A stretch of 64,000 nucleotides of DNA from Candidatus Omnitrophota bacterium (GTDB taxonomy: Bacteria > Omnitrophota > Gorgyraeia > B26-G9 > JBDRCZ01). The notes under the pieces were generated by a model. It saw only the letters and a list, made by a program, of their open reading frames with translations, had not been told where the DNA came from and ran no database searches. The position numbers were made by a program, and so were the translations under genes. The stretch covers positions 582-64,581 of the forward strand of contig JBDRCZ010000040.1 in NCBI GenBank assembly GCA_043821285.1. The letters run 5' to 3'. Each line of letters begins with the position of its first letter. Positions within the stretch are counted from its first letter, which is position 1. Positions 1 through 64,000 of the stretch are shown one piece after another.

Positions 1-3000
1 CATATGTTCCCTAAGAAAAGCTACCCACCCTTGTTCTGCGGCTATTTGCATTACCCGCTCACACCACTCATTTCGCAGCCGTTTATGCTTCTTGAAAATA
101 GCATACTCAATAAGCAGTAAAGAAATAATCTCTGCATACAATCGCTTAGTTGAAGCAGCCTGAAAAATTTCTCTCAAACTATTCTTGTTAATTAACCCTG
201 CCCTACTTGCTTCTACTATTATTTCCATGGTTGCTTCACTCATACTAATCTGATACTGCCTAGCAATGTTTTGGACTTGTGGACTTCCCAAAACTTCAGG
301 CGCAGAAGATAAATTTTTAGCTTTTGTTCCCTGCCCACGTAAAGACACCCTAATATCCTTCTGCAGTTTTACAGCCTTTGTGTACTCATCTCTCCTGGCA
401 TGAAAACCACTGATTATTCTTTCTCCTAAATATTTCTCCGCCTCTTTCGGACAAAGGTCTAAAATATACTGACGCGCGTCGTTAACAACTTTCTCATCGC
501 TATCACGTAACACACTCAACACTAATGACTCCACTATTCGTGTCGGGAAGTTTTTCGGCGCAAAGTGCTCACAAATAATATTTTTCTTTGTCTCGATAAT
601 ATTAACCGCTTTTAATCGTCTTCCTTCTTCCTTTTCATTTACCGCGGCCATTAGAAAATGGAACAGTGAATATTGGAGCATTTCTGGCACGAATGCCCAT
701 TGTTCTGCTCTCTCCCGAACATCATCATTCTCTTCATCTAAAGCTGCACTTGCAAAATGTCCCGCGGCATCTCTTACTATTCCCAGTTGAAAGATTAACT
801 CGCCTGCTCTATTACGTAGTTCTTCTTTTTCATCCATAATAGCTGCTCCTACAAGTGGTCCAACGGTTTCTTCTATAAATTTAGGGATAAGTGCCTCGGC
901 TATTGATCGTAATTCTGGAAAATCTTTAAATTCTGGTTCATCTTTAGAAACCGCAAAGCGTACAACCAGCCCTGCGTATTCTTGCAATGGTTCCAGTTTA
1001 TCCAGAGCCAACTCCCAAACACCCCTATCTTTTGAAAAAGTGCTTGCGTTTCTAATGAGCCTTACCGCTCTCCGTCTACGCTCCCTTCTTGTTTCCCATT
1101 CTTTTTTATTAATGCCTGTCCTTATAGTGCCCTGTTCTCGAACACCGGGAGTTTTACCTGGATCTTCTTCGCCTGACATTCTCCTTTCTTCATCGACAAC
1201 AGGTAAAGGCTGTAATGGTTTCCTGCTTCCTGGGAGAATCGTTGTACTGTATGGACTCTTACCTAAGGCAGGGTAGAAACTATAACGTTCAGGAACAGTG
1301 ATACTGCTATCTTGTTTTTTCAAGATGTAAGTATCTACCAATCCCCGCTCTTTTGGACCAATAAATATAGGCATTAAAGTTATATTGATACCCCTTGTTT
1401 TAAATTCTAAGATGATTTCTGAAACTATACTTTCATCCAGCATGTGCTTTAAATTTGGTCCATGAATATATCCTCCATCCTTTGTAACTCGGATAATTTC
1501 AAGCATAACATCAGCCATTTCATCCATATCAATCGCTTCATAGCTTGTAACAATATCTATTGAACTATCCGGTAAAAAATCTAAATTCCGAGCATCCGCC
1601 ACACGAAATTCAACATTAGAAGGTATGTTTCCTTTCCTCCCACGAACCCCTTCATTTTTTAAATTATAAACGACCTTTATAGCCGTAATCGCTATCGAAT
1701 TTTTCCTTAAATCCTCTCTTAACTTTTCATGCCAAATATATGCAGAAATCTCTTGAGCTGCGCGAATAGCATCGGGAACACGATCAATTCCAATTACTTT
1801 CTTAGGATAGCCATATTTATCTATCTTACCAACTGCGGCAAAAAGAACAGGTATCCCTGCTCCACAACCCACATCTAAAATTATCTTCCCATCGAGTTCT
1901 CCTGTGCTTCGATGTATTGCTCCTATTTGCTTGTGTGCGTTAAACGCTCCAAGAGAACAAACTCTTAATGCAGCAAAGTCCTCTGGAGACATTTTTCCCG
2001 GGCTAGTTTCGTATGCAAACCCTACCATTCCCAACCCAAGATAAATCATTAAACCAATAAGACAAGCGCTGATAGCAAAAAGTGGAAGTCCTATCTGATT
2101 TAATCCTAAGCCGAGAATGAAGGCAGCAAATGGCAAGAAACCAAATATCTTAGCTAAAAGTTCATTGTCTCTTGGAAAAAGCACATTCCCCATCTCATAT
2201 AAATTCAGGGATAATTTAACCATGAGCTGCCTAAATGCTGGAAGATTGTTAACAGCTTGACTATAGCTAATGCTCCCAGCCTGCGTCCAGGAAGGCCAAA
2301 CCTCATCATCAGCAAGCGGCAGGCGCCATGCCTTATAATAACCATAAGCCAATACACCCGAAGTACTCATTACCAAGAGTACTGGCAGATTCATCACTAA
2401 TACTGCAGAAAGCTGGGCTAAGATAGAAACATTACTATCAATTTGCATTCCCCCTGCAATGAAATTCCATACCCCGAACAATACTACTCCTATCTCAATA
2501 AGTGCCAAAACTGCATATGTTTTAGCAAAAATCTTTGCCTGTTTTTTTGTTAGGAAAAGTACTGATTCTGCCCTAAGGGGATTTTTAACGCTATGATTAC
2601 GCTGATTAGCTAAGCTTTGGCTTAATCTACTAAAAAATGTCTCACCAAAATGTGTGCAAAAAAAAGCAACAACAATTTCCCCCTTTTTTTTATGTTGTAT
2701 GATATCTTCTCTTCTTACTTCAAGTTCTTCTCTTGAACCAATCTTATTCAAATCAACCCCGAACTTATCTGCCAATTCAAGCAAGAAGATAATTTCTTCT
2801 ACCGCTTTATTTTTATACCCATCTTTATAGCTATTTATTAAATGCTTACGAATCTTCGCTCGCCATTCGCTAAGTAGTTCGCCCTGAAGGAAACGGTATT
2901 CTATAATTACTATAATCGCATTTTTTAAAGCATCGAAAATGTCCTGGGGATAATCCTTAGCAAACGCCAGAAGACGTAACGCAACCTTTTCTTTTTCTCT

Positions 3001-4923
3001 TTCTTTTTCTTTTTTCTCTTCTTTAGATTTCGGTGTTGTAATAGTTGTAATAACTGTTTCTATATCTCGATAAATACCGAACTCACAATATGCTAACAAT
3101 CTTAACAACATCCCCACAGCCCGTCCTTTTTTAGTTAAGGCATAGGCAACAGGTCTATTTTTAATATCTATTTTCTCAATACAACCTGGGGGAACTATAT
3201 CCATTATATTTTGCCCTACAAGGCTAATTTTTTTCTCCGGTACTTCTCCTCCCGCATTTATTTCTCTCGCTATTTCTTTAGGCCGCACTATCGGGTGATG
3301 CTTCCATGTTAAATTAAATAGTGCTATTAAAATCGCTCTTTGTTTTGGATCAAGCGCCGTTACTTCTGATGAAAATCCATCAGACCGCCATAGTTTTTTT
3401 AACTCTTCTGTATCCCGAAGTGCTGGAGCTTCAACAATTCCTGTTTTCTCAATCCCCTTTGGTGTAAGTTCCCACCGCCCCCGATCGGATGAAAGCAACC
3501 CCTCTTTCTTTAACGCCTGCATTACTGCAGCTACTCTTAATTTTTCTATTTCTGCCCCTTCTGATTTTAACCGCTTAAGTTCATCATAAATTTCATCTAA
3601 TGTAGGAAATCGTCCGTTTTTTTCATAATAGCTCACAAATGCCTTGAGTACTAACTTTCTACTAATTATTTTATTTTCTAACGCCATCTCTTTACCATGT
3701 TTATCCTTAACTAAAACAACTTTTTTCCCTTCTCCCCCCTTACATCCAGAAATAACTAATTCTACCTCTGCCCCGGGAGGAAGACTTAACCGCTGCTTAC
3801 TGTTAGGGATATCTAATCTTCCATCTGAAGGGACTCTCGTACGTAGCTGCTCGGTAGAAGCGATGCCATTAAATTCTTCTTTGCCCAGTTTTTCATACCC
3901 CCTTACCAAACAGCCAGTTTTATCATAAATTCGCCACTTTGCTCTTTCGCCAATTAATTGAGCACACAACTCTCCCCTTAGCCTGCGAATAAACTGTTCC
4001 ATTGGTTCTGACTCGTTCCTTGTTATAATAATTGGCTCCCCTTGCAGACTTAAAATCGGCGTATCGTTTTTATAGGTCAAAAAAACCACGCTACTTATTT
4101 CGCCGTTTTTTGTTCTTATCGCAATACAAGCCTCTTCCAGATTAAGCACTGGGAGTAATTCTGTAAAAATAAGGCCACCCGCAAAACTTAACCTTGCGTC
4201 ATCATCCAACCAAGTTATACTTGTTACATCTCCTGTTTCAATGCGTTGTCCATGAATATTCCTAGTAAAAACATACAATAACTTACCTGTGTTATTATCT
4301 ACAACTATTGAACGTCGTACTTCAACAACTTTATCTCCATGAAAAATATACACTATAGTAATCATCTCTTTTTCCCCAGCCACATAGGTCTCATAGACTA
4401 CTTCACTTCCTGCATATTTACTAAATTTAGGATATGGGTTTGATCCTCTTGGCAACTTCCCGTATTTATCTATCACAGCTTTTCCAATTATTTTTCCACC
4501 ATATTTAATTGTAATCTCTTCAGATAACCCGGCAATCCAAACCGCATCTTTTTTTACCGGTATTTCTAAAACCGCTGGGTCCTCAATGTCTCCGGAAACA
4601 ACAAACACCCGCTCCCGATGATTATCATCAATTTTAATAAAAAGCTTGTTTTGTAATACTGCGGAATAAATAACATTAAGGCCGCTTAAAGATTGTTTAT
4701 GCTTCGCACCTTGCCTAATCTGCCGGTATGCCCGGCGTAAGTTTATACTAAGCTCTACTTCTTTTGCAACATCCGGGCCGGAGATATTTATCGCCGGGGC
4801 AAGATGAGTAAATACCCCCTTCAGATTGCCACCCGCAGCCCATGAAATGTCCAGGCAGAAGAAGGCATTTATTAATATTATGGCTATTAGCCTGAACCAA
4901 ATTGTGCGTGCCAAATTATTCAT
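1..4923 (-). CDS. Giant membrane protein, paralogous family member; 3' end runs off the window edge. Carries the shared N-terminal leader, a multipass TM block and a class I SAM-methyltransferase motif.
   Basis: This ORF is absent from the supplied ORF track because it has no in-window stop. Manual translation of the reverse complement gave an open frame of 1641 codons, from the ATG at 4921-4923 to position 1, with no stop seen. The start is preceded by a GAGG ribosome-binding site. The N-terminus MNNLARTIWFRLIAIILINAFFCLDISWAAGGNLKG matches the leader of the other giant ORFs. The following ~60 aa (HLAPAINISGPDVAKEV...LRRAYRQIRQ) and the TM block (AQLSAVLVMNLP...SGVLAYGYYKAWRLPLADDEV...SYSQAVNNLPAFRQ...KLSLNLYEMGNV) are homologous to ORF 5110..13695. 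It contains the motif ILDVGCGAGIPVLF. Confidence 0.7.
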   Translation of the reverse strand, partial: MNNLARTIWFRLIAIILINAFFCLDISWAAGGNLKGVFTHLAPAINISGPDVAKEVELSINLRRAYRQIRQGAKHKQSLSGLNVIYSAVLQNKLFIKIDDNHRERVFVVSGDIEDPAVLEIPVKKDAVWIAGLSEEITIKYGGKIIGKAVIDKYGKLPRGSNPYPKFSKYAGSEVVYETYVAGEKEMITIVYIFHGDKVVEVRRSIVVDNNTGKLLYVFTRNIHGQRIETGDVTSITWLDDDARLSFAGGLIFTELLPVLNLEEACIAIRTKNGEISSVVFLTYKNDTPILSLQGEPIIITRNESEPMEQFIRRLRGELCAQLIGERAKWRIYDKTGCLVRGYEKLGKEEFNGIASTEQLRTRVPSDGRLDIPNSKQRLSLPPGAEVELVISGCKGGEGKKVVLVKDKHGKEMALENKIISRKLVLKAFVSYYEKNGRFPTLDEIYDELKRLKSEGAEIEKLRVAAVMQALKKEGLLSSDRGRWELTPKGIEKTGIVEAPALRDTEELKKLWRSDGFSSEVTALDPKQRAILIALFNLTWKHHPIVRPKEIAREINAGGEVPEKKISLVGQNIMDIVPPGCIEKIDIKNRPVAYALTKKGRAVGMLLRLLAYCEFGIYRDIETVITTITTPKSKEEKKEKEREKEKVALRLLAFAKDYPQDIFDALKNAIIVIIEYRFLQGELLSEWRAKIRKHLINSYKDGYKNKAVEEIIFLLELADKFGVDLNKIGSREELEVRREDIIQHKKKGEIVVAFFCTHFGETFFSRLSQSLANQRNHSVKNPLRAESVLFLTKKQAKIFAKTYAVLALIEIGVVLFGVWNFIAGGMQIDSNVSILAQLSAVLVMNLPVLLVMSTSGVLAYGYYKAWRLPLADDEVWPSWTQAGSISYSQAVNNLPAFRQLMVKLSLNLYEMGNVLFPRDNELLAKIFGFLPFAAFILGLGLNQIGLPLFAISACLIGLMIYLGLGMVGFAYETSPGKMSPEDFAALRVCSLGAFNAHKQIGAIHRSTGELDGKIILDVGCGAGIPVLFAAVGKIDKYGYPKKVIGIDRVPDAIRAAQEISAYIWHEKLREDLRKNSIAITAIKVVYNLKNEGVRGRKGNIPSNVEFRVADARNLDFLPDSSIDIVTSYEAIDMDEMADVMLEIIRVTKDGGYIHGPNLKHMLDESIVSEIILEFKTRGINITLMPIFIGPKERGLVDTYILKKQDSSITVPERYSFYPALGKSPYSTTILPGSRKPLQPLPVVDEERRMSGEEDPGKTPGVREQGTIRTGINKKEWETRRERRRRAVRLIRNASTFSKDRGVWELALDKLEPLQEYAGLVVRFAVSKDEPEFKDFPELRSIAEALIPKFIEETVGPLVGAAIMDEKEELRNRAGELIFQLGIVRDAAGHFASAALDEENDDVRERAEQWAFVPEMLQYSLFHFLMAAVNEKEEGRRLKAVNIIETKKNIICEHFAPKNFPTRIVESLVLSVLRDSDEKVVNDARQYILDLCPKEAEKYLGERIISGFHARRDEYTKAVKLQKDIRVSLRGQGTKAKNLSSAPEVLGSPQVQNIARQYQISMSEATMEIIVEASRAGLINKNSLREIFQAASTKRLYAEIISLLLIEYAIFKKHKRLRNEWCERVMQIAAEQGWVAFLREHM

Positions 4924-5109
4924 ATGTTATGTCCTCTTAGTTAATTTCAAATGCCAAATCTCAAATGAATCATCCAATAAACAAATATTTTAATCTCAAT
5001 TTCTAATTAACCTAATACTTCTCGTATCGTGTATTGAGTATCGAGTATTGAGTTTTTTATTGTAGTTTTTTTATGCTCAATACGCAATACGCAATACTCA
5101 CGACGGTAC
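4924..5109 (-). repeat. Conserved intergenic module of the giant-gene array (heptamer-repeat hairpin plus ribosome-binding site).
   Basis: Contains gagtattgagtatcgagtattgag - A/T loop - ctcaatacgcaatacgcaatactc, an imperfect inverted repeat of TCAATAC(G/T) triplets. Also contains the shared block aattagaaattgagattaaaatatttgtttattggatgattcatttg. Confidence 0.8.
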
Positions 5110-8100
5110 CTAAATCGCACTTTCCACTAATCCCAACTCTACTATCTGCTTCAGCCCCAGTTCTTCAACAGGGCCGGCCAGCACCCCTTCCCACTGCTGC
5201 GGGGAAACATTAACCCATGCCTCTACAATATCCAGAATATCTTGTGGTTGCCATAAACCAAAAACAAATGCGTCTACCTTTTTCTCCAAAACATCACTTC
5301 TAAGGAACACCCCTCCCGCTAAAGGGACTAAAACGCTTACAAATCCTCTGCTGTGCATTTCTGCCGCGTGGCTATTGCTAGAAGAATATATCTTCCACGA
5401 ATTCCCAAAATGCATAATTTGACCTGGCAAAAGTCCTAACTCCTCAACATAACGTTGAAGCAATGGACCATTCAAAACGTCTTTATAACAATAGTCAACA
5501 TACTCGGCAATCTCCGGATGTTTGTTTTTTACATTGCTAAACCATCGCAACACATTAGGATTCCTGATGGTTATGGCAACGCGCAGTCCCATAGACTTAA
5601 GATTTTTAAAAAGCTCTAATAATCCCTCTATTCCATAACCCTGCAGCACCTTTTCCAAAACCTCTTCAAATTCAAAGGAAACTAATTTGATATCCTGCTG
5701 TGGCGGATGAATAATAAAATAATTACCTGTTTGGGGCATTCTCTGGTAAAGTTCTTCTTCTCTAATAACTCTTGGCTGTCCGTGCTTATTATAGACCACT
5801 ATCTGATCCAATAAATCATCGGAAAGCGGTCTGTAATTTAAACAGTGAATTATCCTTCTTAAAATCTCACGATGCTCTTGCCCGCGCGAATAATAATTGC
5901 TGTTGAGGTTAATAAAAAGCTCAAAGGAAATACCTAATTCCGCCAGTTTAATTTCTAATGCTGTTTTAAATTCTTCCCCATAAACCTCAAAATTTAGATC
6001 TTCACAATACCTGACTATCTTATCTAATATTACCCGGTAGTTTATAAGATAGCGCATTATCTCCCCTCTTTCCGCTTCCCCGCGCAAAAAGCGCTCAAAC
6101 ATAGCTAATATTTCTCTTTCAAACGCTGTGATTCTGCTTGCCCTACTTGCCATGGCTGCTTCCCACTGTTTTTGGTCCCGCAATGCACTGATTCCACGCA
6201 AGGCACGCGGGGTACGTTGCTCAGGCTCTGCTTGTCCATCTAAACTCTCTGCCAAAGGAACACTTCCCAAATATATCTTCCCACTATTATGATAAACAAG
6301 CTGATTTTCATGCCCATCAATACTAATAACTCTGCCGTCTTCCATTTTGTGCTCGCCCAGATACCATCCTTTCCTCTCCTCTTCGTCATAAAATTTCATA
6401 TTCGCTACCCCATAAACAGCAGTAATCCCATATGTTTGAGCAAGGGTTTCTGCATGAACAGAAATAATCTGTGCAACAATATGCACACCCCGAGGAATAC
6501 GGTTTATCATCTGCGGATTAACTCTATCCAAAAATAAAATCACACCATCTACGTCTTCTGGCTGTTCACGTTCATACTTCTCTAATAATTCTTCCGCCGC
6601 CTCAGCGGAATTAGCCACCCATCCGCGAAAAGCACCGCCGCTTACCCCGTGTCCGCGGGCAATTGGTTCATAATCCGGTGAATCCACAAATTCCGGATAA
6701 TCATCTTGAATAATATCGTCATTAGTCTGCGTAAGCCACAACTTCCCGAGTTCTACTGTAAACTCAAAGTGTTGATTATTCCCGAATATCTCTTTCAGCT
6801 GATAAGCATAAGCTAATATCTCTTGGTATATCTCTGGCTGTAATTCCTCAAGTGTCTGTTCGTGTTCAAATACCCTCTCTGTATTACTTAAAAGCACATA
6901 ATTCTGACCCGCCCGGCTCATTACCTGGTCTCCCGTAGATTGAAACCTAAATCTTCCCTGAACCACTTCTCTGCCATCAGGCAAAATTCTTAAAGCCGCA
7001 GCTCCTGCCCCGGATATTTTCCCATCTGCTGTTGGTGATAAATTGCCAAATACCCCTTTCTGCAATATAACTACGCTCCCCCATTCCTGCGAAATCCTGT
7101 GCCGCGCACGATACTCCTGAGCCTCGGCAGAATCCCAGGAAGCATAGACAGTATCAATTGCCAGCATTACTTGAACAATCATATCCTCCGGTATCTGTGC
7201 TCCTTTTCCATGTGTACTCACAATTTCTTTGTAACGCTCACATACCCTAATCATTTCTTCTCCAGACATATCATCCTTTTCATAAATATTAAGCACCTCT
7301 TCAAAATATTCCTCCGGAATTCCCAAAATATGAATAGCATACGCCCGGATAAACTCTGCATAAGTATCATAGGCAAACCATACGTCCCCGGTCTGTTCTG
7401 CTAACTCCTGTGCTTCTTTATCATTCATCCCTAAATTAGGTATCGTAACTAAAAGTCCGGGCAGGGCAAACGCCGAGCCGTTGCGCGCGTATAACAATAA
7501 TTTAAGCTCCGGATACTTTGAATATTCTCTTAACCGGGCAATCTCTCCCTCTACCTCTTCTTTGAATTCTTCTGATTTAGAGATCTCTGGCCGGGTAATT
7601 AACCTTGCGCTGATAACCACCCCCGGAGGAACCGGTATACCCTGCTCAGTCATCCAAACTAAATTAAGCCCCTTCTTACTCCACAGAGAAAGCAGGCGCT
7701 CGCGGGGAATTACATCTTCTTCTTGGCCAAATCTAAAAAACTGCTCTTCCATGACAATCTCATCCGTAGAGTCTCCGCCATCTATAAATTCATCATTACC
7801 CAAAGTCAGCTCATTCTCTAATATCTGATTAAACCGCATCAGCGCATCATCAAAGGCAAGTATTCCGGTATCGCGAATCAGCCCATCAATAAACTCACTC
7901 GCAGCTTGCTCTTTTCCTTCTTCACTAATAACTTCGCTTTCACCCCCAAATTCATCTATTCTTTTTTCAGTTTTTATTCTATCTTGCCACTCCTGTGTTA
8001 AATCCGCTAATTGCAGATTATCCCAGAAATGCCCCATTGCAAAGCGCATGTTTTCATTAATCTTGCGATTAATCTTATGCACTTCTGTACGTAATGCCCT

Positions 8101-11100
8101 GACTAAATCATGCACCTGGGAATATTTCATTCTGCCGTGCTCAAGTTCTTCAATAAACTGCGCAAAATCTATTCCTCCTAAGCCAGATGCATGCATAAAT
8201 TTTGCCATCGAAACTAAACTAGGAACATATTCTTTCAAGTCTTCCATGTCCTGGCATTGATTAATCTCTTCCAACCCCCTTACAATCATCTCTTTCCCCA
8301 ACATAAACATATTATAATCTAATTTCATCAACTCCTCTTTGTTCTCCAGACGATCATTCCGGTCAAATAACAAGTGCTGTCTGATTGCCCTCCGGCACTC
8401 AGCTATTGCCGAAAGAACAGCCTTATGTCCATCAGTATCAATAACCGAAATAAGCTGTGCATATTCCTGCTGCATAAATGATGTCAGTTCCAACATGTTT
8501 TTCTTGCGCCCCTCTCTCTCATTTTCCGCCCCAATTTCTCCTTTTATCTTAGGAACAATAGCCGCGGCAACCACACCATAACGCTCACTCAATGCATAAT
8601 ATAGCCGGATCATATACTCAACCTTCTCTAAGTCAGATGCCTGCGCATCTGGATTAGCTTCATGCAATGCCTTTATGACATCCTCTTCAGACATATTAAG
8701 AATTTCTGCTAAAAAACTATCCCCGGCTAATGATTTTATCTGCCCATTTTCCAAAAGTTTATTCAGCATTTGGTTAATTATTTCGGAATATGTTCGAGTC
8801 TTTTCCGCTCCAATATCTTTTTTTAAATTAGCAATAAGCTCATCTTTAGAATCTCGTATCATATCCTCATTTAATGCCTTCCAAAAATATAAAACTGTTT
8901 TTATTGTGCGCCGGTCTCTTGAACTTCCAGCGTGGTGGATTCTATTTCTTAACAAGGAAAACCATGTACGGCCATATTCTCCTGCATAACCAGCCCCACT
9001 ATCGAGCATAATAGTATTTCTAACTATCCGGTTATCAATAGCAGCATTTGTAACCCCTCCTTTTTTTCTTCTTTCTTCCATCTTTAAAAGATAATAATAG
9101 ATATTTTGTGATTCAGGGGTCAATAGATTAATTGTAGGTCCACGCCCACTCAACAGCTGAAGCAAGTGACTATCTTCTCTCCTCCATAATGGCTCAGCTT
9201 CTATTCCCACTAAATTAGCCTGTAAAAGACAAAAACTTGCTACTGCTTCTTTTTTGTATCGAACATTTTCTAAAAGGCTAAACAATAACGCAAGGTTTTT
9301 TCTACCTATTCTGAGTCTAAAAAGAACATCCATGGCCTTATAGGTTTTCTCTATATCTTTCTCCCTAAAAATTCTTGCTATCGTACGAAATGTGTCGATA
9401 TTAGAATTAAACAACAAAGCCGCCAAAACCTCCAGAAACCGTTCATTTTCCTCCTTAGTATTATTTGCATCAAGATAAAACTCCCAGAACATATCCTCTA
9501 CTCCCTCTACAAAAATTTCTCCTAACCTTAAAAGCATTATTCCTGTATCTATATCAGTTTCTAAGACAAATCTTCTTAAATAATTCTTTAAGGTTTCTGG
9601 TAATAATAATCCAAAAATACTGTGAATATCGCTTGCATCAACACCCAATTGTTCTTTTAAAAAGTAGTTTTCTTCGGACTTCATCTCATCCATCCTATCA
9701 TTCAACTTGCTTAATCTATCCCATCGCTGATTATATGTTTGTATCACTGAACCCAGTTCTTCAAATGAACATATTGGTGTGGTTTGCTGAATGATCTTTT
9801 TCAAAACACCTTCTATCGGGCTATAACCCGCCTCATAAAGCCTTACACTGATTACAAAGGGGGCAATATCTACCAGCACAGGATAGTCAATATCTTGTAT
9901 TATTGACCTAATCTTTTCATTTAAATCTTCTGGAACATCCCATGCGCCTACTAACCCCTGTTCTTTATCAAGCAGTACTTTAAAATGCCTCTTGGATTTT
10001 ATCTCTTCTTCAGCAGAGTCAAACTGATTAGCCGCATTCCCAATCGTCTCAAACTGGCCATAAAAGACAAAGGTTTGATCAGCCCTTAACATCTCCTGCA
10101 TTTTCCCTTGCCATTGCCATTGCCTATTCTCGCACTCAGCAGGATAATCGCTTTTATCAGTAAACACGGGAATAACCCCGCTATCTTCTCCAAGCACTGC
10201 TTGTATTATCTCAAGATAATCCACCCCATTCTTGGTTCGTGCCATTTGGTCAATAAACTCACGCAGAAAAATCTGCAACCTGCTTTTCCAAAGGACTCCC
10301 TCTGCATCTCTATAATAATTTTCCCTAAATATGTATTGCTGTATTTGCCTTGCCGCTTGATGTCCGGCTTTATAACATATTGCCTCATGGAAAAACAGTT
10401 CTGCTAAAAGTTCCATCGGCATTGTACTGATAAACTCCCCAGCTGCCCCAATCTCATTTTCATCACCATACGCCAGGGCAAAATCCTCTTTAGTATATAC
10501 TATTGCCGGAAATGAAAATAAGGCATTGTTTTCATACAACTCTTCAAGATGCTCCAACCCTGTTTTTGCCTGATCTAAATATTTTGGCAGGTTTTCCCTT
10601 TCCCATGCTGTTTGAGCCTGTGGGATATTTGTTTCAAACTCTTCAATTTTAGACCGGATATACTCTATAATCTCGTCAAAATTGGCAATATCAACCGGGG
10701 TAAGCTTACCTCTCTGCTCTTTCCTTATTGTTGCCAATTCCCCAGGTGCCTCCCCACCTCGAGATTGAACAAATCCATGATTATCTGTTTGTGCATTTGG
10801 TGCTATTTTGTTACCCTGAATATCGAATATATGCCCCCTTAACTCTGGGTGAGCGTCAATGATTTCCCGCAAAAGTTCAGCCGCAAATTCATGACTAAAG
10901 TAAAATTCTCCTGCAAAACGTTGAGGAGTATAATTTTCCCCTCGCTGCATTTGCTCAATAGCCTCCTGTTTTGCCTCTTCTATGGTGTAGATTGTTTCAA
11001 AAGGTTCCCTAAACCCTAAAAGAAGTATTCTTAAGAAAAGCAAAAAATTCTGTCGCTCAGAAAAAGGTAAATGAACAACGTGTATCCCGAATCTTGAAAG

Positions 11101-13695
11101 TGGAGGTAGTCTTGTAAATTTCCATCTATGGCGTGCCCTTATCACAGCTCTTTCAGAAGCAAATACTAAAAATTCATAGATTGAATGGAATGTTCCGACA
11201 TATCGAGCATGTTGCAATAAAAATTCACTCATATCTGTCATAATATCAAGATAATACATCTTGTTTTTTCTCCATTCTCTCTGATTGAATAGCCACGACC
11301 CTCTGGCACGCCTAAGAATAAAATATCGCAGTGTTGATGGCTGTTCTGTAAGACCTTTGGAAATGTAAAGCATGCTCTCGGGTAAATCTCTCACTTTCCC
11401 TTTTGCTGGAAATTCTGTTGTAATATGAAATCCTTTTACATACGAGAGAACATCTAATAATTCTGTATCATTCTGTTCCCGGGCTTCTTCTCGCAACCTT
11501 TCAACTATAAATTCCGCCCGTTCCACTGGAGATTTAGAATAATATTCCCTATAATATGCACGCCTAAAAAGAAATGTTGTGGTTAATCTTATTGGCAAAA
11601 CCATAAGTGGTTCAAAAATTAACTGTTGTATAAAAACCATAGCAAGGTCTACTACTATCAAAAATAATAGCGGTCCGATAATCAAAAATTGAATCTCTTG
11701 AGGAAGATGCGGACAAACTACAAGTGCAGCTAAAAATAACGGTACAACTTGCACCCACAAGGGGAATGAACGTGCTATAGTAATAACAGCAGAAATAATA
11801 GCTCCCCCCAGCCAATTGCGGATGTTTGTAACAACATTACCTAACCTTACCAAAATAGGCAACGCTGTTTCACTATCTTTTACAAATTTACTACCCCACA
11901 CACCCAACCCCAGATAAATCCCTGCGCCAATAATCGTTATAAGGAATGACAATGGAAAGAGTTCAATTTTATTAAAAATCAAACCTATTTGATTCACAAT
12001 CAACCCAATACTTATTATTGCCAGTGGCAAAGCAGTAAATCCTTTAGCCGAAAGTTCATCATCTCTTGGGAAAAACACATTCCACATCTCATATAAATTC
12101 AGGGATAATTTAACTATGCCTTGACGTAGTGCTGGAAGGTTGTTAACAGCTTGACTGTAGCTAATGCGACCTTCTTTTGTCCATGAAGGACCAACTTCAC
12201 CGTCAGCAAGCGGCAGGCGCCATGCCTTATAATAACCATAAGCCAATACTCCGGAGATGATCATCCCCAAGAGCGCTGGCAAATTCATTACTAATACTGC
12301 AGAAAGCTGGGCTAAGATAAAATCACCACTAGCAAATCCCATCCCACTGGCAAAGAAATTCCATAGGCCCACACCCAGTATAATACCTGTCAAGACTGAA
12401 TAAGCGGCAAAAAAACCCCTCGCCCATTCTTTGGTAAGGGGCAAACGCGTTGACTTAGGAGTACGTTGCTCACTTTGTTTACCCCAATAAGCTTTGCTTA
12501 ATGTATCAAAAAATTTGTACCCCACTCCTACTGGTACTGCAAGGAAGGTTAGCACTGTTGCTCCCCATTGCTCTTGTAGTTGTTTTTGTGCTTCAGACGC
12601 TTCTGTTGAGTCACCCCAGACATTACATAACAGTATCTTAATGCTTACTAATCTCGCTATGTTCGCTGGTGGCTCAATAGTACCTTGGTTGTCTCCTTCT
12701 TTCTCAATTGCTTTATCAATCATCTCCTTTGTCACTACTGCCGCTAATTTAGCTGAAACAATTTCAGGATAATTTTTACCCAGGTTCATAAGCCGCGTAG
12801 AAACTCTCAGCTTATCTTCGTTAACTTCTTCTATGTCTTCTTCCCTATATTCCTCGCTATCTTCTTCTGTATCTTTTGGCGTAAGTGTTTCTATGTCCTG
12901 ATAAATCTCAATGCCTTGAAAATACGCTCTCAATCTGATAATTAATTCCTCCTGAGCCTCTTGTAAATCCGCTGCCCCCAGAGTAAATCCATACATTTCC
13001 ATAATCCTCTTTTTATAAGCTTTTGTCTTAGGATCAACTTCTATTTCTTTAATTGGCACCAGAACCGTAGAGTCAGTTTTTTTACTAACCTCTCTTCCTT
13101 GTAAAAGCGGCATCACGTCCATCTCTAAAGCAGCACTAAGAGTATTGGCAATAAGTTCTATAGTTTCTATGCGCGGGTTATATGTTTTTCCTCTTTCGAT
13201 TTCTGAAATCACTCCCTGATTCAATCCTAAATCTCCTTGATTCAATCCAGCCCCTTGTCGTAAAATCCGGATAGCTTCTCCAACTGTGTATCCATCACCT
13301 GGTCCAAGTTCTTTAATAACTGGATCCTTGCCCCTCTCAGAAACAACAAACACTCGATTATTACCATTATCATTAATTATAATAAAAAGCCTTCTCTTAT
13401 CTATTACGGCTGCTTTTGAATAAGTAATACCATGCCGATCTAATACTTGCCCGGGATTTATATCTTCCGTTATCCGCATAATTTGTCTAACCTCTCTATA
13501 TGCCCGGCGTAAATCTATAATAAGCCCCACGTCTTTTGCAAAATCAGCACCAGAGATATTTATCGCCGGCGCCAAATGAGCAGACAATCCCTTCAGATTG
13601 CCACCTGCAGCCCAGGAGATGTCTAAGCAGAAAAAGGCTTGGATCAGTACGATAGATATTAATTTGAATAATATGTGTTGTTTTAGCTTACTCAT
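5110..13695 (-). CDS. Giant membrane protein (2861 aa) with the shared leader, a multipass TM block (aa ~400-720), and a large C-terminal region holding a PEP-synthase/PPDK-like ATP-binding motif and a phosphohistidine-like mobile-domain motif. Ends in SAI.
   Basis: ORF track. N-terminus is MSKLKQHILFKLISIVLIQAFFCLDISWAAGGNLKG. Long hydrophobic stretches. The motif GLNLVWMTEQGIPVPPGVVIS resembles the PPDK_N G-x-P-V-P-x-G-F-x-I motif. The motif VAQIISVHAETLAQTYGITAVYGV resembles the PEP-utilizing mobile domain. GAGG ribosome-binding site 9 nt upstream of the ATG. Confidence 0.85.
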   Translation of the reverse strand: MSKLKQHILFKLISIVLIQAFFCLDISWAAGGNLKGLSAHLAPAINISGADFAKDVGLIIDLRRAYREVRQIMRITEDINPGQVLDRHGITYSKAAVIDKRRLFIIINDNGNNRVFVVSERGKDPVIKELGPGDGYTVGEAIRILRQGAGLNQGDLGLNQGVISEIERGKTYNPRIETIELIANTLSAALEMDVMPLLQGREVSKKTDSTVLVPIKEIEVDPKTKAYKKRIMEMYGFTLGAADLQEAQEELIIRLRAYFQGIEIYQDIETLTPKDTEEDSEEYREEDIEEVNEDKLRVSTRLMNLGKNYPEIVSAKLAAVVTKEMIDKAIEKEGDNQGTIEPPANIARLVSIKILLCNVWGDSTEASEAQKQLQEQWGATVLTFLAVPVGVGYKFFDTLSKAYWGKQSEQRTPKSTRLPLTKEWARGFFAAYSVLTGIILGVGLWNFFASGMGFASGDFILAQLSAVLVMNLPALLGMIISGVLAYGYYKAWRLPLADGEVGPSWTKEGRISYSQAVNNLPALRQGIVKLSLNLYEMWNVFFPRDDELSAKGFTALPLAIISIGLIVNQIGLIFNKIELFPLSFLITIIGAGIYLGLGVWGSKFVKDSETALPILVRLGNVVTNIRNWLGGAIISAVITIARSFPLWVQVVPLFLAALVVCPHLPQEIQFLIIGPLLFLIVVDLAMVFIQQLIFEPLMVLPIRLTTTFLFRRAYYREYYSKSPVERAEFIVERLREEAREQNDTELLDVLSYVKGFHITTEFPAKGKVRDLPESMLYISKGLTEQPSTLRYFILRRARGSWLFNQREWRKNKMYYLDIMTDMSEFLLQHARYVGTFHSIYEFLVFASERAVIRARHRWKFTRLPPLSRFGIHVVHLPFSERQNFLLFLRILLLGFREPFETIYTIEEAKQEAIEQMQRGENYTPQRFAGEFYFSHEFAAELLREIIDAHPELRGHIFDIQGNKIAPNAQTDNHGFVQSRGGEAPGELATIRKEQRGKLTPVDIANFDEIIEYIRSKIEEFETNIPQAQTAWERENLPKYLDQAKTGLEHLEELYENNALFSFPAIVYTKEDFALAYGDENEIGAAGEFISTMPMELLAELFFHEAICYKAGHQAARQIQQYIFRENYYRDAEGVLWKSRLQIFLREFIDQMARTKNGVDYLEIIQAVLGEDSGVIPVFTDKSDYPAECENRQWQWQGKMQEMLRADQTFVFYGQFETIGNAANQFDSAEEEIKSKRHFKVLLDKEQGLVGAWDVPEDLNEKIRSIIQDIDYPVLVDIAPFVISVRLYEAGYSPIEGVLKKIIQQTTPICSFEELGSVIQTYNQRWDRLSKLNDRMDEMKSEENYFLKEQLGVDASDIHSIFGLLLPETLKNYLRRFVLETDIDTGIMLLRLGEIFVEGVEDMFWEFYLDANNTKEENERFLEVLAALLFNSNIDTFRTIARIFREKDIEKTYKAMDVLFRLRIGRKNLALLFSLLENVRYKKEAVASFCLLQANLVGIEAEPLWRREDSHLLQLLSGRGPTINLLTPESQNIYYYLLKMEERRKKGGVTNAAIDNRIVRNTIMLDSGAGYAGEYGRTWFSLLRNRIHHAGSSRDRRTIKTVLYFWKALNEDMIRDSKDELIANLKKDIGAEKTRTYSEIINQMLNKLLENGQIKSLAGDSFLAEILNMSEEDVIKALHEANPDAQASDLEKVEYMIRLYYALSERYGVVAAAIVPKIKGEIGAENEREGRKKNMLELTSFMQQEYAQLISVIDTDGHKAVLSAIAECRRAIRQHLLFDRNDRLENKEELMKLDYNMFMLGKEMIVRGLEEINQCQDMEDLKEYVPSLVSMAKFMHASGLGGIDFAQFIEELEHGRMKYSQVHDLVRALRTEVHKINRKINENMRFAMGHFWDNLQLADLTQEWQDRIKTEKRIDEFGGESEVISEEGKEQAASEFIDGLIRDTGILAFDDALMRFNQILENELTLGNDEFIDGGDSTDEIVMEEQFFRFGQEEDVIPRERLLSLWSKKGLNLVWMTEQGIPVPPGVVISARLITRPEISKSEEFKEEVEGEIARLREYSKYPELKLLLYARNGSAFALPGLLVTIPNLGMNDKEAQELAEQTGDVWFAYDTYAEFIRAYAIHILGIPEEYFEEVLNIYEKDDMSGEEMIRVCERYKEIVSTHGKGAQIPEDMIVQVMLAIDTVYASWDSAEAQEYRARHRISQEWGSVVILQKGVFGNLSPTADGKISGAGAAALRILPDGREVVQGRFRFQSTGDQVMSRAGQNYVLLSNTERVFEHEQTLEELQPEIYQEILAYAYQLKEIFGNNQHFEFTVELGKLWLTQTNDDIIQDDYPEFVDSPDYEPIARGHGVSGGAFRGWVANSAEAAEELLEKYEREQPEDVDGVILFLDRVNPQMINRIPRGVHIVAQIISVHAETLAQTYGITAVYGVANMKFYDEEERKGWYLGEHKMEDGRVISIDGHENQLVYHNSGKIYLGSVPLAESLDGQAEPEQRTPRALRGISALRDQKQWEAAMASRASRITAFEREILAMFERFLRGEAERGEIMRYLINYRVILDKIVRYCEDLNFEVYGEEFKTALEIKLAELGISFELFINLNSNYYSRGQEHREILRRIIHCLNYRPLSDDLLDQIVVYNKHGQPRVIREEELYQRMPQTGNYFIIHPPQQDIKLVSFEFEEVLEKVLQGYGIEGLLELFKNLKSMGLRVAITIRNPNVLRWFSNVKNKHPEIAEYVDYCYKDVLNGPLLQRYVEELGLLPGQIMHFGNSWKIYSSSNSHAAEMHSRGFVSVLVPLAGGVFLRSDVLEKKVDAFVFGLWQPQDILDIVEAWVNVSPQQWEGVLAGPVEELGLKQIVELGLVESAI

Positions 13696-14074
13696 ATGTT
13701 AATGCCTCATTACTTAATTTCAAATGCCAAATGCCAAAATCCCCGCCACAAAGTCGAAGATCCGCCAACGCTTTGTAGTGGACATCGGCGGACGGGCAAA
13801 TTCCAAATGACAAATGAATCATCCAATAAACAAATATTTTAATTTTAATTTCTAATTAACCTAATACTTCTCGTATCGAGTATTGAGTTTTTTATTGTAG
13901 TTTTTTTATGCTCAATACGCAATACACATTACTAATTAAATCCTCGATACCCAATGCGTAGTTTTAAAGTCTTTCTCCGTGTCCTCTGTGCGCTCTGTGG
14001 TAAAATTTTATTTTTTTCGTGTATTTCGTGGTTGAAAATAAATTTTGATTTTTGAAGTTTGGATTTTGGATTTA
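13696..14074 (-). repeat. Conserved intergenic module with the heptamer hairpin, a GC-rich small hairpin, the CACNGAG x3 repeat and the TTTCGTG x2 element.
   Basis: Shares long nucleotide stretches with 21869..22424 and 27615..27965. Confidence 0.8.
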
Positions 14075-17000
14075 TCAAATCGCCCTCTCTACCTCTTCCA
14101 ACCTACTTACCTGCATAGCGTCGAGTACTTCCGTAGAAAATAGAGTATCATTATATAGTGATTCTTTTGGCATAGTTAATAGCAGTACTTCCTCCAATAA
14201 TTGTTGTGTCTTACCCTTACTATCTCTATAATCAACTCCATCAATTATCTCTCCCAGTGCCACAACTGTTTCGTCCAGAAGAGCCCTTACCTCACCGATA
14301 AAAACCGGGTTCTTCTGGCGTTCCTGCTCAAGAAGTATCAAAGTTGGCTTTATCGGTTCCCAGTCTGCTTCGTAACGATCTGGCCAGCCCCCCAGTGAGC
14401 GTGATTCTTTTAAAAACCATCTCACATCAAGCGCACTTTCAAGGTTATGCTTTCTGAAAATTTCCCTTAAACTATTTTGAAAATAATCCCATACTATTGC
14501 TGCCTGCTGCGTTTTATCATTTGATTCAATCATCCCTTCTTTAGAAGCAAGTGCCCAGCATAAACGCTGCCAAGCTCTGGACTCAAAGAAAAGCCTTCCT
14601 GTTTCCTTAAATTCCTCTTCTGCTTTATTTAGCTGTTCCTCCTCTAAATAGATTCCCTGAAATTGCATTTTTATAAACTGCTCTAAATATTGCATGTATA
14701 CTATTGCATGACGATTAAGATAATCTGTTCTGCCTTCAAGCTGAGGTGCCCCATGGATATGTTCCACAACTCCTCCACCATGTACCAAAGGTGCACTTTT
14801 ACCCCAGGTAGTCTCAAATGGGCCTTCTTTCCAATCATCATGTGCATAAGGAGATGTGGCAAGAAGGGCTATGGCAATATGTTTTGCTTCATCAGGTAAT
14901 CTGCCTTGCACAGTCATCATATCTGTATAATATTCTCCCTCTTCACCAAGAAGCCCTAATTGTCTAAGATGCACAAGTATATACGACAGTGTATCCGCGG
15001 CACGGCTAGGAGGAACAATAATATGTTCTCTCTCTAAAACTGTTCCTCGATTACGCACGTCAAAACCAAGGAGACGATACATCTTGTTTTTAGACATACT
15101 AAATGGAAACTGCGGGTAGACTTTTCGCCCCACAGGTTGTAGATCTCTACTTCTCTCTTCTCGGTTAAGAATAAGTTCAACTACTTCTTTTTTAATTCTT
15201 TGGCGTAAGGCATCTTTATTTTCTAAAATATCTGTAACCTTCTTTCCTTCTTCCAGTTGTTCTAATATCCTTACCACTGCTCCAAGCTTTATCGCCATTT
15301 TTGCACCTGGGGATATATCTTGAGGAAATTCTTTGTCTAATCTAAGGCTGTCGGCAATCATCACAGCACGAAAATAAGAGTCGATCGAGGGGATCTGCTC
15401 AATCCAATCTTCTATAGGAACCAAGCACGCTTTAAAAAATGCAGCAAGAAAAGCAATGCACCATAATAGCCCAAAATTAAGGCTCTGATCATAGAGTGAT
15501 GCTCCAGGCAAAAGTAAAGATAGCGCTAATATACTAACAATAAATAGCGCACAGTGACGAAAAATTCTTATATTTTCAACTCCTTGTTTTTTAAGTAATT
15601 GGGAACTTTCTCTTAGAATATATCTTATCGTTAAGTCCACTATGCTCATCCCTTCTTTTAGTCCTCTGTTCTGAATTTCTTTAGTAAAACTCCAGAAATT
15701 TCGAAAATACGGTTTTAGCAATAACCTATTGAAAATAAAACTCCAAAGTTTCCATGTGGAATTTATAGATAGAAGTACATTAACACAAAGAAATATCATA
15801 AGTAGCACTAAGTATTCCGTCCAGTCACAACTAGCAATAACCTTAAGCATAACAGGGCCCCATTCACTAAATAAAACCACTATACTTAAAACTAAAAGAC
15901 TACCATAAGCGAATAATATTTCTATATCTGCCTTAACTTCATTTTCTGTTTTTAACACTAAATGGCTTAGTTCATGCGGCAGGACAAACCAGTAGGATAT
16001 CTTTATGGCAATTGTGGCACTAATGCTTATAATTGTCTGTAGATAAAAAGGTAAAGAAGAACGCTTGAGTCTTTTCTGGACTTTTTCTATATATTCATCT
16101 GTGTTATTAATAATTCTGTTAGTATTCGGGTCAAATTCAGCTAAAGGATTAAATCCAGTTATTATGGCAATCCCAGAGATAATCGCAGAAACAAGTGGAA
16201 TAAGTATAAACACTGTTAAAAATGCTCCAGCCAAGATACCCGCAAACATATTCGTAGCAAAAACAGGCCAAAACCCGGTTAAAACACTATATCCCCCAAC
16301 CGCCCCACTCATCAAAAACGCAGCCACGGATGTCCAAAATTGGTGTTTCGGGGTTATGGGAAGTTTATCAGATACTAACACCTTTTCTGGTAATATTCTA
16401 TGGAATAATCCTGCAATATATGCTGCAACTAAAGAATCCTCTACAGATTTTATCCGATTAGCATTCGCTAAGTATTGTGTCCAAGATATTTTCTCTTGCA
16501 ATAAAGCTATTGCTTGTTCTAACATACTAATTGCAAATTCAACCCTTTTAACGCTAATTTTGTCCTGTTCTTCACGGAAATGATTTAGTCCCGGGAACCG
16601 TACCTTACGTGATCTATTACCAGGATTACCAACAGCATCTAATAAGCTCTCTACATAATTATAAACGCTACTAAGTTCTATATGTATCCTATTTAAGTCT
16701 CCATAAAGCAATTCACTATGCTCATGGACCATAACTTCTATTCTTTTTAGCCGTTCCAGAATAGGATGCAATGCACTTAGCGAAACATCATATATAACCT
16801 CATTCTTATAATTTGTCCCTTTTATCCTATCCAAATCTCCCTTCGCAATTGCAAGGTTTGATAGCACCGCTCGAAGCCGCTTTATATTATTCTTAAACCC
16901 CGGCACAGGATCAGGTTCATATATTCGTGTAAAGTATCCTAATAAATCCGGGCTACTTATCTCTAAAGCAGGTGCAAGATGAGTGTTTAAACTTTTTATA

Positions 17001-17098
17001 TCCCCACCCGCAGCCCAAGCAATATCTAAGCAGAAAAAGGCATTCACCAATATTACGGCGATTAGTTTAAATAATATGTTATGTTTTAGCTTGTACAT
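14075..17098 (-). CDS. Giant-family membrane protein (1007 aa) with the shared leader. An HExxH motif (LPHELSHLV) lies inside its TM block. C-terminus is EEVERAI.
   Basis: ORF track. N-terminus MYKLKHNILFKLIAVILVNAFFCLDIAWAAGGDIK. Multiple hydrophobic helices between aa ~240 and 470. Conserved C-terminal tail. Confidence 0.8.
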   Translation of the reverse strand: MYKLKHNILFKLIAVILVNAFFCLDIAWAAGGDIKSLNTHLAPALEISSPDLLGYFTRIYEPDPVPGFKNNIKRLRAVLSNLAIAKGDLDRIKGTNYKNEVIYDVSLSALHPILERLKRIEVMVHEHSELLYGDLNRIHIELSSVYNYVESLLDAVGNPGNRSRKVRFPGLNHFREEQDKISVKRVEFAISMLEQAIALLQEKISWTQYLANANRIKSVEDSLVAAYIAGLFHRILPEKVLVSDKLPITPKHQFWTSVAAFLMSGAVGGYSVLTGFWPVFATNMFAGILAGAFLTVFILIPLVSAIISGIAIITGFNPLAEFDPNTNRIINNTDEYIEKVQKRLKRSSLPFYLQTIISISATIAIKISYWFVLPHELSHLVLKTENEVKADIEILFAYGSLLVLSIVVLFSEWGPVMLKVIASCDWTEYLVLLMIFLCVNVLLSINSTWKLWSFIFNRLLLKPYFRNFWSFTKEIQNRGLKEGMSIVDLTIRYILRESSQLLKKQGVENIRIFRHCALFIVSILALSLLLPGASLYDQSLNFGLLWCIAFLAAFFKACLVPIEDWIEQIPSIDSYFRAVMIADSLRLDKEFPQDISPGAKMAIKLGAVVRILEQLEEGKKVTDILENKDALRQRIKKEVVELILNREERSRDLQPVGRKVYPQFPFSMSKNKMYRLLGFDVRNRGTVLEREHIIVPPSRAADTLSYILVHLRQLGLLGEEGEYYTDMMTVQGRLPDEAKHIAIALLATSPYAHDDWKEGPFETTWGKSAPLVHGGGVVEHIHGAPQLEGRTDYLNRHAIVYMQYLEQFIKMQFQGIYLEEEQLNKAEEEFKETGRLFFESRAWQRLCWALASKEGMIESNDKTQQAAIVWDYFQNSLREIFRKHNLESALDVRWFLKESRSLGGWPDRYEADWEPIKPTLILLEQERQKNPVFIGEVRALLDETVVALGEIIDGVDYRDSKGKTQQLLEEVLLLTMPKESLYNDTLFSTEVLDAMQVSRLEEVERAI

Positions 17099-17341
17099 AT
17101 CTCACCAAATATATTCATGAATTTCTAATTAACCTAATTGCTATTTCTCGTATTGAGTATTGCGTATCGAGTATTACGGTTTTTAAATTCGCAGTGATTA
17201 GTATATTTCACTCTTTGCCCCATGTCCTTTGCTTTCTGTTTTTAACATTTTGATTTTTGATTTTTTTCTGTCATCTGTTTGCTGTCTTTTAACTTCGGTT
17301 TCTTACACTAAATACGCAATACACAATACTCACAACGGTAA
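17099..17341 (-). repeat. Conserved intergenic module (a divergent copy).
   Basis: Contains attgagtattgcgtatcgagtattacgg and aaatacgcaatacacaatactcacaacggtaactaaatcgccc. Confidence 0.7.
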
Positions 17342-20300
17342 CTAAATCGCCCTCTCCACTTCTAACACCCGTTCTATCAGTAATGCAGAAAGTGTGTTTG
17401 CTGTAGTCACTTGCGCTGCCAGTATTCCTTTTTCTTCTAATGCTTGAGCTCTCTTTTGCGGAGATGGTTTTTTATAAACTATCAGAGTTACTAAACCGAT
17501 ATTTGCCTCAGTAAAATACGTTCCTTCCATCGGAGGCAAATAATCAGGAGGATTATTTAAGTCAACTACTTCTACAGTTTCTTCATTTAGTCCTTTTGCT
17601 CCAAATCCTTCTAAAATCTTCATTGCAGGCTCATGATACCGTGATGTTAAAGCTTCTAAGGTAACTCTATCAGCTAAATTAGTAACAACACTTACAATTC
17701 CACCTTCATTTAATAATTCACCTATTTTTTCTCCAATTGCTTTAGATAGTATATTCCTTAAGTCAGGAGCTAACATTACTATTTCATCAAACTTAAATTC
17801 TTGAGGCAAATCCTGTAAAGACATATTTAAAATTAAAATATTTGAAAATCTCTCATTTTCAATCACTTTTGAAAAATAATTAAATTTATCTGGATGCCAT
17901 TCCACCCCTATTAAAAGCACATCTTCTCCTTGTTCACTTGCAATAGCTGCCCTATTTAAAAGATACCCGCCCAATCCTGACCCAACATCAAGTATTATTT
18001 TTACTGGTTCACCTGTTTGGATTTTTGTTCTAATACCATCACTAATTTCTCCGCTAACAATTTCCGGGTGTTGACTCCCTATCCCTTCAATTACATCCAA
18101 AATGCTAGAAGAAGCGGAGCATTGCTGCACTGATGCAGACGACGCATCATTAGTCCCAGTGGACGCGTCTGGCTCTTCATTCGCATCCGATTCTTCATCC
18201 AGTATTTGCTTCCGCGCCCGTACTAAAGTTTTTGCTCGAACAGTGCCTTCTCTGCTGTCCGGCCAATAACGCGGTATTTTTTCTATTCGTATATCTACAA
18301 AACCCGCCTCAGTTAAAAATGCTCTAACCCCTTTTTGCTCATATATTCTCCATAGTTCTGTCTTTTGAACTATTCTATTAAGATATTTATATTCTACTGA
18401 TTTTGGGGGTAATTCTATAGTTATATAAATTTCGCCTTGATCACGCAAAACCCGGTATATTTCACTAAGTAAATTTTCTACGTCTTCCCTCTCTTGTGTA
18501 CCCTCTTCATCCTTTTCACCTAAAAATTGAATGCATGGCGGCAATTCTGTAGCGATGTTATTTATGGTTACCGCATCAAAAGAACCATCTGCAAACGCTA
18601 ACATTTTCTCATCCATACGAACAAATTCTATGCCTTCTTCCCTATCACCTATCTCCTCAATATCTATTCCCACCAAACGCCCAATTCTTGGGTTGGCTTT
18701 TTTTAGGTTTGATAAAAAATTTCCTTTTCTTGTACCAATATCAAGCACATCTTTTCCCTCTTGAAAAATAATTTCATCCTTCCGCGGCTTTACACGTTTG
18801 TATATCCTGCGTAATAACACTGTTAGGGAACCACCCGTATCTTGTGTTGTTTGGGCAAGCAATTCTTCTCTGTTCACCTGCAGATATAACCACAACAGCA
18901 CGGCCTGAGTATCTGTATCAACCCACCAGCGCCGCTTAAGAGAATCTAATGTCCCTCTTTCATGAAAACTAATCTCTTCACCCATGGCAGCGGCTTTTAA
19001 TACTTTTTCTTCTTCCTGGGTTAATGGCCGCCTTGTTAACGCAGCTATTACTGGCAAGCGCCTTGCATTAAAGGCAATAAACGGGACTTGTCTGCTGCGT
19101 ATTGCTTCTAACACTATACGGATGGGACTATCTAATGCTAAATATTCCTTGAGTGCTTCAATTTCTGATTGAAGGTCCTCCTCTTGAATGGGGCCGCCCT
19201 CCTCCCATTCAAGGATTCGAGCAATATCTTCATCAGGATAGGCCAAAACCCTAAGCAATTGGATTTGCACTGGGTTAAGATTTTTAATCTCGTTTTTAAG
19301 CTGAGGAAGTATTTCATTTATCATACTGCACAGTTCATCAGTGGAGTTAATTTCTATTTTAATCAGCCATTGGCTATATAGGATTTGATATGCTCTGCAG
19401 CAAATATATGGAATGCCAATAAAAATGATAAGTATAATATAACCTGTTGCTATTAACGGAGCACATAGCACGGCGATAATATCTTTAACTGGGAATATTA
19501 GTAGCCATCCCGTCACTAGCGCTCTAAATATCAGCCTCGCAATATTCCTGTATAGATGGAGATCTGTATTCAATCTAAACTTTGCATCAATCCGTTTCCG
19601 CATGGCCTCTGCGATAGGGGCGTCAAATTGGCTTATTACTTCATTGCATCTGTCTTGGTGTAGGTGCCCAATTCGAACCACCTGCTCCAACACCCGCTTC
19701 AATGCTTCCTTGAAATACAGCACTTCCTCTGCTGAAAAACCAAGCGTATTAACCATGTAATCATAACTGATAGTTCCCCGAAAATAGAAGATAAGATTTA
19801 ATTCCTCTATTTCTTTACCTCTTTTCTCTAAATCATCCAGATGCTCTGATAATTTATTAAGGCCATTTTCAAAAGTATCTCTGTGCCTTAATAATCTATT
19901 TATCTCTTGTTCTGGTGTCTCTTGCACTATTCGAGGTGTTTGAATTGTCTTAAGCAAGCTTTGCCATCTTGTTTTGACAGGAGTAGACATCTCTGTTGGT
20001 TCTGACCGAGCTTGTGTACCCACTATTCTGTAATAATGCCTTTTTGTCCTTTGCTGTTTTGCCCACAGTATTAGTTTTTTTCGTCTCTTCCATAAACTAC
20101 TCACCACAGCATGCGGTACAGTAAATAGTACTATCATACCTGCCCCTGTTTGTATCGTTTGTATCACCCCCCCATTTACTGGATTAGCAATGCACAAAAT
20201 AGGCACGGTAATTACCACGGTTAACACACTAATTACAAAAAGTTGTTTTTCCAATGCACTGCGTAAATGTAAAGCCTGCCAGCAAAACTGGAAACCAGCA

Positions 20301-21868
20301 ATGATCAGAAGCGGCAACCCTATTTCATATGGCAATCCAAACGCTTTTATCACAGCAAAACTCCATAATCCCACAAAGCCGCCTGATTCAACAACTGCTG
20401 GCGCTAAATCCTGTCCTACCCAGTCTTGTCCTATCCGATCATACCACCTTTGCAGCCAGGGCCACCGTCCGCCGCGGGATTTTTCCGGAATTTGTAATAT
20501 TATTACTATTTCTTTTGTCAAGGGCAAATTTCTAAGTTCTTCTAATAATCTTTTCAGAATGTCACTAGTGCCTTGTGGACTAAGCCTAAAATTTTCACCC
20601 ACTACATCGCCTACCTGCCTTAATGATTTAACACGCCCATCATCAAACCCAAACAGCGCAATAAAATTCGCCCTGTCTCTTTCTGCATCTTTTCCCTCAA
20701 GGTTACTTAAGTAGTTCTCAATATCTTTTCTAAAATCCTCAAGTTTTTTAAGTACATCTATCTCTTCATCTGTCAATGGTCTCTGCCCAATTTTCCTGAG
20801 TAAATCTTCTAATTTTTCAAGCGGATTTTCTAACAAAGCTTTTAAAAGATTTATCGTACCTTGAACTCTTTCCAGAGGCAATTCTCCTAACCCACGTTCT
20901 ACCCGTTGGTTTTCTGCTGCCTCTTTTTGTGCCACAATCGTCTCTTTCTCTGCTGTAACTAAATCCTCAATTATTTCTGCACCATACAATAGCATTGCCT
21001 GTCTCCATATCTTATGGAGATAAGCTCTGGATACTGGCTTTTTTTTACCGTCTGCCATTGACGTTGTAAATTTATCTGTGTTTATTTCCCTCTTTACATT
21101 TTTTGTTACCTTATCAGAAAGCCTTTCTGCTCTTGACAGCTTCTTCCAAGATTCGCGCAATTCTCTTTCAATCATTTCCCGGTTCTTCCATGCATAATCC
21201 GCCGGCCCGGCATATACCCTTTGCAACACCCCGACTTTATTCTTAGGGATTTTACCCAGTTCAGATAAAAGGTGCATTAATTGGCTTAAGCTTTTATACC
21301 CCAGACGCGTTCTGTGCTGGACAAGCCATGGTATAAAATTAGCCGGGTCACTAAAATCTACCTGCTCTCCTTGTTCCTTCAATAGTTCCGCTAAGTTAGC
21401 CGTGGCTTTGGCGCGAACAAACTCAATCCGCCCCTTTTGAAAACCTTCTGTTCTAAGCATTAACTCGGGAAAACTCATAATCAAGGCTCTTCTATAAGAA
21501 TTTCTAAAACAACTTCTCTCCCCAAGTACTTTTCTAAGTGTACCTAAGGAAAGAAACTGTTTTTTCCTTATGCGATAAAACATTTCCCGTAATGCCGCAA
21601 TCTCTTCCTCAGAAAGCTCTCCTTTTCTAAAAGATTCATATTTATCTTTTAGCCCATGAATCCTCTCAAAAAGCACCTCTCTTACTAATAATATATTTCT
21701 GAGAGTATTCGAAAGACCACGGCTGCCAATCTCCAATGGCACGGCAAGCTGGGCATTTAGCCCTTTGAGGTTTCCCCCAGCAGCCCAGGAGATGTCTAAG
21801 CAGAAGAAGGATTGGATCAGCACGATAGATATTAATTTGAATAATATGTGTTGTTTTAGCTTACTCAT
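17342..21868 (-). CDS. Giant-family membrane protein (1508 aa) with the shared leader, a central TM block and two to three class I SAM-methyltransferase motif-I occurrences. C-terminus is LEVERAI.
   Basis: ORF track. The first ~100 nt of coding sequence are nearly identical to ORF 5110..13695. Motifs VLDIGTRKGNFL, ILDVGSGLGGYLLN, IGVEW. TM stretch GLWSFAVIKAFGLP...ILCIANPV. Confidence 0.8.
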   Translation of the reverse strand: MSKLKQHILFKLISIVLIQSFFCLDISWAAGGNLKGLNAQLAVPLEIGSRGLSNTLRNILLVREVLFERIHGLKDKYESFRKGELSEEEIAALREMFYRIRKKQFLSLGTLRKVLGERSCFRNSYRRALIMSFPELMLRTEGFQKGRIEFVRAKATANLAELLKEQGEQVDFSDPANFIPWLVQHRTRLGYKSLSQLMHLLSELGKIPKNKVGVLQRVYAGPADYAWKNREMIERELRESWKKLSRAERLSDKVTKNVKREINTDKFTTSMADGKKKPVSRAYLHKIWRQAMLLYGAEIIEDLVTAEKETIVAQKEAAENQRVERGLGELPLERVQGTINLLKALLENPLEKLEDLLRKIGQRPLTDEEIDVLKKLEDFRKDIENYLSNLEGKDAERDRANFIALFGFDDGRVKSLRQVGDVVGENFRLSPQGTSDILKRLLEELRNLPLTKEIVIILQIPEKSRGGRWPWLQRWYDRIGQDWVGQDLAPAVVESGGFVGLWSFAVIKAFGLPYEIGLPLLIIAGFQFCWQALHLRSALEKQLFVISVLTVVITVPILCIANPVNGGVIQTIQTGAGMIVLFTVPHAVVSSLWKRRKKLILWAKQQRTKRHYYRIVGTQARSEPTEMSTPVKTRWQSLLKTIQTPRIVQETPEQEINRLLRHRDTFENGLNKLSEHLDDLEKRGKEIEELNLIFYFRGTISYDYMVNTLGFSAEEVLYFKEALKRVLEQVVRIGHLHQDRCNEVISQFDAPIAEAMRKRIDAKFRLNTDLHLYRNIARLIFRALVTGWLLIFPVKDIIAVLCAPLIATGYIILIIFIGIPYICCRAYQILYSQWLIKIEINSTDELCSMINEILPQLKNEIKNLNPVQIQLLRVLAYPDEDIARILEWEEGGPIQEEDLQSEIEALKEYLALDSPIRIVLEAIRSRQVPFIAFNARRLPVIAALTRRPLTQEEEKVLKAAAMGEEISFHERGTLDSLKRRWWVDTDTQAVLLWLYLQVNREELLAQTTQDTGGSLTVLLRRIYKRVKPRKDEIIFQEGKDVLDIGTRKGNFLSNLKKANPRIGRLVGIDIEEIGDREEGIEFVRMDEKMLAFADGSFDAVTINNIATELPPCIQFLGEKDEEGTQEREDVENLLSEIYRVLRDQGEIYITIELPPKSVEYKYLNRIVQKTELWRIYEQKGVRAFLTEAGFVDIRIEKIPRYWPDSREGTVRAKTLVRARKQILDEESDANEEPDASTGTNDASSASVQQCSASSSILDVIEGIGSQHPEIVSGEISDGIRTKIQTGEPVKIILDVGSGLGGYLLNRAAIASEQGEDVLLIGVEWHPDKFNYFSKVIENERFSNILILNMSLQDLPQEFKFDEIVMLAPDLRNILSKAIGEKIGELLNEGGIVSVVTNLADRVTLEALTSRYHEPAMKILEGFGAKGLNEETVEVVDLNNPPDYLPPMEGTYFTEANIGLVTLIVYKKPSPQKRAQALEEKGILAAQVTTANTLSALLIERVLEVERAI

Positions 21869-22424
21869 ATGTTAATGCCTCATTACTTAATTTCAAATGC
21901 CAAATCTCCCGCCACCCCGCATCGGCGGGCAGGCAAATGAATCATCCAATAAACAAATATTCTAATCTCAATTTCTAATTAACCTAATACTTCTCGTATC
22001 GTGTATTGAGGATTGAGTATTGAGTTTTTTATTGTAGTTTTTTTATGCTCAATACTCAATACGCAATACACATTACTAATTAAATCCTCGATGCACAATA
22101 CGTAGTTTTAACGTTTTTCTCTGTGAACTCTGTGCGCTCAGTGGTAAAATTTTTATTTTTTTGCCATTCTGGTTTCATCATTCGTCATTTTCTTCCATTC
22201 TCTATATTTCTTTTATTCTGTCTTATTTCTTTTCGTTTTTCTTCGTGCCCTTCGTGAGCTTCGTGGTAAATTTTTTAATTTCCCGCCAAGCCGCAAAGGG
22301 CGCCAGGGTTGTTAAAAACTCTGTGCAATAATTGTATTTTTTGTTTTCGAGTAATTCGTATATTTCGTGGTTAAAGACTTTAGTTCTTCACACAATACAT
22401 AATGCTCAATACTCACGACAGCAC
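21869..22424 (-). repeat. Conserved intergenic module (the longest copy) with two CACNGAG-type triple repeats and ATTYGTG repeats followed by GTTAAAGACTTTAGTT.
   Basis: ctctgtgaactctgtgcgctcagtggtaaaat at 22129-22160. cttcgtgcccttcgtgagcttcgtggtaaat at 22241-22270. aattcgtatatttcgtggttaaagactttagtt at 22353-22385. Confidence 0.8.
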
Positions 22425-25400
22425 CTAAATTGCCCTCTCCACCACTTCCAACGCTACTATCTGCCCCGGTCCCAGCGCGTCAACTACCCCAGCACAATGA
22501 AAATAGCATGACAAAAGAATATCACAACACCTACGCAACTCTCCCAGCTCAGTTAAATTATTGATTCTCTCAATCAGCAAATACCCCTCATCCCCTAACG
22601 CTTGCTTCAATCCTTCATCTCCCAACTCTTCACGGATCAGTATAAGTAATGGTCTAATGGAATTTACCAGGGGTTCAAGTTCCTCTCTATCATACATTGC
22701 CCTTTTAAGAATTTGCGCTTGCCCATAAAGTACTAAATACCTTATCCAGCTTTGGAAATTTACCGGTTCTCCCTCTGCCTCAGCAAGATTTTGATAAATT
22801 CCGGCAGCCATCAACTTATCACTATTAAACAGAACTTCTAATACTGCTTCATCGCCCTCTAAAGCCGCAAAAATAAGCTCGTCCACGGTAATGCTCAAGA
22901 GTTCTGATTTGTTTTCCTTAATCTCCCGCAGTTTGTTTTTAACATCTTGTCTATTTAAATCCTCAGCCAGCTCCTCCCTCAGACATGCCTGTATTAATAG
23001 CTTAACTTCTGCTGTTGTCTGGATGTCTTTAACATCTTTGCGGAGTATGTCTCTAACCGTCTTTACCCACAACAGGTAATCTACTTGTTCCTTAAAAATG
23101 CTAAGTCCTTCGTCAATCGCATGCTGGTCAGATAATCTTTTATAGTATTGCATAAGCCGTGACAAATTCTTTAGCCGCCATGCACCCATCTCCTCGGGCG
23201 GTTTTATTAGAAAATTAGTGAGTCCTTCTTTATTAATTATTTCTCCAAGCAGTATGTCCAGAGCAACAACCCGCGGCAAGTCAACTGGGGAGTAATATCT
23301 GTCCATTATCGCAGGCGTAATCCGCTGATTAAATATGAATATAAGAACAGCTCCTCTTAGGTCTTCGATGCAGAGTCCTTCTTTTCCAATGCCTATTCCT
23401 TTTGCAAGTTCTCTTACAGCTTCCTCGGACATTTCACTAATTTCTCTCTTTATTGCATTCCACATATTCTGATGATCCAACTGTGACAACCCGCGATTTA
23501 TGGATAAGATTACAACTTCTCTGAATATCTCCGGAGTAATTCTTCTGAGTTCTTCCATTCTGCTGATAAAACCTGTTGTTAAAAGCAGAGTTCCGGTTGT
23601 AACATCAGCGTGTATAGGCGTTCCATCATCTCTGGACATCAATGTGACATTCACTTCCCTTTCACTTGCTATTTGTCTTATCTCTTCAAATGTTGCCCGA
23701 TCTTCTTCAGAAAATACACGCTCACTAGGTCCTTTTCTTCTTATATCTCTACCCTCTGTCTGGGATCCTAATAATGGCAAGGAGATAAAAATCGGCAAAA
23801 ATTTTTTTATCGTTTCCACGGCATTTCTTATTATTTCTGCTAAATTCACTTGCCTATGTCCTCGTCGACGTGGTCTTGCCCCCGTTCTTGGTGGTGAAGG
23901 TGGACTTGTTGGCGGTTCCCTCGGTTCAGTAGTAGATGTCTCGAAATAAATACCTAGCGGCGCGCTCGGTACTTCTCGAGCAGCAGTTAACTCCTTTTGG
24001 TATAATGCTACGGTGTCATCAAACCCCTCATTACGCAGACAATTTATTACATCTTCCAGAGAGTGTTCCAGTCCTATTCCATTAGTAAAAACCCCTGATA
24101 TCTCCTCATCGTTTTTCGCCTCTGCCCTTAGTTTAATCAACAAGCAAGTTAAATCAATCAAAGTTTGCACTTCTAATCGCGTTTTCTTTTTTGCTCGTTT
24201 CGAAAGCACCTCATTAAGCAAACTAACTAATCCCTCAAAACATCCATCTTCTTCTATTCCATAGATAAGGTGTTGTAACTGCTCCTGATTTTCATTGATT
24301 CCAATTCTAATATCATCACGTTGACGGCCTTCACGTAGGCTGGCGTGATAAATTGTTGCAAGCAGGTACGGCAGCCGTGCTCTGGTTCGTATTTGTTGTT
24401 CAGTAGTTTCATCTCCTGAAGATACAAACTCTCTAATGGATCGTTCGATCGCCTCTTGCACCCCCCGTTCAACCCTTCCTAATAATTCCAAAGTTTTATT
24501 GAAAAGCTCCGCATAAATATCCGGCTCCGCACTTGGTTCTTGCACCAGAGTATCTCTATCTGGCGTTTCAACAGGCACTTCTCTCACAGTACGCGCGTAT
24601 ACATCCGCAATAACCATATCAACTTCTCCAAATCCATCCCCAGCATCCAATATCGCCTGCCAGATTAGCTCTATACTAATCTCTTCATCTCCTAACTCTA
24701 CTGTTATTTGATCCAAGATTGCTAATCTTTCCTCTATACCCTGCGGGTTTATTCCTTGTAACAGCGCCGCTCTAATCGTCTCATTGCTAAGTCCTAGGAT
24801 AAATACTTTGATAAGGATATCAATTATTGTCTCTTGCAATGCATCCCTATCCGTGTCTGTCATATCTTCGCTAAAACCATGTGCCGTGATAATATCTTTT
24901 AAAACATCCCACTCGATAATTATTCCCTGGTGCTCTAACTCTTGGCTAAGTTCATTAACAAAATCTTCCAAAGTAAGTGGTTCTCTCTCTGCTGGAGGCA
25001 ATGTATATTCAACTAAAGGTGGCCTTTCCTCTCTTGTTCCTAAGCCCCTGACTCCTTTATCAACCCCACTTGCTGCTTGCAGTGTAATCTCGCTTAAATG
25101 ACCTGCGGCCAAAACCGCGGTATCAACATCTTCTCTTTCTTCATCTATTCCCGGACTTCTTCCTCCAAGTCCTTCTCTTGTCCCTTCTACTGTGATTATG
25201 GGCATTGGTAAAGGAGTTCTTCTATCCCATATTGGTTGCCAGTCTTTTTTCTTTCTTAAAATCAAAAGCGGGAAATGACCGACTAATCTATTTATTCTAC
25301 GTGCCTCGGTTTGTTCCGAAGAATCTACGAACGCGTATTCTATTTCTGGGCTAATGTATTTATCTGACAAGAGCTGCCAGCTATCGCCCAGATAAATCTC

Positions 25401-27614
25401 AAACCCCATTTGTCCCAATGAACTTAATAATTCCTGCGTGACCACTCTTAGTTTAGACATGCTAATTACCAGAATACCTTTTTCATCAAGAAATTCCGCC
25501 AAATTACTGACTGCCTTCCATCGTAATTCATCCGGGATATAATCCAAAGACGGAAGGGTTATTAAATCGAACAACCCGCCTTGTTCTTTCAATTGTTCTG
25601 CTAATCTATCTAAAGAGCGCGCTAAAGGCTCCTGTCCCTGATCATATACTTTCTCTCCTAATTCCAGGCTTTGCCGGATAAATCCCGGCCGGTAATCTGC
25701 TATTTCAACTGCTAAGTTAAGTCCCCGGCCAATTATTTGTTCTGTATCTTGAACCATTTCCCTGTCCAGTCCCCCGCCGCCATCTACTGCCAGCAGTCTC
25801 TGGTCTTGCTTAATTAACCCATTTTGATATAAATATCGATAAATCAATAACCATTGTGTATAAAAGGATGTTTGTTTTATTTCCGCAAGAAAATCCGGCT
25901 GGCTAATCAGCCTTTGCCATAGATTTAAGGCAGCATACCAAAAATTTATATTTTCTTCTCCTTGTTTTAACGAAAAAATATACCGCGTTTCATTATAATG
26001 TGCATTCCTCATCAGTACATTTATATCCCCTTCCTCTTGAACATAGCATCCTTTTGTTTCCAGATATGAGTTTATCCATAGTATTGGTCTTCCACCGCGT
26101 TCACTCTGAAAATATTTTTCTTGTACCGGCTCGCCATTAACATATAAGGTGCTTTCTATACAGCGTATGTTCAACGGACTTTCTTCGCCTTTACTATCAA
26201 CTACCAGCACCTCCGGAAAAACAACCTCGCTTTTTTCCGGGCTAGAGGCCAGTCTGACGTATCTTGAGCCTTGGCTTACTCCGTGGATGAAAACATTCCC
26301 CACGGCAAAACGGGTTGCTTTTAATGTGGTACTCTCTATGGTTTCAGAGACACTAATAACACTGCCTCTTTCGTCCCTAAATATCCCAAGGAACTCCTCA
26401 ACCTCTTTGCTCTCTAAAACTGATAAGCTAATACTGTGCTTAGTAAAGCTCTTGATAATTTGATCATTGAGTAAAAAAGTGGTTTCATTCTCCTTTATTT
26501 CTATGACCTCAATGGACAAAAGAGCTCTATCTTCTTTATGGAGTAAAACCCTCTTGTCTCTGCCCTCACGTATATATCTTATTGGTAACCCCCGGGCAAC
26601 TGAACCTAACCTGAACTCGTATCCTTGCACCACAAAACGTTCTTTTAAATTTTCCGCGCCTTCAAATAATATATCGAATACTAAGTCTCTGTCTTCATCC
26701 TGATAACCAGCAATCCCCGATGGATATTTAATCAAATTTTCTGTGCTAATCTTATTACATGCGTTAATCACCCGTTCAGCGCCGCAATCTTTTATTTGGG
26801 CATAGATAAAAGTATCACTTAGCGTCCATTCTGAGATTTCCATCCATTGTTTAATTCTGAATATTGCTTCTTGTTGCAGTGCGGCTAATTCTGTAATAAA
26901 GGCATCAATGCCTTTAGCAGCAATTTCTGCATAGAGCACTTCTGAACTTAATCCTGGCAATCTTTTTTCCTCAAGCAAGTCTTTGATTTTGTTTAAACTC
27001 AAATTGTCATACCGCGTAATGTCTCCATAAACTGTTTGTATCTCCCGGATAAACCCATGAACCTGCTCTTCACGCACTCCTCTGGCTAATCTATTTTTTA
27101 GCCGAAGATAAACAAACTCCCAAGTCAGGGGAAATCCCACCGCTTTGAAATTATCAAATATACTCCTTAATCTTTCAAACGCGTCACCATAAGGAGCAAG
27201 ACGCTCTTGCGTTTCTATCGCAAATCCCGCCTCTGCTTTTGGATTGGCGGTACTTCTCCTACCGGGGCTTTCCCTTGGCGTTGCTGGTCTACTTTGTTCA
27301 AATCTAATATGTAATTCACCGTTTTCTTTACTAACAACAATCCTGCGTCCATCAGAAAGTACTACGACAATTTCATTTTCTCCAAACTCTACCCCAATTA
27401 TGTCTTCTATTTGGATCCCCTGTCGTTGTAATTCTGGAAAGACCTCAAACAAAATTCCTGTTTGCTGCCCCGCCATTTTAAGCGCTGGCGAAAGGCTCGT
27501 AGACAGACCTGTTATGTTCCCCCCAGCGGACAGGGAAATGTCCAGGCAGAAAAAGGCATTTATTAATATTACAGCTATCAGTTTGAATAATATATGTTGT
27601 TTTAGCTTACTCAT
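22425..27614 (-). CDS. Giant-family protein (1729 aa) with the shared leader, a long acidic/coiled central region and a Pro/Arg-rich linker. C-terminus is LEVVERAI.
   Basis: ORF track. N-terminus MSKLKQHILFKLIAVILINAFFCLDISLSAGGNITG. Linker PREPPTSPPSPPRTGARPRRRGHR. Conserved tail and GAGG ribosome-binding site. Confidence 0.8.
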   Translation of the reverse strand: MSKLKQHILFKLIAVILINAFFCLDISLSAGGNITGLSTSLSPALKMAGQQTGILFEVFPELQRQGIQIEDIIGVEFGENEIVVVLSDGRRIVVSKENGELHIRFEQSRPATPRESPGRRSTANPKAEAGFAIETQERLAPYGDAFERLRSIFDNFKAVGFPLTWEFVYLRLKNRLARGVREEQVHGFIREIQTVYGDITRYDNLSLNKIKDLLEEKRLPGLSSEVLYAEIAAKGIDAFITELAALQQEAIFRIKQWMEISEWTLSDTFIYAQIKDCGAERVINACNKISTENLIKYPSGIAGYQDEDRDLVFDILFEGAENLKERFVVQGYEFRLGSVARGLPIRYIREGRDKRVLLHKEDRALLSIEVIEIKENETTFLLNDQIIKSFTKHSISLSVLESKEVEEFLGIFRDERGSVISVSETIESTTLKATRFAVGNVFIHGVSQGSRYVRLASSPEKSEVVFPEVLVVDSKGEESPLNIRCIESTLYVNGEPVQEKYFQSERGGRPILWINSYLETKGCYVQEEGDINVLMRNAHYNETRYIFSLKQGEENINFWYAALNLWQRLISQPDFLAEIKQTSFYTQWLLIYRYLYQNGLIKQDQRLLAVDGGGGLDREMVQDTEQIIGRGLNLAVEIADYRPGFIRQSLELGEKVYDQGQEPLARSLDRLAEQLKEQGGLFDLITLPSLDYIPDELRWKAVSNLAEFLDEKGILVISMSKLRVVTQELLSSLGQMGFEIYLGDSWQLLSDKYISPEIEYAFVDSSEQTEARRINRLVGHFPLLILRKKKDWQPIWDRRTPLPMPIITVEGTREGLGGRSPGIDEEREDVDTAVLAAGHLSEITLQAASGVDKGVRGLGTREERPPLVEYTLPPAEREPLTLEDFVNELSQELEHQGIIIEWDVLKDIITAHGFSEDMTDTDRDALQETIIDILIKVFILGLSNETIRAALLQGINPQGIEERLAILDQITVELGDEEISIELIWQAILDAGDGFGEVDMVIADVYARTVREVPVETPDRDTLVQEPSAEPDIYAELFNKTLELLGRVERGVQEAIERSIREFVSSGDETTEQQIRTRARLPYLLATIYHASLREGRQRDDIRIGINENQEQLQHLIYGIEEDGCFEGLVSLLNEVLSKRAKKKTRLEVQTLIDLTCLLIKLRAEAKNDEEISGVFTNGIGLEHSLEDVINCLRNEGFDDTVALYQKELTAAREVPSAPLGIYFETSTTEPREPPTSPPSPPRTGARPRRRGHRQVNLAEIIRNAVETIKKFLPIFISLPLLGSQTEGRDIRRKGPSERVFSEEDRATFEEIRQIASEREVNVTLMSRDDGTPIHADVTTGTLLLTTGFISRMEELRRITPEIFREVVILSINRGLSQLDHQNMWNAIKREISEMSEEAVRELAKGIGIGKEGLCIEDLRGAVLIFIFNQRITPAIMDRYYSPVDLPRVVALDILLGEIINKEGLTNFLIKPPEEMGAWRLKNLSRLMQYYKRLSDQHAIDEGLSIFKEQVDYLLWVKTVRDILRKDVKDIQTTAEVKLLIQACLREELAEDLNRQDVKNKLREIKENKSELLSITVDELIFAALEGDEAVLEVLFNSDKLMAAGIYQNLAEAEGEPVNFQSWIRYLVLYGQAQILKRAMYDREELEPLVNSIRPLLILIREELGDEGLKQALGDEGYLLIERINNLTELGELRRCCDILLSCYFHCAGVVDALGPGQIVALEVVERAI

Positions 27615-27965
27615 ATGTTAATGCCTCATTAGTTAATTTCAAATCTCAAAATCCAAATGACAAATGAATCATCCAATAAACAAATATTTTAATCTCAATT
27701 TCTAATTGACCTAATTTCCCCAACCTGAACAAGCCAGAACCAAACATAATCACACCACATTTGGCTCGTCCAGCTTGTCATATAAAAACCTTCGTGTTCA
27801 AACTTTCCCTTTTTATTTTTTCTGTCCTCTGACTTCTGTATTCTGTTCTCTTATGCTCGATACCCAATACTCAATGCGTAGTTTTAAAGTCTTTCTCCGT
27901 GTCCTCTGTGCGCTCTGTGGTAAAATTTTTATTTTTTTCACGCAATCCGCAATACGTATCTCCAA
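27615..27965 (-). repeat. Upstream module of the last array gene, with the same conserved blocks.
   Basis: ctccgtgtcctctgtgcgctctgtggtaaaattttt at 27894-27925 is identical to 13974-14005. Confidence 0.75.
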
Positions 27966-28030
27966 CACCTAATTCCAAATAATCACCACGATTAAGTGAA
28001 TTTAAAATAAATTTAAAAATAGGATATTAA

Positions 28031-28058
28031 AGTATAGCATATTTTAGGAATTTTTCAA
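28031..28058 (-). promoter_or_regulatory. Sigma70-like promoter candidate TTGAAA-N16-TATACT, reading leftward into the giant-gene array.
   Basis: On the minus strand the sequence reads TTGAAAaattcctaaaatatgcTATACT. The ~70-bp block 28005-28078 is about 85% identical, in inverted orientation, to 48438-48510 upstream of the plus-strand giant gene. Confidence 0.35.
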
Positions 28059-28071
28059 GGGATTTTTTAAA

Positions 28072-29153
28072 TAACAGCAATTAAGAACCGAATCTGCAAA
28101 ATCCACAAAAATCACGTCAGGAAAAAACATTTTGATTAAATTCGGGAATGGTTGTAAAATGGGTAAACGGGGCCTACAAAGGAATTAACGCGTTTCTTTT
28201 GCACAATAGGGGATACTGTGTGGGGGCACCTTTTTCATGATGTATCCCAACATAATCTGATTTGAATCTTCCTTCTTTCTGCCGGCGGCTTAAATACCGC
28301 ATATCTAAAATGTTCAAACATCCGATTGGCAATATTCCTAATACTGCCATAACTTTCCTTACAGATTAATGAACCTCGCTCAATTGTTTCAAATTCTCAC
28401 AGAATTCCTCTCTCTGTATTTCATCGTTTATCTTTTTCCGCGCCCCGCGTTTCATAAGCAGTAAGTTTAACCCCAACCATACCTGGGTCTCTTTTCTATA
28501 GCTTATCTGTTCCGGATTTCGCCCATCTGCTATCTCGCTTAGTCATTCATTAAACTTGGGAAAATAATGCTCTACTGTTGTCTTTAATACTCCGACTAAA
28601 TTTTCTCCCCCTCGCTTTGCCCCGCTCTTTACCCTTTGCTCTTTTTGCCTTTCTTCCGGCTCTTTACATATATTTTGATCATTCTCCGGCTTAGTTTTGT
28701 CATCTCTTTCATGTATTCTTTGAGCAGCCAATAATTCTCTACCCACGCTAATACCTCCTCCCGTAACCCTACAGGTACATACGCTGTTCCATTCCCTTCG
28801 CTATCCGTCCAGCTTAAATGCAGCTTCTCATGTCCAGCTCCTTTTACCTTTTGGCATTTACACCCCTTATGCCCGCATCTTACTCTTAAATATGTTGGCG
28901 TTCCCATGATGAAATACCCCACCCGGCCAATCTTTTTTAATAATCCCTTCCTTCGCCGCTCTAACATTGCATAGCTTTCATTAAGCATCTTTACCCCTCC
29001 TTTCCTTCCTTTTTAGGATGTTATATAGATAACATCCTATTATACCACAAAAAAACAAAGTGCGAAATGTTTTTTGCACTTTGTTGCCTTTTCCCTTTCT
29101 TCCCTCTATCTTGCTGCTTCAAAAGCGCGAAGAATTTTCGGTTCTTAATTGCT
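28072..29153. mobile_element. Degraded IS-like or MITE-like element bounded by ~21-bp terminal inverted repeats.
   Basis: taacagcaattaagaaccgaa at 28073-28093 is the exact reverse complement of ttcggttcttaattgctgtta at 29132-29152. The interior has low coding density and overlapping out-of-frame ORFs (28543..28746 and 28629..28988). Confidence 0.4.
28629..28988 (-). CDS. Small zinc-ribbon protein (C-x4-C-x-C, many Lys/Arg). Possibly a remnant of a transposase N-terminus, apparently frameshifted into ORF 28543..28746.
   Basis: ORF track. Motif RVRCGHKGCKCQK. Basic C-terminus. Lies inside the TIR-bounded element. Confidence 0.35.
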   Translation of the reverse strand: MLNESYAMLERRRKGLLKKIGRVGYFIMGTPTYLRVRCGHKGCKCQKVKGAGHEKLHLSWTDSEGNGTAYVPVGLREEVLAWVENYWLLKEYMKEMTKLSRRMIKIYVKSRKKGKKSKG

Positions 29154-29413
29154 GTTAAAATAACGCAGCTGCTTGCAGATTATCGCAAAGGGTAATAAAA
29201 ATACGGATTCTTTCTTATCTGGGTTGGAATAAATGCTGTAATGTATTGATGTGTACAGATAAAAAAACCGCGGTTAAACGATTTATTTATTAAAAATCCG
29301 TGTTTCATCCGTGGTTAAAAAAACTCTGTGCTCCTACAAGTCTGTGTGAGAATCGGTTTTTTTGTAATCTGTACTCAAAAGGCGTGCTATTGGCTAACCT
29401 ATTATAAAGACTA

Positions 29414-30439
29414 TTATTTGGTAAGCTCCACTTCAAATATATCTCCCTGGCCAAGAATCTGTAAAACCGCGCAAAAGGGTTTTATAAAAATCAGCTCAAA
29501 CAATTTTCCGCAGATCAGTAGAGAGAACACTTTTTTGAATTTATTTTGACTGCGCTTATATCTGTCCTTTAGGCAGTTGCGGATGAGGCCGGGGCTGGAT
29601 CTTATTTTTATTCTTTTAATCTTAAGCCCGGTCTTTTTGCATAAAAGCGCCATTGTTTCTGGAGAAAAAATGTGCAGGTGCATTGGGCAGCCGTAAAAAT
29701 CCTCTTTAAACGCGTAAAAGGCAAAACTTTTCTGATTGGGGACTTCGATATATATACGGCCCTGGTCACTTAAGATGCGCTTTGCTTCCTCAAGAGATAA
29801 TACCGGGTCTTCAACATGCTCAAATACCTGATTAAACCGGATAACATCAAAATATTTATCCGGAAACTTCGCTTCCTCTAATGTCCCATGGAATGCCATG
29901 TCCACACGCTCTTTTGCCTCGTTATATAAAGATAACTCCTGTTCTACGCCATAAGTCTCCCAGCCCAATGCCTTCAAAATCGCTAAATACATTCCATTAT
30001 TACAGCCTACGTCTAAGAACCGGCCATTACCCTGATACGGCATGATGTTTTTTAGCGCAATAATCCGGCACGGCCAGACTAATATTTTCAGCCACAAGCT
30101 GTTTTTCAGCGGATAAAAGCGGTAATTCTTAAACAACTGCAGACTTAATTTATTTATCGGCAGGGTAAACCGCCATTTTTTCTTATTGAATCTTTTTAGA
30201 TCATGCGCGGAACTTGTAAAACGTTCCGACTTATAAAAAGACCGTTGTGTCTCTCTCTCCGGGGTTGGCTTAACAAAACAAAACCCGCACTCTAAACACT
30301 GCACCAGGTGAAATACCGGTGAGTCTACAGACAATTTTTTCGCAAATAAAATCCTGCTTTCTCCTGCCCCACACAACTTGCACGTATTTAAATAGGACGG
30401 TCTCTTTTTTTCGCTTTTTTCCATTTTAAATGACGACAT
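29414..30439 (-). CDS. Class I SAM-dependent methyltransferase with an N-terminal Cys4 zinc ribbon.
   Basis: CKLCGAGE...CLECGFCF, then FLDVGCNNGMYL (motif I) and FDVIRFNQVFEHVEDP (motif II-like). Confidence 0.8.
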   Translation of the reverse strand: MSSFKMEKSEKKRPSYLNTCKLCGAGESRILFAKKLSVDSPVFHLVQCLECGFCFVKPTPERETQRSFYKSERFTSSAHDLKRFNKKKWRFTLPINKLSLQLFKNYRFYPLKNSLWLKILVWPCRIIALKNIMPYQGNGRFLDVGCNNGMYLAILKALGWETYGVEQELSLYNEAKERVDMAFHGTLEEAKFPDKYFDVIRFNQVFEHVEDPVLSLEEAKRILSDQGRIYIEVPNQKSFAFYAFKEDFYGCPMHLHIFSPETMALLCKKTGLKIKRIKIRSSPGLIRNCLKDRYKRSQNKFKKVFSLLICGKLFELIFIKPFCAVLQILGQGDIFEVELTK

Positions 30440-30654
30440 AAGTTACAGTGCAGAAAGCATTGTAACTGCATTGAGGTTTAGCGCTACGGCAAGATATCAT
30501 CACCGCGGTGAAAGGTAACACTCGTCGACGCAACGCATTGGCGGGGATGCTGCGTACCACTGCTTTTAAGCCGTGGGGGTCCGTTAAGAATCTGTGTTTC
30601 ATCCGTGGCTAAAAAATATTTAAACTACGCGAAGATCACCTTAGCTGTATTTGG

Positions 30655-31896
30655 TCACCAGTGTTTATAGGTCTTCTTCCGGCCATAGTTCTGGCGACGG
30701 ATAGTTCTCTTGCCATAGAAACGTCTGCTCTGCCAGGTTTTGTTCTGCTGAACAAATTTTTCCTGCGGGAATTCCGGGTGTGCGGATATCGGGAGTGCGG
30801 TCTTGATAAGTTTTTCTATGCTGCGAACATCCTTACCCTGTTCAGGTGTGGCAAATGATATGGCGCGGCCTGCGTGCCCGGCACGGCCGGTACGGCCAAT
30901 GCGGTGTACATAATCTTCCGCGTTTTCCGGTATATCGTAATTTATGACCAGCTCAATACCCACAACATCAATCCCTCTTGAGGCAATATCTGTAGCAACC
31001 AATATCCGGTATTTCCCGGACTTAAATCCTTCCAGCGCTTCCCGGCGCTGTGATAGTGAACGGTCAGAGTGGATTTCTGCTGCCCGCTGCCTTATTGCGC
31101 GCAGATGGCGGGTAATTTTACGCGCCCCGATTTTTGTGCGGGAGAATAAGAGTACCGGGCCGTGATATTTTTCCAGAATTTTAGCAAGCAATTCATTTTT
31201 TGATTCTTTTTTTACAATAAACAGCTCCTGCACAATCCGCTCCGCGGTTGTACCGGACGGTGCCACTTCAATATTAATCGGCAGTTTCATATAGCGGGTA
31301 GCAATTCGCATCACTTCTTCCGGGATGGTGGCGGAAAAAAGCATGGTCTGCCGGTTTTTTGGAACAGCTTTTAATATCTTTTCTATCTGCGGCAGAAATC
31401 CCATATCTAACATGCGGTCTGCTTCATCTAAAACCAAAACATCAATATTTGACAAAAAAACTGTTTTGCGTTCCAGGTGGTCAACCAAGCGGCCGGGAGT
31501 AGCAATAATAATCCGCGGATTTCTGCGCAGTGCCTGGAGCTGCCGCGGCATTGGCGCGCCACCGATAATAACCACTGTTTTTATCCCAAACAGATATGCG
31601 AGTTTTTGAAAAGCCTCATTTACCTGTGTGGCCAGTTCACGGGTTGGTACCAGCACTAAACATTTAGTTCTCGTCTGTGCGAGATGCTGTATTATAGGGA
31701 TGGCAAAGGCAAGTGTCTTACCGGTGCCAGTTTGCGCTACCCCAATAACATCTTTTTTTTCAATGGCAATAGGAATTGCCTTATGCTGTATTGGCGTAGG
31801 GGTAATAAATTTCATGCGGTCTAAGGCTTGCAGTATTACGGGAGCAATACCCAGCCCGTCAAAGGAACTATGTGGATAGTGTGGAATATGCGTCAT
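30655..31896 (-). CDS. DEAD-box ATP-dependent RNA helicase (RhlE/DeaD-like) with a basic C-terminal tail.
   Basis: Motifs AQTGTGKT, PTRELA, DEAD, SAT and HRIGRTGRAG. The C-terminus is Arg/Lys-rich. Confidence 0.9.
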   Translation of the reverse strand: MTHIPHYPHSSFDGLGIAPVILQALDRMKFITPTPIQHKAIPIAIEKKDVIGVAQTGTGKTLAFAIPIIQHLAQTRTKCLVLVPTRELATQVNEAFQKLAYLFGIKTVVIIGGAPMPRQLQALRRNPRIIIATPGRLVDHLERKTVFLSNIDVLVLDEADRMLDMGFLPQIEKILKAVPKNRQTMLFSATIPEEVMRIATRYMKLPINIEVAPSGTTAERIVQELFIVKKESKNELLAKILEKYHGPVLLFSRTKIGARKITRHLRAIRQRAAEIHSDRSLSQRREALEGFKSGKYRILVATDIASRGIDVVGIELVINYDIPENAEDYVHRIGRTGRAGHAGRAISFATPEQGKDVRSIEKLIKTALPISAHPEFPQEKFVQQNKTWQSRRFYGKRTIRRQNYGRKKTYKHW

Positions 31897-32007
31897 AAAG
31901 GATTACTCTTATACAAATATCGTACGTTGAATATTTTGCTGGCGGATTTGCCAATTTGTTTTACTAATTGGCGAAATCTCGCCATAATTTTTGATTAACG
32001 AAAATTA

Positions 32008-32101
32008 TGGCGGAGAGGCCGGGATTTGAACCCGGGAGCCCGGTTTGATCCAGGCTAACCGCTTAGCAGGCGGTTGCTTTCAGCCACTCAGCCACCTCTC
32101 C
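32008..32101 (-). tRNA. tRNA-Ser (anticodon GCU), class II with a long variable arm.
   Basis: The reverse complement folds as a cloverleaf. Acceptor stem GGAGAGG/CCTCTCC. Anticodon arm ACCGC-CTGCTAA-GCGGT. T-arm CCGGG-TTCAAAT-CCCGG. About 22-nt variable arm. 3' end is an encoded CCA. Confidence 0.85.
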
Positions 32102-32164
32102 TCAATTCGCACAGATGATTTACGCAACACTGCGTGTTTCGTAAATCATCTGTGTTTGTTACAA

Positions 32165-32632
32165 TCAGTGTCCAGCCCTTTTCCCCTTAAAAAACTCACT
32201 CAAAATCAATCCGCATTCTTTTTCAAGCAAACCGTTTATTACCTTTATGTGGTGGTTTAGTCGTTTGTCATCGACAATATTATAAAGCGAACCGCAGGCC
32301 CCGGTTTTTGGATCTTTTGCACCAAAACATAACTCTTTTACCCGCGCCAGTACCATTGCTCCGGCGCACATCGTGCAGGGTTCAATTGTAACATAAATAC
32401 GCACATCTATCAACCGTTCTGATTGTAAAAACGCCGCAGCCTGAGTAAGCGCAATCATCTCAGCATGGGCCGTCGGGTCCTTTAACAGCTTCATCTGATT
32501 ATGCGCGCGGGCAATAATTTTATCTTCATACACAATTACGCAGCCAACCGGTACCTCGTCCGCATCCACTGCCTTCTGCGCCTCTTTCAATGCCTGGCGC
32601 ATAAATAAATTATGTGTTTCTTCGGTTTTCAA
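32165..32632 (-). CDS. tadA: tRNA-specific adenosine deaminase.
   Basis: CDA-fold motifs HAEMIAL and PCTMCAGAM. Length 155 aa. Confidence 0.9.
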   Translation of the reverse strand: MKTEETHNLFMRQALKEAQKAVDADEVPVGCVIVYEDKIIARAHNQMKLLKDPTAHAEMIALTQAAAFLQSERLIDVRIYVTIEPCTMCAGAMVLARVKELCFGAKDPKTGACGSLYNIVDDKRLNHHIKVINGLLEKECGLILSEFFKGKRAGH

Positions 32633-34083
32633 TATTTTATCTCAGTTTTTCTCCCGCATTCTCCGCAACTTATTCTCTTTGCCATAAACGACGGGGAGAG
32701 CTGCAGTAATTTACCGCAGGAACAGGAAAAACTTTCCCAGCCTTTACTTTTTCTGGTATATACCTGCGGCGCTATATCTGTATCCGTGGTTTTTATTGTA
32801 TCTTGTTTAGCCTTTATTCCTTCTGCCGCGCTCACGGCCGTGATTGCTGCTTTGAGATTTGCCAAAGGCACAGCATGTTCATGCCCACAGCGGGGGCAGG
32901 ATATTTTTTCTCTGTTAAAATCAGGCGGGATTTTAATCTTCAGGCCGCAGACACATGCTAAAAACGCATACTTATTCACTGCCCGCATTAAATCCCCAAC
33001 ATCTCTTCTCTCCTTCTTTACCCCTTCTGCCTTTTGCTCTTCAATAGATGGCTCACGCACCATGATATTGTCAGAATCCTTCAATGCTGACAATGGCATA
33101 ATTACTGCTGATTTTCCTTTAACCTGCGCAAAAGCCTTTTGATAATTAACATAGTTTACTCCCTGACTAATACCCCGTAAAATTTGCACCCGTTCTTTAA
33201 TCGGCGGATGTGTACTAAAAAGACTACTTGCAGTTAAACTTTGCGCGGCCAAGGGATTTACAATATACATGGGCGCAGTTATTTTATTTGCTGATGATAA
33301 TTTAATATTTCCTGTAGAAATCTTCTCAAGCGCAGAGGCTAATCCTTCGGGGTATCTGGTCAGTCTAACTGCTGAGGCATCGGCCAAATATTCCCTTTTT
33401 CTGGACAAGGCAAAATAAAAAATCCGGGCAAGTATTGGTGATAATACGGCAAAAACAACTGCCACAAGCATGATAATTGCCTGCGCCTGGCCCCCGCTAC
33501 TGCCTGAACCTGAGCGGTACCTTCTGGACGAGCCCCGGGAATACCACAAACTCCTCAAAAATATCTCGGAAAGCATCACAATGCTTCCGAGCATGACCCC
33601 GGCAAATGTTACATACAAGACATCGCGGTTTATAATATGCGACATCTCATGCGCAACAACCCCCTGCAGCTCATCGCGGTTAAGCCGGCTAAGCAACCCT
33701 GCGGTTACGGCAATAGAACTGTTTTCCGGGGTTTTACCGGTAGCAAATGCATTTGGTGCAAGATCATCAATAATATAGATGTTCGGCATTGCTGGAAGGC
33801 TTGCCGCTATTTTCATCTCCTCAACAATATTAAACAACTGCGGGTGGACGTCATAAGAAACCTTTTTCGCCCCACTGGAATAGAGAATAATGGAATCGCC
33901 GGCACTATAACTTACAAACGCCAGAAAAACCCAGAGGAATAAAGCAATAATAACGCCACCGGCTCCACCATCCGGAGGAAACCATGCCGCACCAATAACA
34001 AAGCCCAGCAAAACCAGGCAAAGCCCCATGCTGATAAAAATAATCCAAGACTTCCTTTTATTTTCCTCAATCAACTCCCACAT
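32629..34083 (-). CDS. htpX: M48-family zinc metalloprotease (HtpX-like) with N-terminal TM helices and two C-terminal Cys4 zinc ribbons.
   Basis: HEMSHI zinc-binding motif. Hydrophobic N-terminus. C-terminal pairs CxxC...CxxC (CVCGLK...CPRCG and CSCGKL...CGECG). Confidence 0.75.
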   Translation of the reverse strand: MWELIEENKRKSWIIFISMGLCLVLLGFVIGAAWFPPDGGAGGVIIALFLWVFLAFVSYSAGDSIILYSSGAKKVSYDVHPQLFNIVEEMKIAASLPAMPNIYIIDDLAPNAFATGKTPENSSIAVTAGLLSRLNRDELQGVVAHEMSHIINRDVLYVTFAGVMLGSIVMLSEIFLRSLWYSRGSSRRYRSGSGSSGGQAQAIIMLVAVVFAVLSPILARIFYFALSRKREYLADASAVRLTRYPEGLASALEKISTGNIKLSSANKITAPMYIVNPLAAQSLTASSLFSTHPPIKERVQILRGISQGVNYVNYQKAFAQVKGKSAVIMPLSALKDSDNIMVREPSIEEQKAEGVKKERRDVGDLMRAVNKYAFLACVCGLKIKIPPDFNREKISCPRCGHEHAVPLANLKAAITAVSAAEGIKAKQDTIKTTDTDIAPQVYTRKSKGWESFSCSCGKLLQLSPSFMAKRISCGECGRKTEIKY

Positions 34084-34381
34084 AATTCATAATGCCTCGT
34101 AAAGACACAAAGCTTTTTTTACCACGAATAACACGAATTTACACGAATATTCATTAAACATGTAGAGCATGTAAAATTTACAGAATAAAACTCATATTTA
34201 AATTATTACCTAATTCGTGTTGATTTGTGCAATTTGTGGTTAAAGACTTTAGTTTCTCTTCTGTTGAAGAAATTCTAAACTCTACCCGCGAAATCAGCGG
34301 AGGCGGTTTTGTTTTTGACCGGCAACCGCCCGGAAAAACGCAACGCATTTTTCCATGCATGGATGGCCTACGGCCATCCAT

Positions 34382-35008
34382 TTAGAACTCAACCTTTGGA
34401 ACCTCTTTTTCCGCCTTATCTTCTATTTCAAAAAACTCTTCCGTTTTAAAATTGAACGACTGCGCAATCATATTCGAGGGAAACATCTGAGTTTTATTAT
34501 TAAATAAAAGCACCTGGTCATTATACGCCTGACGGGCAAAGGCTATTTTATTTTCCGTTGAAGTTAGTTCCTCCTGCATAGCGAGGAAATTTTTGTTTGC
34601 CTTTAGATCCGGGTAATTCTCCACTACCAAAAAAAACTTACCCATTGCCCCACTTAACGCACCTTCGGCTTTTGCCTTCGCACCAACACCTTCGGCACTC
34701 ATTGCCTGGCTTCTCGCCTTGGTAATATTTTCCAAAGTATCCCTTTCATGCCCCATATAACCTTTCACGGTCTCTATCAAATTCGGGATAAGGTCATGTC
34801 TTCTTTTCAACTGCACATCAATCTGCGCCCAGGCATTTTTAACCCGGTTACGCAAGGCAACAAGGGCATTATATATTCCGATAACATAAGCCACCGCAAT
34901 AACAACTAATACCAACAACCCAATCAAAACTATCATACCAACCTCCTTTATCCGCAGATGATCGCAGATATCAAAATGTCTAATTAAATCCCAACTAATT
35001 AATTCCAA
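34382..35008 (-). CDS. lemA: LemA family protein.
   Basis: N-terminal TM helix and conserved KRRHDLIPNL motif. 208 aa. Lies next to the HtpX-like gene, a common pairing. Confidence 0.85.
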   Translation of the reverse strand: MELISWDLIRHFDICDHLRIKEVGMIVLIGLLVLVVIAVAYVIGIYNALVALRNRVKNAWAQIDVQLKRRHDLIPNLIETVKGYMGHERDTLENITKARSQAMSAEGVGAKAKAEGALSGAMGKFFLVVENYPDLKANKNFLAMQEELTSTENKIAFARQAYNDQVLLFNNKTQMFPSNMIAQSFNFKTEEFFEIEDKAEKEVPKVEF

Positions 35009-35250
35009 ATGTCAAATGACAAAATCCAAATGAATCTCTAAATAACTCAATCTTTAAAATTCGTGCAATTTGTGCTATTTGTTGTTTAAAAAATAAGCAG
35101 TTAAAGTCTCCCCCCGTGTGCGCCGCGTCTCCGTGTGATAATTTCTTCCCTAATTTTTTAATTGGGATTTATTTAGGTCAATTCGTCATTATATTTTTCT
35201 ACCACCTAAGCATATATTTATCAGATAATCCTCTACTACAAAGGCAGTTA

Positions 35251-35772
35251 TTATCTAATCTCTTTAAACACAAGCTGTTCTATTCTACTGCGCCTGACCG
35301 CTCGTGGTTTTTCATCCGCATACCCAAAAGCCACCACTGCGGCCAATTCATACGAACGTGGCACATTTAACAATTTTGCTATCTTAGTCTTTTTATTCAA
35401 AATCTCCCCTAACCAGCAGCCACCCAAGCGCAAGTCAAAAATTCCCAGCATCATATTCTGTACGCATGCCCCAACTGCCTGCATATCCTTATCACGGTTA
35501 TAGCTATTCTTTTTATCCAAAAACACCGCAATAACACACGGCGCGCTATTTATCGTTTTTGCAGAATCAGTACAAGCAGCAATTTTTTGTTTTAAATCCG
35601 GATTAGAAACAACCACAAACCGCCAGGGCTGGTTATTCAAACCTGAAGGAGCCCACCGCCCGGCATTTAAGATCCGGGTAATTAACTCCAGACTTATTTT
35701 TTTATTTTTAAACCTTCTTACACTCCTGCGCTCAACAATCGCCTTATACACCTGCATTATTCTGCCCCTCAA
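35251..35772 (-). CDS. Nitroreductase-family protein.
   Basis: RRSVRRF and NNQPWRFVVV motifs. 173 aa. Confidence 0.8.
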   Translation of the reverse strand: MRGRIMQVYKAIVERRSVRRFKNKKISLELITRILNAGRWAPSGLNNQPWRFVVVSNPDLKQKIAACTDSAKTINSAPCVIAVFLDKKNSYNRDKDMQAVGACVQNMMLGIFDLRLGGCWLGEILNKKTKIAKLLNVPRSYELAAVVAFGYADEKPRAVRRSRIEQLVFKEIR

Positions 35773-35836
35773 AATTATTTTTTAGCCACGGATGAAACAC
35801 GGATTTTTAATAACAACATAACCTCTGAAGGCTGCT

Positions 35837-36235
35837 TTAGTTGCCTTCAGAGGTTATTGCAAACATATCCTTCAACATTGCCAAAATCTTATTATCCTTA
35901 TCCAGACCACCGAGCCGAATCATCTCATAAAGCTCCCCGCGATCAAACCACAGCCCATGATTATCGCGGCATTTATCAATAAGAATCTTCTTATCCCGTC
36001 CGCACAAAACCTTCTGCATTTTTTTTAAACAGATCGGGCATTTCTTCGGGGTTTCGGTTGTGGTTGTATCAACTTCAAAAGAACGAAGCAGCGCATCTTT
36101 ATCCACACTACTTTCCAAGAGCAGTTCCAACTCTCCGGCATCCAGCCAAATACCGCTACAGGACAAACAGTGGTCTATTTCCACCTCATCCAGCTCCAAA
36201 ACAACCATGGGCTCCCGACAAACCAAGCAATCCAT
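35837..36235 (-). CDS. Tandem zinc-ribbon (zf-TFIIB-like) protein.
   Basis: Two repeats of C-x2-C...C-x2-C followed by W-(L/F)-D-x-G-E-L. Confidence 0.55.
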   Translation of the reverse strand: MDCLVCREPMVVLELDEVEIDHCLSCSGIWLDAGELELLLESSVDKDALLRSFEVDTTTTETPKKCPICLKKMQKVLCGRDKKILIDKCRDNHGLWFDRGELYEMIRLGGLDKDNKILAMLKDMFAITSEGN

Positions 36236-36361
36236 ATATGTTACTCCTATAACCTGTTTTTAAATTATTAACTATTTACTGTTGGTAATTTGCTACGTGC
36301 TATTTTTGGCCCTGCTTATTTATATAACCCTTTGCTATCTGCTATTAGCCATATGCTATGC

Positions 36362-36438
36362 TGGCGCGCCCAGCAGGACTCGAACCTGCAACCCTCAGTT
36401 CCGTAGACTGATGCTCTATCCATTTGAGCCATGGGCGC
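36362..36438 (-). tRNA. tRNA-Arg (anticodon ACG).
   Basis: Acceptor stem GCGCCCA/TGGGCGC. Anticodon arm TCAGT-CTACGGA-ACTGA. T-arm GCAGG-TTCGAGT-CCTGC. 3' CCA encoded. Confidence 0.85.
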
Positions 36439-36724
36439 AATCAACGTCGTGTGTATCGAGTCGTGCGTACTGCGCAAACAAATGCATTTTTGTTTATGTT
36501 CAGACTCAATACTCACTACTCAATACATGATACGTTTTTGTATAACTTGTCATTATATCAGCTTTTGGGGGTGGTGTAAAGGGGGATATTAATTCCTTAT
36601 TTGCCTGTTTTTGCATATAGCGAGGTAATGCCTTAAGGGATAATATTAGATCTATCCACTAGTTATCCTTTTTTCTGTAAATAGCCATTTTATTGCTCCT
36701 TGCTATCTTGCAAATTATCTGCCG

Positions 36725-37149
36725 AAGGGGACGTTGATGAAAGTATGAATTTATGTACTTACCGCCTTCAATATATCCCTTTCTTCATTTATCTTACGCC
36801 CGGCTGCCATCGCTTTACTTACCGCGGTCTGCATTATCCCTAAATATTTTCCTAATTCTGTTACGGTTTTTCCCAAATACTCATAGCCTAAATAAATATA
36901 TGGTAATGATTGCTCATGATACACCAGGCATAGATAACCACCTGATGCTCTTTGAATATTTCTTTTAGGCATGTTTTAAAATTTTCCTTTTCTCTTTCTT
37001 CCTTAAATATAGCTTTGCCTTCTATCCCTCTCCCCATGATATGATGCAAAGCTCCCGGATAATCCAATCGTGCTTGTCTTGGCATACCTATATATTATCA
37101 TTTTCTTCCTCTCCTGTCAATACTTTCATACTTTCATCAACGTCCCCTT
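36725..37149. mobile_element. Decayed IS200/IS605-family (RAYT-like) element bracketed by perfect 25-bp inverted repeats, downstream of tRNA-Arg.
   Basis: aaggggacgttgatgaaagtatgaa at 36725-36749 is the reverse complement of ttcatactttcatcaacgtcccctt at 37125-37149. The interior encodes the transposase fragments listed next. Confidence 0.55.
36751..37085 (-). pseudogene. Frameshifted Y1 (HuH) transposase. The N-terminal fragment carries the HuH motif. The C-terminal fragment carries an HTH reminiscent of the DnaA C-terminal domain.
   Basis: ORF 36888..37085 reads MPRQARLDYPGALHHIMGRG...AWCIMSNHYHIFI, a HuH Y1 transposase N-terminus. ORF 36751..36972 is in another frame and reads ...LGKTVTELGKYLGIMQTAVSKAM. 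Together they are shorter than an intact TnpA. Confidence 0.55.
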
Positions 37150-37187
37150 GTCTTTGAAAAGGCTATTAAAAATAGTGTTTTCACGCA

Positions 37188-38318
37188 TTATTCAGGCTCA
37201 TCTGCGCTCAATAAGTCTTCCAACATCCTGCGGGCATTTTTACTAATATCACAACTGTTCCGCACAAAACTAACACCGTTTTCACCTAATCTTTTTCTTT
37301 CTTCCGGATGAAACAAGAGATACTCTAATTTCTGAATTAGTTCTTCTGTTGATTTTGGATTTACTAAAAACCCATTATAATTATCGATGACTACTTCTGG
37401 TATTCCGCCGACCGCCAGCCCTACTACCGGCTTGCCACAAGCCGATGCTTCTAAAGAAGAAAACGGCTGTCCCTCTTCACGTCCAAGGTAATTGCGTCCG
37501 GACATAACAAAAACATCACAAGCAGCATAATACCCAGGGGACTCTTGATGCGATACCCATCCGGTAAATACAACTTTTTCACCAATTTGTAATTTTCTGA
37601 CTTTTTCTTTTAATTCATTTTCATCTTCTCCGGTACCAACAATTAATAACCGCGCATTTTCAACTTGTTTAACAACATTAGAAAAGGCATCTATTACCAA
37701 ATCTATGCCTTTTATCGGATGCAGCCGTGATAAAGTCATAATCACCAGGTTGTTTTCTAAGGCATATTTTTTTCTGATAGAATTTCCGGAAATATCCGGG
37801 GAAAACATTTTGATATCCACGCCATGGGGAATGATTACGGTTTTATCGAAAAAATCTCCCGTGGATTGAACCTTAGAGTTTAAAAAAATACCCGGCGGAT
37901 AGATTTTTGTTGTTTGCCTAAATACCTGGCGTATGAGAAATCTGGTCTGCGGGCTTTTTAACCCGTCAATCACATCAAACCCGCTCACGGTCACCGCCCA
38001 TTTTATCTTTTTCCCAAATCCTGACAACAAAACCGCAACTCCTTCCGGTGACCAGCTAAGGCAATAAATTATATCAATAGCATATTCATTAACGACCTGG
38101 CGTATTTTACGGGAAAGAAGATATGCCTTATAAAGATAATGCCCGTTAAGTGGAACATGTACTCGTTTATACAAATCGTTTTCTCGCCCATGAACCGGGG
38201 TAAGCACCACAACCGAATGACCGTCCCGACACCACTGTTTAAGCAAAAAAAACATCTTGTTCTGCAATCCTCCCCCTTCCGGAGGGAATGTACTTGCAAT
38301 AATAAGTATCTTCATCAA
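37188..38318 (-). CDS. GT4-family glycosyltransferase.
   Basis: GT-B fold with an E-x7-E motif (EGQPFSSLEASACGKPVV). 376 aa. Confidence 0.85.
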   Translation of the reverse strand: MMKILIIASTFPPEGGGLQNKMFFLLKQWCRDGHSVVVLTPVHGRENDLYKRVHVPLNGHYLYKAYLLSRKIRQVVNEYAIDIIYCLSWSPEGVAVLLSGFGKKIKWAVTVSGFDVIDGLKSPQTRFLIRQVFRQTTKIYPPGIFLNSKVQSTGDFFDKTVIIPHGVDIKMFSPDISGNSIRKKYALENNLVIMTLSRLHPIKGIDLVIDAFSNVVKQVENARLLIVGTGEDENELKEKVRKLQIGEKVVFTGWVSHQESPGYYAACDVFVMSGRNYLGREEGQPFSSLEASACGKPVVGLAVGGIPEVVIDNYNGFLVNPKSTEELIQKLEYLLFHPEERKRLGENGVSFVRNSCDISKNARRMLEDLLSADEPE

Positions 38319-38466
38319 ATTAAATTATCGCCTTCGGCGTTAATTTGCCAACTACCTTTTCTTTGAAAAGAAAAGGTAGACCAAAAGAAAAAAAATAACC
38401 GTCCCTTTTAACACGGTACACAGTCAACCGTAAACGCTGCGACATACGATATACCATAATCTCCAT

Positions 38467-39933
38467 TCATCCCTGCCTGCCAGTAGCAAGTCTTTTCCTT
38501 ATCTCCTGCACGATATCCCACATCCCATAATTAAAAACCTTCTCGGCTGCAAAAGCCAACATCGAGTAAAACAAAACAAAAATTACCCCTTGCAACATAA
38601 AAACTAGTAAATCCAATCCCCGTACAAAATATTGTTTGAGTGCTAATGTCAATAAAATTGAAATTATTACATTTACCAATGGGATCACGAGCATACGGAT
38701 AAAAACGCAAAAATCTTCTCGTACAACCTTTGCCGCCTTATACCATACCACAATATTCGGGATAAACGTTGCTAAAACCACCGCAATTGCCGTTCCGGCG
38801 ATACCCCCTTGTGTTGTAAACGGAAATATTAATACCGCAAGCAAAATTAGCTGAACGGTTTGTATCTTCGTCAAAATCTGTGGTTTTCCCACCCCGTAAA
38901 AGAGCGGACCACAAGTTGCGCCGATTGAGCGCACCCACCCCCACAACACTAATATTTGCATTGCCAAAACCATCGGCATCCATTTTACTCCCAAAAACAT
39001 CCTGGTAAAATCCGCAGCCAGCATTAAAATCATCCCGCCAAAAGGAAACGATAAAAACGCAGTTATGCGTAAAGCCTTAAAATACGCGGTTTTTAAATCC
39101 GCCGCTCGATCCTGAAGTTTAGCATACGCCGGCAGCATCACCTGAGAGATTACATGAGTAATTTCAATTGCCGGAAGGTTTGATATCTTATATGCCATTT
39201 GATAAAATCCTAAGGCGGTTGCCCCTAATAATTTCCCGACCACCAGATCATCTCCCTGCGCGTTAAAAAACCCTAATATACTTGAGCCTAACACCCATTT
39301 CCCATATTGAAAAAGTTTTCTTATTTTTTCTAAATTAAAATCAATCCGCGGCCGGTATGAGTGTAAGCAGTAACTGGCAATTACCCCTGCCCCTTCTCTG
39401 GCTAAAACCCCAAAAACCAGTGCCCAGGCATTTCGAAATACAACCGCTGCGGATACGGCAATAACAAAATCCGCGAACGCTGCGCTTAACTGATAAATAA
39501 ACTGCTTTTTAAACTCAAGTTCTTTAGAAAAATATATAATCCCAATATTCGTAAACGCCTGCAGCAGGATAGAAAAGCCAATAACTTGAATTATTTGTTT
39601 TGCCGCCGGCGTATTAAACAAGGCCGCAATTGCTGGGGCGAATAAATAAAGCAGGGAAAATAAAACCATCCCCCGTAACACGAGCAGTGTCCATGCCGAA
39701 TTAAGGAAAGGATAAATATCTTCTTTCTTTTGTATCAGCGCCTGCTGAAACCCGGTTATGGACAAAGTCTCCATGGCCGACATGGTAAGCAAGGCAATGC
39801 CAAACACCCCAAAATCCTGCGGAGCAAGCAAACGCGCCAACACGATTAAGCGGATCAGGTTAAATATCTTTTGTGCTATCCGCACCGCAAACACCCACAC
39901 CCCGGCCTGCACCACCCGCCCAGCCAAACTCAT
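38467..39933 (-). CDS. Polysaccharide biosynthesis protein, Wzx-like (MOP/PST) flippase.
   Basis: 488 aa with about 12-14 TM helices. Sits in an EPS-locus context. Confidence 0.75.
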   Translation of the reverse strand: MSLAGRVVQAGVWVFAVRIAQKIFNLIRLIVLARLLAPQDFGVFGIALLTMSAMETLSITGFQQALIQKKEDIYPFLNSAWTLLVLRGMVLFSLLYLFAPAIAALFNTPAAKQIIQVIGFSILLQAFTNIGIIYFSKELEFKKQFIYQLSAAFADFVIAVSAAVVFRNAWALVFGVLAREGAGVIASYCLHSYRPRIDFNLEKIRKLFQYGKWVLGSSILGFFNAQGDDLVVGKLLGATALGFYQMAYKISNLPAIEITHVISQVMLPAYAKLQDRAADLKTAYFKALRITAFLSFPFGGMILMLAADFTRMFLGVKWMPMVLAMQILVLWGWVRSIGATCGPLFYGVGKPQILTKIQTVQLILLAVLIFPFTTQGGIAGTAIAVVLATFIPNIVVWYKAAKVVREDFCVFIRMLVIPLVNVIISILLTLALKQYFVRGLDLLVFMLQGVIFVLFYSMLAFAAEKVFNYGMWDIVQEIRKRLATGRQG

Positions 39934-39992
39934 CTCAGTACTTACCTTGCACCTTTTTAGGTGCTGTTAAAAGTATCCGCACATTTTTCTAA

Positions 39993-40112
39993 GTAACCAT
40001 AGGGCACACGCAGCCACCGATTAATTCACCACTGATAAACTAAGATTTCTTCCTCTTTAAAACCTCTATAACTATCTGTGCAATCTGTGGTTGCTTGTAG
40101 CCTATGGTTACT
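39993..40112. repeat. MITE-like hairpin, a short copy of the element at 55713..56122.
   Basis: gtaaccatagggcacacgcagccac ... gtggttgcttgtagcctatggttac, an imperfect inverted repeat with a 70-bp spacer. The inner segment tataactatctgtgcaatctgtgg matches 56075-56100. Confidence 0.45.
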
Positions 40113-40153
40113 TTCCGGTTTTAAAGGGGAGAAAGGGGACTGCCCCCTTTCTC

Positions 40154-41914
40154 TCATAACTCATAAATCCTCACCGGAATGCGCGAATAATACACTGTCT
40201 GCAAGTTAGCATTATCTCTGATAAAATCCTGTAGTTCCTTTTCAAACGACCAATCATAAGTCACAAAGAATATCTGCCTGTCATATCTGCGCTGTAGTTC
40301 TTTCACCTCTGCCACCGTGCTAACTTTAACAACATCTATATGCCGCAAATAATACTTAATCTCTCTCCCGGCAACCCCGGGAGCAATTACAATCACGTCT
40401 TTATCTTTTTTAACAATTTCTCTAATAAATTCTGCTGCCGCGCGATAATCCTGCCGCTCAATTGACAAAACCGTATAAACTGCCGGCAAGTTTATTACAA
40501 TCAAAAAAATTGTGCATATTACTTTCACAAAACACGGCCGCAAGTTCGGCAATTTCTGAGAAAGGCTGTTGATACCGCTGGCGACCAGCACCATGTAGAC
40601 CGGTAAGGCAAACATAAAAAAACGGGGATAAAGGTATCTTGGTCTAATTATCAGGTTCAAGCAAAAGGGAATGACAAACATGGTAATTGTAAGTAATGCT
40701 ATTTTTTTCTCTTTCTGCCAGATAAAGACTAATCCCGTAAAAAACAAAATAAGGTAAATAATGCTTCCAATAAGTTCTCCTGAACCTAAAGTTTTAATTA
40801 CTGAGAGGAGAAAAGTAAAATTAATATTTTTCGGAACATAGTCACGTAACAGCTCAAAAAAAATAAACGGCACGACCGGCAGATAAAACAAAAACACAAC
40901 TACCCCGGCAATCGTCGTAAACAAGAAAAATCTATTAGCGGTTTCAAATTGTACGAGCGGCGTGTCTATATTTTTATTTTCCTTAAACACAAACGCACCT
41001 AATAAAACAACTGCCAGCTGACTTAGTAATACCATGAGCATATAAAGATGGGCGTAGAGACCGAGCACGGTAGTAATAACAAACCCCCACCAAAAAGAAT
41101 ATTTTGATTTCCGCAATGCCTGCAAGAAAAAATAACATGATAAAATAGAAAACAACAATAAGGCCGTATAGCCTCTTGACTGTTGGCTCTGATCAACATG
41201 CAAGGCAGAAAAAACAAGCAACGCAGTACTTATCCAAACAATGCTCTTATTCCCAAACAATCGGGAAAATTTTGCCATTGCCCCGATACTGATTATCCCA
41301 AAAATAAACGCCGGCAGCCGAAACACCCATTCCGCCCGTCCAAAAACAAGTATTGCCATACGCGCGAGTATGGAATTTAAAATATGATTATTAAAATAGG
41401 CATAGGCGGTTACGGTATTTAAAAAATTTCCTTTATCAATAAAATTCAAAACCGAATAAATCTCATCATACCACAAGCTCTGATTAAAATTTACCAGACG
41501 TATTAGCGCCGCTACGATTATCATGCCTAATAAGAGCGGTGATGAAACTCCTGGCAATATCTTTGAGCCGGCACTTATGGTTACGTCTACGGGAACTTCA
41601 CCCGCCGCTTTTGCGGACAAATGTTTCCATAATAGTCCCCAAACTAAAAATAAACCCGACACCAGCAGTAAAACTACCTTAAGTTTCTGAATAATCTTAA
41701 GCAGTTCAAAATGCAGCCGTTCACTCCCGGCAAAAGAAATACGCTCTAGATCACCAATAGTTAATGCCAACCGCGTTGCCAGATTAAGCAAAACCGTATC
41801 CGGCAAAAGAACATATATCACCGTCAATATAAGTCCGATGCCGCCCAAGGCCAGACATATTCTTGCGGCAATTTTTGATACAGATTTTTCTTTAACCCTG
41901 CTATTCATAAACAT
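40154..41914 (-). CDS. GT-C fold glycosyltransferase (ArnT/PMT-like, GT39/83-type).
   Basis: 586 aa polytopic membrane protein. A DE motif in the first extracytoplasmic loop (SLWYDEIYSV). Confidence 0.7.
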   Translation of the reverse strand: MFMNSRVKEKSVSKIAARICLALGGIGLILTVIYVLLPDTVLLNLATRLALTIGDLERISFAGSERLHFELLKIIQKLKVVLLLVSGLFLVWGLLWKHLSAKAAGEVPVDVTISAGSKILPGVSSPLLLGMIIVAALIRLVNFNQSLWYDEIYSVLNFIDKGNFLNTVTAYAYFNNHILNSILARMAILVFGRAEWVFRLPAFIFGIISIGAMAKFSRLFGNKSIVWISTALLVFSALHVDQSQQSRGYTALLLFSILSCYFFLQALRKSKYSFWWGFVITTVLGLYAHLYMLMVLLSQLAVVLLGAFVFKENKNIDTPLVQFETANRFFLFTTIAGVVVFLFYLPVVPFIFFELLRDYVPKNINFTFLLSVIKTLGSGELIGSIIYLILFFTGLVFIWQKEKKIALLTITMFVIPFCLNLIIRPRYLYPRFFMFALPVYMVLVASGINSLSQKLPNLRPCFVKVICTIFLIVINLPAVYTVLSIERQDYRAAAEFIREIVKKDKDVIVIAPGVAGREIKYYLRHIDVVKVSTVAEVKELQRRYDRQIFFVTYDWSFEKELQDFIRDNANLQTVYYSRIPVRIYEL

Positions 41915-41936
41915 TTCTTTATTTTTTCGTCATTCG

Positions 41937-43346
41937 TCATTGTTTTTCTAACCTTTTTCTGTCCCCATACAATTGTGGCAGCATCATCACCATTGCCGCC
42001 AAAAACCAGAACGGTTCCATAATCCGCACAATGATAAAAGTATTTGCACTAAAAGAATGAAACAACAGCCCAATGTACCCGGACAAAAAACCTAAGCTTA
42101 TCCCATTTGCCCAATCATCTTTTATATTACGCAATACGTCAAGACTGCGCCGGAAAATTGCCCCTAACAACCAAAGAAATATCCATAATCCAACAATCCC
42201 GGTTTCTCCTAACACCCGGGGATACTGTGTATCGACCAATCCTACTCCCGTGACCCCATGGCCTAACACTGGTTTTTTCAGCCATTGTTTAAATATACTC
42301 TTCCAATTCTCAATACGCGTGGCCGCAGATTCCTCCAGAGTAATTTCTATGCCAAAAGGCGTATATAATTTGCCGTGAACAAACGTATATTTTATCCGAT
42401 TAATTACTTTATTGGGCACGAATATAGGGATTGCAATAATAGATATAACTAAGATGTTGATTAATAAAGCTTTTTTTTCTTTCGTAAATATAATCATAGA
42501 CAGGTACATAAAAATAAATGCCAAATAACTGCCGCGGGATAAAGTTTGCAACAGGGTAATAAAAATCAGAAAAAGCAGCGGCAGACACGATAATTTCCAG
42601 TTTCGAGAACGGGTATACAAAAATATCCCTAAAGTCAGGGCAAATAGCAATACCAGATAACCACCCAATGTATTTGCCTCCCCCTGCACTCCTTCAAAAG
42701 GGGCGGTCGCCCGGGCAACATCTCCGGTCTCGATTGCTTGATATATTGCCCCTTCCATACTTCGATAGAGATTTCTTACCGTAAGCAGGGCATATACACA
42801 AGTTATTGAACAGGTTATTAGAAAAGCGCCAATAAACACCCGGATCTGCCGCTTATCCCGGATATTATTTGTTACCAAAAAATAAAGCATAAAGTATTCA
42901 CTATATTTCAAGATATAAAAAAAACTTGTCAACGCATTGATCTGCCCGGTTACTATCCCGAGAGTTGTTGCAACAACACAAACGACAATATAAGCAATAA
43001 TCAAGGGATTAAGCGGGGTGCGGCGCAGTAACCCCAGCTCTTTATTCAATGCCGTCTTGGCCAGCCAGCTAAAAAAGATTACCATCAGTAAAATATCATC
43101 AAATCTTACCACTACCGCCCGTTGGGGAACGCCGGCTACTTTAAGTTCCGGGGAAAGCAGCATGGAAAAGATAAGGATAATTAAGGCTATATTTGTATTG
43201 GTAAAAGTAATAACAATTACCACCGGAATAATAATAAAGGTAATATAGATATATTCCAGAGGGATTTTGGAAATGCCGATAAATAACATAAAAACAACTG
43301 CGAGGAAAAAAATGATTATATTAAACAGCGCATTTCGGTCAAACAT
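41937..43346 (-). CDS. O-antigen ligase/polymerase-like (Wzy_C-type) membrane protein.
   Basis: 469 aa. Many TM helices. Polysaccharide-locus context. Confidence 0.65.
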   Translation of the reverse strand: MFDRNALFNIIIFFLAVVFMLFIGISKIPLEYIYITFIIIPVVIVITFTNTNIALIILIFSMLLSPELKVAGVPQRAVVVRFDDILLMVIFFSWLAKTALNKELGLLRRTPLNPLIIAYIVVCVVATTLGIVTGQINALTSFFYILKYSEYFMLYFLVTNNIRDKRQIRVFIGAFLITCSITCVYALLTVRNLYRSMEGAIYQAIETGDVARATAPFEGVQGEANTLGGYLVLLFALTLGIFLYTRSRNWKLSCLPLLFLIFITLLQTLSRGSYLAFIFMYLSMIIFTKEKKALLINILVISIIAIPIFVPNKVINRIKYTFVHGKLYTPFGIEITLEESAATRIENWKSIFKQWLKKPVLGHGVTGVGLVDTQYPRVLGETGIVGLWIFLWLLGAIFRRSLDVLRNIKDDWANGISLGFLSGYIGLLFHSFSANTFIIVRIMEPFWFLAAMVMMLPQLYGDRKRLEKQ

Positions 43347-43499
43347 ATATCTTTACTTTCCACAAATCCCCGCTACAAATACGTAAAAGAACTCCAATAT
43401 TCTAATTCAAAATTTATATTAATCTGCATATTCTCCGGTAAAAAAATAAACGCTCATCTTTTTTTATAGATGAGCTTATACTTTCGTATTGCGTCGTGT

Positions 43500-43575
43500 G
43501 CATTGCATTTTTTATTATCATCTTTTTATACTCAATACTCGATACACAATACGAACTTAAATCTGCGATTATCTG
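43500..43575. repeat. Left arm of a perfect 76-bp inverted repeat flanking the wzc-like gene.
   Basis: Exact reverse complement of 45564..45639, checked base by base. Confidence 0.9.
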
Positions 43576-43610
43576 TATCTTCTAATCTGTGATCATCTGT
43601 GCTTGGCTTC

Positions 43611-45545
43611 TCACGTTTTCTTCTTCTGATCGGTTTCGCCTTCTTCGCGATAATATTTATATTTATAATAATAAGGATAGGGCTCAATGGATTCGGTCTG
43701 AGCGGCAATATGATTAAGCACGACCCCGATGATCTTTGCCCCTACGGATTCAAGCTGCGTTTTCGCCCGAAGCAGTGCATCTTTGGACGTGCGTCCAATT
43801 TCATGACAAAGTACAACCCCATCTACGTGAGAAGCGAGCAGGCTGGGGTCGGTTACCGGGATAACCGGTGGAGAATCAAATAACACCACATCAAATCTTC
43901 TTTTTAAATCTTCGATTAATTTCGTGATTGCGTTAGACTCTAAAATTTCTGCCGGATTTTGCGGCAGATGCCCGCTGGGAAGTATCCAGATATTGCCCAG
44001 TCCCGGAAACCTTATAATATCGTCCAGCGACATTTTCCCCAGCATAATATCGGAAATTGTTTTTAATGCATCATCTACCGGAACCGTACCGGTAATAACC
44101 TCACTTAGTCCCACATCTCCCCGGTCAATCCCAAAGGTTCGGGAGAGTGCCGGCCGTCTCAAATCCGAAGAAACCAATAAAGTTCTCGCACCTTTTTGTG
44201 CCAGCGTCAGTCCCAAATTTGTCAAAATTGTTGTTTTCCCTTCCCCCGGGCCGGCACTGGTTACCAGCAGCACCTTCTGCGTGGAACTAATCTTAAGATT
44301 AGTACGGATATTGCGGTAAGACTCGGCAATTGAAGATGTCGGGTTAAAATGGACCAGCATACGGATATAACGTTCTTCTTCTTCCGTATACTTGACACGA
44401 AAAATTCTATGTTTAATTTTTGCAAAAATATTTTTCTCATCATCAACAATCTCGTGTTTTATCGAAGGAATAACTCCTAACACCGGAAGTTTCAGCAGGT
44501 CTTCCACCTCTTGTATTGTCCCTACGGATGTATCCAATGATTCGACTAAAAAAGCAAGCGATATTCCCATGATTGCTCCGGCAATAATCCCAACCAGCGC
44601 GGTAGTAGTTTTTCTTGGCGATACTGGGGAACGAGGCAACACGGCTGGGTCAACTATAGAAACATCGCCTACTTTCTGTGCTTCGGTAATCCGCGCTTCC
44701 TCAAGTTTCTCTTTAAGCATGGAATAAAGTTTTCTATTTGCCTCAACCTCACGGGTTAGCTTGGCAAATTCCAATTCCTGTTCTGACAACCCGCCTTTTT
44801 CCTGCCGTTCTTTAAGTTGTGCTTCTAAATCTTTTATTTGTTTCTTAGTTTGTACAACCCTTGGGTGTTTTTCTGTATATTTCTGTAAGAGCGCGGCCAA
44901 AGCAACTTCTAAATCCGCCAATCGTTTTTGAAGTGGTGCAGAAAGATTAACTCCCCCTTCGCTACTTGTAGTAAATTTTTGCAGTTGTATCTCTCCTTCT
45001 TTTAATCTCGCTTCAAGTTCCGACAATTGTTCCTGAATAAATTCACGTGCCGTACTAAATTGCTTCCTTTTTTCTTCCAAATTCACTTCAATAAAAGCAT
45101 TAACAACCGCCGTGGCAATATCCCTTGCTTCTTCTGCACTACTTGCGGTGGCCGTAATTTTAATAATATTTGTTCTTTCAACGGTTTGGGTAGTTACCTT
45201 ACTTTGCAAATCCGTAACCATGCGTTGGAGTTCTGTAACCGGAGAAGTTATGCTTACCAGTCCAAGATCAAAAGCAACTTCTTTCATCACTGGGAATCCT
45301 TTTATCATTTTCGCTTGTGAGGCCATAGTATCTGCGGGACTATAGACCATCCATTCGGTAAGTAGTCCGGAGACGGTTTTACGCTCAAGTATTTTTACTG
45401 TAGCCGAAGATTCATAAACCAACGGCTTCATTGAAACATGCAGCACACTACCGATAGTTACCGAAACAAACGTTGCAACAATAATAAATTTTCTTTTGCG
45501 GAAAATCCGCAAATAATCTCTCAAATTCAATTCATACTGCGGCAA
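43611..45545 (-). CDS. wzc: Wzc-like polysaccharide co-polymerase with a bacterial tyrosine autokinase domain.
   Basis: N-terminal Wzz-like TM region, then a coiled coil. Walker A SAGPGEGKTT. Walker B VVLFDSPP. C-terminal Tyr cluster YPYYYKYKYY. Confidence 0.85.
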   Translation of the reverse strand: MPQYELNLRDYLRIFRKRKFIIVATFVSVTIGSVLHVSMKPLVYESSATVKILERKTVSGLLTEWMVYSPADTMASQAKMIKGFPVMKEVAFDLGLVSITSPVTELQRMVTDLQSKVTTQTVERTNIIKITATASSAEEARDIATAVVNAFIEVNLEEKRKQFSTAREFIQEQLSELEARLKEGEIQLQKFTTSSEGGVNLSAPLQKRLADLEVALAALLQKYTEKHPRVVQTKKQIKDLEAQLKERQEKGGLSEQELEFAKLTREVEANRKLYSMLKEKLEEARITEAQKVGDVSIVDPAVLPRSPVSPRKTTTALVGIIAGAIMGISLAFLVESLDTSVGTIQEVEDLLKLPVLGVIPSIKHEIVDDEKNIFAKIKHRIFRVKYTEEEERYIRMLVHFNPTSSIAESYRNIRTNLKISSTQKVLLVTSAGPGEGKTTILTNLGLTLAQKGARTLLVSSDLRRPALSRTFGIDRGDVGLSEVITGTVPVDDALKTISDIMLGKMSLDDIIRFPGLGNIWILPSGHLPQNPAEILESNAITKLIEDLKRRFDVVLFDSPPVIPVTDPSLLASHVDGVVLCHEIGRTSKDALLRAKTQLESVGAKIIGVVLNHIAAQTESIEPYPYYYKYKYYREEGETDQKKKT

Positions 45546-45563
45546 AGCTGCCCCCTTTTTACA

Positions 45564-45639
45564 CAGATAATCGCAGATTTAAGTTCGTATTGTGTATCGA
45601 GTATTGAGTATAAAAAGATGATAATAAAAAATGCAATGC
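45564..45639. repeat. Right arm of the perfect 76-bp inverted repeat.
   Basis: Reverse complement of 43500..43575. Confidence 0.9.
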
Positions 45640-45658
45640 TCAATACGCACTACGAATG

Positions 45659-46669
45659 TTAATCAGCTGTTTGGACATCGATTTTAGTTGTTGCGCCGTA
45701 TTTTATGGGATTAAGAATTTGATCAACCACATAATTAACATTAGCAATAAACTTTTTCGGGATAAATATTACATCTTCCGGTTGCAGCGGGATATTTTGT
45801 TCTTTATCTGCGGCCGCAATTGCCCGTGATAAATTGATTCTCTTCCCTTTTGGATTCTGAAATCCTCCGGAAATAAGTATGGTACTTGAAGGCACAGAAT
45901 GAGTAGTAAACCCTCCGGCCATGCCAATTGCCTCAAGAATCGTGCTTCCGCCAGAAACAGCATAAACTCCTGGTCTTCGCACTTCTCCCAAGACAATCAC
46001 TTTGCGCCCGCCTAACTTTCTCAAAGATATGGACACCTCAGGATATCTTAAATACTCTTCAAATCTTCGGGTAAGTTCCGCTTTCAATTGTGTAAAGGTT
46101 AATCCTTGTGCCGGAACCTCTCCGGCTAAGGGAAACGATATTCTTCCATCAGGTCGGACAATTACTTCCTGCCGCAGATCATCCTCCTGCCAGACAGTAA
46201 TATATAACACATCTCCGGGGTTAATTGTATATTCTGCCCCGGCTATTTGCTGTTCATTTTGAATAACGCTTGCTTTTGATTGTTCAAGTACAGTTAGCAT
46301 TATTATCAAAGGAGTCCCGGCTTCAATCTTACAAGGGTCTTTTATTTTGTCCTCATTTGGCTCATAGACCAATGTCCATTTAGACACATCGCCATAAAAC
46401 TTTTCTGCAACACTTGAAACCGTATCGCCATCTTTCGCCGTATAAGCAAGGTAGAGGACGTTACCTTCTTTTTTTACAACCGTTCCTTCTACACTGTGTT
46501 CGTCTATAACTATCGGATCTTTTACTGCTTGTGCATTTGGAACGGGAAATAATACTCCGATTAAGAGCAACCCCAAAACTAACCTCAGATAATACTTCAT
46601 TCCATTTTTAAACTCAAGCGCCAAAGTAAAATTATCATTTGCAATTACCTTAATCACCCTTAGATTCAT
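45659..46669 (-). CDS. wza: Wza-like polysaccharide export protein with an N-terminal LysM domain.
   Basis: LysM-like DGDTVSSVAEKFYGDVSKW. Poly_export-like PGDVLYITVW. SLBB-like PGVYAVSGGSTILEAI. Confidence 0.75.
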   Translation of the reverse strand: MNLRVIKVIANDNFTLALEFKNGMKYYLRLVLGLLLIGVLFPVPNAQAVKDPIVIDEHSVEGTVVKKEGNVLYLAYTAKDGDTVSSVAEKFYGDVSKWTLVYEPNEDKIKDPCKIEAGTPLIIMLTVLEQSKASVIQNEQQIAGAEYTINPGDVLYITVWQEDDLRQEVIVRPDGRISFPLAGEVPAQGLTFTQLKAELTRRFEEYLRYPEVSISLRKLGGRKVIVLGEVRRPGVYAVSGGSTILEAIGMAGGFTTHSVPSSTILISGGFQNPKGKRINLSRAIAAADKEQNIPLQPEDVIFIPKKFIANVNYVVDQILNPIKYGATTKIDVQTAD

Positions 46670-46868
46670 AAAACCACCTCAATGGCTCAATGTTAAATGG
46701 ATGTTCCATTTGCGGTTTGAATATCTTTTAGCTCCGGATTTACACAGATGTTGTACGGATTAATAATCAAAGTTCAATCCGTGAAAATCTATAGTTTTAT
46801 CTTTTCCTCAATACACGATAGTCAATACCCATTGCGAACTAAAATCTGCGATCATCTGTATTCTTAAA

Positions 46869-47690
46869 TCAGCCTTCCATCATCTTCAAGCCTGCTTCAA
46901 CAGCCCCTTCATCAACTCTGGCCATACTCTGGCCCATCCCGACCAAAAGACTCAAATCACAAATCCGATTAATTCTTCTGGGGATACCTCCGGAACGACT
47001 ATGAATTGTTTTTACGGCACTTTCGCAAAATATCACCTCCGGGTTTATGGCTTCAGCAACCCGCAGGCGATGAATTATATAATTCTGCGTATCACTATAA
47101 TCAAATCCTTCTAAATGACATTTTATCGCAATACGCTGTTCCAGCTGTTTATTATCCTCAATCTTTTGCTTTAATTCCGGCTGGCCAAAAAGCAGCAAAC
47201 TCAACAAAAACCTTTCTCGGCTTTGAAAATTTAACAAGAGTCTAAGCTCCTCAAATATACATTCTTCCTTTATAATATGCGCCTCATCAATAATCAGCAC
47301 CGTTTCCTGGCCATCGCGGGAATTATTTTCTAAAATATTGCCTAAAATCTCAAGCATTGAATCCGCGGAGAGTTCTGTTTTTTTCTCCGGCAGATTTACC
47401 GCTTTTAGACTACGCACAATCGCCCGCAGCAATTCCACGTATTCCAGCTGGGGATTAGTGATAAAAGCTATTTTATATTTATCGTGCGGCAGCCAGTCAC
47501 AGATTGCCTGTCCAATCACAGTTTTCCCGCAGCCAAACACGCCACTCAACATACCCGCACCCATGTTTTGCTCAATAACATAGAGCATTTTCATTAACAC
47601 TTCTTCATGTTCGGGAGACTCATAAAAAAACCGCGGATTCGGCGTATTCTGAAACGGTTTTTCCCGAAACCCCCAATATTTCTCGTACAT
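46869..47690 (-). CDS. ExeA/GspA-like AAA+ ATPase.
   Basis: P-loop GVFGCGKT, Walker B LIIDEAH. 273 aa. Confidence 0.75.
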   Translation of the reverse strand: MYEKYWGFREKPFQNTPNPRFFYESPEHEEVLMKMLYVIEQNMGAGMLSGVFGCGKTVIGQAICDWLPHDKYKIAFITNPQLEYVELLRAIVRSLKAVNLPEKKTELSADSMLEILGNILENNSRDGQETVLIIDEAHIIKEECIFEELRLLLNFQSRERFLLSLLLFGQPELKQKIEDNKQLEQRIAIKCHLEGFDYSDTQNYIIHRLRVAEAINPEVIFCESAVKTIHSRSGGIPRRINRICDLSLLVGMGQSMARVDEGAVEAGLKMMEG

Positions 47691-48054
47691 ACCTTTTCAT
47701 CCCTCACAAATGAAGATCCCCCGCAACAAGCAACGGGAGATCTTCATATCCGAAAAATACAAAGCATTTTTCGGCCATTCGAATTGAGTACAACACTTGG
47801 CCTATAAATGCATTATTATTTTTTTCTTGAGGATGTGTCATAATAAAAACAATTCCGTCCTTTTCTCTAATAAAAAATTTCCTTCAGCTTGACTATCCCT
47901 CCTCCACAATGCATTGGCGGATCTTCGATGTAGCAAGCTGGAGGGAATAATCAAGTTTAAAGCAACTCTTTTACTCCTTTTCTATTACACTTATAAGTGT
48001 AATATATCACACCTAATCCGTCAATAGAAATAAAAAAATTCCGAAAGAATTTTT

Positions 48055-48285
48055 TTATGAATATTGCATAGTATATCTGTCTATGAGTTGTCGTATCATT
48101 TTTTGATATTTAGTATGATGGCGTTTAGCTTGTTGCTTGAAAAAATTAACACTTGTTTTACTCAGCGATATGGTTACTTTAACAGTTTCTCGTGGTTCAA
48201 CAAGTTTTTCTGGTGGGGGAAGAAAATCTTCAACCCGCATCATCTTCCCAATAGGTACATCCTGATATTTTATCCTCTTTCGCAT
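48055..48285 (-). CDS. BrnA-like (RHH) antitoxin candidate with no adjacent toxin ORF.
   Basis: The C-terminal region VKVTISLSKTSVNFFKQQAKRHHTKYQKMIRQLIDRY resembles the BrnA-type pattern (V-T-I-R-L-D...F-K-x-Q...Y-Q-T-x-I-N-x-L-R-x-Y). Confidence 0.4.
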   Translation of the reverse strand: MRKRIKYQDVPIGKMMRVEDFLPPPEKLVEPRETVKVTISLSKTSVNFFKQQAKRHHTKYQKMIRQLIDRYTMQYS

Positions 48286-48455
48286 AGTAATCGCCTCCTT
48301 TCATCCAATATCCTGCCCCAATTATTCTAATCTTTCCATCTCGATATGTAAATCTTGCGGTAATGAAAATATATCACAAATATGGCTATTTGTCAATATA
48401 AATATATGTAAATATTTTTTGTTGGGAGACAAAAAATATGTTTTTTAAAAAAACC

Positions 48456-48483
48456 TTGAAAAATCCGGAAAATATGCTATACT
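48456..48483 (+). promoter_or_regulatory. Sigma70-like promoter candidate TTGAAA-N16-TATACT, about 470 bp upstream of the plus-strand giant gene.
   Basis: ccTTGAAAaatccggaaaatatgcTATACTttaatatc. It is homologous to the 28.03-kb element. Confidence 0.35.
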
Positions 48484-48955
48484 TTAATATCCCATTTTTA
48501 AATTTATTTTAAATTTACTTAATCAAATTAATTATTTGTGGTTCGGCACTATAGATGCGTAGTGAGGATGAGACAACAGAAGACAGACGGCAGAAAAAAA
48601 GTGACAAATGACGAAACAAAAAAATAAAATTATCACACAGAGACACCAAGTACACAGGGAAAAACTTTAACTATTTATTTTTTAACAACAAATAGCACGA
48701 ATTATACAAATAAATACCCGTGATGAGTATTGAGCATAACAAAAAATTTGGTAACGGTTAGGGTAACGAAGCCCGTTGCGTAGTTCGGTTACGGTAACGT
48801 AAAAAAACTTTTTTATTTTTTTAGACGTAACCATTGAACGTAACCGATACGGGCATCGTAACCGTAACCTCTAGACGTTTTTTAGGTTGTCTGTCCGCCA
48901 ATCTTTGTGGCGGAACATTTGGAATTAAATAAATAGGATATTTATTGTATGGAAT

Positions 48956-51877
48956 ATGAAATATAAAATTTGGTTTAAACTAATAGCCGTTGTCTTAATC
49001 AACGCTTTTTTCTGCCTGGACATCACCTGTGCTGCCGGCGGCAACATGAAAGATCTCTCCACTCACCTCTCTCCTGCGCTTTCAATTGATAATAAAAGCG
49101 TTAAGGGCTACTTTACACAACCTCCACAAATAAATACAAATATGCCCCAACCTATACCTGAAGACCTAATTGACAAGTTAAAAGGTTGGGGAAAGAGACA
49201 TTCTAAATTCGAGTCCCTTCTTAAAAAAACCATAAACAGCAAAACAACTGAACCAATTGCCGAAAAAATACGAGAGTTAAATGCACATATTGCCCAGGAA
49301 AACTGGCAGGCAGGCATAGTTCTTTGTATTGAAATTTTTCAACTCTTGGAGAAGCTACGAACATGGAGCATGGTGTGGCATGTGGAGTTTCACGACAAGA
49401 GTGATTTTTTACTACTTAAAATACTTAAATCAATAACGGCAATTTCCCCTCTGCTGTCGGCGAAAAAATCTACTACTCCTCTTTCCTCTTCACCACCAGA
49501 TCTTACCTATGACACCCATAATCAGCATATCGATCCTTTGATTAAAATTGCAATAGAACAATATCAAGAAGACCCTCAACAACCCTCAACCAGACCATAT
49601 ACTATAGCAGACAACGCAATACAGCTTGTGCAAACTTTCTTGGACCATGCTGGATTATTGTCTTTAAAGAACCTCTTTGAAGCCGAAGTTAAAGCAGAAC
49701 GAGTATGGCGCATTGATAACCGTCCGCAAGATGTAAATGCTGATGGCCATGCTGGTCCAATGGGGATTTATGTGTTTAATCCTGCTAACCAAGAAATGAC
49801 ACCTAAAGATAGAGATATATGGGAAGCTGGTGTATTAGTCCATGAACTTATTGCTAAAGCTGGTTCTACTCATGTTAACGCCGCAGCAATAGAAGAAATC
49901 TTTGAAGAATATATTGATAGAGACAGAACTGTACCGCATATAATGACACGCCTTCAAGAAAAAAATCTCACTGCTGTGTGGAAAGAATTAACCACTATAC
50001 AAGCGTGGCCAGAACTTCCTAAAGGTAACGGTGCAGAAAAATCCCGCGACATGGCAATGGCTCGGGCTGAAGATTATTTATATCGAGAAGAAAAAGAAAC
50101 ACCCTCTCATCCTGCCCTGTGGCAACGCACAATAGACTCAATTATAGAAAGATGCAACAATATCGGTGCTAATAACATTATCGATATTCTTTTCCAAATC
50201 AGGCTGCATAGATTAACACAAAGTTCCCAGATGCAAAGAGTCCTTTTAAACTTGGCTGATATCATTGATAATACACGAGCACTTGAGGATTTTGTTAAGC
50301 CTGAAAATTTTGCTTCCTTATATCATCGCTTATCAGATCCTGAAAAAGAGCTTATAGATTATATATTGCATAAGTTAGAACGCTTTAGAAGAACGCGACA
50401 ATTAACAGGGTCCCTACAGGAAGAATATATTATAGAATGGACAGAAAGGGGAAAAATTAAAATACGGGCAGAAGACGGAGAAATTTTTACATTTGAACAA
50501 ACATATATGCCTTGTGGCAGACAGATTACCGTTTACAACGGAAACAATACGATTATTGGCCATTGTGATTTTACTTTAGCCAAAGATTACTACGATAAAA
50601 TTGTGCAGGGAAAAGAACTATGGCCCGATAACGTTCAGGATAAGTTTAAAGTCAGAGTTGACGAAAAGTATAAAAAGCGTGGTATTCAATTAGTGCTTAT
50701 CAGCTTATTTATTATTACTGCCCGCAATACAAGGCTTAGTCAAATTGAATTAATTACAAGTCATGAAGAGACTACAGCAATTTTAATGAACTGTGGTTTT
50801 CAGAAAACAGAAAGAGACTCTACTAATGCCAGCTATTTATACAACCTTAAAGAAGAGCAAGCAATCCCATTAATAATGATTAGTGCACCAGAGGTCGTAG
50901 AACAATTGGAGGCATTGTTAGACGAACAATCGAAAGAGTTTATCCGTTTAGCCCTATTAATAGGTTATCAACAATATGGCATCAGCAAAGCAGATATAGA
51001 TAGAATAATTGAAGTATTACTTGAAAACAAAGATAATCCAGAAAGAGCCGCAAATATTATTAGAACTGAATTAGACTATGGCTGGTATCATAATTATAGA
51101 AGCAGCCAGCGGCCTATTATGGAATTAGAACTTATTCAGCAACATATAAGCTCTGGAACATTTGTCGACGTTGGTGGTGGATACCCAGGAGCTCTCGTAA
51201 ATGCAATTGCTAATGACCCGAGAGTTGAAAAAGTAATCGTTACTGATATTGAAGAAGAATATGCTCAATCTCAGGATGGTCCAACTATTTTATTTATCAC
51301 CCATTTCCAAGATAATATTTTTTATGTACCGCTTCCCCCTATTGCCGATACTATCTTATTAAAATATGTGCTTCATCATATTAATAATGCTAGATTAAAA
51401 AAATTTTTGCAAGATATCTTCCGTGTCTTAAAACCTGGTGGACGGGTAATTATATTTGAAGATAGTTATTCAGAGCACATGCCACCTGAACTTGGTAATA
51501 GCCAATTAATAGAAAAATTTTCAGGTCTGAGCAATGCGCAAAAAACGAAATTCCTACGTTTTAGTGACTGGTTTTCCAATAGAGTTGCCATAGGCATCCC
51601 AGGAATACCCATGCCATTTAATTTTAAATCGATAGAACAATGGCAGAACATATTTGAAGAAATAGGGTTTCATGTGGAACCGCAATATATTGGCTTTCTT
51701 GAAAACAAGGCACATCAGGTTCCTTTAGCTTTTATGGTCTTAACAAAACCAATAAATGACAATGCTAAATCAACAACTGCTCATCCTAATCTACCTGCCA
51801 CTAATATTCTCTTTGATACTCCACAGATAGATAACATACAGCTTAAAGATTTATCATTTGTGCAGGAAGCAATCTAA
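48956..51877 (+). CDS. Giant-family protein (973 aa). It is inverted relative to the main array. Has the shared leader core, a GNAT-like motif and a C-terminal SAM-methyltransferase motif. C-terminus is SFVQEAI.
   Basis: ORF track. N-terminus MKYKIWFKLIAVVLINAFFCLDITCAAGGNMKDL. The stretch KGYF after the leader is shared with ORF 14075..17098. KKRGIQLVL matches the GNAT Q/R-x-x-G-x-G/A motif. FVDVGGGYPGALV is a methyltransferase motif I. Confidence 0.8.
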   Translation: MKYKIWFKLIAVVLINAFFCLDITCAAGGNMKDLSTHLSPALSIDNKSVKGYFTQPPQINTNMPQPIPEDLIDKLKGWGKRHSKFESLLKKTINSKTTEPIAEKIRELNAHIAQENWQAGIVLCIEIFQLLEKLRTWSMVWHVEFHDKSDFLLLKILKSITAISPLLSAKKSTTPLSSSPPDLTYDTHNQHIDPLIKIAIEQYQEDPQQPSTRPYTIADNAIQLVQTFLDHAGLLSLKNLFEAEVKAERVWRIDNRPQDVNADGHAGPMGIYVFNPANQEMTPKDRDIWEAGVLVHELIAKAGSTHVNAAAIEEIFEEYIDRDRTVPHIMTRLQEKNLTAVWKELTTIQAWPELPKGNGAEKSRDMAMARAEDYLYREEKETPSHPALWQRTIDSIIERCNNIGANNIIDILFQIRLHRLTQSSQMQRVLLNLADIIDNTRALEDFVKPENFASLYHRLSDPEKELIDYILHKLERFRRTRQLTGSLQEEYIIEWTERGKIKIRAEDGEIFTFEQTYMPCGRQITVYNGNNTIIGHCDFTLAKDYYDKIVQGKELWPDNVQDKFKVRVDEKYKKRGIQLVLISLFIITARNTRLSQIELITSHEETTAILMNCGFQKTERDSTNASYLYNLKEEQAIPLIMISAPEVVEQLEALLDEQSKEFIRLALLIGYQQYGISKADIDRIIEVLLENKDNPERAANIIRTELDYGWYHNYRSSQRPIMELELIQQHISSGTFVDVGGGYPGALVNAIANDPRVEKVIVTDIEEEYAQSQDGPTILFITHFQDNIFYVPLPPIADTILLKYVLHHINNARLKKFLQDIFRVLKPGGRVIIFEDSYSEHMPPELGNSQLIEKFSGLSNAQKTKFLRFSDWFSNRVAIGIPGIPMPFNFKSIEQWQNIFEEIGFHVEPQYIGFLENKAHQVPLAFMVLTKPINDNAKSTTAHPNLPATNILFDTPQIDNIQLKDLSFVQEAI

Positions 51878-52053
51878 AAAAGCTGCCTATCGGCAGCTTT
51901 TAATTTACCTCCCTGACGGAAGGCAAGTAGTTTACAGTTCTTTATCGAAAAACAGGTCGTTTACTTATTTATATCTGGATTATCTGCGGGTAAAAGATAA
52001 ATAAAAATTTTAGTACAGATACTCATTTTATAATTCTTGCAACAAAGTTTTAC

Positions 52054-52314
52054 TCATAAAATCCGTTTTTGGAAATGCTCTCTTATGTCATTCAGATCAA
52101 CTAAATCAACATCGTCATCTACCACCATAGAAATTTTCCCGTAATATTTAAAAAAGTCCTTTGCCTTAATTCCTTCTACGGCGATATCAATATCCTGGAC
52201 TGTTTCAACGTTTTCAAGACAAGAACCAAACAAAAACACTTTTCCCACATCAAACTCTCTACTGATCTTTTTTATTTCCGCTAACTCTTTATCTAAAACT
52301 TCTTTTTTCATCAT
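52054..52314 (-). CDS. Nucleotidyltransferase-domain protein (MntA-like minimal NTase).
   Basis: G-S-x9-13-D-x-D motif (GSCLENVETVQDIDIAV). Confidence 0.6.
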   Translation of the reverse strand: MMKKEVLDKELAEIKKISREFDVGKVFLFGSCLENVETVQDIDIAVEGIKAKDFFKYYGKISMVVDDDVDLVDLNDIREHFQKRIL

Positions 52315-52759
52315 TCACCTCTTATGCTTTTAAAATTTCTTCTATTATAACAATTATTATATCTGTGTTCTCAACGGCTGAGGGGATTATAACAACAATA
52401 TGGTCAGATTATATCTTTATTTTATTCCTTCCCTTTTACCTTGTCAACGTTTGTCGTGTCCGTGGCGCGTAGAAAGGGGACCTGTTCATTTATCCCCCCC
52501 CTTCGTAATAGTTCCGTGTCAAAAAATATGTAAAGTTTTACCGAGTAAAACAATGGCTCGAGATAGTTTATGTTAAGTATATCAGTTTCTGTCCCTTTCG
52601 GTTGACAGTGGCTAACTATCTTATCTTTGCTCTGTTTCCATTGCCCGCTCTAAAATTCCGTACGTCGTGGTTTCCCTAATACGGCTTCAAACAATATTTC
52701 TTCTCGATACCTTCCTGTTTATTTTATCTTGGTTTTCATCAAGTCTTCGCTTTTATTTT

Positions 52760-53320
52760 TCAAAAATTTTCCTTAATTTCTATCTTGTCTATGGGGCAGA
52801 TATACTTACAGGCGCCGCATCCAATACAAAAATCTGAAAGCCGATCAAACGGGGTCTGAACCCTCCTCTTTACACCCCGCCAGGCAAAATTTATTGCCTC
52901 CCGGCCAGCAATCTCCGCGCATACACGCACACATAATCCGCAATTGAGACAGTTAGTTTCGTCATTTAGTTTAATCCGCGTTTTTTCTACCCCATACTCT
53001 GCTGCCAGCGCCTTAAGTTTTTCAGACTCTGGAGAACGTGCCAGCAGAAGCTCGAAAATAATCCTGCGTGTCTTTTTAACCTTTTCTGTATCAGTCTTAA
53101 TAACTAATCCCTCAGTAACTTTATAAACACAAGCGGCCTCAAGTCCATTGTTTTCCCCGGTAATTATCTCTACCAGACAGAGCCGGCAAGCGCCATAAGG
53201 CGTTAATTCTTTATGAAAACATAAAGTTGGTATCTTTATACCAATATCCGCAGATACTTCAAGGATCGTCTTTCCTTCTTTTACCTTTAGTCTTTTATCG
53301 TTAATCGCAATATTAATCAT
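52760..53320 (-). CDS. Fe-S protein with a 2Fe-2S domain plus a 4Fe-4S domain (like the N-terminus of NuoG or of HydA).
   Basis: Cys pattern C-x10-C-x2-C for the 2Fe-2S domain, then CLNCGLCVRVC and CIGCGACKYICP ferredoxin motifs. Confidence 0.7.
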   Translation of the reverse strand: MINIAINDKRLKVKEGKTILEVSADIGIKIPTLCFHKELTPYGACRLCLVEIITGENNGLEAACVYKVTEGLVIKTDTEKVKKTRRIIFELLLARSPESEKLKALAAEYGVEKTRIKLNDETNCLNCGLCVRVCAEIAGREAINFAWRGVKRRVQTPFDRLSDFCIGCGACKYICPIDKIEIKENF

Positions 53321-53376
53321 AATAATTTACCCTTGTTATTGCTTTCGTGCACGGGAATTAATTGGGTTTATCTCTT

Positions 53377-55656
53377 TTAATAAAAACCGCACCTTTTTGC
53401 TAAACAACGCCGTTCCTTAATTTGTATTTCATATTCATCACGAAAATAACGCAAGGTGTCCAGTAATGTATTCGGCAATGTCCGGCCAAATCCGCATATC
53501 GAAGTCTCTTTGATTGCCTGAGAAATATCTATAAGTAAATTTATGTCTTGTTCTTCGCCTTGTCCGCGGCATATTCTTTCAAGAATTTTAAGTAAAGCCG
53601 TAGATCCATCTCTACAGGAAGAACATTTTCCGCAGGATTCTTCATGTGCAAACTCAATAAGATACCTGGCGATATCTACGATACAAGTATCTTCATCCAC
53701 GACAATTATTCCGCCGGAACCTAAAACTATCCCCGCGGCTGCCAATTTTTCATAGTCTACCGGCAGTTCGAGTAAACTTAACGGGATACAACCCCCAGCA
53801 GGACCACCAATAAGTACCGCCTTAATTTTTTTCCCCTCTAAAACACCGCCGCCAATATCAAAAATGATTTTCTTTAAGCTAATCCCCATCGGCACTTCAA
53901 GTAAACCTGGTTTTTTTATTTTGCCAACCAGTGAAAATATCTTTGTCCCTTTACTCTTTTCTGTCCCGATGCGGCAAAACCAATCTGCGCCTCGGGCAAT
54001 GATTACGGGAATCGTTGCCCAGGTTTCCACATTATTAACAACCGTCGGACTTGCCCATAATCCTGATTGTGCCGGATACGGCGGCTTATTTCTGGGTTCA
54101 GGCAGCCGCCCCTCGATTGAAGCAATCAAAGCCGTTTCTTCCCCGCAAATAAACGCACCCGCACCTTGTTTAATATGGAGAGCAAAACTAAAATCCGTAT
54201 TAAATATATTTTCACCAAGCACCCCATGCTCTTTTGCCTGTGCCACAGCAATTTGTAATCTCCGAACTGCGGTCTGATATTCTGACCGAACATAAATATA
54301 TCCCTGTCTGGCGCCGACAGCCCTTGCCCCAATAATCATACCCTCTAATATCGCATGCGGGTCAGACTCAAGGATACACCGATTAGTATATGAGCCAGGA
54401 TTACCTTCGTCGGCATTACAGATTACATATTTTGTTTCCCCGGGATATTTTTTGCACAATTCCCATTTTATCCCGGCAGGAAATCCTTCACCCCCGCGTC
54501 CACGCAGACCTGATTTTTTTATTTCATTTATTATCTCCGCCGGCTGCATTTCGCCCAGCGCCTTTGCTAATGCCCGATACCCGTCCCGAGCAATATAGTC
54601 ATCAATTCGCTCGGGATTAATCTTTCCGCTATTTCTTAAAATTACCCCGGTTTGATGAATAAAAAAATCAGTATCACTTATCTCCGGGATAGATTTTTTT
54701 TCACTTCTTTTATACATCTCCAGTAATTCCCGCACCTTCTGCCCGGTCATTGAACCGTAGATATTTTCATTAATCTTTATTACCGGCGCAACCGCACAAC
54801 ATCCCAAACATCTGACCGTCTCTAAAGTAAACCGCATATCCCGCGTTGTCTCGCCTGTTTTGATCCCCAGTTTTTCTTCAATTACCGTAAGAAGCTCTTT
54901 TGCCCCTTTTAGATAACAGGTGGTTCCCAGACAAAGTCTGATCAGATATTTTCCTCTCGGTCGCAGGCTTAAGCGATCGTAAAAAGTAGTAATGCCGAAT
55001 ACCTCACTTAAACTCATCCGAAAATTTTTAGCTATCGCCTTTAATGCCCCCTCCGGTAAGTAACCAAAATGTTGATTAGTCTCCTGTAAGGCAGCCAATA
55101 ACGCATCTCTTTTACCTGGTTTATATGCTTCAATTATTGTCGTTAGTTTCCGGTTGTCGGCAGAAGAAAGTTTTACCCTCCTTATATCTGGCGGATTGTG
55201 TTTTTGGCTATTTATGATAAATTGCCATTTAAGTGCCGGGTCGTAGGTTTTGTTTTTTACGATGTTTTTAACCGTAGTTAAATAATCAGGAATATAAATT
55301 TCTAGGTCGTCTTTTATCTTTACCTGACAGGCCAGGCGCATGCCGCTGCGTTTTTCCTCCTGGCTGATAAACCCTTCTTCCGTCGGTAACATCTCTCCTC
55401 CGCCGTTTAATACCCGCACTTTACAATATCCGCAAGCTGCCCGGCCGGCGCATGAACCGGCAATATTAATCCTATTTTCTATTAAATAAGAATGTAAATA
55501 TCCTCCCCCGGCGACAAAAAATTCACGTTTTACACCATTTTCGTTAACAGTTATCTTGCACTCGCCATAATTAATAAGTAATCTATCGGCAATAGCAAGT
55601 AAACCCGTAATTACCAATAGAAACAAATCAATGATTATTACCGGTAGAAAAATCAT
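53377..55656 (-). CDS. Membrane-anchored fusion of a plant-type 2Fe-2S ferredoxin, a NuoE-like thioredoxin-fold 2Fe-2S domain and a NuoF-like FMN/NADH/4Fe-4S domain.
   Basis: N-terminal TM helix. CAGRAACGYCKV. NuoE-like CLGTTCYLKG...CLGCCAVAP. NuoF-like GAGAFICGEETALIASIEG and ESCGKCSSCRDG. Confidence 0.75.
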   Translation of the reverse strand: MIFLPVIIIDLFLLVITGLLAIADRLLINYGECKITVNENGVKREFFVAGGGYLHSYLIENRINIAGSCAGRAACGYCKVRVLNGGGEMLPTEEGFISQEEKRSGMRLACQVKIKDDLEIYIPDYLTTVKNIVKNKTYDPALKWQFIINSQKHNPPDIRRVKLSSADNRKLTTIIEAYKPGKRDALLAALQETNQHFGYLPEGALKAIAKNFRMSLSEVFGITTFYDRLSLRPRGKYLIRLCLGTTCYLKGAKELLTVIEEKLGIKTGETTRDMRFTLETVRCLGCCAVAPVIKINENIYGSMTGQKVRELLEMYKRSEKKSIPEISDTDFFIHQTGVILRNSGKINPERIDDYIARDGYRALAKALGEMQPAEIINEIKKSGLRGRGGEGFPAGIKWELCKKYPGETKYVICNADEGNPGSYTNRCILESDPHAILEGMIIGARAVGARQGYIYVRSEYQTAVRRLQIAVAQAKEHGVLGENIFNTDFSFALHIKQGAGAFICGEETALIASIEGRLPEPRNKPPYPAQSGLWASPTVVNNVETWATIPVIIARGADWFCRIGTEKSKGTKIFSLVGKIKKPGLLEVPMGISLKKIIFDIGGGVLEGKKIKAVLIGGPAGGCIPLSLLELPVDYEKLAAAGIVLGSGGIIVVDEDTCIVDIARYLIEFAHEESCGKCSSCRDGSTALLKILERICRGQGEEQDINLLIDISQAIKETSICGFGRTLPNTLLDTLRYFRDEYEIQIKERRCLAKRCGFY

Positions 55657-55712
55657 TGCCCCGTCCTAATAAAAAAATTTGGTTCTGTCAAAAACTTTCG
55701 TATATTTTTTAA

Positions 55713-56122
55713 GTACCCATAGGGCACAAGCAACCACAGATTTCACAGATTAAAATGATTTTTTTCTTTTAATAAATCATCTCTATAAATCTGTGGTGAT
55801 TTAATCTATACTCATAACTTTAAAAATTTACTTTATTATCCGCTTATATTCTAACGATGCTCTTCCAAAGTTGAACAGTAATCCGTTCCGTTTTGTGCCG
55901 CCTTTAGATAATTATGTACTTATGCCTCATCTATCTTCATAACTCCTTTAGTGGCATTTAGTTCTACTAATACTATCCCCTCAACTATAAAATCTGCCTC
56001 TTATTCTTTATATGGATAATCTTTCTCTCTTTTATTCACCACAGATTTTCTCGGATTTCCTCCCCCCTGCAAATATTTATAACTATCTGCGTAATCTGTG
56101 GTTGCTTGTGCCCTATGGGTGC
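55713..56122. repeat. MITE-like element with ~29-bp terminal inverted repeats and nested internal inverted repeats.
   Basis: gtacccatagggcacaagcaaccacagat at 55713-55742 pairs with atctgtggttgcttgtgccctatgggtgc at 56094-56122. Inner pair aatctgtggtgat / tcaccacagatt. Confidence 0.5.
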
Positions 56123-56261
56123 TTCTCGGTTTTTCATAACACTTTTGACACTACCAAAAAATTTCCGCTGCTGCCAAGTATCTCTGAATTTTTTTATATT
56201 GTACCCACCCCGGCGCCATTCATCCCCGCTGTTTGTTTTGAAAAATACTGGTACGATTTTC

Positions 56262-56852
56262 TTAAAACATACCTCTAAACCCTAAAAATGCCAACGCCAT
56301 AATTCCGGCAATAATCATAACAATCCCCGGACCTTTAAGTCCTTTGGGGATGTCGGCAATTAATTTGAGTTTTTCATTTATTGCCGCAACAATGATTATC
56401 GCCAGCATCCAGCCTGCTGCCGCACCTACGGAAAAAACCATGGTCTGAATGTAGGTATATTTTCTAAGCACGATAAAAAGAGAAACTGCGAGCACAGTAC
56501 AATTTACGGTTATTAAAGGGAGAAATATCCCAAACCCTGCCTCCCCTGCCGGAAAAAACCGTTCAAAAATCATTTCAACCAATTGCACCGAACCGGCAAT
56601 CACAATAATAAATATCATATAATAAATAACCTCGCTTCCGGTAGGAACTAAAATCAGGTGATAGACCGGCCAGTTAATCGCCGCGGTTATGGTCACGACA
56701 AATATTACCGCCGCCCCCATGCCTAATGCCGTATTTAAGCTGCGGGATAAAGAAATAAACGGACACATCCCTAACAGATAAGTCAGGGCAATATTCTGGG
56801 TCAAAACTGCCGCCATAAAAATACCCCATAATGATGTGCTTTCGAATGCCAT
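56262..56852 (-). CDS. rnfA: Rnf complex subunit A.
   Basis: 196-aa polytopic membrane protein. Position and order in the C-D-G-E-A cluster. Confidence 0.8.
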   Translation of the reverse strand: MAFESTSLWGIFMAAVLTQNIALTYLLGMCPFISLSRSLNTALGMGAAVIFVVTITAAINWPVYHLILVPTGSEVIYYMIFIIVIAGSVQLVEMIFERFFPAGEAGFGIFLPLITVNCTVLAVSLFIVLRKYTYIQTMVFSVGAAAGWMLAIIIVAAINEKLKLIADIPKGLKGPGIVMIIAGIMALAFLGFRGMF

Positions 56853-56853
56853 A

Positions 56854-57471
56854 TTATTGCTTTCTTTCCCTTTGGCGGGGCATAATCCATAAAAAAACCG
56901 CTAACAGGAAAAATGCCCCCGGCGCCATAGACATAACGGTCCAGTTTATCCATCCCCGCGGCATGACTTCAATTCCGAGCAATGTCCCGAACCCGAAAAG
57001 TTCACGCACAATGGAAATAATAATCAGCGTATAAGTATAACTTATGCCATTAGCCAGGGCATCCAGTAATGAGAGTGAAACTCTCTGCCGGATATAAAAC
57101 GCCTCCGCCCTTCCCATGATTATACAATTGGTAATAATAAGCCCAATATAAGGATTAATCGCCTCACTAATTTCAGGATAAAATGCCTTGAGTAATCTAT
57201 CTACGATAATTACAAAAGAAGAAATCGTGATCATATAAGTAATCATTCTTACCCGCGGGAGAATTAAGTTTCTCAGCATTGATATAATTAACGCCGTAGC
57301 CAAGAGAACAAAACTAACCCCGGCACCCATTGCCAGAGCATTTTCCAATTTATTCGTTATTGCTAAAGCAGAACATATGCCCAGCCCCAGTGAACAGACC
57401 GGATGATTAGACCACAAACCAGCTTTTATCGTCTGATAACCTTCTACTCCTAAAATTTTTCTTAGCGTCAC
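56854..57471 (-). CDS. rnfE: Rnf complex subunit E.
   Basis: 205-aa polytopic membrane protein, paralogous to RnfA. Confidence 0.8.
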   Translation of the reverse strand: MTLRKILGVEGYQTIKAGLWSNHPVCSLGLGICSALAITNKLENALAMGAGVSFVLLATALIISMLRNLILPRVRMITYMITISSFVIIVDRLLKAFYPEISEAINPYIGLIITNCIIMGRAEAFYIRQRVSLSLLDALANGISYTYTLIIISIVRELFGFGTLLGIEVMPRGWINWTVMSMAPGAFFLLAVFLWIMPRQRERKQ

Positions 57472-58052
57472 TATTTTTCTTCCTCGGTAATAAGCTGAAT
57501 GTTCCGTTCAAACCGCCGATTTAATATCTTTTCAAATGCCTTACAGCTTAACGTTGCTCCGGCAATTACATCTACGCTGTTTTCTTTGGCATTATTATCC
57601 GAAGCTAATCCTGCCGACTTTGGTGAAATAGTCTTGCCTTTGAAGCTACGCAAATAATCATCCTCGCTAATTCTTCCCCCGAGACCCGGGGTTTCTTCCT
57701 GATAAATAATTTTTATTCCTTTAATTGTTTTTAAATCCGGCAAAAACGAAATAACCCCGTAAATCGGCCCCCATAGCCCGGCGCCAGAAAATTCAAAGGC
57801 AACCTCTTTTTTCCGGTTGATATAAAATATACCGCCGTCTTTTTTCAGTGTTCTGATATTGGCCGTAAATACCTCTTCCAGATCCTGTTTACCACTAGCA
57901 ATGCCAAACACATCCAGCATGCTGCGCTTCAGTTTCCATGCCTCATTTTTGGCAATTATTGGTTTGGTATAATAATCCACCCCTACGACTAACCCGGTTA
58001 ATAGTGTTCCTAAAACCAAAACAAAAATTACCATGAAAATTTTTTCTTTCAT
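57471..58052 (-). CDS. rnfG: Rnf complex subunit G (FMN-binding).
   Basis: N-terminal TM helix. FMN attachment motif GATLSCK (S/T-G-A-T-x-S/T). Confidence 0.8.
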   Translation of the reverse strand: MKEKIFMVIFVLVLGTLLTGLVVGVDYYTKPIIAKNEAWKLKRSMLDVFGIASGKQDLEEVFTANIRTLKKDGGIFYINRKKEVAFEFSGAGLWGPIYGVISFLPDLKTIKGIKIIYQEETPGLGGRISEDDYLRSFKGKTISPKSAGLASDNNAKENSVDVIAGATLSCKAFEKILNRRFERNIQLITEEEK

Positions 58053-58191
58053 TGTCTTTAATTTCTGCCCAGCTCATTCCGTCATTTCCATCTTGCGGCC
58101 GGAAAGAGTCATTTAAATTTTATCCCAAATTTTCATATGCACCAAAAAGATATATGCAAATTCCGGGATACCAGGGTAACAAGTCTAAATC

Positions 58192-59169
58192 CTATACGGA
58201 GTTAGACGATCGACCCTTCGGGCAAATTTTGCCTAATGCAAAATTTGGGCTTATAACTATATGGTCAATCAGGGGAGAAAGGGCATTAAGTAAAATAATG
58301 CTAAACATTACCCCTTCTGCATATCCGGAAAATGCCCGGATTAAAACCGTAAGCCCCCCGCAGCCAATTCCAAAAACAACCTTACCTTTCATGGTAAAAG
58401 GTGAAGTAACCGGATCCGTGGCCATAAAAAACGCCCCGAATAAAAGTCCGCCGGATAAAAGCTGAAACCAAGGCGGGGCAACATTTGCCGGGAGGAAATG
58501 ATTACCGATCGCACTCAAAATAATCACCGTGCCGATATAAAAAACCGGGATCCGCCAATTAGCCACTTTAGTATAAACCAGGAATATCCCCCCGAGGATT
58601 ATTCCCCAGCAAAAATTCTCTCCGATACTCCCGGCGGTTTGACCGAACAGTAGGCTAACTAAAGGGGTAACTGTCTGTGTTGTCTTATACAACACGAGCG
58701 GTGTAGCAGAAGTTATGGCATCAGTAAAAGGCATCTGCCAGCAAGCGTTTATAATTGTTGGGAATGTTATTGTGATAAATAATCTCCCAACTAATGCCGG
58801 ATTAAAAATGTTTCTTCCCATGCCGCCAAATACTTCTTTGCCAAATACCACCCCAAAAACTATTCCGACCGCAACTATCCATAACGGGATTGCCGGCGGC
58901 AGGATTAACGAAAAAATTAATCCGGTTACGAAAAATCCTTCGTCCAACGGTTTTTTACGCACTAACGAAAACACCAATTCCGCCAGTCCGCCAAAAATAT
59001 AAGCAACCGCAATAATTGCCAATACCCTTGGTCCGTAAAAATAAAAAGCCGCTGCCACAGCTGGCAAAAGAGCAACAATCACCATACCCAGGTATCTTTT
59101 TATATCCAGGCCATCGCGGATAAAAGGGGCCGTGGTCGTGGTTTTATCCGGGGTTTTTATCAATTCCAT
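58192..59169 (-). CDS. rnfD: Rnf complex subunit D (NqrB/RnfD family).
   Basis: 325-aa polytopic membrane protein. Conserved TGGLTVL-like region. Confidence 0.8.
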   Translation of the reverse strand: MELIKTPDKTTTTAPFIRDGLDIKRYLGMVIVALLPAVAAAFYFYGPRVLAIIAVAYIFGGLAELVFSLVRKKPLDEGFFVTGLIFSLILPPAIPLWIVAVGIVFGVVFGKEVFGGMGRNIFNPALVGRLFITITFPTIINACWQMPFTDAITSATPLVLYKTTQTVTPLVSLLFGQTAGSIGENFCWGIILGGIFLVYTKVANWRIPVFYIGTVIILSAIGNHFLPANVAPPWFQLLSGGLLFGAFFMATDPVTSPFTMKGKVVFGIGCGGLTVLIRAFSGYAEGVMFSIILLNALSPLIDHIVISPNFALGKICPKGRSSNSV

Positions 59170-60556
59170 TCTCGATTAACCTTTTTTTTGCCTCGGCGAT
59201 TTTCTCAGCTAATGGGATCTTAGCGGGACAGACATAAGTACAGAGATTGCAGTCAATACAATCAAATATTCCATAACCCTTAAGCTCTTCGTTGACCGGT
59301 AAATTTGCCTGTCGATATAAAAATAGGGGCATGATTTTCACGGGGCATACCTCCAGACAATAGCCGCATTGTATGCAGGGTCTTTGTGCTGCGGTTAAAC
59401 TGGTTGTTGGTATTTTTTCTCCGCATGAAAAAAATGTTCTTGAATAAGAGTCTGTTTTTATTTGCGGACTAATCGCGGCAAAAAACTTTCTCTCTTTTTC
59501 TTCCGGGATAGCAATAAGCTGTGCCGCGGTATGGTCTATAGGCAAAGACCAGTCCGGTAACTCAACCCCGCCCAGTAAACTATTCAAAATAATCTTCACC
59601 CGCTCATTTTTCAATCTATTTTTCAGAATATCTTCTAACGCTGTCCCGATCCTTATCTTCAGGTGAAGATTTTCCTTAAATCCTGGTCCAGATAGAGCAA
59701 TTACGCGCTCAATTAACGGCCGGCCTTCTGCGGTGGCTTCATACACTGACCATACTGTCGGGATAGTTAAAACAACTATTCCCATGTTTGCGATCGAATA
59801 ACCCGCAGGACATTTTTTATTTAATACCGTGTGGATAAGCATCTTATCCCGCCCTTGTGGATATTTAGCAATAACCGGAATGATTTCAAATTCATCCAAT
59901 TGCCTGGTGATTTTTCTTATTTTTTCAATGATATCCTGCTTTTCCGAATTTAATACCAACTGCACCCTGGCGCGGGGCATAATTTTCTTAAGTATTTTTA
60001 TCCCTTCGACAAAATGAAAAAGATTCCCCCCGTCGATAAAAAGTTCTAATGAGCTATTATAAACATCAGAACCCGTGCCATGAATAATCAAATCTTCAAC
60101 ATCTGCCGGCATAATTAGGGAACTTTTGAAGCGGGTGGGTATACCTTGATCTAAGGCGGTAACTCCTGATTTATAAAGCAGTTCTTCGATTTTTTCTGCG
60201 GATAATTTATCCCATTGTGCTAAACATCCCTCAATCCTCTGAACACTTGCCCCCCCATCACCTTCGATAACAATCATGGTTACTTCTTGTTTAAAATAAC
60301 TCTTTACCTCAATCGCTGTGACTTTACCATTAATTGAGTAATGCACCGGGGAAGATACGGAAAAATCATTGCGGGCGATAATCTCGCCGGCAAACACCCG
60401 GTCATTTACTTTAACCTTCGGCTCAAGCAATGCGGCAAATCCCGGCGTTAAAGGGATGCTAACTTTCTTGGGAAGCGCTAATTCTACACATCTATTTTCC
60501 GGCTGTCCCTTAAAATTCCTAAATCGGTATCCACCGCTAAAACTTTTCCCGGGCAT
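59144..60556 (-). CDS. rnfC: Rnf complex subunit C-like protein with two C-terminal 4Fe-4S motifs.
   Basis: CIQCGYCLEVCP and CIDCNLCTYVCP. 470 aa. First gene of the cluster. Confidence 0.7.
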   Translation of the reverse strand: MPGKSFSGGYRFRNFKGQPENRCVELALPKKVSIPLTPGFAALLEPKVKVNDRVFAGEIIARNDFSVSSPVHYSINGKVTAIEVKSYFKQEVTMIVIEGDGGASVQRIEGCLAQWDKLSAEKIEELLYKSGVTALDQGIPTRFKSSLIMPADVEDLIIHGTGSDVYNSSLELFIDGGNLFHFVEGIKILKKIMPRARVQLVLNSEKQDIIEKIRKITRQLDEFEIIPVIAKYPQGRDKMLIHTVLNKKCPAGYSIANMGIVVLTIPTVWSVYEATAEGRPLIERVIALSGPGFKENLHLKIRIGTALEDILKNRLKNERVKIILNSLLGGVELPDWSLPIDHTAAQLIAIPEEKERKFFAAISPQIKTDSYSRTFFSCGEKIPTTSLTAAQRPCIQCGYCLEVCPVKIMPLFLYRQANLPVNEELKGYGIFDCIDCNLCTYVCPAKIPLAEKIAEAKKRLIENGIDKNPG

Positions 60557-60600
60557 AATTATATTAATTTTTTATGACAACTTTAATTTTCATCGAGCAA

Positions 60601-61704
60601 CTAAAACTTAACCACCAAATCAACCTGAATAACCTCCTCATCACTTTTACTGCCGGCTTCTGTTTCTGTGCAGTAATAATCAACGGTAAACACGACATTC
60701 TTTTGCAAGGCATAATCAAATATTAACTCATATCCTTTAGCATTCGTGCCGCCATTATTAAAATCCGCATCCGGGAAGATATCCAGCAATGCATCTCTTT
60801 CAACATCACTATACTGAAAAATAAACTTCCAGTCATCTTTTTCCTCCAGCACCTTTTTCCCAACCCAGGCACCAATTCTCCCCGCCTCTTTTTTGACCGA
60901 GGCTTCAGTATTATATATATAGTCCGTGATAATTCCCATGGGGACTTCTCCGCCCAATGTTTTGCCAAAATCTATAACTAGCGTTGGGTTAATTAGCTGA
61001 AAGTTTTTAGGATACACTCCGCCACTTAGCGTATTTGTACCTTTCCCCTCCACCGGTATATAGCCTTTAATTCTATTAAACCCATAATAGGTAATACCGG
61101 CATCCATGTTTATCCCTTCATCAGTTTTTGTTTTTGTCTGCAGTTGTACCGCCCCAAGCCAGGGATCATTACGCTCGGCATCGTCTATTGCAAACATGCC
61201 AAAAACCAAAACATATTCCCCATAATCCTTCGATTCCCCAGAAACAATATTCATCACCGCCCCGTCAAAAGTCACATCTGTATCCCAGACCATATCGGTA
61301 CAAAAAAATGGATTTTTAAATTTTCCCCCTTTTATGTTCATGGACTCATTCGGGGTATAATCCACATAAGCTAAATCCAGCCATAAATCTTTCTTCCGAA
61401 ATTCTCTCGCTAGTGTCTGGTTCGTCGATGTTGGCGAGGCATCACTTCCGGAGGCTATTCTTGCCCCAACCTTAAACTGGTCATTTACCTTTGTTTCAAA
61501 TCCATACCTGAATCTAAGCCTTTGACGGTTCGTATCCATACCAGGGTCATTTGTTTCATGCTCATACCTCAGACGTATATCACCCTGCCATATTATATTA
61601 TTCATCCATGGAGCCGTGTTTCTAATTACCGCAGCATAACCCACCGGCATAATTCCCACGAGAAAAAATACACCAAGCAATATCACTACAAATAAATTTT
61701 TCAT
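60601..61704 (-). CDS. Outer-membrane beta-barrel (porin-like) protein.
   Basis: Signal peptide. Alternating amphipathic strands. C-terminal Phe (VVKF). Confidence 0.5.
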   Translation of the reverse strand: MKNLFVVILLGVFFLVGIMPVGYAAVIRNTAPWMNNIIWQGDIRLRYEHETNDPGMDTNRQRLRFRYGFETKVNDQFKVGARIASGSDASPTSTNQTLAREFRKKDLWLDLAYVDYTPNESMNIKGGKFKNPFFCTDMVWDTDVTFDGAVMNIVSGESKDYGEYVLVFGMFAIDDAERNDPWLGAVQLQTKTKTDEGINMDAGITYYGFNRIKGYIPVEGKGTNTLSGGVYPKNFQLINPTLVIDFGKTLGGEVPMGIITDYIYNTEASVKKEAGRIGAWVGKKVLEEKDDWKFIFQYSDVERDALLDIFPDADFNNGGTNAKGYELIFDYALQKNVVFTVDYYCTETEAGSKSDEEVIQVDLVVKF

Positions 61705-61899
61705 AACATCTCCTTTTCATATTAATACCAAATTTTGGGTTAATACCCCACCAGCTTCACCAGTAATATATTGGCGGATCTGCGATTTTTTAGCGGGGAA
61801 TAAATTTCCCTGCCTGTTGGGTTAACTACAATCAGGGCACCTGACAGACACTAAGCAAGGTGGGATTATTATCGCTTCCATAAAATAATTATACCACAT

Positions 61900-63039
61900 T
61901 TATCTGATTTTATTTAATATCTTTTTTAATCCGGAAGAATAGATTATTTTGTCAGAAGTATCTACAAACATAACTTCCATCCGCGGTATTTTCGCAACAA
62001 TCTCCATCCCTTTTTTTGGTCCAAGCACAAACAGCGCCGTTGCCCAGGCATCCGCAAGCATTGGGTCAGGATAAACAACCGTAATCCCGGCAAGTTCATC
62101 CGCGGGGCAGCCGGTCTTTGGATTTAATATATGATGATATCTTTTACCATCTTTCATAAAAAACCGCTCATAATCCCCTGAGCCCATAACCGCTAAATCT
62201 TCGATCTCCAGATATCCTAAAAGATTTTCCTGTCGCGGTGCCTGAATACCAATATGCCAAGACATTCTGCCTTTCTTACCCATGGCATACACATCTCCTC
62301 CCGCGTCTACCAATGCCGCACTTATCCCGCTTGCCTTTAAAACCTTTACCGCCTCAGAAACTGCATATCCTTTGGCAATACCTCCTAAGTCAATGGCAAT
62401 ATCCGGATTATCCTTTTCTAAAATCCCATTATTTATGCTCAAGTGCTCATAACCAACCTTTGTCAAAGTTTCCCTGATTTGCTGCTGCGATGGCAGGTGT
62501 GGTTCATTTTCATTAAACCCCCACAGGTCAATCAAAGGAGCAACGGTTATGTCAAATAACGCATTAGCATCTTTGGCTACCTGCAAAGCCGCGGCTACCA
62601 CGGTAACAATCTCTTTATCAGAAATCGCAACCCCCTGATGATTAAAGGCAAACAAAGGACTTTTCGGATTAAGCCGGTTAAATTTCACATCAATTTCCTG
62701 CATCCGGTCCAACGCCAGATTAATTGCCGGTAAAGTAATTTTACGCGCGCCCACCGCTGAAATGGTTACATAGGTATCCATCATAAAACGCGTCTGTTTT
62801 TCTACCTTTACCCCCCGCGGGTAAGCCCGTGGTCCCGTTATCTCTTGGAAAATTCTTTGCATTTTTTCAGCTAAATGCCGCAGAAAATTAGAAGGAGAGT
62901 CTGCTGTGGTTTTTACAATAACCAATGCAATAATTATAATAACCGTATATTTTGCTTTCCTTGATAAAAATTTTCCGATTAACACTTTTAACCCTATCAT
63001 GTTATATTTTTTAGTCTTTGCTTTGGCAGGGAAGAACAA
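61900..63039 (-). CDS. apbE: FAD:protein FMN transferase (ApbE family).
   Basis: ApbE-like central region around AIDLGGIAKGYA. Lies next to the Rnf operon, whose RnfG and RnfD need flavinylation. Confidence 0.8.
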   Translation of the reverse strand: MFFPAKAKTKKYNMIGLKVLIGKFLSRKAKYTVIIIIALVIVKTTADSPSNFLRHLAEKMQRIFQEITGPRAYPRGVKVEKQTRFMMDTYVTISAVGARKITLPAINLALDRMQEIDVKFNRLNPKSPLFAFNHQGVAISDKEIVTVVAAALQVAKDANALFDITVAPLIDLWGFNENEPHLPSQQQIRETLTKVGYEHLSINNGILEKDNPDIAIDLGGIAKGYAVSEAVKVLKASGISAALVDAGGDVYAMGKKGRMSWHIGIQAPRQENLLGYLEIEDLAVMGSGDYERFFMKDGKRYHHILNPKTGCPADELAGITVVYPDPMLADAWATALFVLGPKKGMEIVAKIPRMEVMFVDTSDKIIYSSGLKKILNKIR

Positions 63040-63074
63040 GATTTACCTATAGCATCAATTCCATGAGCTGCATT

Positions 63075-63956
63075 TTAGGCGAATTTTGAGGCATTATCAA
63101 CCATTTTATGACTTCTAAATTCTACCTCCAGGTACATGGCCGCAATAAATTCACTTAAAAGCGGTACGATATTGCACAGGTTCTTTATCTTTTTTAACTC
63201 CGAGCTGCGTAGAGCATGTCTGGCTATCTCCCAAAAACCCGGAATAGCTGTCCATGATAAATAAAGTACCGCGGCAATTCTTTTTTGGGAAATTTTTAAC
63301 ACTCGTAAGGGGGACAATATCCTCGTTAGTCCCTTAACCAATGCCTCTGGAGAAGTCGTCCTCACTAATACGGCACTTAAGCTTATTAAAAAAACAATCC
63401 GCAAGGCAAACAAAATACCCGTTGTTAGACCATCAGCTGTGATTTTAAAATCAGCCAAGCCAAAATCAGAATTAAAAAACAAAGGCAGCAAAAACGCCGC
63501 TAGAATCAGCGCGCTGGCAGGTTTGGTTTTTGCAAAAAGGAAATTGACCGAAGTTTGTGAAATAACCAGCACGCTGCTCAAAAATAAAAATAACCAGAAA
63601 TAAAGCCACAAATTACTAAAGATTAACACCAGCAAAGACAAACTAAAAATAAGCACAATCTTTATTTCTGCTGCAAGCCGGTGAACAAAAGAACTACCCG
63701 GTAAGTACGGCATGTCCCACCCGCTCGGGTTATGAAAAGAACACGAGCGTGGAAAAATGTGTTGTATTTTCCGTGGATGCATCTTCCCCGCCACTTGTGA
63801 AGGAAAAAATTCATGCTTGTTTAATATTTGGCAGACCCTGGCCGCAACAACCCCAGTCACCCCACCCATAAGCACCGCACCAATGCACAACCACGGCAAA
63901 AACACAAAAATCCCCGGATGTCTAATCAGCAAAAAAAATGCTAAACATATCTGCAC
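63075..63956 (-). CDS. Hypothetical polytopic membrane protein. Its start may lie beyond the ORF-track Met.
   Basis: ORF track. Several hydrophobic helices. No recognisable motif. Confidence 0.35.
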   Translation of the reverse strand: MQICLAFFLLIRHPGIFVFLPWLCIGAVLMGGVTGVVAARVCQILNKHEFFPSQVAGKMHPRKIQHIFPRSCSFHNPSGWDMPYLPGSSFVHRLAAEIKIVLIFSLSLLVLIFSNLWLYFWLFLFLSSVLVISQTSVNFLFAKTKPASALILAAFLLPLFFNSDFGLADFKITADGLTTGILFALRIVFLISLSAVLVRTTSPEALVKGLTRILSPLRVLKISQKRIAAVLYLSWTAIPGFWEIARHALRSSELKKIKNLCNIVPLLSEFIAAMYLEVEFRSHKMVDNASKFA

Positions 63957-64000
63957 AATATTATGAAAAAGCGCGCCAATTATACTGATACCAATAATAC

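Follow-up and report, generated by a model that had tools for sequence, protein, structure and literature searches.

The window, a 64,000-nt stretch of one contig from a MAG labelled "Candidatus Omnitrophota" at NCBI, carries a six-gene family whose ORF calls fall exactly as the sequence-only reading had placed them: G1 to G5 in tandem on the minus strand and G6 inverted on the plus strand. A Shine-Dalgarno sequence, an ATG, a leader and a stop codon belong to each copy separately. G1 runs over the window edge; its full-length counterpart, P0004, is identical to the part inside the window and ends ...NVIEI beyond the edge. The genes and the features of their interiors are as follows.

1..4923, minus strand: G1, partial, 1641 of 1834 aa (full length, P0004); leader followed by a ~770-aa region
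2038..2535, minus strand: two TM hairpins of G1 (aa 797-962)
1465..1893, minus strand: SAM methyltransferase of G1 (aa 1011-1153)
5110..13695, minus strand: G2, 2861 aa (NCBI MFH1776817.1), with leader and tail ...LVESAI
13132..13281, minus strand: weak XRE-type HTH match in G2 (aa 139-188)
11590..12417, minus strand: TM module of G2 (aa 427-702)
6721..7689, minus strand: PPDK-like ATP-grasp domain of G2 (aa 2003-2325; TIGR01828, E 2.5e-59)
14075..17098, minus strand: G3, 1007 aa, with leader and tail ...EVERAI
15404..16273, minus strand: polytopic TM region of G3 (aa 276-565)
15962..15976, minus strand: HELSH motif inside the polytopic TM region of G3
17342..21868, minus strand: G4, 1508 aa, with leader, TM segments at aa ~505-815 and tail ...EVERAI
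18407..18769 and 17624..18001, minus strand: the two SAM methyltransferase domains of G4
22425..27614, minus strand: G5, 1729 aa, the first gene of the array, tail ...VVERAI
48956..51877, plus strand: G6, 973 aa (NCBI MFH1776839.1), tail ...FVQEAI
51143..51679, plus strand: O-methyltransferase-like domain of G6 (aa 730-908)

In both G5 and G6 the leader is the sole hydrophobic segment. For the interior of G5, neither a set of 5.8 billion proteins nor the PDB yielded a detectable homologue, and a ~440-aa domain of G3 found no match in databases.

The proposed common N-terminal leader is present in all six genes, where all-against-all BLASTP aligns the first ~50 aa at 50-70% identity (E 1e-11 to 2e-19).

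4768..4923, minus strand: leader module of G1
13540..13695, minus strand: leader module of G2
16943..17098, minus strand: leader module of G3
21713..21868, minus strand: leader module of G4
27459..27614, minus strand: leader module of G5
48956..49102, plus strand: leader module of G6

From N- to C-terminus, the leader consists of a basic n-region, a 13-residue hydrophobic core (K/R11 to D25), the motif D-I-x-W-A-(A/G)-G-G and then L-[AS]-P-x-Φ-x-I. In a logo of 78 leaders the strongest positions are K/R11 (77/78), F21 (76/78), D25 (75/78), A29 (73/78), L43 (76/78) and P45 (62/78). A putative SPase I site is seen at position 27, which is A, S, V or C in 74 of 78, and position 29, which is A in 73 of 78. 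The n-region is positively charged, with a mean of 2.9 K/R and 0.05 D/E ahead of the core; the N-flank (+2.9 K/R, versus 1.05 in the C-flank) is the more positive one in 71 of the 78 leaders. The 13-residue core has the form of a Sec-type h-region and may alternatively be read as a 19-residue TM helix reaching A30. An AF2 model of the N-terminal 290 aa of one member places a helix over residues 3-33 at low confidence (pLDDT 68, pTM 0.27). Conservation within the core shows helical periodicity (p = 0.0005), which one would not normally expect of a signal peptide whose only fate is cleavage and degradation. In divergent members, all that remains is a signal peptide of generic type together with the A-x-A site and LSPxΦxI.

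Three other leader classes were considered and set aside. A lipoprotein signal peptide would carry the lipobox [LVI][ASTVI][GAS]C, whereas the window leaders read A-F-F-C and a cysteine occurs in only 27 of 78; the consensus ...K-I-W-F-K-L-I-A... has neither the Gly at -1 nor the Glu at +5 of a type IV pilin-like (class III) signal; and, in place of a double-glycine (PCAT/C39) leader, we find a strongly hydrophobic one in which the GG shifts register (WAAGG versus WAGG) and is missing in many members.

An exhaustive HMMER scan of 1.84 billion proteins (1.84e9) with the leader profile returned 81 matches, about 78 of them real cluster representatives, in proteins of 67-6278 aa. The matches are all N-terminal and specific to the family. 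All members with a source name come from Omnitrophota/Omnitrophica, and the window's own MAG holds at least 21 of them in several arrays, with a coding capacity of about 31,000 aa, or ~93 kb of coding DNA. That the genes are paralogues whose ends stay constant while their middles vary holds well beyond this locus: leader and tail are found together in ~80 sequence clusters. It also appears justified that the proteins were not recognised as a described family: neither Pfam nor NCBIfam has a model covering the leader or the tail, and the accessible portions of the Omnitrophota giant-protein papers (10.1101/2023.11.21.568195; 10.64898/2026.06.07.730766; PMC10066038) make no mention of the combined signature. 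This is a large, previously undescribed, Omnitrophota-specific family of membrane-associated multi-enzyme proteins, known to date only from Omnitrophota-type MAGs.

A trivial origin, either as a fragmented or pseudogenised giant gene or as a generic signal peptide with chance similarity of the tails, deserves mention because the total length and domain repertoire resemble those of one giant gene and MAG assemblies can be chimeric. Its probability is negligible, and we regard it as refuted by the separate start signals, leader and stop of each gene, by the recurrence of this organisation at six or more other loci in independent assemblies, by the specificity and strictly N-terminal position of the leader, and by the enrichment of the tail, to which we now turn.

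5113..5136, minus strand: tail (last 8 codons) of G2
14078..14101, minus strand: tail of G3
17345..17368, minus strand: tail of G4
22428..22451, minus strand: tail of G5
51851..51874, plus strand: tail of G6

The five C-termini inside the window read VESAI, VERAI (three times) and VQEAI. A (V/L)-E-(R/S/E)-A-I ending had been claimed for all six genes; it is correct for G2 to G5 and fails for G6 and for full-length G1. Family-wide, the consensus is L-x-[LF]-[IV]-[EG]-[QR]-[AS]-I-COOH, and an [AS]-I-COOH end occurs in 54 of 79 leader-bearing cluster representatives, compared with 0 of 23 other proteins of the window. Conservation is confined to the last ~5-8 residues, after a P/S/K-rich linker, as in short linear motifs. 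Ligands recognised through their carboxylate typically present a motif of this kind at the extreme C-terminus of a flexible linker.

Unrelated cargo proteins are united by short terminal signals in several known systems, including PEP-CTERM/exosortase, LPXTG/sortase, the T9SS CTD and encapsulin cargo-loading peptides, and the present family likewise has many paralogues per genome and a terminal peptide on a flexible linker. The TM helix and basic cluster of PEP-CTERM and LPXTG signals are both missing from the tail, which stops at ...[AS]-I-COOH straight after a polar linker; the T9SS CTD is a C-terminal β-sandwich of 80-100 aa, whereas only 5-8 residues are conserved here; and the strong hydrophobicity of the leader rules out an encapsulation peptide. 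Among the listed NCBIfam matches of G1 to G6 at E<=1 there was no sorting-signal or T9SS model, and no sortase, exosortase or shell gene lies nearby. Type I secretion substrates such as PrtG (DVIV) and HasA (ELLAA) are also large, with acidic and then small or hydrophobic residues in the last 4-5 positions and a required free C-terminus, and they lack N-terminal signal peptides and TM segments. The likeness is limited to the acidic-plus-hydrophobic terminal residues, in that an N-terminal leader is present here, G1 to G6 have no RTX match, and no ABC, MFP or TolC genes lie beside the array in the window.

Between these ends, the interiors had been said to differ entirely. This does not hold: BLASTP aligned residues 605-968 of G1 with 251-601 of G2 at 42% identity over a four-TM module, and class I SAM methyltransferase domains are common to G1, G4 and G6. 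Cargo in the window comprises TM hairpins, SAM methyltransferases, the PPDK-like ATP-grasp domain and the weak XRE-type HTH match, and a census across the family adds PPDK_N, PEP-utilizers, GGDEF, NDK, PGK, guanylate kinase, NUDIX, HD_4, helicase, methyltransferases, M50 and HEAT. Cargo of an adhesin type is not supported, as these are cytoplasm-type enzymes and not adhesin or antigen repeats. At the small end are a minimal 152-aa member with leader, tail and nothing else, and two short ORFs that consist of the leader only, P0001 (67 aa) and P0007 (118 aa). The paralogue P0009 is a mosaic, with a G2-like head (78% identity) and a G1-like C-terminus (73%), and in both G2 and P0009 the weak HTH match lies directly behind the leader. 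From the sequences, this combination of G2-like and G1-like parts supports a history in which cargo modules have been shuffled among members over evolutionary time.

Whether such exchange might be programmed bears on the analogy with antigenic-variation loci that had been drawn for this array, and here the DNA between the genes is informative.

5026..5104, minus strand: hairpin module at the junction from G2 to G1, just past the stop codon
13872..13926 and 21996..22076, minus strand: further copies of the hairpin module, with a degenerate copy after G4
4962..5015, 13811..13864, 21934..21987 and 27661..27714, minus strand: 54-nt upstream module, four copies
27889..27923, minus strand: REP-like intergenic module TTACCACAGAGCGCACAGAGGACACGGAGAAAGAC, with an identical copy at 13969..14003

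The intergenic spaces (186-556 nt) hold repeat modules only and no ORF matching a family. Conservation at the nucleotide level had been claimed for the modules and for the coding ends alike; it stands for the modules (0-2 mismatches), for which shuffled sequences predict 0 matches, placing them far beyond chance, and not for the leader-coding DNA, which is only 72-94% identical. That residual similarity exists because the peptide is conserved: synonymous sites are saturated and dN/dS is ~0.1, in line with purifying selection, so the leaders are old and have been retained by selection rather than recently homogenised.

A locus of surface-protein cassettes, varied in the manner of antigenic or phase variation by frequent gene conversion or exchange through its repeated flanks, would fit the near-identical modules, a 145-nt block at 94% identity across the starts of G2 and G4, the mosaic P0009, and the leader-only ORFs as possible recombination remnants. 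Constant ends, a variable remainder, tandem copies and repeated flanks are likewise shared with pilE/pilS, vlsE, msp2 and Rhs/CDI systems, from which the array differs in that both ends are constant, the leaders have diverged anciently at synonymous sites, the cargo is enzymatic, and silent cassettes, an expression site and immunity genes are absent. We consider this reading very improbable, and the original analogy is not supported: all copies are complete and separately translatable, with no promoterless silent cassettes; no invertase or recombinase lies within the window; the same architecture is stable across distant genomes; and the interiors, being non-homologous, cannot convert one another. 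A polymorphic toxin (Rhs/CDI) locus was rejected given the constant C-terminus and intergenic spaces in which repeat modules are accompanied by no ORF matching a family.

The topology of the proteins presents contradictory evidence. The charge bias of the leader and its A-x-A site predict export of what comes after, and the flanks of internal TM segments point to the cytoplasm, as do ATP-, SAM- and nucleotide-dependent enzymes, the weak HTH match and GGDEF. With TM segments called by a crude hydropathy script rather than a trained predictor, K/R residues are enriched on the N-flank of the first internal TM in 36 members versus 10, and 38 TM hairpins carry K/R on both flanks.

One resolution is that the leader stays in the membrane as a helix and uses a conserved face (K11, N/Q19, D25, W28) to bundle paralogues with one another or with a common partner. 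The enzymes would then remain in the cytoplasm, tethered to the membrane in a multi-enzyme complex that would amount to one giant protein, and the C-terminal peptide would dock on the N-domain of another member or on a giant. The helical periodicity of the core, its conserved polar residues within a hydrophobic stretch, the positive-inside analysis of internal TMs and hairpins, the cytoplasm-type cargo with a weak HTH match right behind the leader in two members, the per-genome coding capacity comparable to that of one giant gene, the connector-like minimal member and the occurrence of the tail on giants all speak for it. Yet the leader charge and conserved A-x-A site favour N-in/C-out insertion and cleavage; because divergent members keep only a generic signal peptide and LSPxΦxI, a specific helix-helix interface can hardly be essential; and because about a quarter of full-length members have no TM besides the leader, their topology cannot return to the cytoplasm. 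On balance we judge a retained helix unlikely.

Conversely, the proteins may be secreted effectors of a predatory or epibiotic cell, with a Sec leader for the first step, the mature N-terminus and/or the Ile peptide to direct the second (perhaps as a PDZ-type ligand, and through an outer-membrane route that is T2SS-like or of another kind), and enzymes that act in or on prey, where ATP and SAM are available. Such a role would suit the canonical n/h/c architecture with small residues at -3/-1, the carboxylate-type C-terminal motif on its flexible linker, and the GH2/GH116 and MFS genes that adjoin arrays at four loci in other genomes (L007, L008, L009 and L002); moreover, a predatory or host-dependent life is reported for Omnitrophota, as are T2SS/Tad genes and extracellular glycoside hydrolases beside giant genes. 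It seems improbable nonetheless, as Sec transport would stall at the strongly hydrophobic TM hairpins and leave them in the inner membrane of the producer, the array has no secretion-system genes beside it in the window, and there are no toxin/immunity pairs.

A link to the giant proteins of this phylum emerged from synteny in three other genomes, whose members form a different leader subfamily from that of the window. At loci L005, L007 and L008, a giant gene (6,900-8,400 aa) is followed by a 120-aa PilZ gene and then by an array of 3-5 members; the PilZ orthologues are 53-57% identical, and L007 has a second, more divergent copy (30-38%). The giants end ...RELVESAA, ...RDLLEQAA and ...RELINNAI, the same class of tail, and that of L008 contains SecA_DEAD, SecA_PP_bind and P-loop_SecA domains. 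Tandem arrays occur likewise at L001, L002 and L009. The window itself has no giant, receptor or translocase gene, Pfam detected no SecA_DEAD or SecA preprotein-binding domain in G1 to G6 or 46 other members, and the leader was never found within giant proteins, which were compared without their N-termini.

Archaeovorin-type giants share with the family its phylum and its mix of signal peptide, TM helices and cytoplasm-type enzymes (Methyltransf_11, PPDK_N, NUDIX, GGDEF, HAD/HD, HATPase), and exceed it in size, reaching over 10-30 kaa versus 973-2861 aa in the window and 6278 aa for the largest leader-bearing protein. The window proteins, in contrast, have no SecA_DEAD or C39 domain and belong to a multicopy family marked by a common leader and tail. 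Within their accessible text, published analyses note the giants' enzyme repertoire and topology paradox and themselves call the predicted localisations implausible (10.1101/2023.11.21.568195; 10.64898/2026.06.07.730766; PMC10066038).

Taken with the co-occurrence of both ends in ~80 clusters and the tail on neighbouring giants, the earlier proposal that a dedicated machinery recognises the leader and the C-terminal peptide gives the best fit. We hold, at about even confidence, that the constant ends are addressing or docking signals read by a common machinery linked to the giants, and that the cargo has been exchanged over evolutionary time. The N-terminal module would comprise a Sec-type signal-peptide-like leader, the A-x-A site, a short variable spacer and the L-[AS]-P-x-Φ-x-I segment; the middle would be freely variable cargo, TM hairpins and cytoplasm-type enzyme domains; and the C-terminal part would be a flexible linker ending Φ-x-Φ-[IV]-E-x-[AS]-I-COOH. 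Brought to the cytoplasmic membrane by the leader, all members would present a free C-terminal Ile peptide that may be the ligand of a putative family-wide receptor, and recombination would exchange cargo modules over evolutionary time rather than as programmed variation. Because arrays in other genomes lie directly downstream of giants, share their tail class and in one case neighbour a giant with a SecA-like motor and preprotein-binding domains, the archaeovorin-type giant stands out as the leading candidate for this machinery or its scaffold.

Functionally, such a system would resemble accessory Sec (SecA2/SecY2), whose substrates, such as GspB, are very large proteins with a conserved family-specific signal peptide and an AST domain needed for the dedicated SecA paralogue, encoded beside the motor. 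The family matches these substrates in size, in its conserved signal peptide and in a conserved, putatively mature N-terminal stretch, and differs in that the leader logo has no KxYKxGKxW motif, serine-rich repeats are absent, and no SecY2/Asp genes are neighbours; the organism is a diderm, the SecA-like module sits inside a giant, in other genomes only, and the extra C-terminal motif has no counterpart. We therefore do not assign the family to accessory-Sec substrates and retain a functional analogy alone. A bolder version, which we rate as a long shot, is a two-ended address code for a pathway that only Omnitrophota would possess, in which the giant's SecA-like motor and membrane scaffold would recognise the leader of dozens of 'companion' proteins encoded apart from it and the tail would dock these on the giant or on each other, yielding a mega-assembly regulated by c-di-GMP and PilZ. 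If true, this would explain export-like signals on cytoplasm-type enzymes in Omnitrophota and make the giant a protein built partly from exchangeable, separately encoded modules; it would also give diderms their first described case of substrate-specific translocation and assembly of an accessory-Sec-like kind.

Omnitrophota giants rank with the largest proteins predicted to date, and this family opens up the problem of how they are targeted, what topology they adopt and what they do, through the tail common to giants and the arrays beside giants with SecA-like domains and a conserved PilZ gene. Its ~50-aa leader and 5-8-aa tail offer a compact handle, marking dozens of normal-sized, clonable proteins per genome, and serve as HMM-ready signatures for annotating ~31,000 aa of 'hypothetical' sequence in this genome alone.

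Finally, the intergenic modules carry features of a shared transcriptional organisation.

27990..28076, minus strand: 87-nt promoter module 5' of G5, with TTGAAA-16-TG-n-TATACT at 28058..28031
48439..48524, plus strand: copy of the promoter module 5' of G6

Hairpin stems, in which 2-3 GUAUUG(C/A) units pair with CUCAAUAC units, enclose an A-rich loop of 23 nt; the predicted folds have ΔG of -18 to -29.5 kcal/mol and z of -3.5 to -8.4. The module has a 39-nt core identical in three copies, an embedded promoter-like site (TTGCGT-17-TACAAT) and no U-run after the stem. The 54-nt module, followed by a GAGG Shine-Dalgarno sequence and then the ATG, has no stable RNA fold (z +0.7). To judge from consensus scans, G5 to G1 probably form one transcription unit with one strong promoter and intercistronic hairpins. 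The module upstream of G6 is 91% identical to the copy upstream of G5, which suggests that the array and its inverted sixth member are co-regulated.

The ORF list and translations bore out, with their coordinates, the five tandem minus-strand genes (G1–G5) and the single plus-strand copy (G6) that the sequence-only reading had described:

1..4923, minus strand: G1, running off the window start (ORF list and translation)
5110..13695, minus strand: G2, 2861 aa, NCBI MFH1776817.1
14075..17098, minus strand: G3, 1007 aa
17342..21868, minus strand: G4, 1508 aa
22425..27614, minus strand: G5, 1729 aa
48956..51877, plus strand: G6, 973 aa, NCBI MFH1776839.1

G2 and G6 are proteins of a 'Candidatus Omnitrophota bacterium' MAG (locus tag ABH952), and full-length G1 is the 1834-aa protein P0004, identical across the part within the window. 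All-against-all BLASTP of G1–G6 found the first ~50 residues (the leader) common to all six at 50–70% identity, as well as a four-TM module in G1 (605–968) and G2 (251–601) at 42% identity; given this module, the interiors are variable cargo, as proposed, but do not 'differ entirely'. The C-termini visible in the window are VESAI, VERAI (three times) and VQEAI, so the proposed (V/L)-E-(R/S/E)-A-I tail describes the first four and misses VQEAI of G6 and ...NVIEI of full-length G1. The array's neighbours in the window (a Wza/Wzc/Wzy/flippase/glycosyltransferase polysaccharide locus, Rnf complex, porin, ApbE, M48 peptidase and LemA) fit a diderm chromosome.

Beyond the window, the leader defines a large family, so far found only in Omnitrophota, whose two ends co-occur and are under purifying selection. 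A word-indexed search with the leader profile returned one protein only, and an exhaustive HMMER scan of 1.84 billion representative proteins (E<1e-3) was needed for the rest; it gave 81 matches, three of them low-complexity artefacts and ~78 real, all N-terminal, in proteins of 67–6278 aa. DNA scans of genomes and metagenomes yielded only 3 + 1 loci. All members with a source name are Omnitrophota/Omnitrophica; one genome-scan locus was labelled a 'Planctomycetia' MAG. The idea that the leader is an internal repeat of the very long Omnitrophota ('archaeovorin-type') giants, with arrays representing giants split or fused at each TM, was rejected because every real match is N-terminal; leader-like second TMs were weak and confined to one subfamily.

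The leader logo (n=78) reads M-n-k-l-k-x-k-i-W-F-K-l-I-a-i-i-L-I-(Q/N)-A-F-L-c-L-D-I-a-W-A-(A/G)-G-G, followed by ~8–12 variable residues, L-[AS]-P-x-Φ-x-I and an F...F helix, with key positions K/R11 (77/78), F21 (76/78), D25 (75/78), A29 (73/78) and L43 (76/78). An [AS]-I tail ends 54 of 79 leader-bearing proteins (53 of these in Ile) and none of the 23 other window proteins; most of the remaining 25 are short and probably truncated calls. Tail conservation (L-x-[LF]-[IV]-[E/G]-[Q/R]-[A/S]-I-COOH) is confined to the last 5–8 residues, which a P/S/K-rich linker precedes. Across the first 48 leader codons, dN was 0.13–0.34 with saturated dS (dN/dS ~0.1, Nei-Gojobori), indicating old paralogues kept by peptide-level selection rather than recently homogenised copies. 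Motif register and composition ruled out a double-glycine/PCAT leader, a lipobox and a prepilin signal. No Pfam or NCBIfam model covers either end, and the accessible parts of published work on Omnitrophota giant proteins describe neither, in keeping with the initial view that this is not a described family.

Accession look-ups placed at least 21 members, totalling ~31,000 aa, in the window's own MAG, including further tandem sets:

MFH1776242-247: P0020, P0008, P0010 ... P0014
MFH1777822-23: P0007 and P0019
MFH1778348-49: P0011 and P0009

Tandem member arrays also occur at six loci from other genomes (L001, L002, L005, L007, L008, L009). At the small end, P0027 (152 aa) is little beyond leader, linker and tail. 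Two other proteins of the MAG, on other contigs and with no partial flag, are leader and little else: P0001 (67 aa, ABH952_06340) and P0007 (118 aa, ABH952_09745), the latter directly upstream of P0019, a 3366-aa member. Both are possibly 5′ pieces of family genes that have decayed or been displaced.

Between these constant ends, the cargo is highly variable, shuffled and rich in enzymes. Class I SAM methyltransferase domains occur in G1, G4 (twice) and G6. G2 has an ATP-grasp domain of PPDK type (TIGR01828, E 2.5e-59) as well as a weak XRE-type HTH directly behind the leader (Pfam E 7e-4; SinR in PDB, E 0.1); its paralogue P0009 is named an HTH regulator by NCBI. G3 and G5 had no Pfam or NCBIfam domain matches and nothing in PDB sequence searches, and searching with full-length G5 gave no homologue outside the leader. 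A methyltransferase-like stretch suspected at G5 aa ~600–760 is unsupported: it gave nothing in Pfam at E<=0.1, and its single-sequence AF2 model (pLDDT 47) was unusable. Among 46 other members, Pfam identified HEAT, PPDK_N with PEP-utilizers, GGDEF, DUF218, NDK, PGK, guanylate kinase, GDPD, NUDIX, HD_4, AAA_11/12 helicase, ACT, M50 and methyltransferase domains. Such a repertoire is that of neither adhesins nor antigens; it is the one reported for 'archaeovorin-type' or multi-enzyme long Omnitrophota proteins, a known but poorly understood phenomenon to which these proteins belong. HExxH motifs are ~ten-fold enriched (13 observed, 1.3 expected), occurring in G3 (aa 375–379, window 15962–15976) and 11 other family proteins, often in or beside TM regions, and P0013 matches the Pfam M50 site-2 proteases; a subset of the family may thus be membrane metalloproteases.

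Comparison of paralogues shows that module shuffling at evolutionary scale is real: P0009 matches G2 over residues 5–591 (78%) and the PcrA/UvrD-Tudor-like C-terminal end of G1 over residues 614–751 (73%), P0011 has only the first 600 aa of G1 in common with it, and P0015 and G6 have an internal G6 block in common. The short Tudor/DUF3553-like domain itself (Pfam E 0.0045, under the curated cut-off) lies at P0004 aa ~1735–1790 (the G1 C-terminus, outside the window), P0009 aa 662–704 and P0020 aa 754–808, and is followed in G1 and P0009 by the variant tail ...NVIEI.

The family genes stand in tandem and have regulatory modules in common, their junctions being mosaics of short elements. After the stop codon comes a hairpin module of 2–3 GUAUUG(C/A)/CUCAAUAC units (ΔG −18 to −29.5 kcal/mol, z −3.5 to −8.4) that no U-tract follows; others are a REP-like CCACAGAGCGCACAGAG element, a 54-nt upstream module in four copies with 0–2 mismatches and no stable RNA fold, and a Shine-Dalgarno sequence, GAGG. 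Among promoter-like sites the best is TTGAAA-16-TG-n-TATACT at 28058..28031, which lies within an 87-nt module 91% common to the G6 upstream region, an arrangement that fits co-regulation of the array and G6; weaker TTGCGT-17-TACAAT sites lie inside each hairpin module, and G5 to G1 could possibly form one transcript with intercistronic hairpins. An Rfam scan of the window found two tRNAs only, and the array neighbourhood contains no recombinase, invertase, secretion-system or PDZ gene. The analogy to antigenic-variation cassettes, drawn from the constant ends and variable middles, is therefore disfavoured: the leaders are old and selected, no recombinase or invertase lies near the array, and the cargo is not of antigen type.

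In other genomes, the family is in tight synteny with giant genes that carry the same tail. The order giant gene, ~120-aa PilZ gene, then 3–5 leader/tail genes recurs in L005 (Logan), L007 (JGI) and L008 (NCBI GCA_004196255.1), three independent Omnitrophota assemblies, and artefact explanations are disfavoured. Two giants are recorded at 6877 and 8365 aa, the third being cut by the locus end; their C-termini (...RELVESAA, ...RDLLEQAA and ...RELINNAI) belong to the family's tail class, and the L008 giant has SecA_DEAD, SecA_PP_bind and P-loop_SecA domains. The stand-alone PilZ-domain genes are:

L005:9207-9566
L007:3112-3474 and 33148-33510
L008:887-1249

The PilZ proteins are 53–57% identical across the three loci, the second L007 copy being more divergent (30–38%); no such gene was found in the window, L001, L002 or L006. 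Its position between giant and array is suggestive of c-di-GMP control; GGDEF domains occur in some family members. MFS and GH2 genes come next in L007 and L008, and L002 and L009 share the order array, GH116, SmpB. A bAvd/23S-rRNA-IVP four-helix-bundle gene lies between the giant and PilZ genes (L008:481-834); bAvd is an accessory protein type of diversity-generating retroelements, and no reverse transcriptase was found in the 24 kb of L008 examined. In L010, from another Omnitrophota genome, a 3712-aa member adjoins a block also present at the window's right end, which raises the possibility of a further member just past position 64000:

L010:21374-26407 and window 57471-63956: CbiQ/heptaprenyl-synthase-like, porin, ApbE and RnfG genes

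We infer that both ends would be signals that address the proteins to, or dock them on, a shared machinery, with the giant's SecA-like module or scaffold as the leading candidate partner and the free Ile-carboxylate peptide as a putative second recognition element. We consider this whole package the most likely mechanism, at roughly even confidence. The nearest functional parallel lies in accessory Sec systems, where the substrates, very large proteins, depend on a special signal peptide together with a conserved mature N-terminus. The family has none of the defining motifs of such systems.

The evidence on topology conflicts, and topology is what separates two more specific variants. That the proteins are secreted effectors directed at prey, which we hold to be quite unlikely, would accord with a leader of textbook Sec signal-peptide appearance, with an N-flank more positive in 71/78 (+2.9 K/R, against 1.05 after the helix), a 13-residue hydrophobic core and small residues at −3 and −1. 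In very divergent members, all that persists is a signal peptide of generic type, with an A-x-A-like site, and the 'MLSPxΦxI' motif; this favours real export of the N-terminus. Against export stand several features. Inside the leader core, conservation follows an α-helical period (permutation p = 0.0005), and the polar residues K11, N/Q19 and D25 are conserved. By hydropathy-script TM calls, the K/R-richer flank of the first internal TM is N-terminal in 36 members and opposite in 10, and TM hairpins (n=38) are flanked by K/R on either side (2.8 and 2.1) and have hardly any in their 4-residue loops, which by the positive-inside rule makes the soluble domains cytoplasmic. A cytoplasm is also where the cargo chemistry (ATP, SAM, PRPP, c-di-GMP and DNA binding) belongs. 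These features would suit a cytoplasm-facing, non-covalent assembly in which the members form a 'split giant', a reading we judge unlikely. The same script found the leader to be the sole hydrophobic segment in ~1/4 of full-length members, including G5 and G6, and, crudely, an even internal TM count in 31 and an odd one in 22. An AF2 model of one member's first 290 residues (leader, N-domain and first TMs; 20-sequence alignment) was all helices, with pTM 0.27 and no confident packing. The giants have equally implausible 'extracellular' predictions, according to West-Roberts et al. (bioRxiv 10.1101/2023.11.21.568195).

The libraries and papers searched contained neither the signature at both ends nor the multicopy 'companion' family that it defines, the tail sharing with giants or the conserved PilZ neighbour. 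With this family, the targeting of giant proteins becomes a problem that can be addressed experimentally on proteins of ordinary size.

Several further features of the window were recorded. Just upstream of the array, in which three members themselves have methyltransferase domains, lies a stand-alone 341-aa class I SAM methyltransferase gene (29414-30439; Methyltransf_23, E 1.5e-20). The long regions upstream of G5 and G6 contain small ORFs (28629-28988 and 48055-48285), one encoding a DUF6788 protein (E 8e-11) and the other a weak BrnA-antitoxin-like match (E 0.0018). Inverted repeats of 97 nt (43480-43576 and 45563-45659, 95% complementary) exactly flank a tyrosine-kinase/chain-length gene of Wzc type (43611..45545) in the polysaccharide export locus, and could mark an invertible segment or be paired regulatory or terminator elements. 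Short intergenic repeat families, one of them a REP-like CCACAGAGCGCACAGAGGACACGGAGAAA element, extend across the window beyond the array:

13969-14003 and 27889-27923: intergenic repeats
29287-29322/35778-35813: intergenic repeats
30584-30621: intergenic repeat
40067-40122/55711-55750/56078-56133: intergenic repeats

Plus-strand GC skew is uniformly and strongly negative across the window (about −0.2 to −0.3), matching the almost exclusive minus-strand coding, and nears zero only around 30–32 kb and across the plus-strand G6 (48–52 kb).

Follow-up and report, generated by a model that had tools for sequence, protein, structure and literature searches.

The intergenic hairpin analysed here comes from 64,000 nt of DNA (the window) of a Candidatus Omnitrophota bacterium, and it is well supported that it represents a local family inside a cross-phylum class of GTATTGA-type heptamer palindromes. 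There is equally good support for describing the element as an imperfect palindrome of 55-80 nt, with arms of three to five tandem degenerate heptamers, either strand of which reads 5'-(GTATTGA)n, loop, (TCAATAC)n-3'. The general kind of element is already known and the phylum is new for it; the regularities of the class, i.e. its polarity, its adjacency to stop codons and its recurrence at orthologous sites, may themselves be new. Heptamer repeats are the commonest long simple repeats in bacteria, and the class provides a testable object, a palindrome of fixed polarity built from one heptamer family and placed no more than about a dozen bases from stop codons. The role that we consider most likely, although only tentatively, is that of a co-transcribed 3' or intercistronic stem-loop for mRNA stability or processing. 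The results also explain the repeated junctions of the Omnitrophota array, in which every large gene has a hairpin module at its 3' end and a leader module at its 5' end, both conserved better than the coding ends beside them.

Hairpins at the junctions of five large genes

The plus strand at 5029-5100 reads GTGTATTGAGTATCGAGTATTGAG, a 23-nt A/T loop and then CTCAATACGCAATACGCAATACTC, so that the heptamers, the loop and the inversion are as given in the preliminary description, while its first triplet is not. All ORFs flanking the hairpins lie on the minus strand, and the RNA is therefore the reverse complement of the earlier reading. In the sense orientation, the hairpin of junction 1, the minimal junction, occupies 5026-5104 (minus strand; RNA dG -26.1 kcal/mol, z -5.7) and consists of a 5' arm at 5077-5104 (GAGTATTGCGTATTGCGTATTGAG plus a foot), a loop at 5054-5076 (CATAAAAAAACTACAATAAAAAA) and a 3' arm at 5026-5053 (CTCAATACTCGATACTCAATACACGATAC). 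The stem begins 5 nt past the TAG stop codon at 5110-5112, and the following gene opens with the ATG at 4923, which bears out the placement between a stop codon and the following ribosome-binding site. A strong imperfect stem had been described, of about 24 bp with G:U pairs; the hairpin stems are indeed mismatched, AT-rich and 22-29 bp long with a 23-nt loop; in the junction 1 transcript, the stem includes one G:U pair and two C:U mismatches.

Two further intact hairpins were found on the minus strand, at junction 2 (13872-13926; dG -14.8 kcal/mol, z -3.35) and at junction 4 (21996-22076; dG -29.5 kcal/mol, z -8.4), the latter with arms of four to five heptamers that a repeat finder reported as 29 nt long and 86% complementary. 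The three have the 23-nt loop in common and their arms differ by whole heptamers, the 3' arm of junction 2 being two heptamers (14 nt) shorter than that of junction 1; these 7-nt steps in arm length point to slipped-strand mispairing. Junction 3 (17148-17331, minus strand) holds a split hairpin, with the 5' arm (17311-17331) by the stop codon, the 3' arm (17148-17175) by the leader and about 135 nt of unrelated sequence between them; long-range pairing of the arms is predicted with z -1.87, which is not significant. A lone 5'-arm remnant (22389-22417, minus strand) lies directly 3' of the TAG stop of ORF 22425-27614, with other short repeats filling the roughly 310 nt between it and the intact hairpin of junction 4. 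The five copies first listed thus resolve into three hairpins, one arm of the split pair (17140-17170) and a lone arm (22395-22425). It is well supported that the loop region of the window hairpins has accepted insertions of other short repeats.

The heptamer units in the arms are ATTGAGT, ATCGAGT and ATTGCGT. With at most two mismatches allowed, 34 matches to the motif GAGTATTGAGTAT were counted in the window where 1.8 would be expected, a total that none of 100 shuffles reached, and Tandem Repeats Finder called period-7 arrays at all sites. In total, six hairpins, whose loops are of two related types, and several lone arms occur in the 64 kb, and other period-7 arrays (GCATTTG, ATTTTGG, TTTTGAT) are abundant in the hairpin-bearing spacers.

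The array of five large ORFs (1-27614, minus strand) comprises 1-4923, which leaves the window, 5110-13695, 14075-17098, 17342-21868 and 22425-27614. The five large-gene spacers are paralogous, and the repeated junction has the order: conserved C-terminal codons, a TAG stop, the hairpin, a leader of about 100 nt and 50 conserved N-terminal codons. Three of the four visible stop codons of the large ORFs are TAG, and at junctions 2 and 4 the hairpin is set apart from the stop codon by other short repeats. The leader that follows the junction 1 hairpin (4924-5023, minus strand) contains an invariant ATTAGGTTAATTAGAAATT at 4998-5016 and a GAGG-type ribosome-binding site; its paralogues, on the same strand, are at 13696-13871, 17099-17147 (truncated), 21869-21995 and 27615-27715. 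Each inter-gene module had been said to contain the hairpin, which does not apply to the spacer at 27615-28000 before the first large gene, where the leader is present and the hairpin absent; this assigns the hairpin to the 3' end of the preceding gene and the leader to the 5' end of the following one. Two unpaired heptamer arms on the minus strand (27855-27880 and 27941-27965; z -0.68) flank a 73-nt dispersed repeat upstream of that gene.

Across junctions, hairpin and leader together are 90-96% identical and the leader alone 90-93%, compared with 61-77% for the first 150 coding nucleotides of the large genes. The element is to that extent conserved, as was claimed, but the conservation is due to paralogy: the three intact hairpins are paralogues inside one repeated junction. 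Since the whole junction was duplicated, the copies are not independent evidence of selection, and since the window copies are paralogous they hold no informative covariation. Accordingly, the compensatory changes that had been looked to for confirmation gave no signal among the five window copies, where the covariation term was +1.72 and the changes were mostly one-sided.

The large genes encode orphan proteins. All that is common to the five ORFs is a hydrophobic N-terminus of about 50 aa (MSKLKQHILFKLI..AFFCLDISWAAGG) and a C-terminal ..LEVERAI* motif. Searches with Pfam and NCBIfam found only PPDK_N and SAM-methyltransferase domains, with two ORFs lacking any match, and an NRPS or PKS identity of the giant genes was ruled out on this basis. 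The 1007-aa ORF is 100% identical to the hypothetical protein ABH952_04570 (Candidatus Omnitrophota bacterium), its sole relative among 5.8 billion proteins; a profile search with the N-terminus returned one further protein, of 67 aa and from the same MAG, and a search for orthologous loci through the 1007-aa protein found none in the genome contigs covered. Giant proteins of Omnitrophota with domains like those of the large ORFs have been reported (bioRxiv 10.1101/2023.11.21.568195), and neither that study nor bioRxiv 10.64898/2026.06.07.730766 mentions intergenic hairpins or heptamers.

The element had also been tied to the giant genes. It does lie between them, but copies occur elsewhere in the window as well. 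A degenerate hairpin of canonical polarity (36441-36534, minus strand; dG -32.2, z -3.45) ends 3 nt before the 5' end of tRNA-Arg (36362-36438). A related copy with a weak fold (43486-43555, minus strand; z -1.84), which has the A-rich loop TATAAAAAGATGATAATAAAAAATGC, lies 56 nt past the stop codon of a Wzc-like gene, and its inverted twin (45586-45655, plus strand; 94.8% identity over 97 nt; z -1.71) lies 4 nt past the stop codon of a Poly_export gene. In these three copies, and likewise in the lone arms at 27855-27965 and 46800-46830, the polarity of the arms is the same as in the giant-gene hairpins. The A-rich loop strand of the 45586 copy is antisense to its flanking genes, and this opposite orientation is a point against a role as an RNA stem-loop. 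The segment AACTAAAATCTGCGATCATCTGTAT flanks the 43486 and 45586 copies and is joined to a lone heptamer arm at 46800-46830 that forms no hairpin (z +0.78).

The window has 40% G+C and its remainder is ordinary chromosome, with an exopolysaccharide cluster, genes of an Rnf/Nqr-type complex and NADH dehydrogenase (Nuo51-type) subunits; its only tRNAs, at Rfam gathering cut-offs, are tRNA-Ser and tRNA-Arg. A cyanobacterial STRR origin was ruled out, as the HIP1 octamer GCGATCGC is absent from the 64 kb and the 1007-aa ORF is an Omnitrophota protein.

A class of heptamer palindromes in distant phyla

Searching species-representative genomes with the pattern GTATTGNGTATTGAG-N(15-35)-CTCAATAC returned at least 119 loci. 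The matches listed include Bacteroidota isolates and MAGs, several Omnitrophota MAGs and Peribacteria/Peregrinibacteria, together with Balneolaceae, Fimbriimonadales, Chthonomonadales, Planctomycetia and Ardenticatenales. Across these taxa neither the loops nor the flanking sequences are related, the distance between the arms varies from 10 to 35 nt, and BLAST of the window against the loci aligns only the heptamer arrays, over 20-37 nt; a mobile element body common to the taxa was ruled out because the alignments go no further than these arrays. In viral contigs and plasmids the palindrome pattern had no matches, which leaves a phage or plasmid source without support. The flanking genes in other Omnitrophota are ordinary, for example a histidine kinase next to a response regulator or an epimerase next to an aminotransferase, and the association with giant genes is therefore incidental. 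In the whole window and 18 class loci, the families that Rfam 15 recognised at the gathering score were limited to tRNAs and, away from the hairpins, one FMN riboswitch; when 4900-5130 was scanned permissively, the sole match was a chance one to a miRNA, at 19 bits against a cut-off of 90.

The class is placed non-randomly with respect to genes. With ORFs in the fetched loci taken from crude longest-ORF calls, the spacers that carry a palindrome were co-directional, convergent and divergent in 77, 16 and 2 cases, versus 272, 46 and 57 for the other spacers of the same loci, and the divergent arrangement is depleted (2/95 versus 57/375; p = 1.9e-4). Grouping of loci by their flanking proteins left 39 independent co-directional sites. 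In the class, the first unit follows the stop codon at a median of 13 nt (IQR 3-33) and the last unit precedes the next start codon by a median of 28 nt. The upstream stop is TAG at 21 of the 39 independent sites, compared with 129 of 614 baseline ORFs (p = 1.5e-5), and in sense-strand class sequences the TAG frequently opens the first unit (TAGTATTGAG). These positional biases could also mark where insertions are tolerated, rather than a function.

Polarity is fixed. Among hairpins that lay outside the selection by pattern, 11 (seven in the loci and four in the window) were canonical and none was a mirror image (binomial p ~0.001). The mirror pattern was found in only 11 stretches, about seven of them distinct, across the whole metagenome contig collection, the canonical and the mirror counts being drawn from different collections.

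The largest groups of loci are junctions between subunits of respiratory complexes in Bacteroidota: among the matches listed, and with the genes confirmed by Pfam, atpA-atpG and atpD-atpC together account for 29 loci, sdhA-sdhB for six and nuoB-nuoC for three. In ten atpA-atpG spacers of Flavobacteriaceae the heptamer words are invariant, while compensated changes have occurred in the inner stem and in a second hairpin (both sides changed in 7 of 25 pairs). An 8-nt motif is invariant at the orthologous junction over three Flavobacteriaceae genera, whereas loops and inner stems have diverged. Carriers of the palindrome at these operon junctions include cultured Flavobacteriaceae, among them Kordia algicida OT-1, Christiangramia, Mesonia and Salinimicrobium.

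Relation to described repeats

No name or Rfam model was found for the GTATTGA-type palindrome; in the literature searched, GTATTGAGTATTGA appeared only in an unrelated chloroplast paper, and GAGTATTGAG or CTCAATACTC was never coupled with heptamer or heptanucleotide. Of the elements described so far, the Class II (NNTGAGT) heptamer stem-loop in P6b of the Nostoc tRNA-Leu intron comes closest; its stems are made of NNTGAGT heptamers and vary by 7-nt indels (PMC4476775, PMC3488679). The window arms are also tandem degenerate heptamers that fit NNTGAGT in matching register, and the window copies gain or lose 7-nt units on one or both arms. In both systems the loops are more variable than the stems; insertions in P6b recur at one position and make side structures, a behaviour with a counterpart in the 135 nt between the arms of junction 3. 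The setting is different, since P6b belongs to a group I intron of tRNA-Leu(UAA) in Nostocales, whereas the window element is intergenic, follows stop codons and resides in Omnitrophota; unlike P6b, elements of the window type occupy several dispersed loci per genome in many phyla.

REP and REPIN sequences are a second point of reference. They are short imperfect palindromes, including GTAG- and CGTC-tagged types (PMC3733652, PMC3116915), and those of the GTAG type adjoin ORFs and supply TAG stops (PMC3733652). The elements resemble REPs in occupying transcribed co-directional or convergent spacers, in contacting ORF ends (the window stems begin 4-5 nt past stop codons), in often supplying a TAG stop, in being rare between divergent genes and in having several copies per genome. 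A possible equivalent of the REP tag is seen as CGTCGTG at the base of the junction 1 stem and as GTAGTG in the copy at 45586; the two words are also ordinary variants of the heptamer, and the tag differs between copies. REP families are, on the other hand, species-specific as whole sequences, 20-40 nt long and moved by RAYT transposases, whereas in the class only the 7-nt unit is common across phyla, in variable, periodic arms around unrelated loops, and the window ORFs scanned include no RAYT. The protection of mRNA 3' ends that we propose for the element follows the role of REPs in E. coli.

TAACTGA heptamer direct repeats are intergenic, occur in Beggiatoaceae, Cyanobacteria and Bacteroidetes and are presumed to act post-transcriptionally (PMC4679880). 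They share with the present elements the period-7 spacer arrays and a patchy cross-phylum spread that includes Bacteroidetes. Their units are repeated in direct orientation, apart from one inverted case, and lie just upstream of start codons, whereas the window element is built of another heptamer in inverted arrays that form long hairpins after stop codons and end about 100 nt before the ATG. Each TAACTGA unit carries a stop codon, so that three units close all frames; a rule by which three units always close every reading frame fails for the window element, because the junction 1 sense strand, in which the units read TGC and not TGA, leaves one frame open across the element.

Proposed role and competing explanations

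Whether the element acts as RNA or as DNA is addressed only weakly by tests that compare strands, because the palindrome is symmetric and statements on RNA folding hold equally for DNA hairpins. The fold of the whole junction is dominated by the hairpin, and for the three intact hairpins the plus strand folds about as well as the transcribed minus strand. With DNA parameters the fold is weaker (-12.9, z -3.2 for 5026-5104); 5026-5104 and 21996-22076 still clearly beat shuffles, and 13872-13926 is marginal (z -1.94). At the 39 independent class sites, G:U pairs exceeded A:C on the sense strand at six and A:C exceeded G:U at ten (p = 0.13). Extra 3' units are more frequent on the sense strand (25 sites versus 10, p = 0.02), and the antisense strand folds slightly better (29 sites versus 10), which we attribute to these unpaired sense units being G/U-rich on the other strand. 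We infer selection on RNA from position and from conservation at orthologous sites: the placement of the class after stop codons, the depletion of divergent spacers and the orthologous recurrence within operons fit a transcribed element, and to this extent agree with the RNA element first suggested. Nothing speaks in favour of the attenuator proposed alongside it.

According to the stem-loop role that we favour, the hairpin would be co-transcribed with the upstream gene and the mRNA would fold into a stem of 22-29 bp right behind the stop codon, inside the footprint of the terminating ribosome. Such a stem could act like a REP-type 3' or intercistronic stem-loop, either blocking 3'-to-5' exonucleases or serving as a processing site for a double-strand RNase, and the 3' end of a very long cistron might thereby be defined and stabilised. 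The hairpin may in addition insulate the leader of the next gene from upstream ribosomes, while the length of its arms would drift through slippage.

The main competitor, possible but somewhat unlikely in our estimation, is that the palindromes are neutral or selfish DNA, generated by slippage of heptamer arrays with inverted duplication or by REP/MITE-like mobilisation, and that they persist where they are harmless (after stop codons and away from promoters), the RNA hairpin being a by-product. The variation of the copies in 7-nt steps, the other period-7 arrays that fill the same spacers, the foreign short repeats inserted in or near the loop and the related-loop copies at unrelated genes in both orientations are consistent with such an origin, as are the stability of the DNA hairpin and the lack of a strand-specific wobble signal and of covariation within the window. 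The heptamer stems of Nostoc P6b change alike, through 7-nt indels and insertions at a fixed spot (PMC4476775). This explanation does not readily accommodate one heptamer with one polarity in distant phyla that have no common body able to move, nor an 8-nt motif that stays invariant over three genera of Flavobacteriaceae while loops and inner stems diverge with compensation. The junctions are also conserved beyond the adjacent coding DNA, no transposase or RAYT-like gene was present among the 25 window ORFs scanned with Pfam, and viral contigs and plasmids gave no matches.

A bolder form of the functional reading, which we regard as doubtful, is that the GTATTGA/TCAATAC palindromes (GUAUUGAG...CUCAAUAC) are a cross-phylum, sequence-specific operon punctuation read by a common factor. 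Palindromes right behind stop codons would then be recognised by a factor common to Bacteroidota, Omnitrophota, candidate-phyla-radiation bacteria and cyanobacteria, candidates being a conserved RNase, a DNA-binding protein or a factor associated with the ribosome or with termination. Recognition by such a factor would account for the 7-nt word, the polarity of the arms and the strict conservation at ATP-synthase and respiratory junctions without a mobile body, and the P6b stem of the Nostoc intron might be a further instance.

Termination by a non-canonical route is distinctly unlikely. Each large gene would in that case form its own transcription unit (leader promoter, ORF, 3' hairpin), with RNA polymerase halted by the long stem in spite of the missing U-tract, or a Rho-dependent site marked by the (CUCAAUA)n arm, which contains no G. 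The hairpin does track the upstream 3' end, and the leader begins precisely where the hairpin ends, occurs even upstream of the first gene and, on direct inspection of its sequence, carries TTAGGT-17-TAAAAT. On the sense strand the G-free 3' arm frequently exceeds the 5' arm in length, and for the class members in convergent spacers a symmetric terminator would act on behalf of both neighbours. An intrinsic terminator likewise places a stem-loop after a stop codon, but it combines a short G+C-rich stem and a loop of 3-8 nt with an immediate U-tract, and the window hairpins have none of these: no U-tract follows them (the 3' flank reads ACGAGAAGUAUUAGGUUAAUUAG), as already pointed out in the preliminary description, which rightly set them apart from canonical intrinsic terminators, and the loop of 23 nt and the AT-rich stem fit equally poorly. 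A terminator scan reported none of the hairpins, and promoter-like matches were as frequent as in shuffles (49 versus 49.3). Most class members, moreover, sit within operons that require co-expression (atpA-atpG, sdhA-sdhB, nuoB-nuoC), a few nucleotides before the next start.

We attach still less probability to a binding array or portable promoter, in which a protein would bind the heptamer iterons, as DNA or as unfolded RNA arms, or the downstream gene would be expressed from a sigma-70-like promoter (TTGCGT/TTGAGT, 17 nt, TACAAT) made up of the 5' arm and the loop. The heptamer itself is invariant at orthologous sites, more so than pairing needs, the fixed polarity goes beyond a generic hairpin, and in other systems heptamers in direct repeat are established as binding sites or suspected of a regulatory role (PMC5930380; bioRxiv 10.1101/2022.06.06.494920). 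TTGAGT-17-TACAAT was flagged at 22059-22031 on the sense strand, and GATAAT occupies the equivalent place in the other loop type; -10-like hexamers are, however, expected by chance in A/T loops. Arms spaced 10-35 nt apart around unrelated loops agree poorly with a conserved -10 or a dimer site of fixed spacing, transcription from one window copy would run antisense, and no candidate binding protein was identified. Least probable by far is a recombination substrate, in which the repeated junctions would supply homology for gene conversion or shuffling of large surface-protein genes: the junctions are 90-96% identical between unrelated gene bodies, and an inverted pair of about 95 bp (43480-43576 and 45563-45659) flanks the whole Wzc-like gene, but the scanned window ORFs include no recombinase and the class elsewhere is found mostly at single-copy housekeeping junctions.

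Large orphan reading frames and their junctions

Five neighbouring large ORFs, encoding orphan proteins of 1007-2861 aa, occupy positions 1-27614 on the minus strand, the final one running off the window, and the 1007-aa protein found only itself among 5.8 billion proteins. All that the five have in common is a hydrophobic N-terminus of ~50 aa (MSKLKQHILFKLI..AFFCLDISWAAGG) and the motif ..LEVERAI* at the C-terminus. The same N-terminus is also carried by a 67-aa protein (P0002) on a different contig of the same MAG. Across this array, conservation is 90-96% in the non-coding junctions, i.e. the paralogous spacers between the large ORFs, compared to 61-77% in the first 150 coding nt.

The 5' arm and loop of the heptamer hairpin, the imperfect (GTATTGA)n/(TCAATAC)n palindrome located just 3' of the stop codons, contain a sigma-70-promoter-like sequence in the sense orientation on the minus strand (TTGAGT/TTGCGT, 17 nt, TACAAT; 22031-22059, with equivalents in 5054-5090 and 13900-13925). 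An A/T-rich loop may show this resemblance by chance. In the other loop type, GATAAT occupies the relative position of TACAAT.

In the leader, the conserved segment of ~100 nt between the hairpin and the next large gene, G+C-rich inverted repeats (CCGCC...GGCGG; 13741-13795 and 21905-21935) are inserted at an identical point in junctions 2 and 4, differing in length. Such repeats are unusual for a genome of 40% G+C, and the gene that starts at 48956 has a similar one ~45 nt ahead of its start (about 48890-48915). Reading of the sequence alone also reveals a short upstream frame beginning ATGATTCATTTG (MIHL..; about 4955-4985 and paralogous leader positions), which is kept in four of the five leaders and whose length changes along with the G+C-rich insertion; the junction 2 version terminates at a TAA that overlaps the main start (ATGAGTAA).

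Other repeats within and beyond the spacers

A dispersed repeat of ~70 nt (..TTTTACCACAGAGCGCACAGAGGACACGGAGAAAGACTTTAAAACTACG..) has three copies inserted beside heptamer arms in the junctions (13947-14018, 22096-22162, 27867-27939), the first and last of which are 97% identical; a fourth, reversed copy (48618-48670) lies upstream of the plus-strand gene at 48956. The spacers that hold the heptamer hairpins also contain further tandem arrays of period 7 and period 9 (CAAATGC, ATTTTGG, TTTTGAT, CTTCGTGAC; 13721-13738, 14042-14073, 17248-17265, 22241-22265), and a general tendency towards simple repeats of heptamers seems to mark this genome.

Inverted repeats of ~97 bp, 94.8% identical and each composed of a heptamer hairpin and AACTTAAATCTGCGATTATCTGT, bracket an entire Wzc-like gene (43611-45545) of an exopolysaccharide cluster at 43480-43576 and 45563-45659, and the segment between them may be invertible or recombining. 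A partial third copy is present at 46811-46861.

Heptamer palindromes in other genomes

The atpA|atpG spacers of Flavobacteriaceae recovered by pattern scan (L010, L012, L027, L063, L065, L067, L079, L099, L110, L061, L097) have a common architecture of ~120 nt, in which the first heptamer unit contains the stop codon and pairs with the last unit, directly ahead of the atpG start. Two hairpins lie within this outer pairing, one built of heptamers and the other not. The heptamer words do not vary among these spacers, and the inner stems show covariation.

Palindromes of mirror polarity, with TCAATAC units preceding GTATTGA units, could act as natural controls; they are present but rare in metagenome contigs (L123-L129), and those at L123, L124, L127 and L129 are one identical sequence.

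Follow-up and report, generated by a model that had tools for sequence, protein, structure and literature searches.

A probable barrel-less histidine-swivel dikinase with a HAD-like partner domain in a long protein of Candidatus Omnitrophota

In ORF B, a 2861-aa protein of Candidatus Omnitrophota, a PPDK-type ATP-grasp domain is followed by a phosphohistidine swivel, and a HAD-fold domain occupies the position of the PPDK TIM barrel. We consider it reasonably probable that the conserved core of this protein (aa ~955-2830) is a barrel-less histidine-swivel dikinase that phosphorylates an acceptor other than pyruvate, and that this core is cytoplasmic.

Omnitrophota are uncultured, ultra-small bacteria that are probably host-dependent and are thought to be predatory or parasitic. 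To our knowledge, their long and giant proteins rank among the least understood gene products known. The window, i.e., the whole stretch of DNA analyzed, comprises 64,000 nt of Candidatus Omnitrophota (assembly GCA_043821285.1, contig JBDRCZ010000040.1, positions 582-64,581 of the forward strand). ORF B occupies positions 5110-13695 on the minus strand and is one of six long ORFs (A-F) of 973-2,861 aa each, with A at 1..4923, C at 14075..17098, D at 17342..21868 and F at 48956..51877. The rest of the 64-kb window includes Rnf and polysaccharide-export genes.

The dikinase unit of ORF B and its relatives

A first-pass annotation of this DNA had described a PPDK_N-like motif some 400 aa upstream of a PEP-utilizer histidine motif in the 2861-aa protein. 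Both motifs were located, GLNLVWMTEQGIPVPPGVVIS at aa 2009-2029 (window 7609-7671) and, ~400 aa downstream, VAQIISVHAETLAQTYGITAVYGV at aa 2407-2430 (window 6406-6477). By homology to PF01326, PDB entries and TIGR01828, the first lies in a nucleotide-binding domain of the PPDK ATP-grasp type (aa 2003-2326; 6718..7689, minus strand). The PPDK_N module was borne out by a PF01326 match above its cut-off on aa 2008-2324 (E=2.8e-7, 30.6 bits vs 27) and by a phmmer match in the PDB between aa ~2003-2326 and Clostridium symbiosum PPDK 2r82 (E=1.2e-42). TIGR01828 also matched ORF B (E=2.5e-59), at 201 bits and thus far below its equivalog cut-off of 843.

The swivel domain was placed at aa 2383-2463 (6307..6549, minus strand) from PF00391 and the PPDK alignment, and here the earlier assignment held, with weaker statistics. 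The predicted phospho-carrier His2414 (codon 6454-6456, in ISVHAETLAQ) aligns to PPDK His455, which we take to be the catalytic histidine, and the surrounding S-V-H (S2412, H2414) is invariant in 29/29 aligned clade members. PF00391, however, remained below its cut-off even on an isolated 160-aa swivel fragment (21.0 bits, E=2.5e-4; cut-off 23.1), and the phmmer alignment to PPDK residues 422-510 in the PDB scored only 11 bits.

PPDK Lys22 is implicated in PPDK activity and is essential in RPH (PMC4844700). In the alignment, ORF B K2008, R2071, G2080, E2311 and Q2323 correspond to PPDK K22, R92, G101, E323 and Q335, and each is kept in 28-29 of the 29 aligned clade members, amid sequence of only 31-76% identity. 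Two further positions have changed: the D321 equivalent is H in ORF B and variable across the clade (29 aligned), and the R337 equivalent is replaced in ORF B and is N in 26/29 members, so that the chemistry of the ATP site may differ from that of PPDK. Given that the five ATP-site residues checked, the catalytic His and the Ser two positions before it are invariant, the enzyme is probably active.

The PEP/pyruvate TIM barrel (PF02896) was detected neither in the whole of ORF B (E<=0.01) nor in its C-terminal fragment (E<=5), and ORF B is therefore not a PPDK or PEP synthase. In its place lies a HAD-fold domain (aa ~2660-2830; 5206..5718, minus strand). This domain has the Rossmannoid HAD core fold in common with HAD-superfamily phosphatases such as PH1655 (2hoq), phosphoglycolate phosphatases and beta-phosphoglucomutase, and its scores against HAD family Pfam models, including PF00702, are sub-threshold. 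Whereas those phosphatases carry D-x-D-x-T/V with an Asp nucleophile in motif I and an acidic motif IV (GD/DD), motif I of ORF B is LVSFEFEEVL, i.e., E-x-E-x-V, with E2675 and E2677 instead of DxD, and motif IV is HFGN, with Asn for Asp; motif II is ITI. Across the family, motif I reads [E/D]-x-[D/E]-x-V; in the 14 relatives with this domain, its first position is mostly E (three times D, once G) and its third mostly D, and motif IV is G-N in most of them. The domain is thus HAD-like without the canonical Asp nucleophile, and a role for it in catalysis or as an acceptor is uncertain. In P0145, another relative, the swivel is directly followed by a canonical receiver (aa 2313-2425, matching PF00072 at E=3e-41). 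Receivers are Rossmannoid domains that take phosphate on an acidic residue.

All of the closest ORF B homologues originate from Omnitrophota, and the best of these carry PF01326 only. With HMMER, the swivel-plus-C-terminal region matched 43 proteins among 1.84 billion representatives, and canonical PPDKs were unmatched. All 43 are long multidomain proteins, with dikinase-core relatives of up to 6,939 aa, and the conserved core is kept as a single block (aa 970-2829) in orthologues from three other MAGs. On these sequence matches, the dikinase unit belongs to an Omnitrophota-only clade. The missing TIM barrel, its HAD-fold replacement and the Omnitrophota-specific clade had no counterpart in the first-pass annotation.

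Leader, membrane topology and conserved upstream regions

ORF B begins with a Sec-like leader, MSKLKQHILFKLISIVLIQAFFCLDISWAAG (aa 1-31; 13603..13695, minus strand), in which a positively charged n-region precedes a hydrophobic core of ~17 aa, with S-W-A just ahead of AGG. The stretch from this leader to the membrane block contains an XRE-type helix-turn-helix (aa 139-188; 13132..13281, minus strand) that includes ISEIERGKTYNP and scores 22.9 bits against HTH_3 (PF01381; E=8.8e-5), the cut-off being 23. The multipass transmembrane (TM) block expected upstream of the dikinase was recovered by Kyte-Doolittle hydropathy and K/R counts at aa 378-710 (11566..12564, minus strand). It consists of one weak helix (378-396, Kyte-Doolittle 1.42) and, from aa 427 onwards, six strong ones (427-445, 466-484, 556-574, 579-597, 643-661 and 671-710), and part of it is homologous to ORF A aa 605-968 (42% identity). 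A cytoplasmic location is predicted for the K/R-rich loops (397-426, 485-555, 598-642 and after 710). By the positive-inside rule, this pattern is consistent with an intracellular C-terminal part of 2,150 aa, a placement that depends on the one weak helix and on standard rules. The proposal that cytoplasmic domains are attached to an exported, membrane-anchored N-terminal part therefore suits ORF B, but it is not general, because the TM block is missing behind the Sec-like leader of ORFs E and F and of many relatives. ORFs E and F lack any TM helix besides the common leader, and in at least six relatives the same dikinase core stands directly behind such a leader.

The conserved core begins with a domain at aa ~955-1320 (9736..10833, minus strand) that contains HEAICYKAGH (aa 1103-1112; window 10360-10389), whose H, E, C and H do not vary across 10 relatives. 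Profile searches found no solved structure and Pfam gave no match for this HExxCxxxxH domain, and the AF2 model is poor there. It is followed by an all-alpha region (aa ~1350-1970; 7786..9648, minus strand) that AF2 models as helices only (pLDDT 60-88), within a middle-region model built from 4 sequences and poor overall (pLDDT 55). This region is probably a solenoid-like scaffold; Foldseek returned only weak karyopherin/HEAT-like and generic alpha-solenoid matches (E of at least 0.009, TM ~0.1), and the region is conserved in the orthologues L003, P0002, P0003 and P0006. A PDB sequence search of aa 32-2000 matched no solved structure. About 1,000 conserved residues upstream of the dikinase are thus without a recognized fold in sequence, profile and Foldseek searches.

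The leader is common to all six long ORFs, whose first ~50 aa are 50-70% identical and which are unrelated beyond that point; only A and B resemble each other further, over aa 1-130 and in the region of the TM block. A leader profile matched relatives at N-termini only, leaving the idea that the leader is an internal-junction remnant of a once-fused giant gene unsupported. At the other end, ORF B closes with LVESAI and a stop codon (5113..5130, minus strand), and V-[E/Q]-[R/S/E]-A-I terminates 5/5 ORFs whose C-terminus falls in the window; the C-termini of relatives show a similar helix followed by small residues. Upstream of ORF B, the repeated intergenic cassette (13696..14074, minus strand) combines conserved blocks with a Shine-Dalgarno GAGG and the ATG. 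Such blocks, at 76-97% DNA identity, precede 6/6 ORFs; one of 47 nt was counted four times and one of 22 nt three times, where none was expected. The cassette had no Rfam match, and promoter and terminator scans were not above chance. That unrelated cargo shares this set of promoter, leader and tail suggests joint regulation and targeting of the whole protein family.

Modules of the neighboring ORFs and Omnitrophota long proteins

All four methyltransferase motif I strings reported earlier were found in place, and the corresponding class I domains in ORFs A, D and F score above Pfam cut-offs. The ORF A domain (aa 1011-1153; 1465..1893, minus strand; ILDVGCGAG) is a SAM-methyltransferase that matches Methyltransf_31/11/25 at E=4e-12 to 6e-10. 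ORF D holds two domains (17624..18766, minus strand), at aa 1035-1154 (VLDIGTRKG) and aa 1290-1415 (ILDVGSGLG), the latter being a TrmB-like Methyltransf_4. The ORF F domain (aa 735-836; 51158..51463, plus strand; FVDVGGGYPG) matches Methyltransf_2 (E=1.8e-11) and Methyltransf_11 (E=9.7e-9). Together with the ATP-grasp and the swivel, these four domains are real cofactor-dependent modules, in agreement with the view that the proteins are not only passive surface repeats, and it is plausible that these proteins act as signaling or modification machines. An anti-phage defence system was considered and rejected, since PADLOC returned generic methyltransferase (mad2) matches only.

Two other assignments fared less well. 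A GNAT had been proposed in ORF F, with the proviso that a lack of significant HMM hits would speak against it; the whole protein gave no GNAT match in Pfam (E<=0.01) or NCBIfam (E<=0.1), nor did aa 500-720 in Pfam at E<=0.5, and the assignment falls by that measure. LPHELSHLV does occur in ORF C, where aa 373-381 close a hydrophobic segment, but its reading as site-2-protease-like did not hold. One HExxH across six proteins is near chance (0.23 expected; at least one in 22% of shuffles), the second S2P motif NxxPxxxLDG is absent from ORF C, and no peptidase family matched, leaving a site-2 protease (peptidase M50) unconfirmed.

Omnitrophota giant proteins measure 10,000-147,000 aa, whereas the window ORFs, at 1,000-2,900 aa, do not reach the "long" or "giant" threshold of at least 10,000 aa. 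Unlike the giant proteins (10.1101/2023.11.21.568195; 10.64898/2026.06.07.730766), they form a tandem series of separate genes, every one with a copy of the promoter/leader cassette. They resemble the long and giant proteins in coming from the same phylum, in having a signal peptide and/or TM helices and in their mosaic make-up, in which PPDK_N, HAD and methyltransferase modules are combined with regulatory domains and helical scaffolding. PPDK_N and HAD_2 are within the top 20 domains of giant proteins by frequency (West-Roberts et al. 2023, 10.1101/2023.11.21.568195), and a "Module 1" of methyltransferase, GNAT and HAD has been described (10.64898/2026.06.07.730766); the PPDK_N, HAD and methyltransferase modules of the giants have thus been catalogued already. 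Term searches of these two papers and of PMC10066038 turned up neither the barrel-less dikinase unit nor its partner (HAD-like or receiver), nor the leader and tail. Relative to that literature, such a dikinase with its partner, as well as the leader, tail and promoter cassette common to the ORFs, appear to be undescribed.

Proposed mechanism, alternatives and known dikinases

In the reading that we favor, the PPDK-derived ATP-grasp would bind ATP and phosphorylate His2414 of the mobile swivel; a pyrophosphoryl-His intermediate is expected from the analogy to PPDK, rifampin phosphotransferase (RPH) and glucan water dikinase (GWD). The swivel would then move the phosphate to a second site and an acceptor other than pyruvate. 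With an altered phosphatase-like domain standing where pyruvate would be bound, ORF B most likely phosphorylates something other than pyruvate, and the replacement of the catalytic Asp residues and the loss of the motif IV Asp suggest that the HAD-fold Rossmannoid partner at the barrel position is the acceptor-binding site or the acceptor itself. The core would work on the cytoplasmic side, preceded by an exported N-terminal part and seven TM helices. Whereas the domain identities, the missing barrel, the invariant ATP-site residues and His and the Omnitrophota-only clade are observations, we infer that this dikinase is catalytically active, which way it passes phosphate and to what acceptor.

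An alternative that we judge possible, although on the whole unlikely, is that the family consists of exported effectors, in which the leader is a cleaved Sec signal and the dikinase and methyltransferases act in or on a host or prey with ATP and SAM; the TM block of ORF B would then serve to insert into a membrane instead of anchoring the protein in the producer. The n/h/c organization of the leader, its A-x-A-type sites (SWA|A, AWA|A) and its confinement to N-termini agree with this, as do ORFs E and F and the relatives P0123, P0128, P0132, P0136, P0146 and P0149, which have the leader and no other TM helix before their enzyme modules; in P0123, the dikinase core begins ~40 aa past the leader. 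Among Omnitrophota long proteins, a signal peptide is reported to be combined with TM helices in 39% and to stand alone in 9%, and genes for type II secretion or pili to adjoin 13/14 giants (10.64898/2026.06.07.730766); the lifestyle of the phylum has been described as host-dependent (PMC10066038). However, the K/R-rich loops of ORF B point to an ordinary inner-membrane protein whose core is inside, the family carries typical cytoplasmic regulators as cargo (XRE, Fis HTH and receiver domains), and there are no secretion-system genes within the 64-kb window. Only a slim chance is given to a phosphorelay of an undescribed kind within an address-labelled family. Its input would be the ATP-grasp and swivel, and phospho-His2414 would pass phosphate to an acidic residue of the Rossmannoid domain rather than to a metabolite, i.e., to the altered HAD-like domain ([E/D]-x-[D/E]) in ORF B and 13 relatives and to the receiver in P0145. 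If true, it would be a dikinase-driven analogue of histidine-kinase/receiver signaling, and the lineage-wide N-terminal leader and C-terminal tail would be the address labels of the protein family.

It also seems improbable that the dikinase and HAD-like domains have lost catalysis and contribute only structure or binding to a large scaffold associated with the membrane. The replaced D321/R337 equivalents, the degenerate HAD motifs I and IV and the low Pfam scores (PPDK_N at 30.6 bits, PF00391 and PF00702 below their cut-offs) would fit such a pseudoenzyme, but ATP-site residues and an S-x-H that remain invariant despite deep divergence are expected of a working site and not of a relic, and the replacements are themselves conserved (N in 26/29), which suggests modified rather than lost chemistry. 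An ordinary metabolic PPDK or PEP synthase fused to other domains is next to untenable. The best annotated matches of ORF B are indeed PPDKs, at 28-31% identity, but they span only about half of the query, canonical PPDKs miss the swivel-plus-C-terminal region, and the lack of a PEP-utilizers_C TIM barrel together with a TIGR01828 score of 201 vs 843 bits refutes this reading by domain content.

With a cytoplasmic, barrel-less dikinase as the preferred reading, the recurrent Omnitrophota module would be a conserved and probably active enzyme, and the catalogue entry "PPDK_N domain" is turned into a testable hypothesis. The position of the core behind the TM block in ORF B and directly behind the leader in relatives also sharpens the question of where the ATP- and SAM-dependent modules work.

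Compared with PPDK (EC 2.7.9.1; C. symbiosum 1kbl/2r82), ORF B has a homologous ATP-grasp, the same order of ATP-grasp and swivel, the catalytic His and the K22/R92/E323/Q335 equivalents; it differs in having no TIM barrel, in the replacement of D321/R337 and in that the module sits at aa 2003-2480 of a membrane protein. RPH (PMC4844700) and GWD (PMC13553574), themselves barrel-less His-swivel dikinases, combine an ATP-grasp and a mobile His with a non-pyruvate acceptor domain, as is proposed for ORF B. The acceptor-binding domains of these and similar enzymes (RIF-binding, CBM45) showed no homology to ORF B, aa 1951-2861 matching only PPDK and PEP synthase in the PDB (E<=1). The domain order of ORF B is also unlike that of RPH and GWD, its partner domain has a HAD fold, and its ATP-grasp is of the PPDK and not the PpsA/RPH type. 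Finally, PigC/HapC (PMC13534948) and the aromatic kinases HpeHI/MarK (PMC12167813, PMC12624787) share this architecture and, like RPH and GWD, follow the same two-site phosphate-carrying logic that ORF B is predicted to use.

Identity and conserved active-site residues of the probable dikinase unit in ORF B

The first-pass annotation of ORF B, a 2861-aa protein encoded on the minus strand of the window (5110-13695), had proposed a PPDK_N-like ATP-grasp domain and a PEP-utilizing mobile His domain (swivel), preceded by a TM block. Both motifs were found where claimed, 400 aa apart, and a hydrophobic block was located upstream at aa 378/427-710. The ATP-grasp domain matched PF01326 above cut-off and TIGR01828 with E=2.5e-59, while phmmer aligned the solved Clostridium symbiosum PPDK to aa 2003-2326 with E=1.2e-42; by sequence comparison, this identity is beyond doubt. 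The swivel was also corroborated, although its statistics were weaker than those of the ATP-grasp domain, with PF00391 reaching 21.0 bits where its cut-off lies at 23.1. Its His2414 aligned with PPDK His455, which we take to be the catalytic histidine, and the Ser-x-His of the ISVHAE motif was invariant in all 29 aligned relatives. Given that no PEP/pyruvate TIM barrel was found in ORF B, and that its TIGR01828 score of 201 bits falls far under the equivalog cut-off of 843, identification of the protein as PPDK or PEP synthase was rejected.

By residue mapping, ORF B was found to retain PPDK residues K22, R92, G101, Q240, E323 and Q335, with D321 replaced by His, R337 by Asn and R135 by Glu. 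Across the 29 aligned members of the clade, i.e., Omnitrophota proteins matching the swivel-plus-C-terminal region of ORF B, residues K2008, R2071, G2080, E2311, Q2323, S2412 and H2414 were invariant, and the R337-equivalent position was Asn in 26. Among the mapped residues, Lys22 is essential for rifampin phosphotransferase and has been implicated in PPDK (PMC4844700). This pattern is more in keeping with an active site that works, possibly with modified chemistry, than with a relic.

Core architecture, partners and relatives of the probable dikinase

The conserved core of ORF B spans aa ~955-2830; an orthologue at locus L003 aligned with it at 43% identity across aa 970-2829. It begins with a domain of unassigned fold carrying an HE[AS]xCxxxxH motif (aa 1103-1112; window 10360-10389, minus strand), which was invariant in 10 relatives and may constitute a metal site. 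Neither Pfam nor the PDB yielded a match to this domain, and AF2 modelled it poorly. An all-alpha region follows, which from modelling is probably a solenoid, and then the ATP-grasp domain, the swivel, a helical linker and a HAD-like domain. Motif I of the latter reads E-F-E-E-V in ORF B and [E/D]-x-[D/E]-x-V in 14 relatives; its acidic pair is conserved, the motif II Thr is retained, and in motif IV most sequences have Asn in place of Asp. Because Glu usually stands in for the canonical Asp nucleophile, it is doubtful that this partner performs ordinary HAD phosphatase chemistry. The analysis establishes the domain identities, the lack of the barrel and the conservation, whereas the catalytic activity and the acceptor are inferred. 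In the mechanism that we propose, the ATP-grasp domain would bind ATP, His2414 on the swivel would be phosphorylated, and the swivel would carry the phosphate to a second site, formed by or adjacent to either the HAD-like domain or the upstream conserved domain.

When 1.84 billion representative proteins were scanned in full by HMMER with ORF B aa 2331-2861, only 43 matched, and canonical PPDKs were absent from these. In approximately 14 of the 43, the match covered the swivel together with the HAD-like domain; these proteins measured 1,452-6,939 aa, and the module was often internal. A further 25 or so matched the swivel alone, in proteins of 1,600-5,975 aa with other partners. One relative, P0145, possesses a canonical receiver domain directly after the swivel (PF00072, E=3e-41, aa 2313-2425), at the position occupied by the HAD-like domain in ORF B. 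Barrel-less PPDK-like proteins were also found elsewhere, e.g., P0029 and P0010; characterised examples are rifampin phosphotransferase, glucan water dikinase, PigC/HapC and HpeHI/MarK.

In the relatives P0139, P0141 and P0142, a motif [R/K]-S-E-[L/M/I]-R occurred 9-16 times per protein, as compared with about 0.3-0.4 expected. The copies apparently lie between modules and, by eye, a TM or lipoprotein-signal-like segment follows some of them. This motif, which was not found in the six long ORFs of the window, may be a marker of module junctions or of sites at which these giants, which resemble polyproteins, are processed.

A shared cassette and the predicted topology of its cargo

The six long ORFs comprise ORFs A (1-4923, C-terminus cut off by the window edge), B, C (14075-17098; 1,007 aa), D (17342-21868) and E (22425-27614; 1,729 aa) on the minus strand, and ORF F (48956-51877) on the plus strand. 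Their first ~50 aa are common to all, with 50-70% identity; elsewhere they are unrelated, except that A and B additionally share aa 1-130 and the TM-block region. All five C-termini that fall within the window read V-[E/Q]-[R/S/E]-A-I. The shared ends thus correspond to the initial ~150 nt and final ~20 nt of the ORFs. Repetition also extends to the DNA preceding each start codon (4924-5109, 13696-14074, 17099-17341, 21869-22424, 27615-28014 and 48556-48955), in blocks 76-97% identical over >300 nt that include a 47-nt block present four times and a 22-nt block present three times; no Rfam family matched this DNA. The exact leader is nearly unique to the lineage, with two matches among 5.8 billion proteins. 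Relatives carry a looser leader, of the form ...AFLLQDIAWAAP..., only at their N-termini, and at the C-terminus an amphipathic helix that closes with small residues. Leader, tail and upstream DNA together form a common expression/targeting cassette around largely unrelated cargo.

Amongst the cargo, four class I methyltransferase domains were confirmed with the previously quoted motifs in place (one in ORF A, two in D, one in F). The second in ORF D (aa 1290-1415; window 17624-18001, minus strand) is TrmB-like (Methyltransf_4, TIGR00091), indicating a likeness to tRNA m7G methyltransferases. A GNAT domain proposed for ORF F was not recovered, either on the whole protein (Pfam E<=0.01, NCBIfam E<=0.1) or on the isolated fragment (Pfam E<=0.5). 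Similarly, the HExxH motif of ORF C, previously read as site-2-protease-like, is single and close to chance (0.23 expected), with no peptidase model match and no second S2P motif. ORFs C and E contain no recognisable domain.

ORF B opens with a Sec-signal-like leader (aa 1-31) that has n/h/c regions and SWA before AGG. The region between leader and TM block (aa 32-377) includes an XRE-type HTH (aa 139-188; window 13132-13281, minus strand; 22.9 bits), which standard topology rules would thereby place outside the cytoplasm. Similar HTH-like sequences were seen by eye directly after the leader in the relative P0129, and the corresponding part of ORF A gave weak matches to winged-helix families (Mrr_N, HrcA). 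The TM block consists of one weak and six strong hydrophobic helices. K/R-rich loops at aa 397-426, 485-555, 598-642 and after 710 predict that both ends of the six-helix bundle lie inside the cell.

The first-pass proposal of cytoplasmic modules attached to an exported N-terminal part was therefore supported for ORF B by the positive-inside rule, with seven TM helices and a cytoplasmic core, a predicted placement that hinges on the one weak helix (Kyte-Doolittle 1.42). It did not hold as a general rule, in that the leader is the only TM helix of ORFs E and F, and six relatives (P0123, P0128, P0132, P0136, P0146, P0149) carry the core behind a Sec-like leader without any. The family's cargo, which includes XRE and Fis HTH domains as well as receiver domains and methyltransferases, is typically cytoplasmic. 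Either these proteins would be exported, a reading of fairly low probability, and work in or on a host or prey cell, where ATP and SAM are present, or the leader does not drive export. The scanned ORFs adjoining the long ORFs included no genes for secretion systems or pili.

Genomic setting and comparison with known giant proteins

The window has a G+C content of ~40%, and nearly all of its genes lie on the minus strand, as do the large genes with one exception. GC skew is strongly negative throughout 1-64000 (about -0.2 to -0.3), and the sole near-zero stretch coincides with plus-strand ORF F. The remainder of the window encodes ordinary chromosomal functions, including a methyltransferase, a DEAD-box helicase, two tRNAs, an M48 peptidase with LemA, and a nitroreductase. 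Flanking chromosome at 37188-46669 and 52760-63039 carries a polysaccharide synthesis/export cluster (GT1, Wzx-like, PMT_2, Wzy_C, Wzc-like GNVR/ATPase, Wza/SLBB), and an Rnf complex with ApbE, a porin and NADH-dehydrogenase-like (NuoF-like) Fe-S proteins.

The nearest relatives of ORF B are all annotated as Candidatus Omnitrophota. PPDK_N, HAD_2 and methyltransferase-type domains are among the most frequent in Omnitrophota giant proteins (West-Roberts et al., 2023), and a 2026 preprint (10.64898/2026.06.07.730766) reports a "Module 1" of methyltransferase, GNAT and HAD, along with helical scaffolding and topologies that combine a signal peptide with TM helices; that modules of this kind occur was thus already known. 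Taken together, the data partly confirm the first-pass observation and partly support its interpretation. Within the Omnitrophota literature searched by term, the PPDK_N module does not appear to have been interpreted as a barrel-less swivel dikinase; its invariant active site, the HAD-like or receiver domain that partners it, and the shared cassette of leader, tail and promoter likewise appear undescribed.
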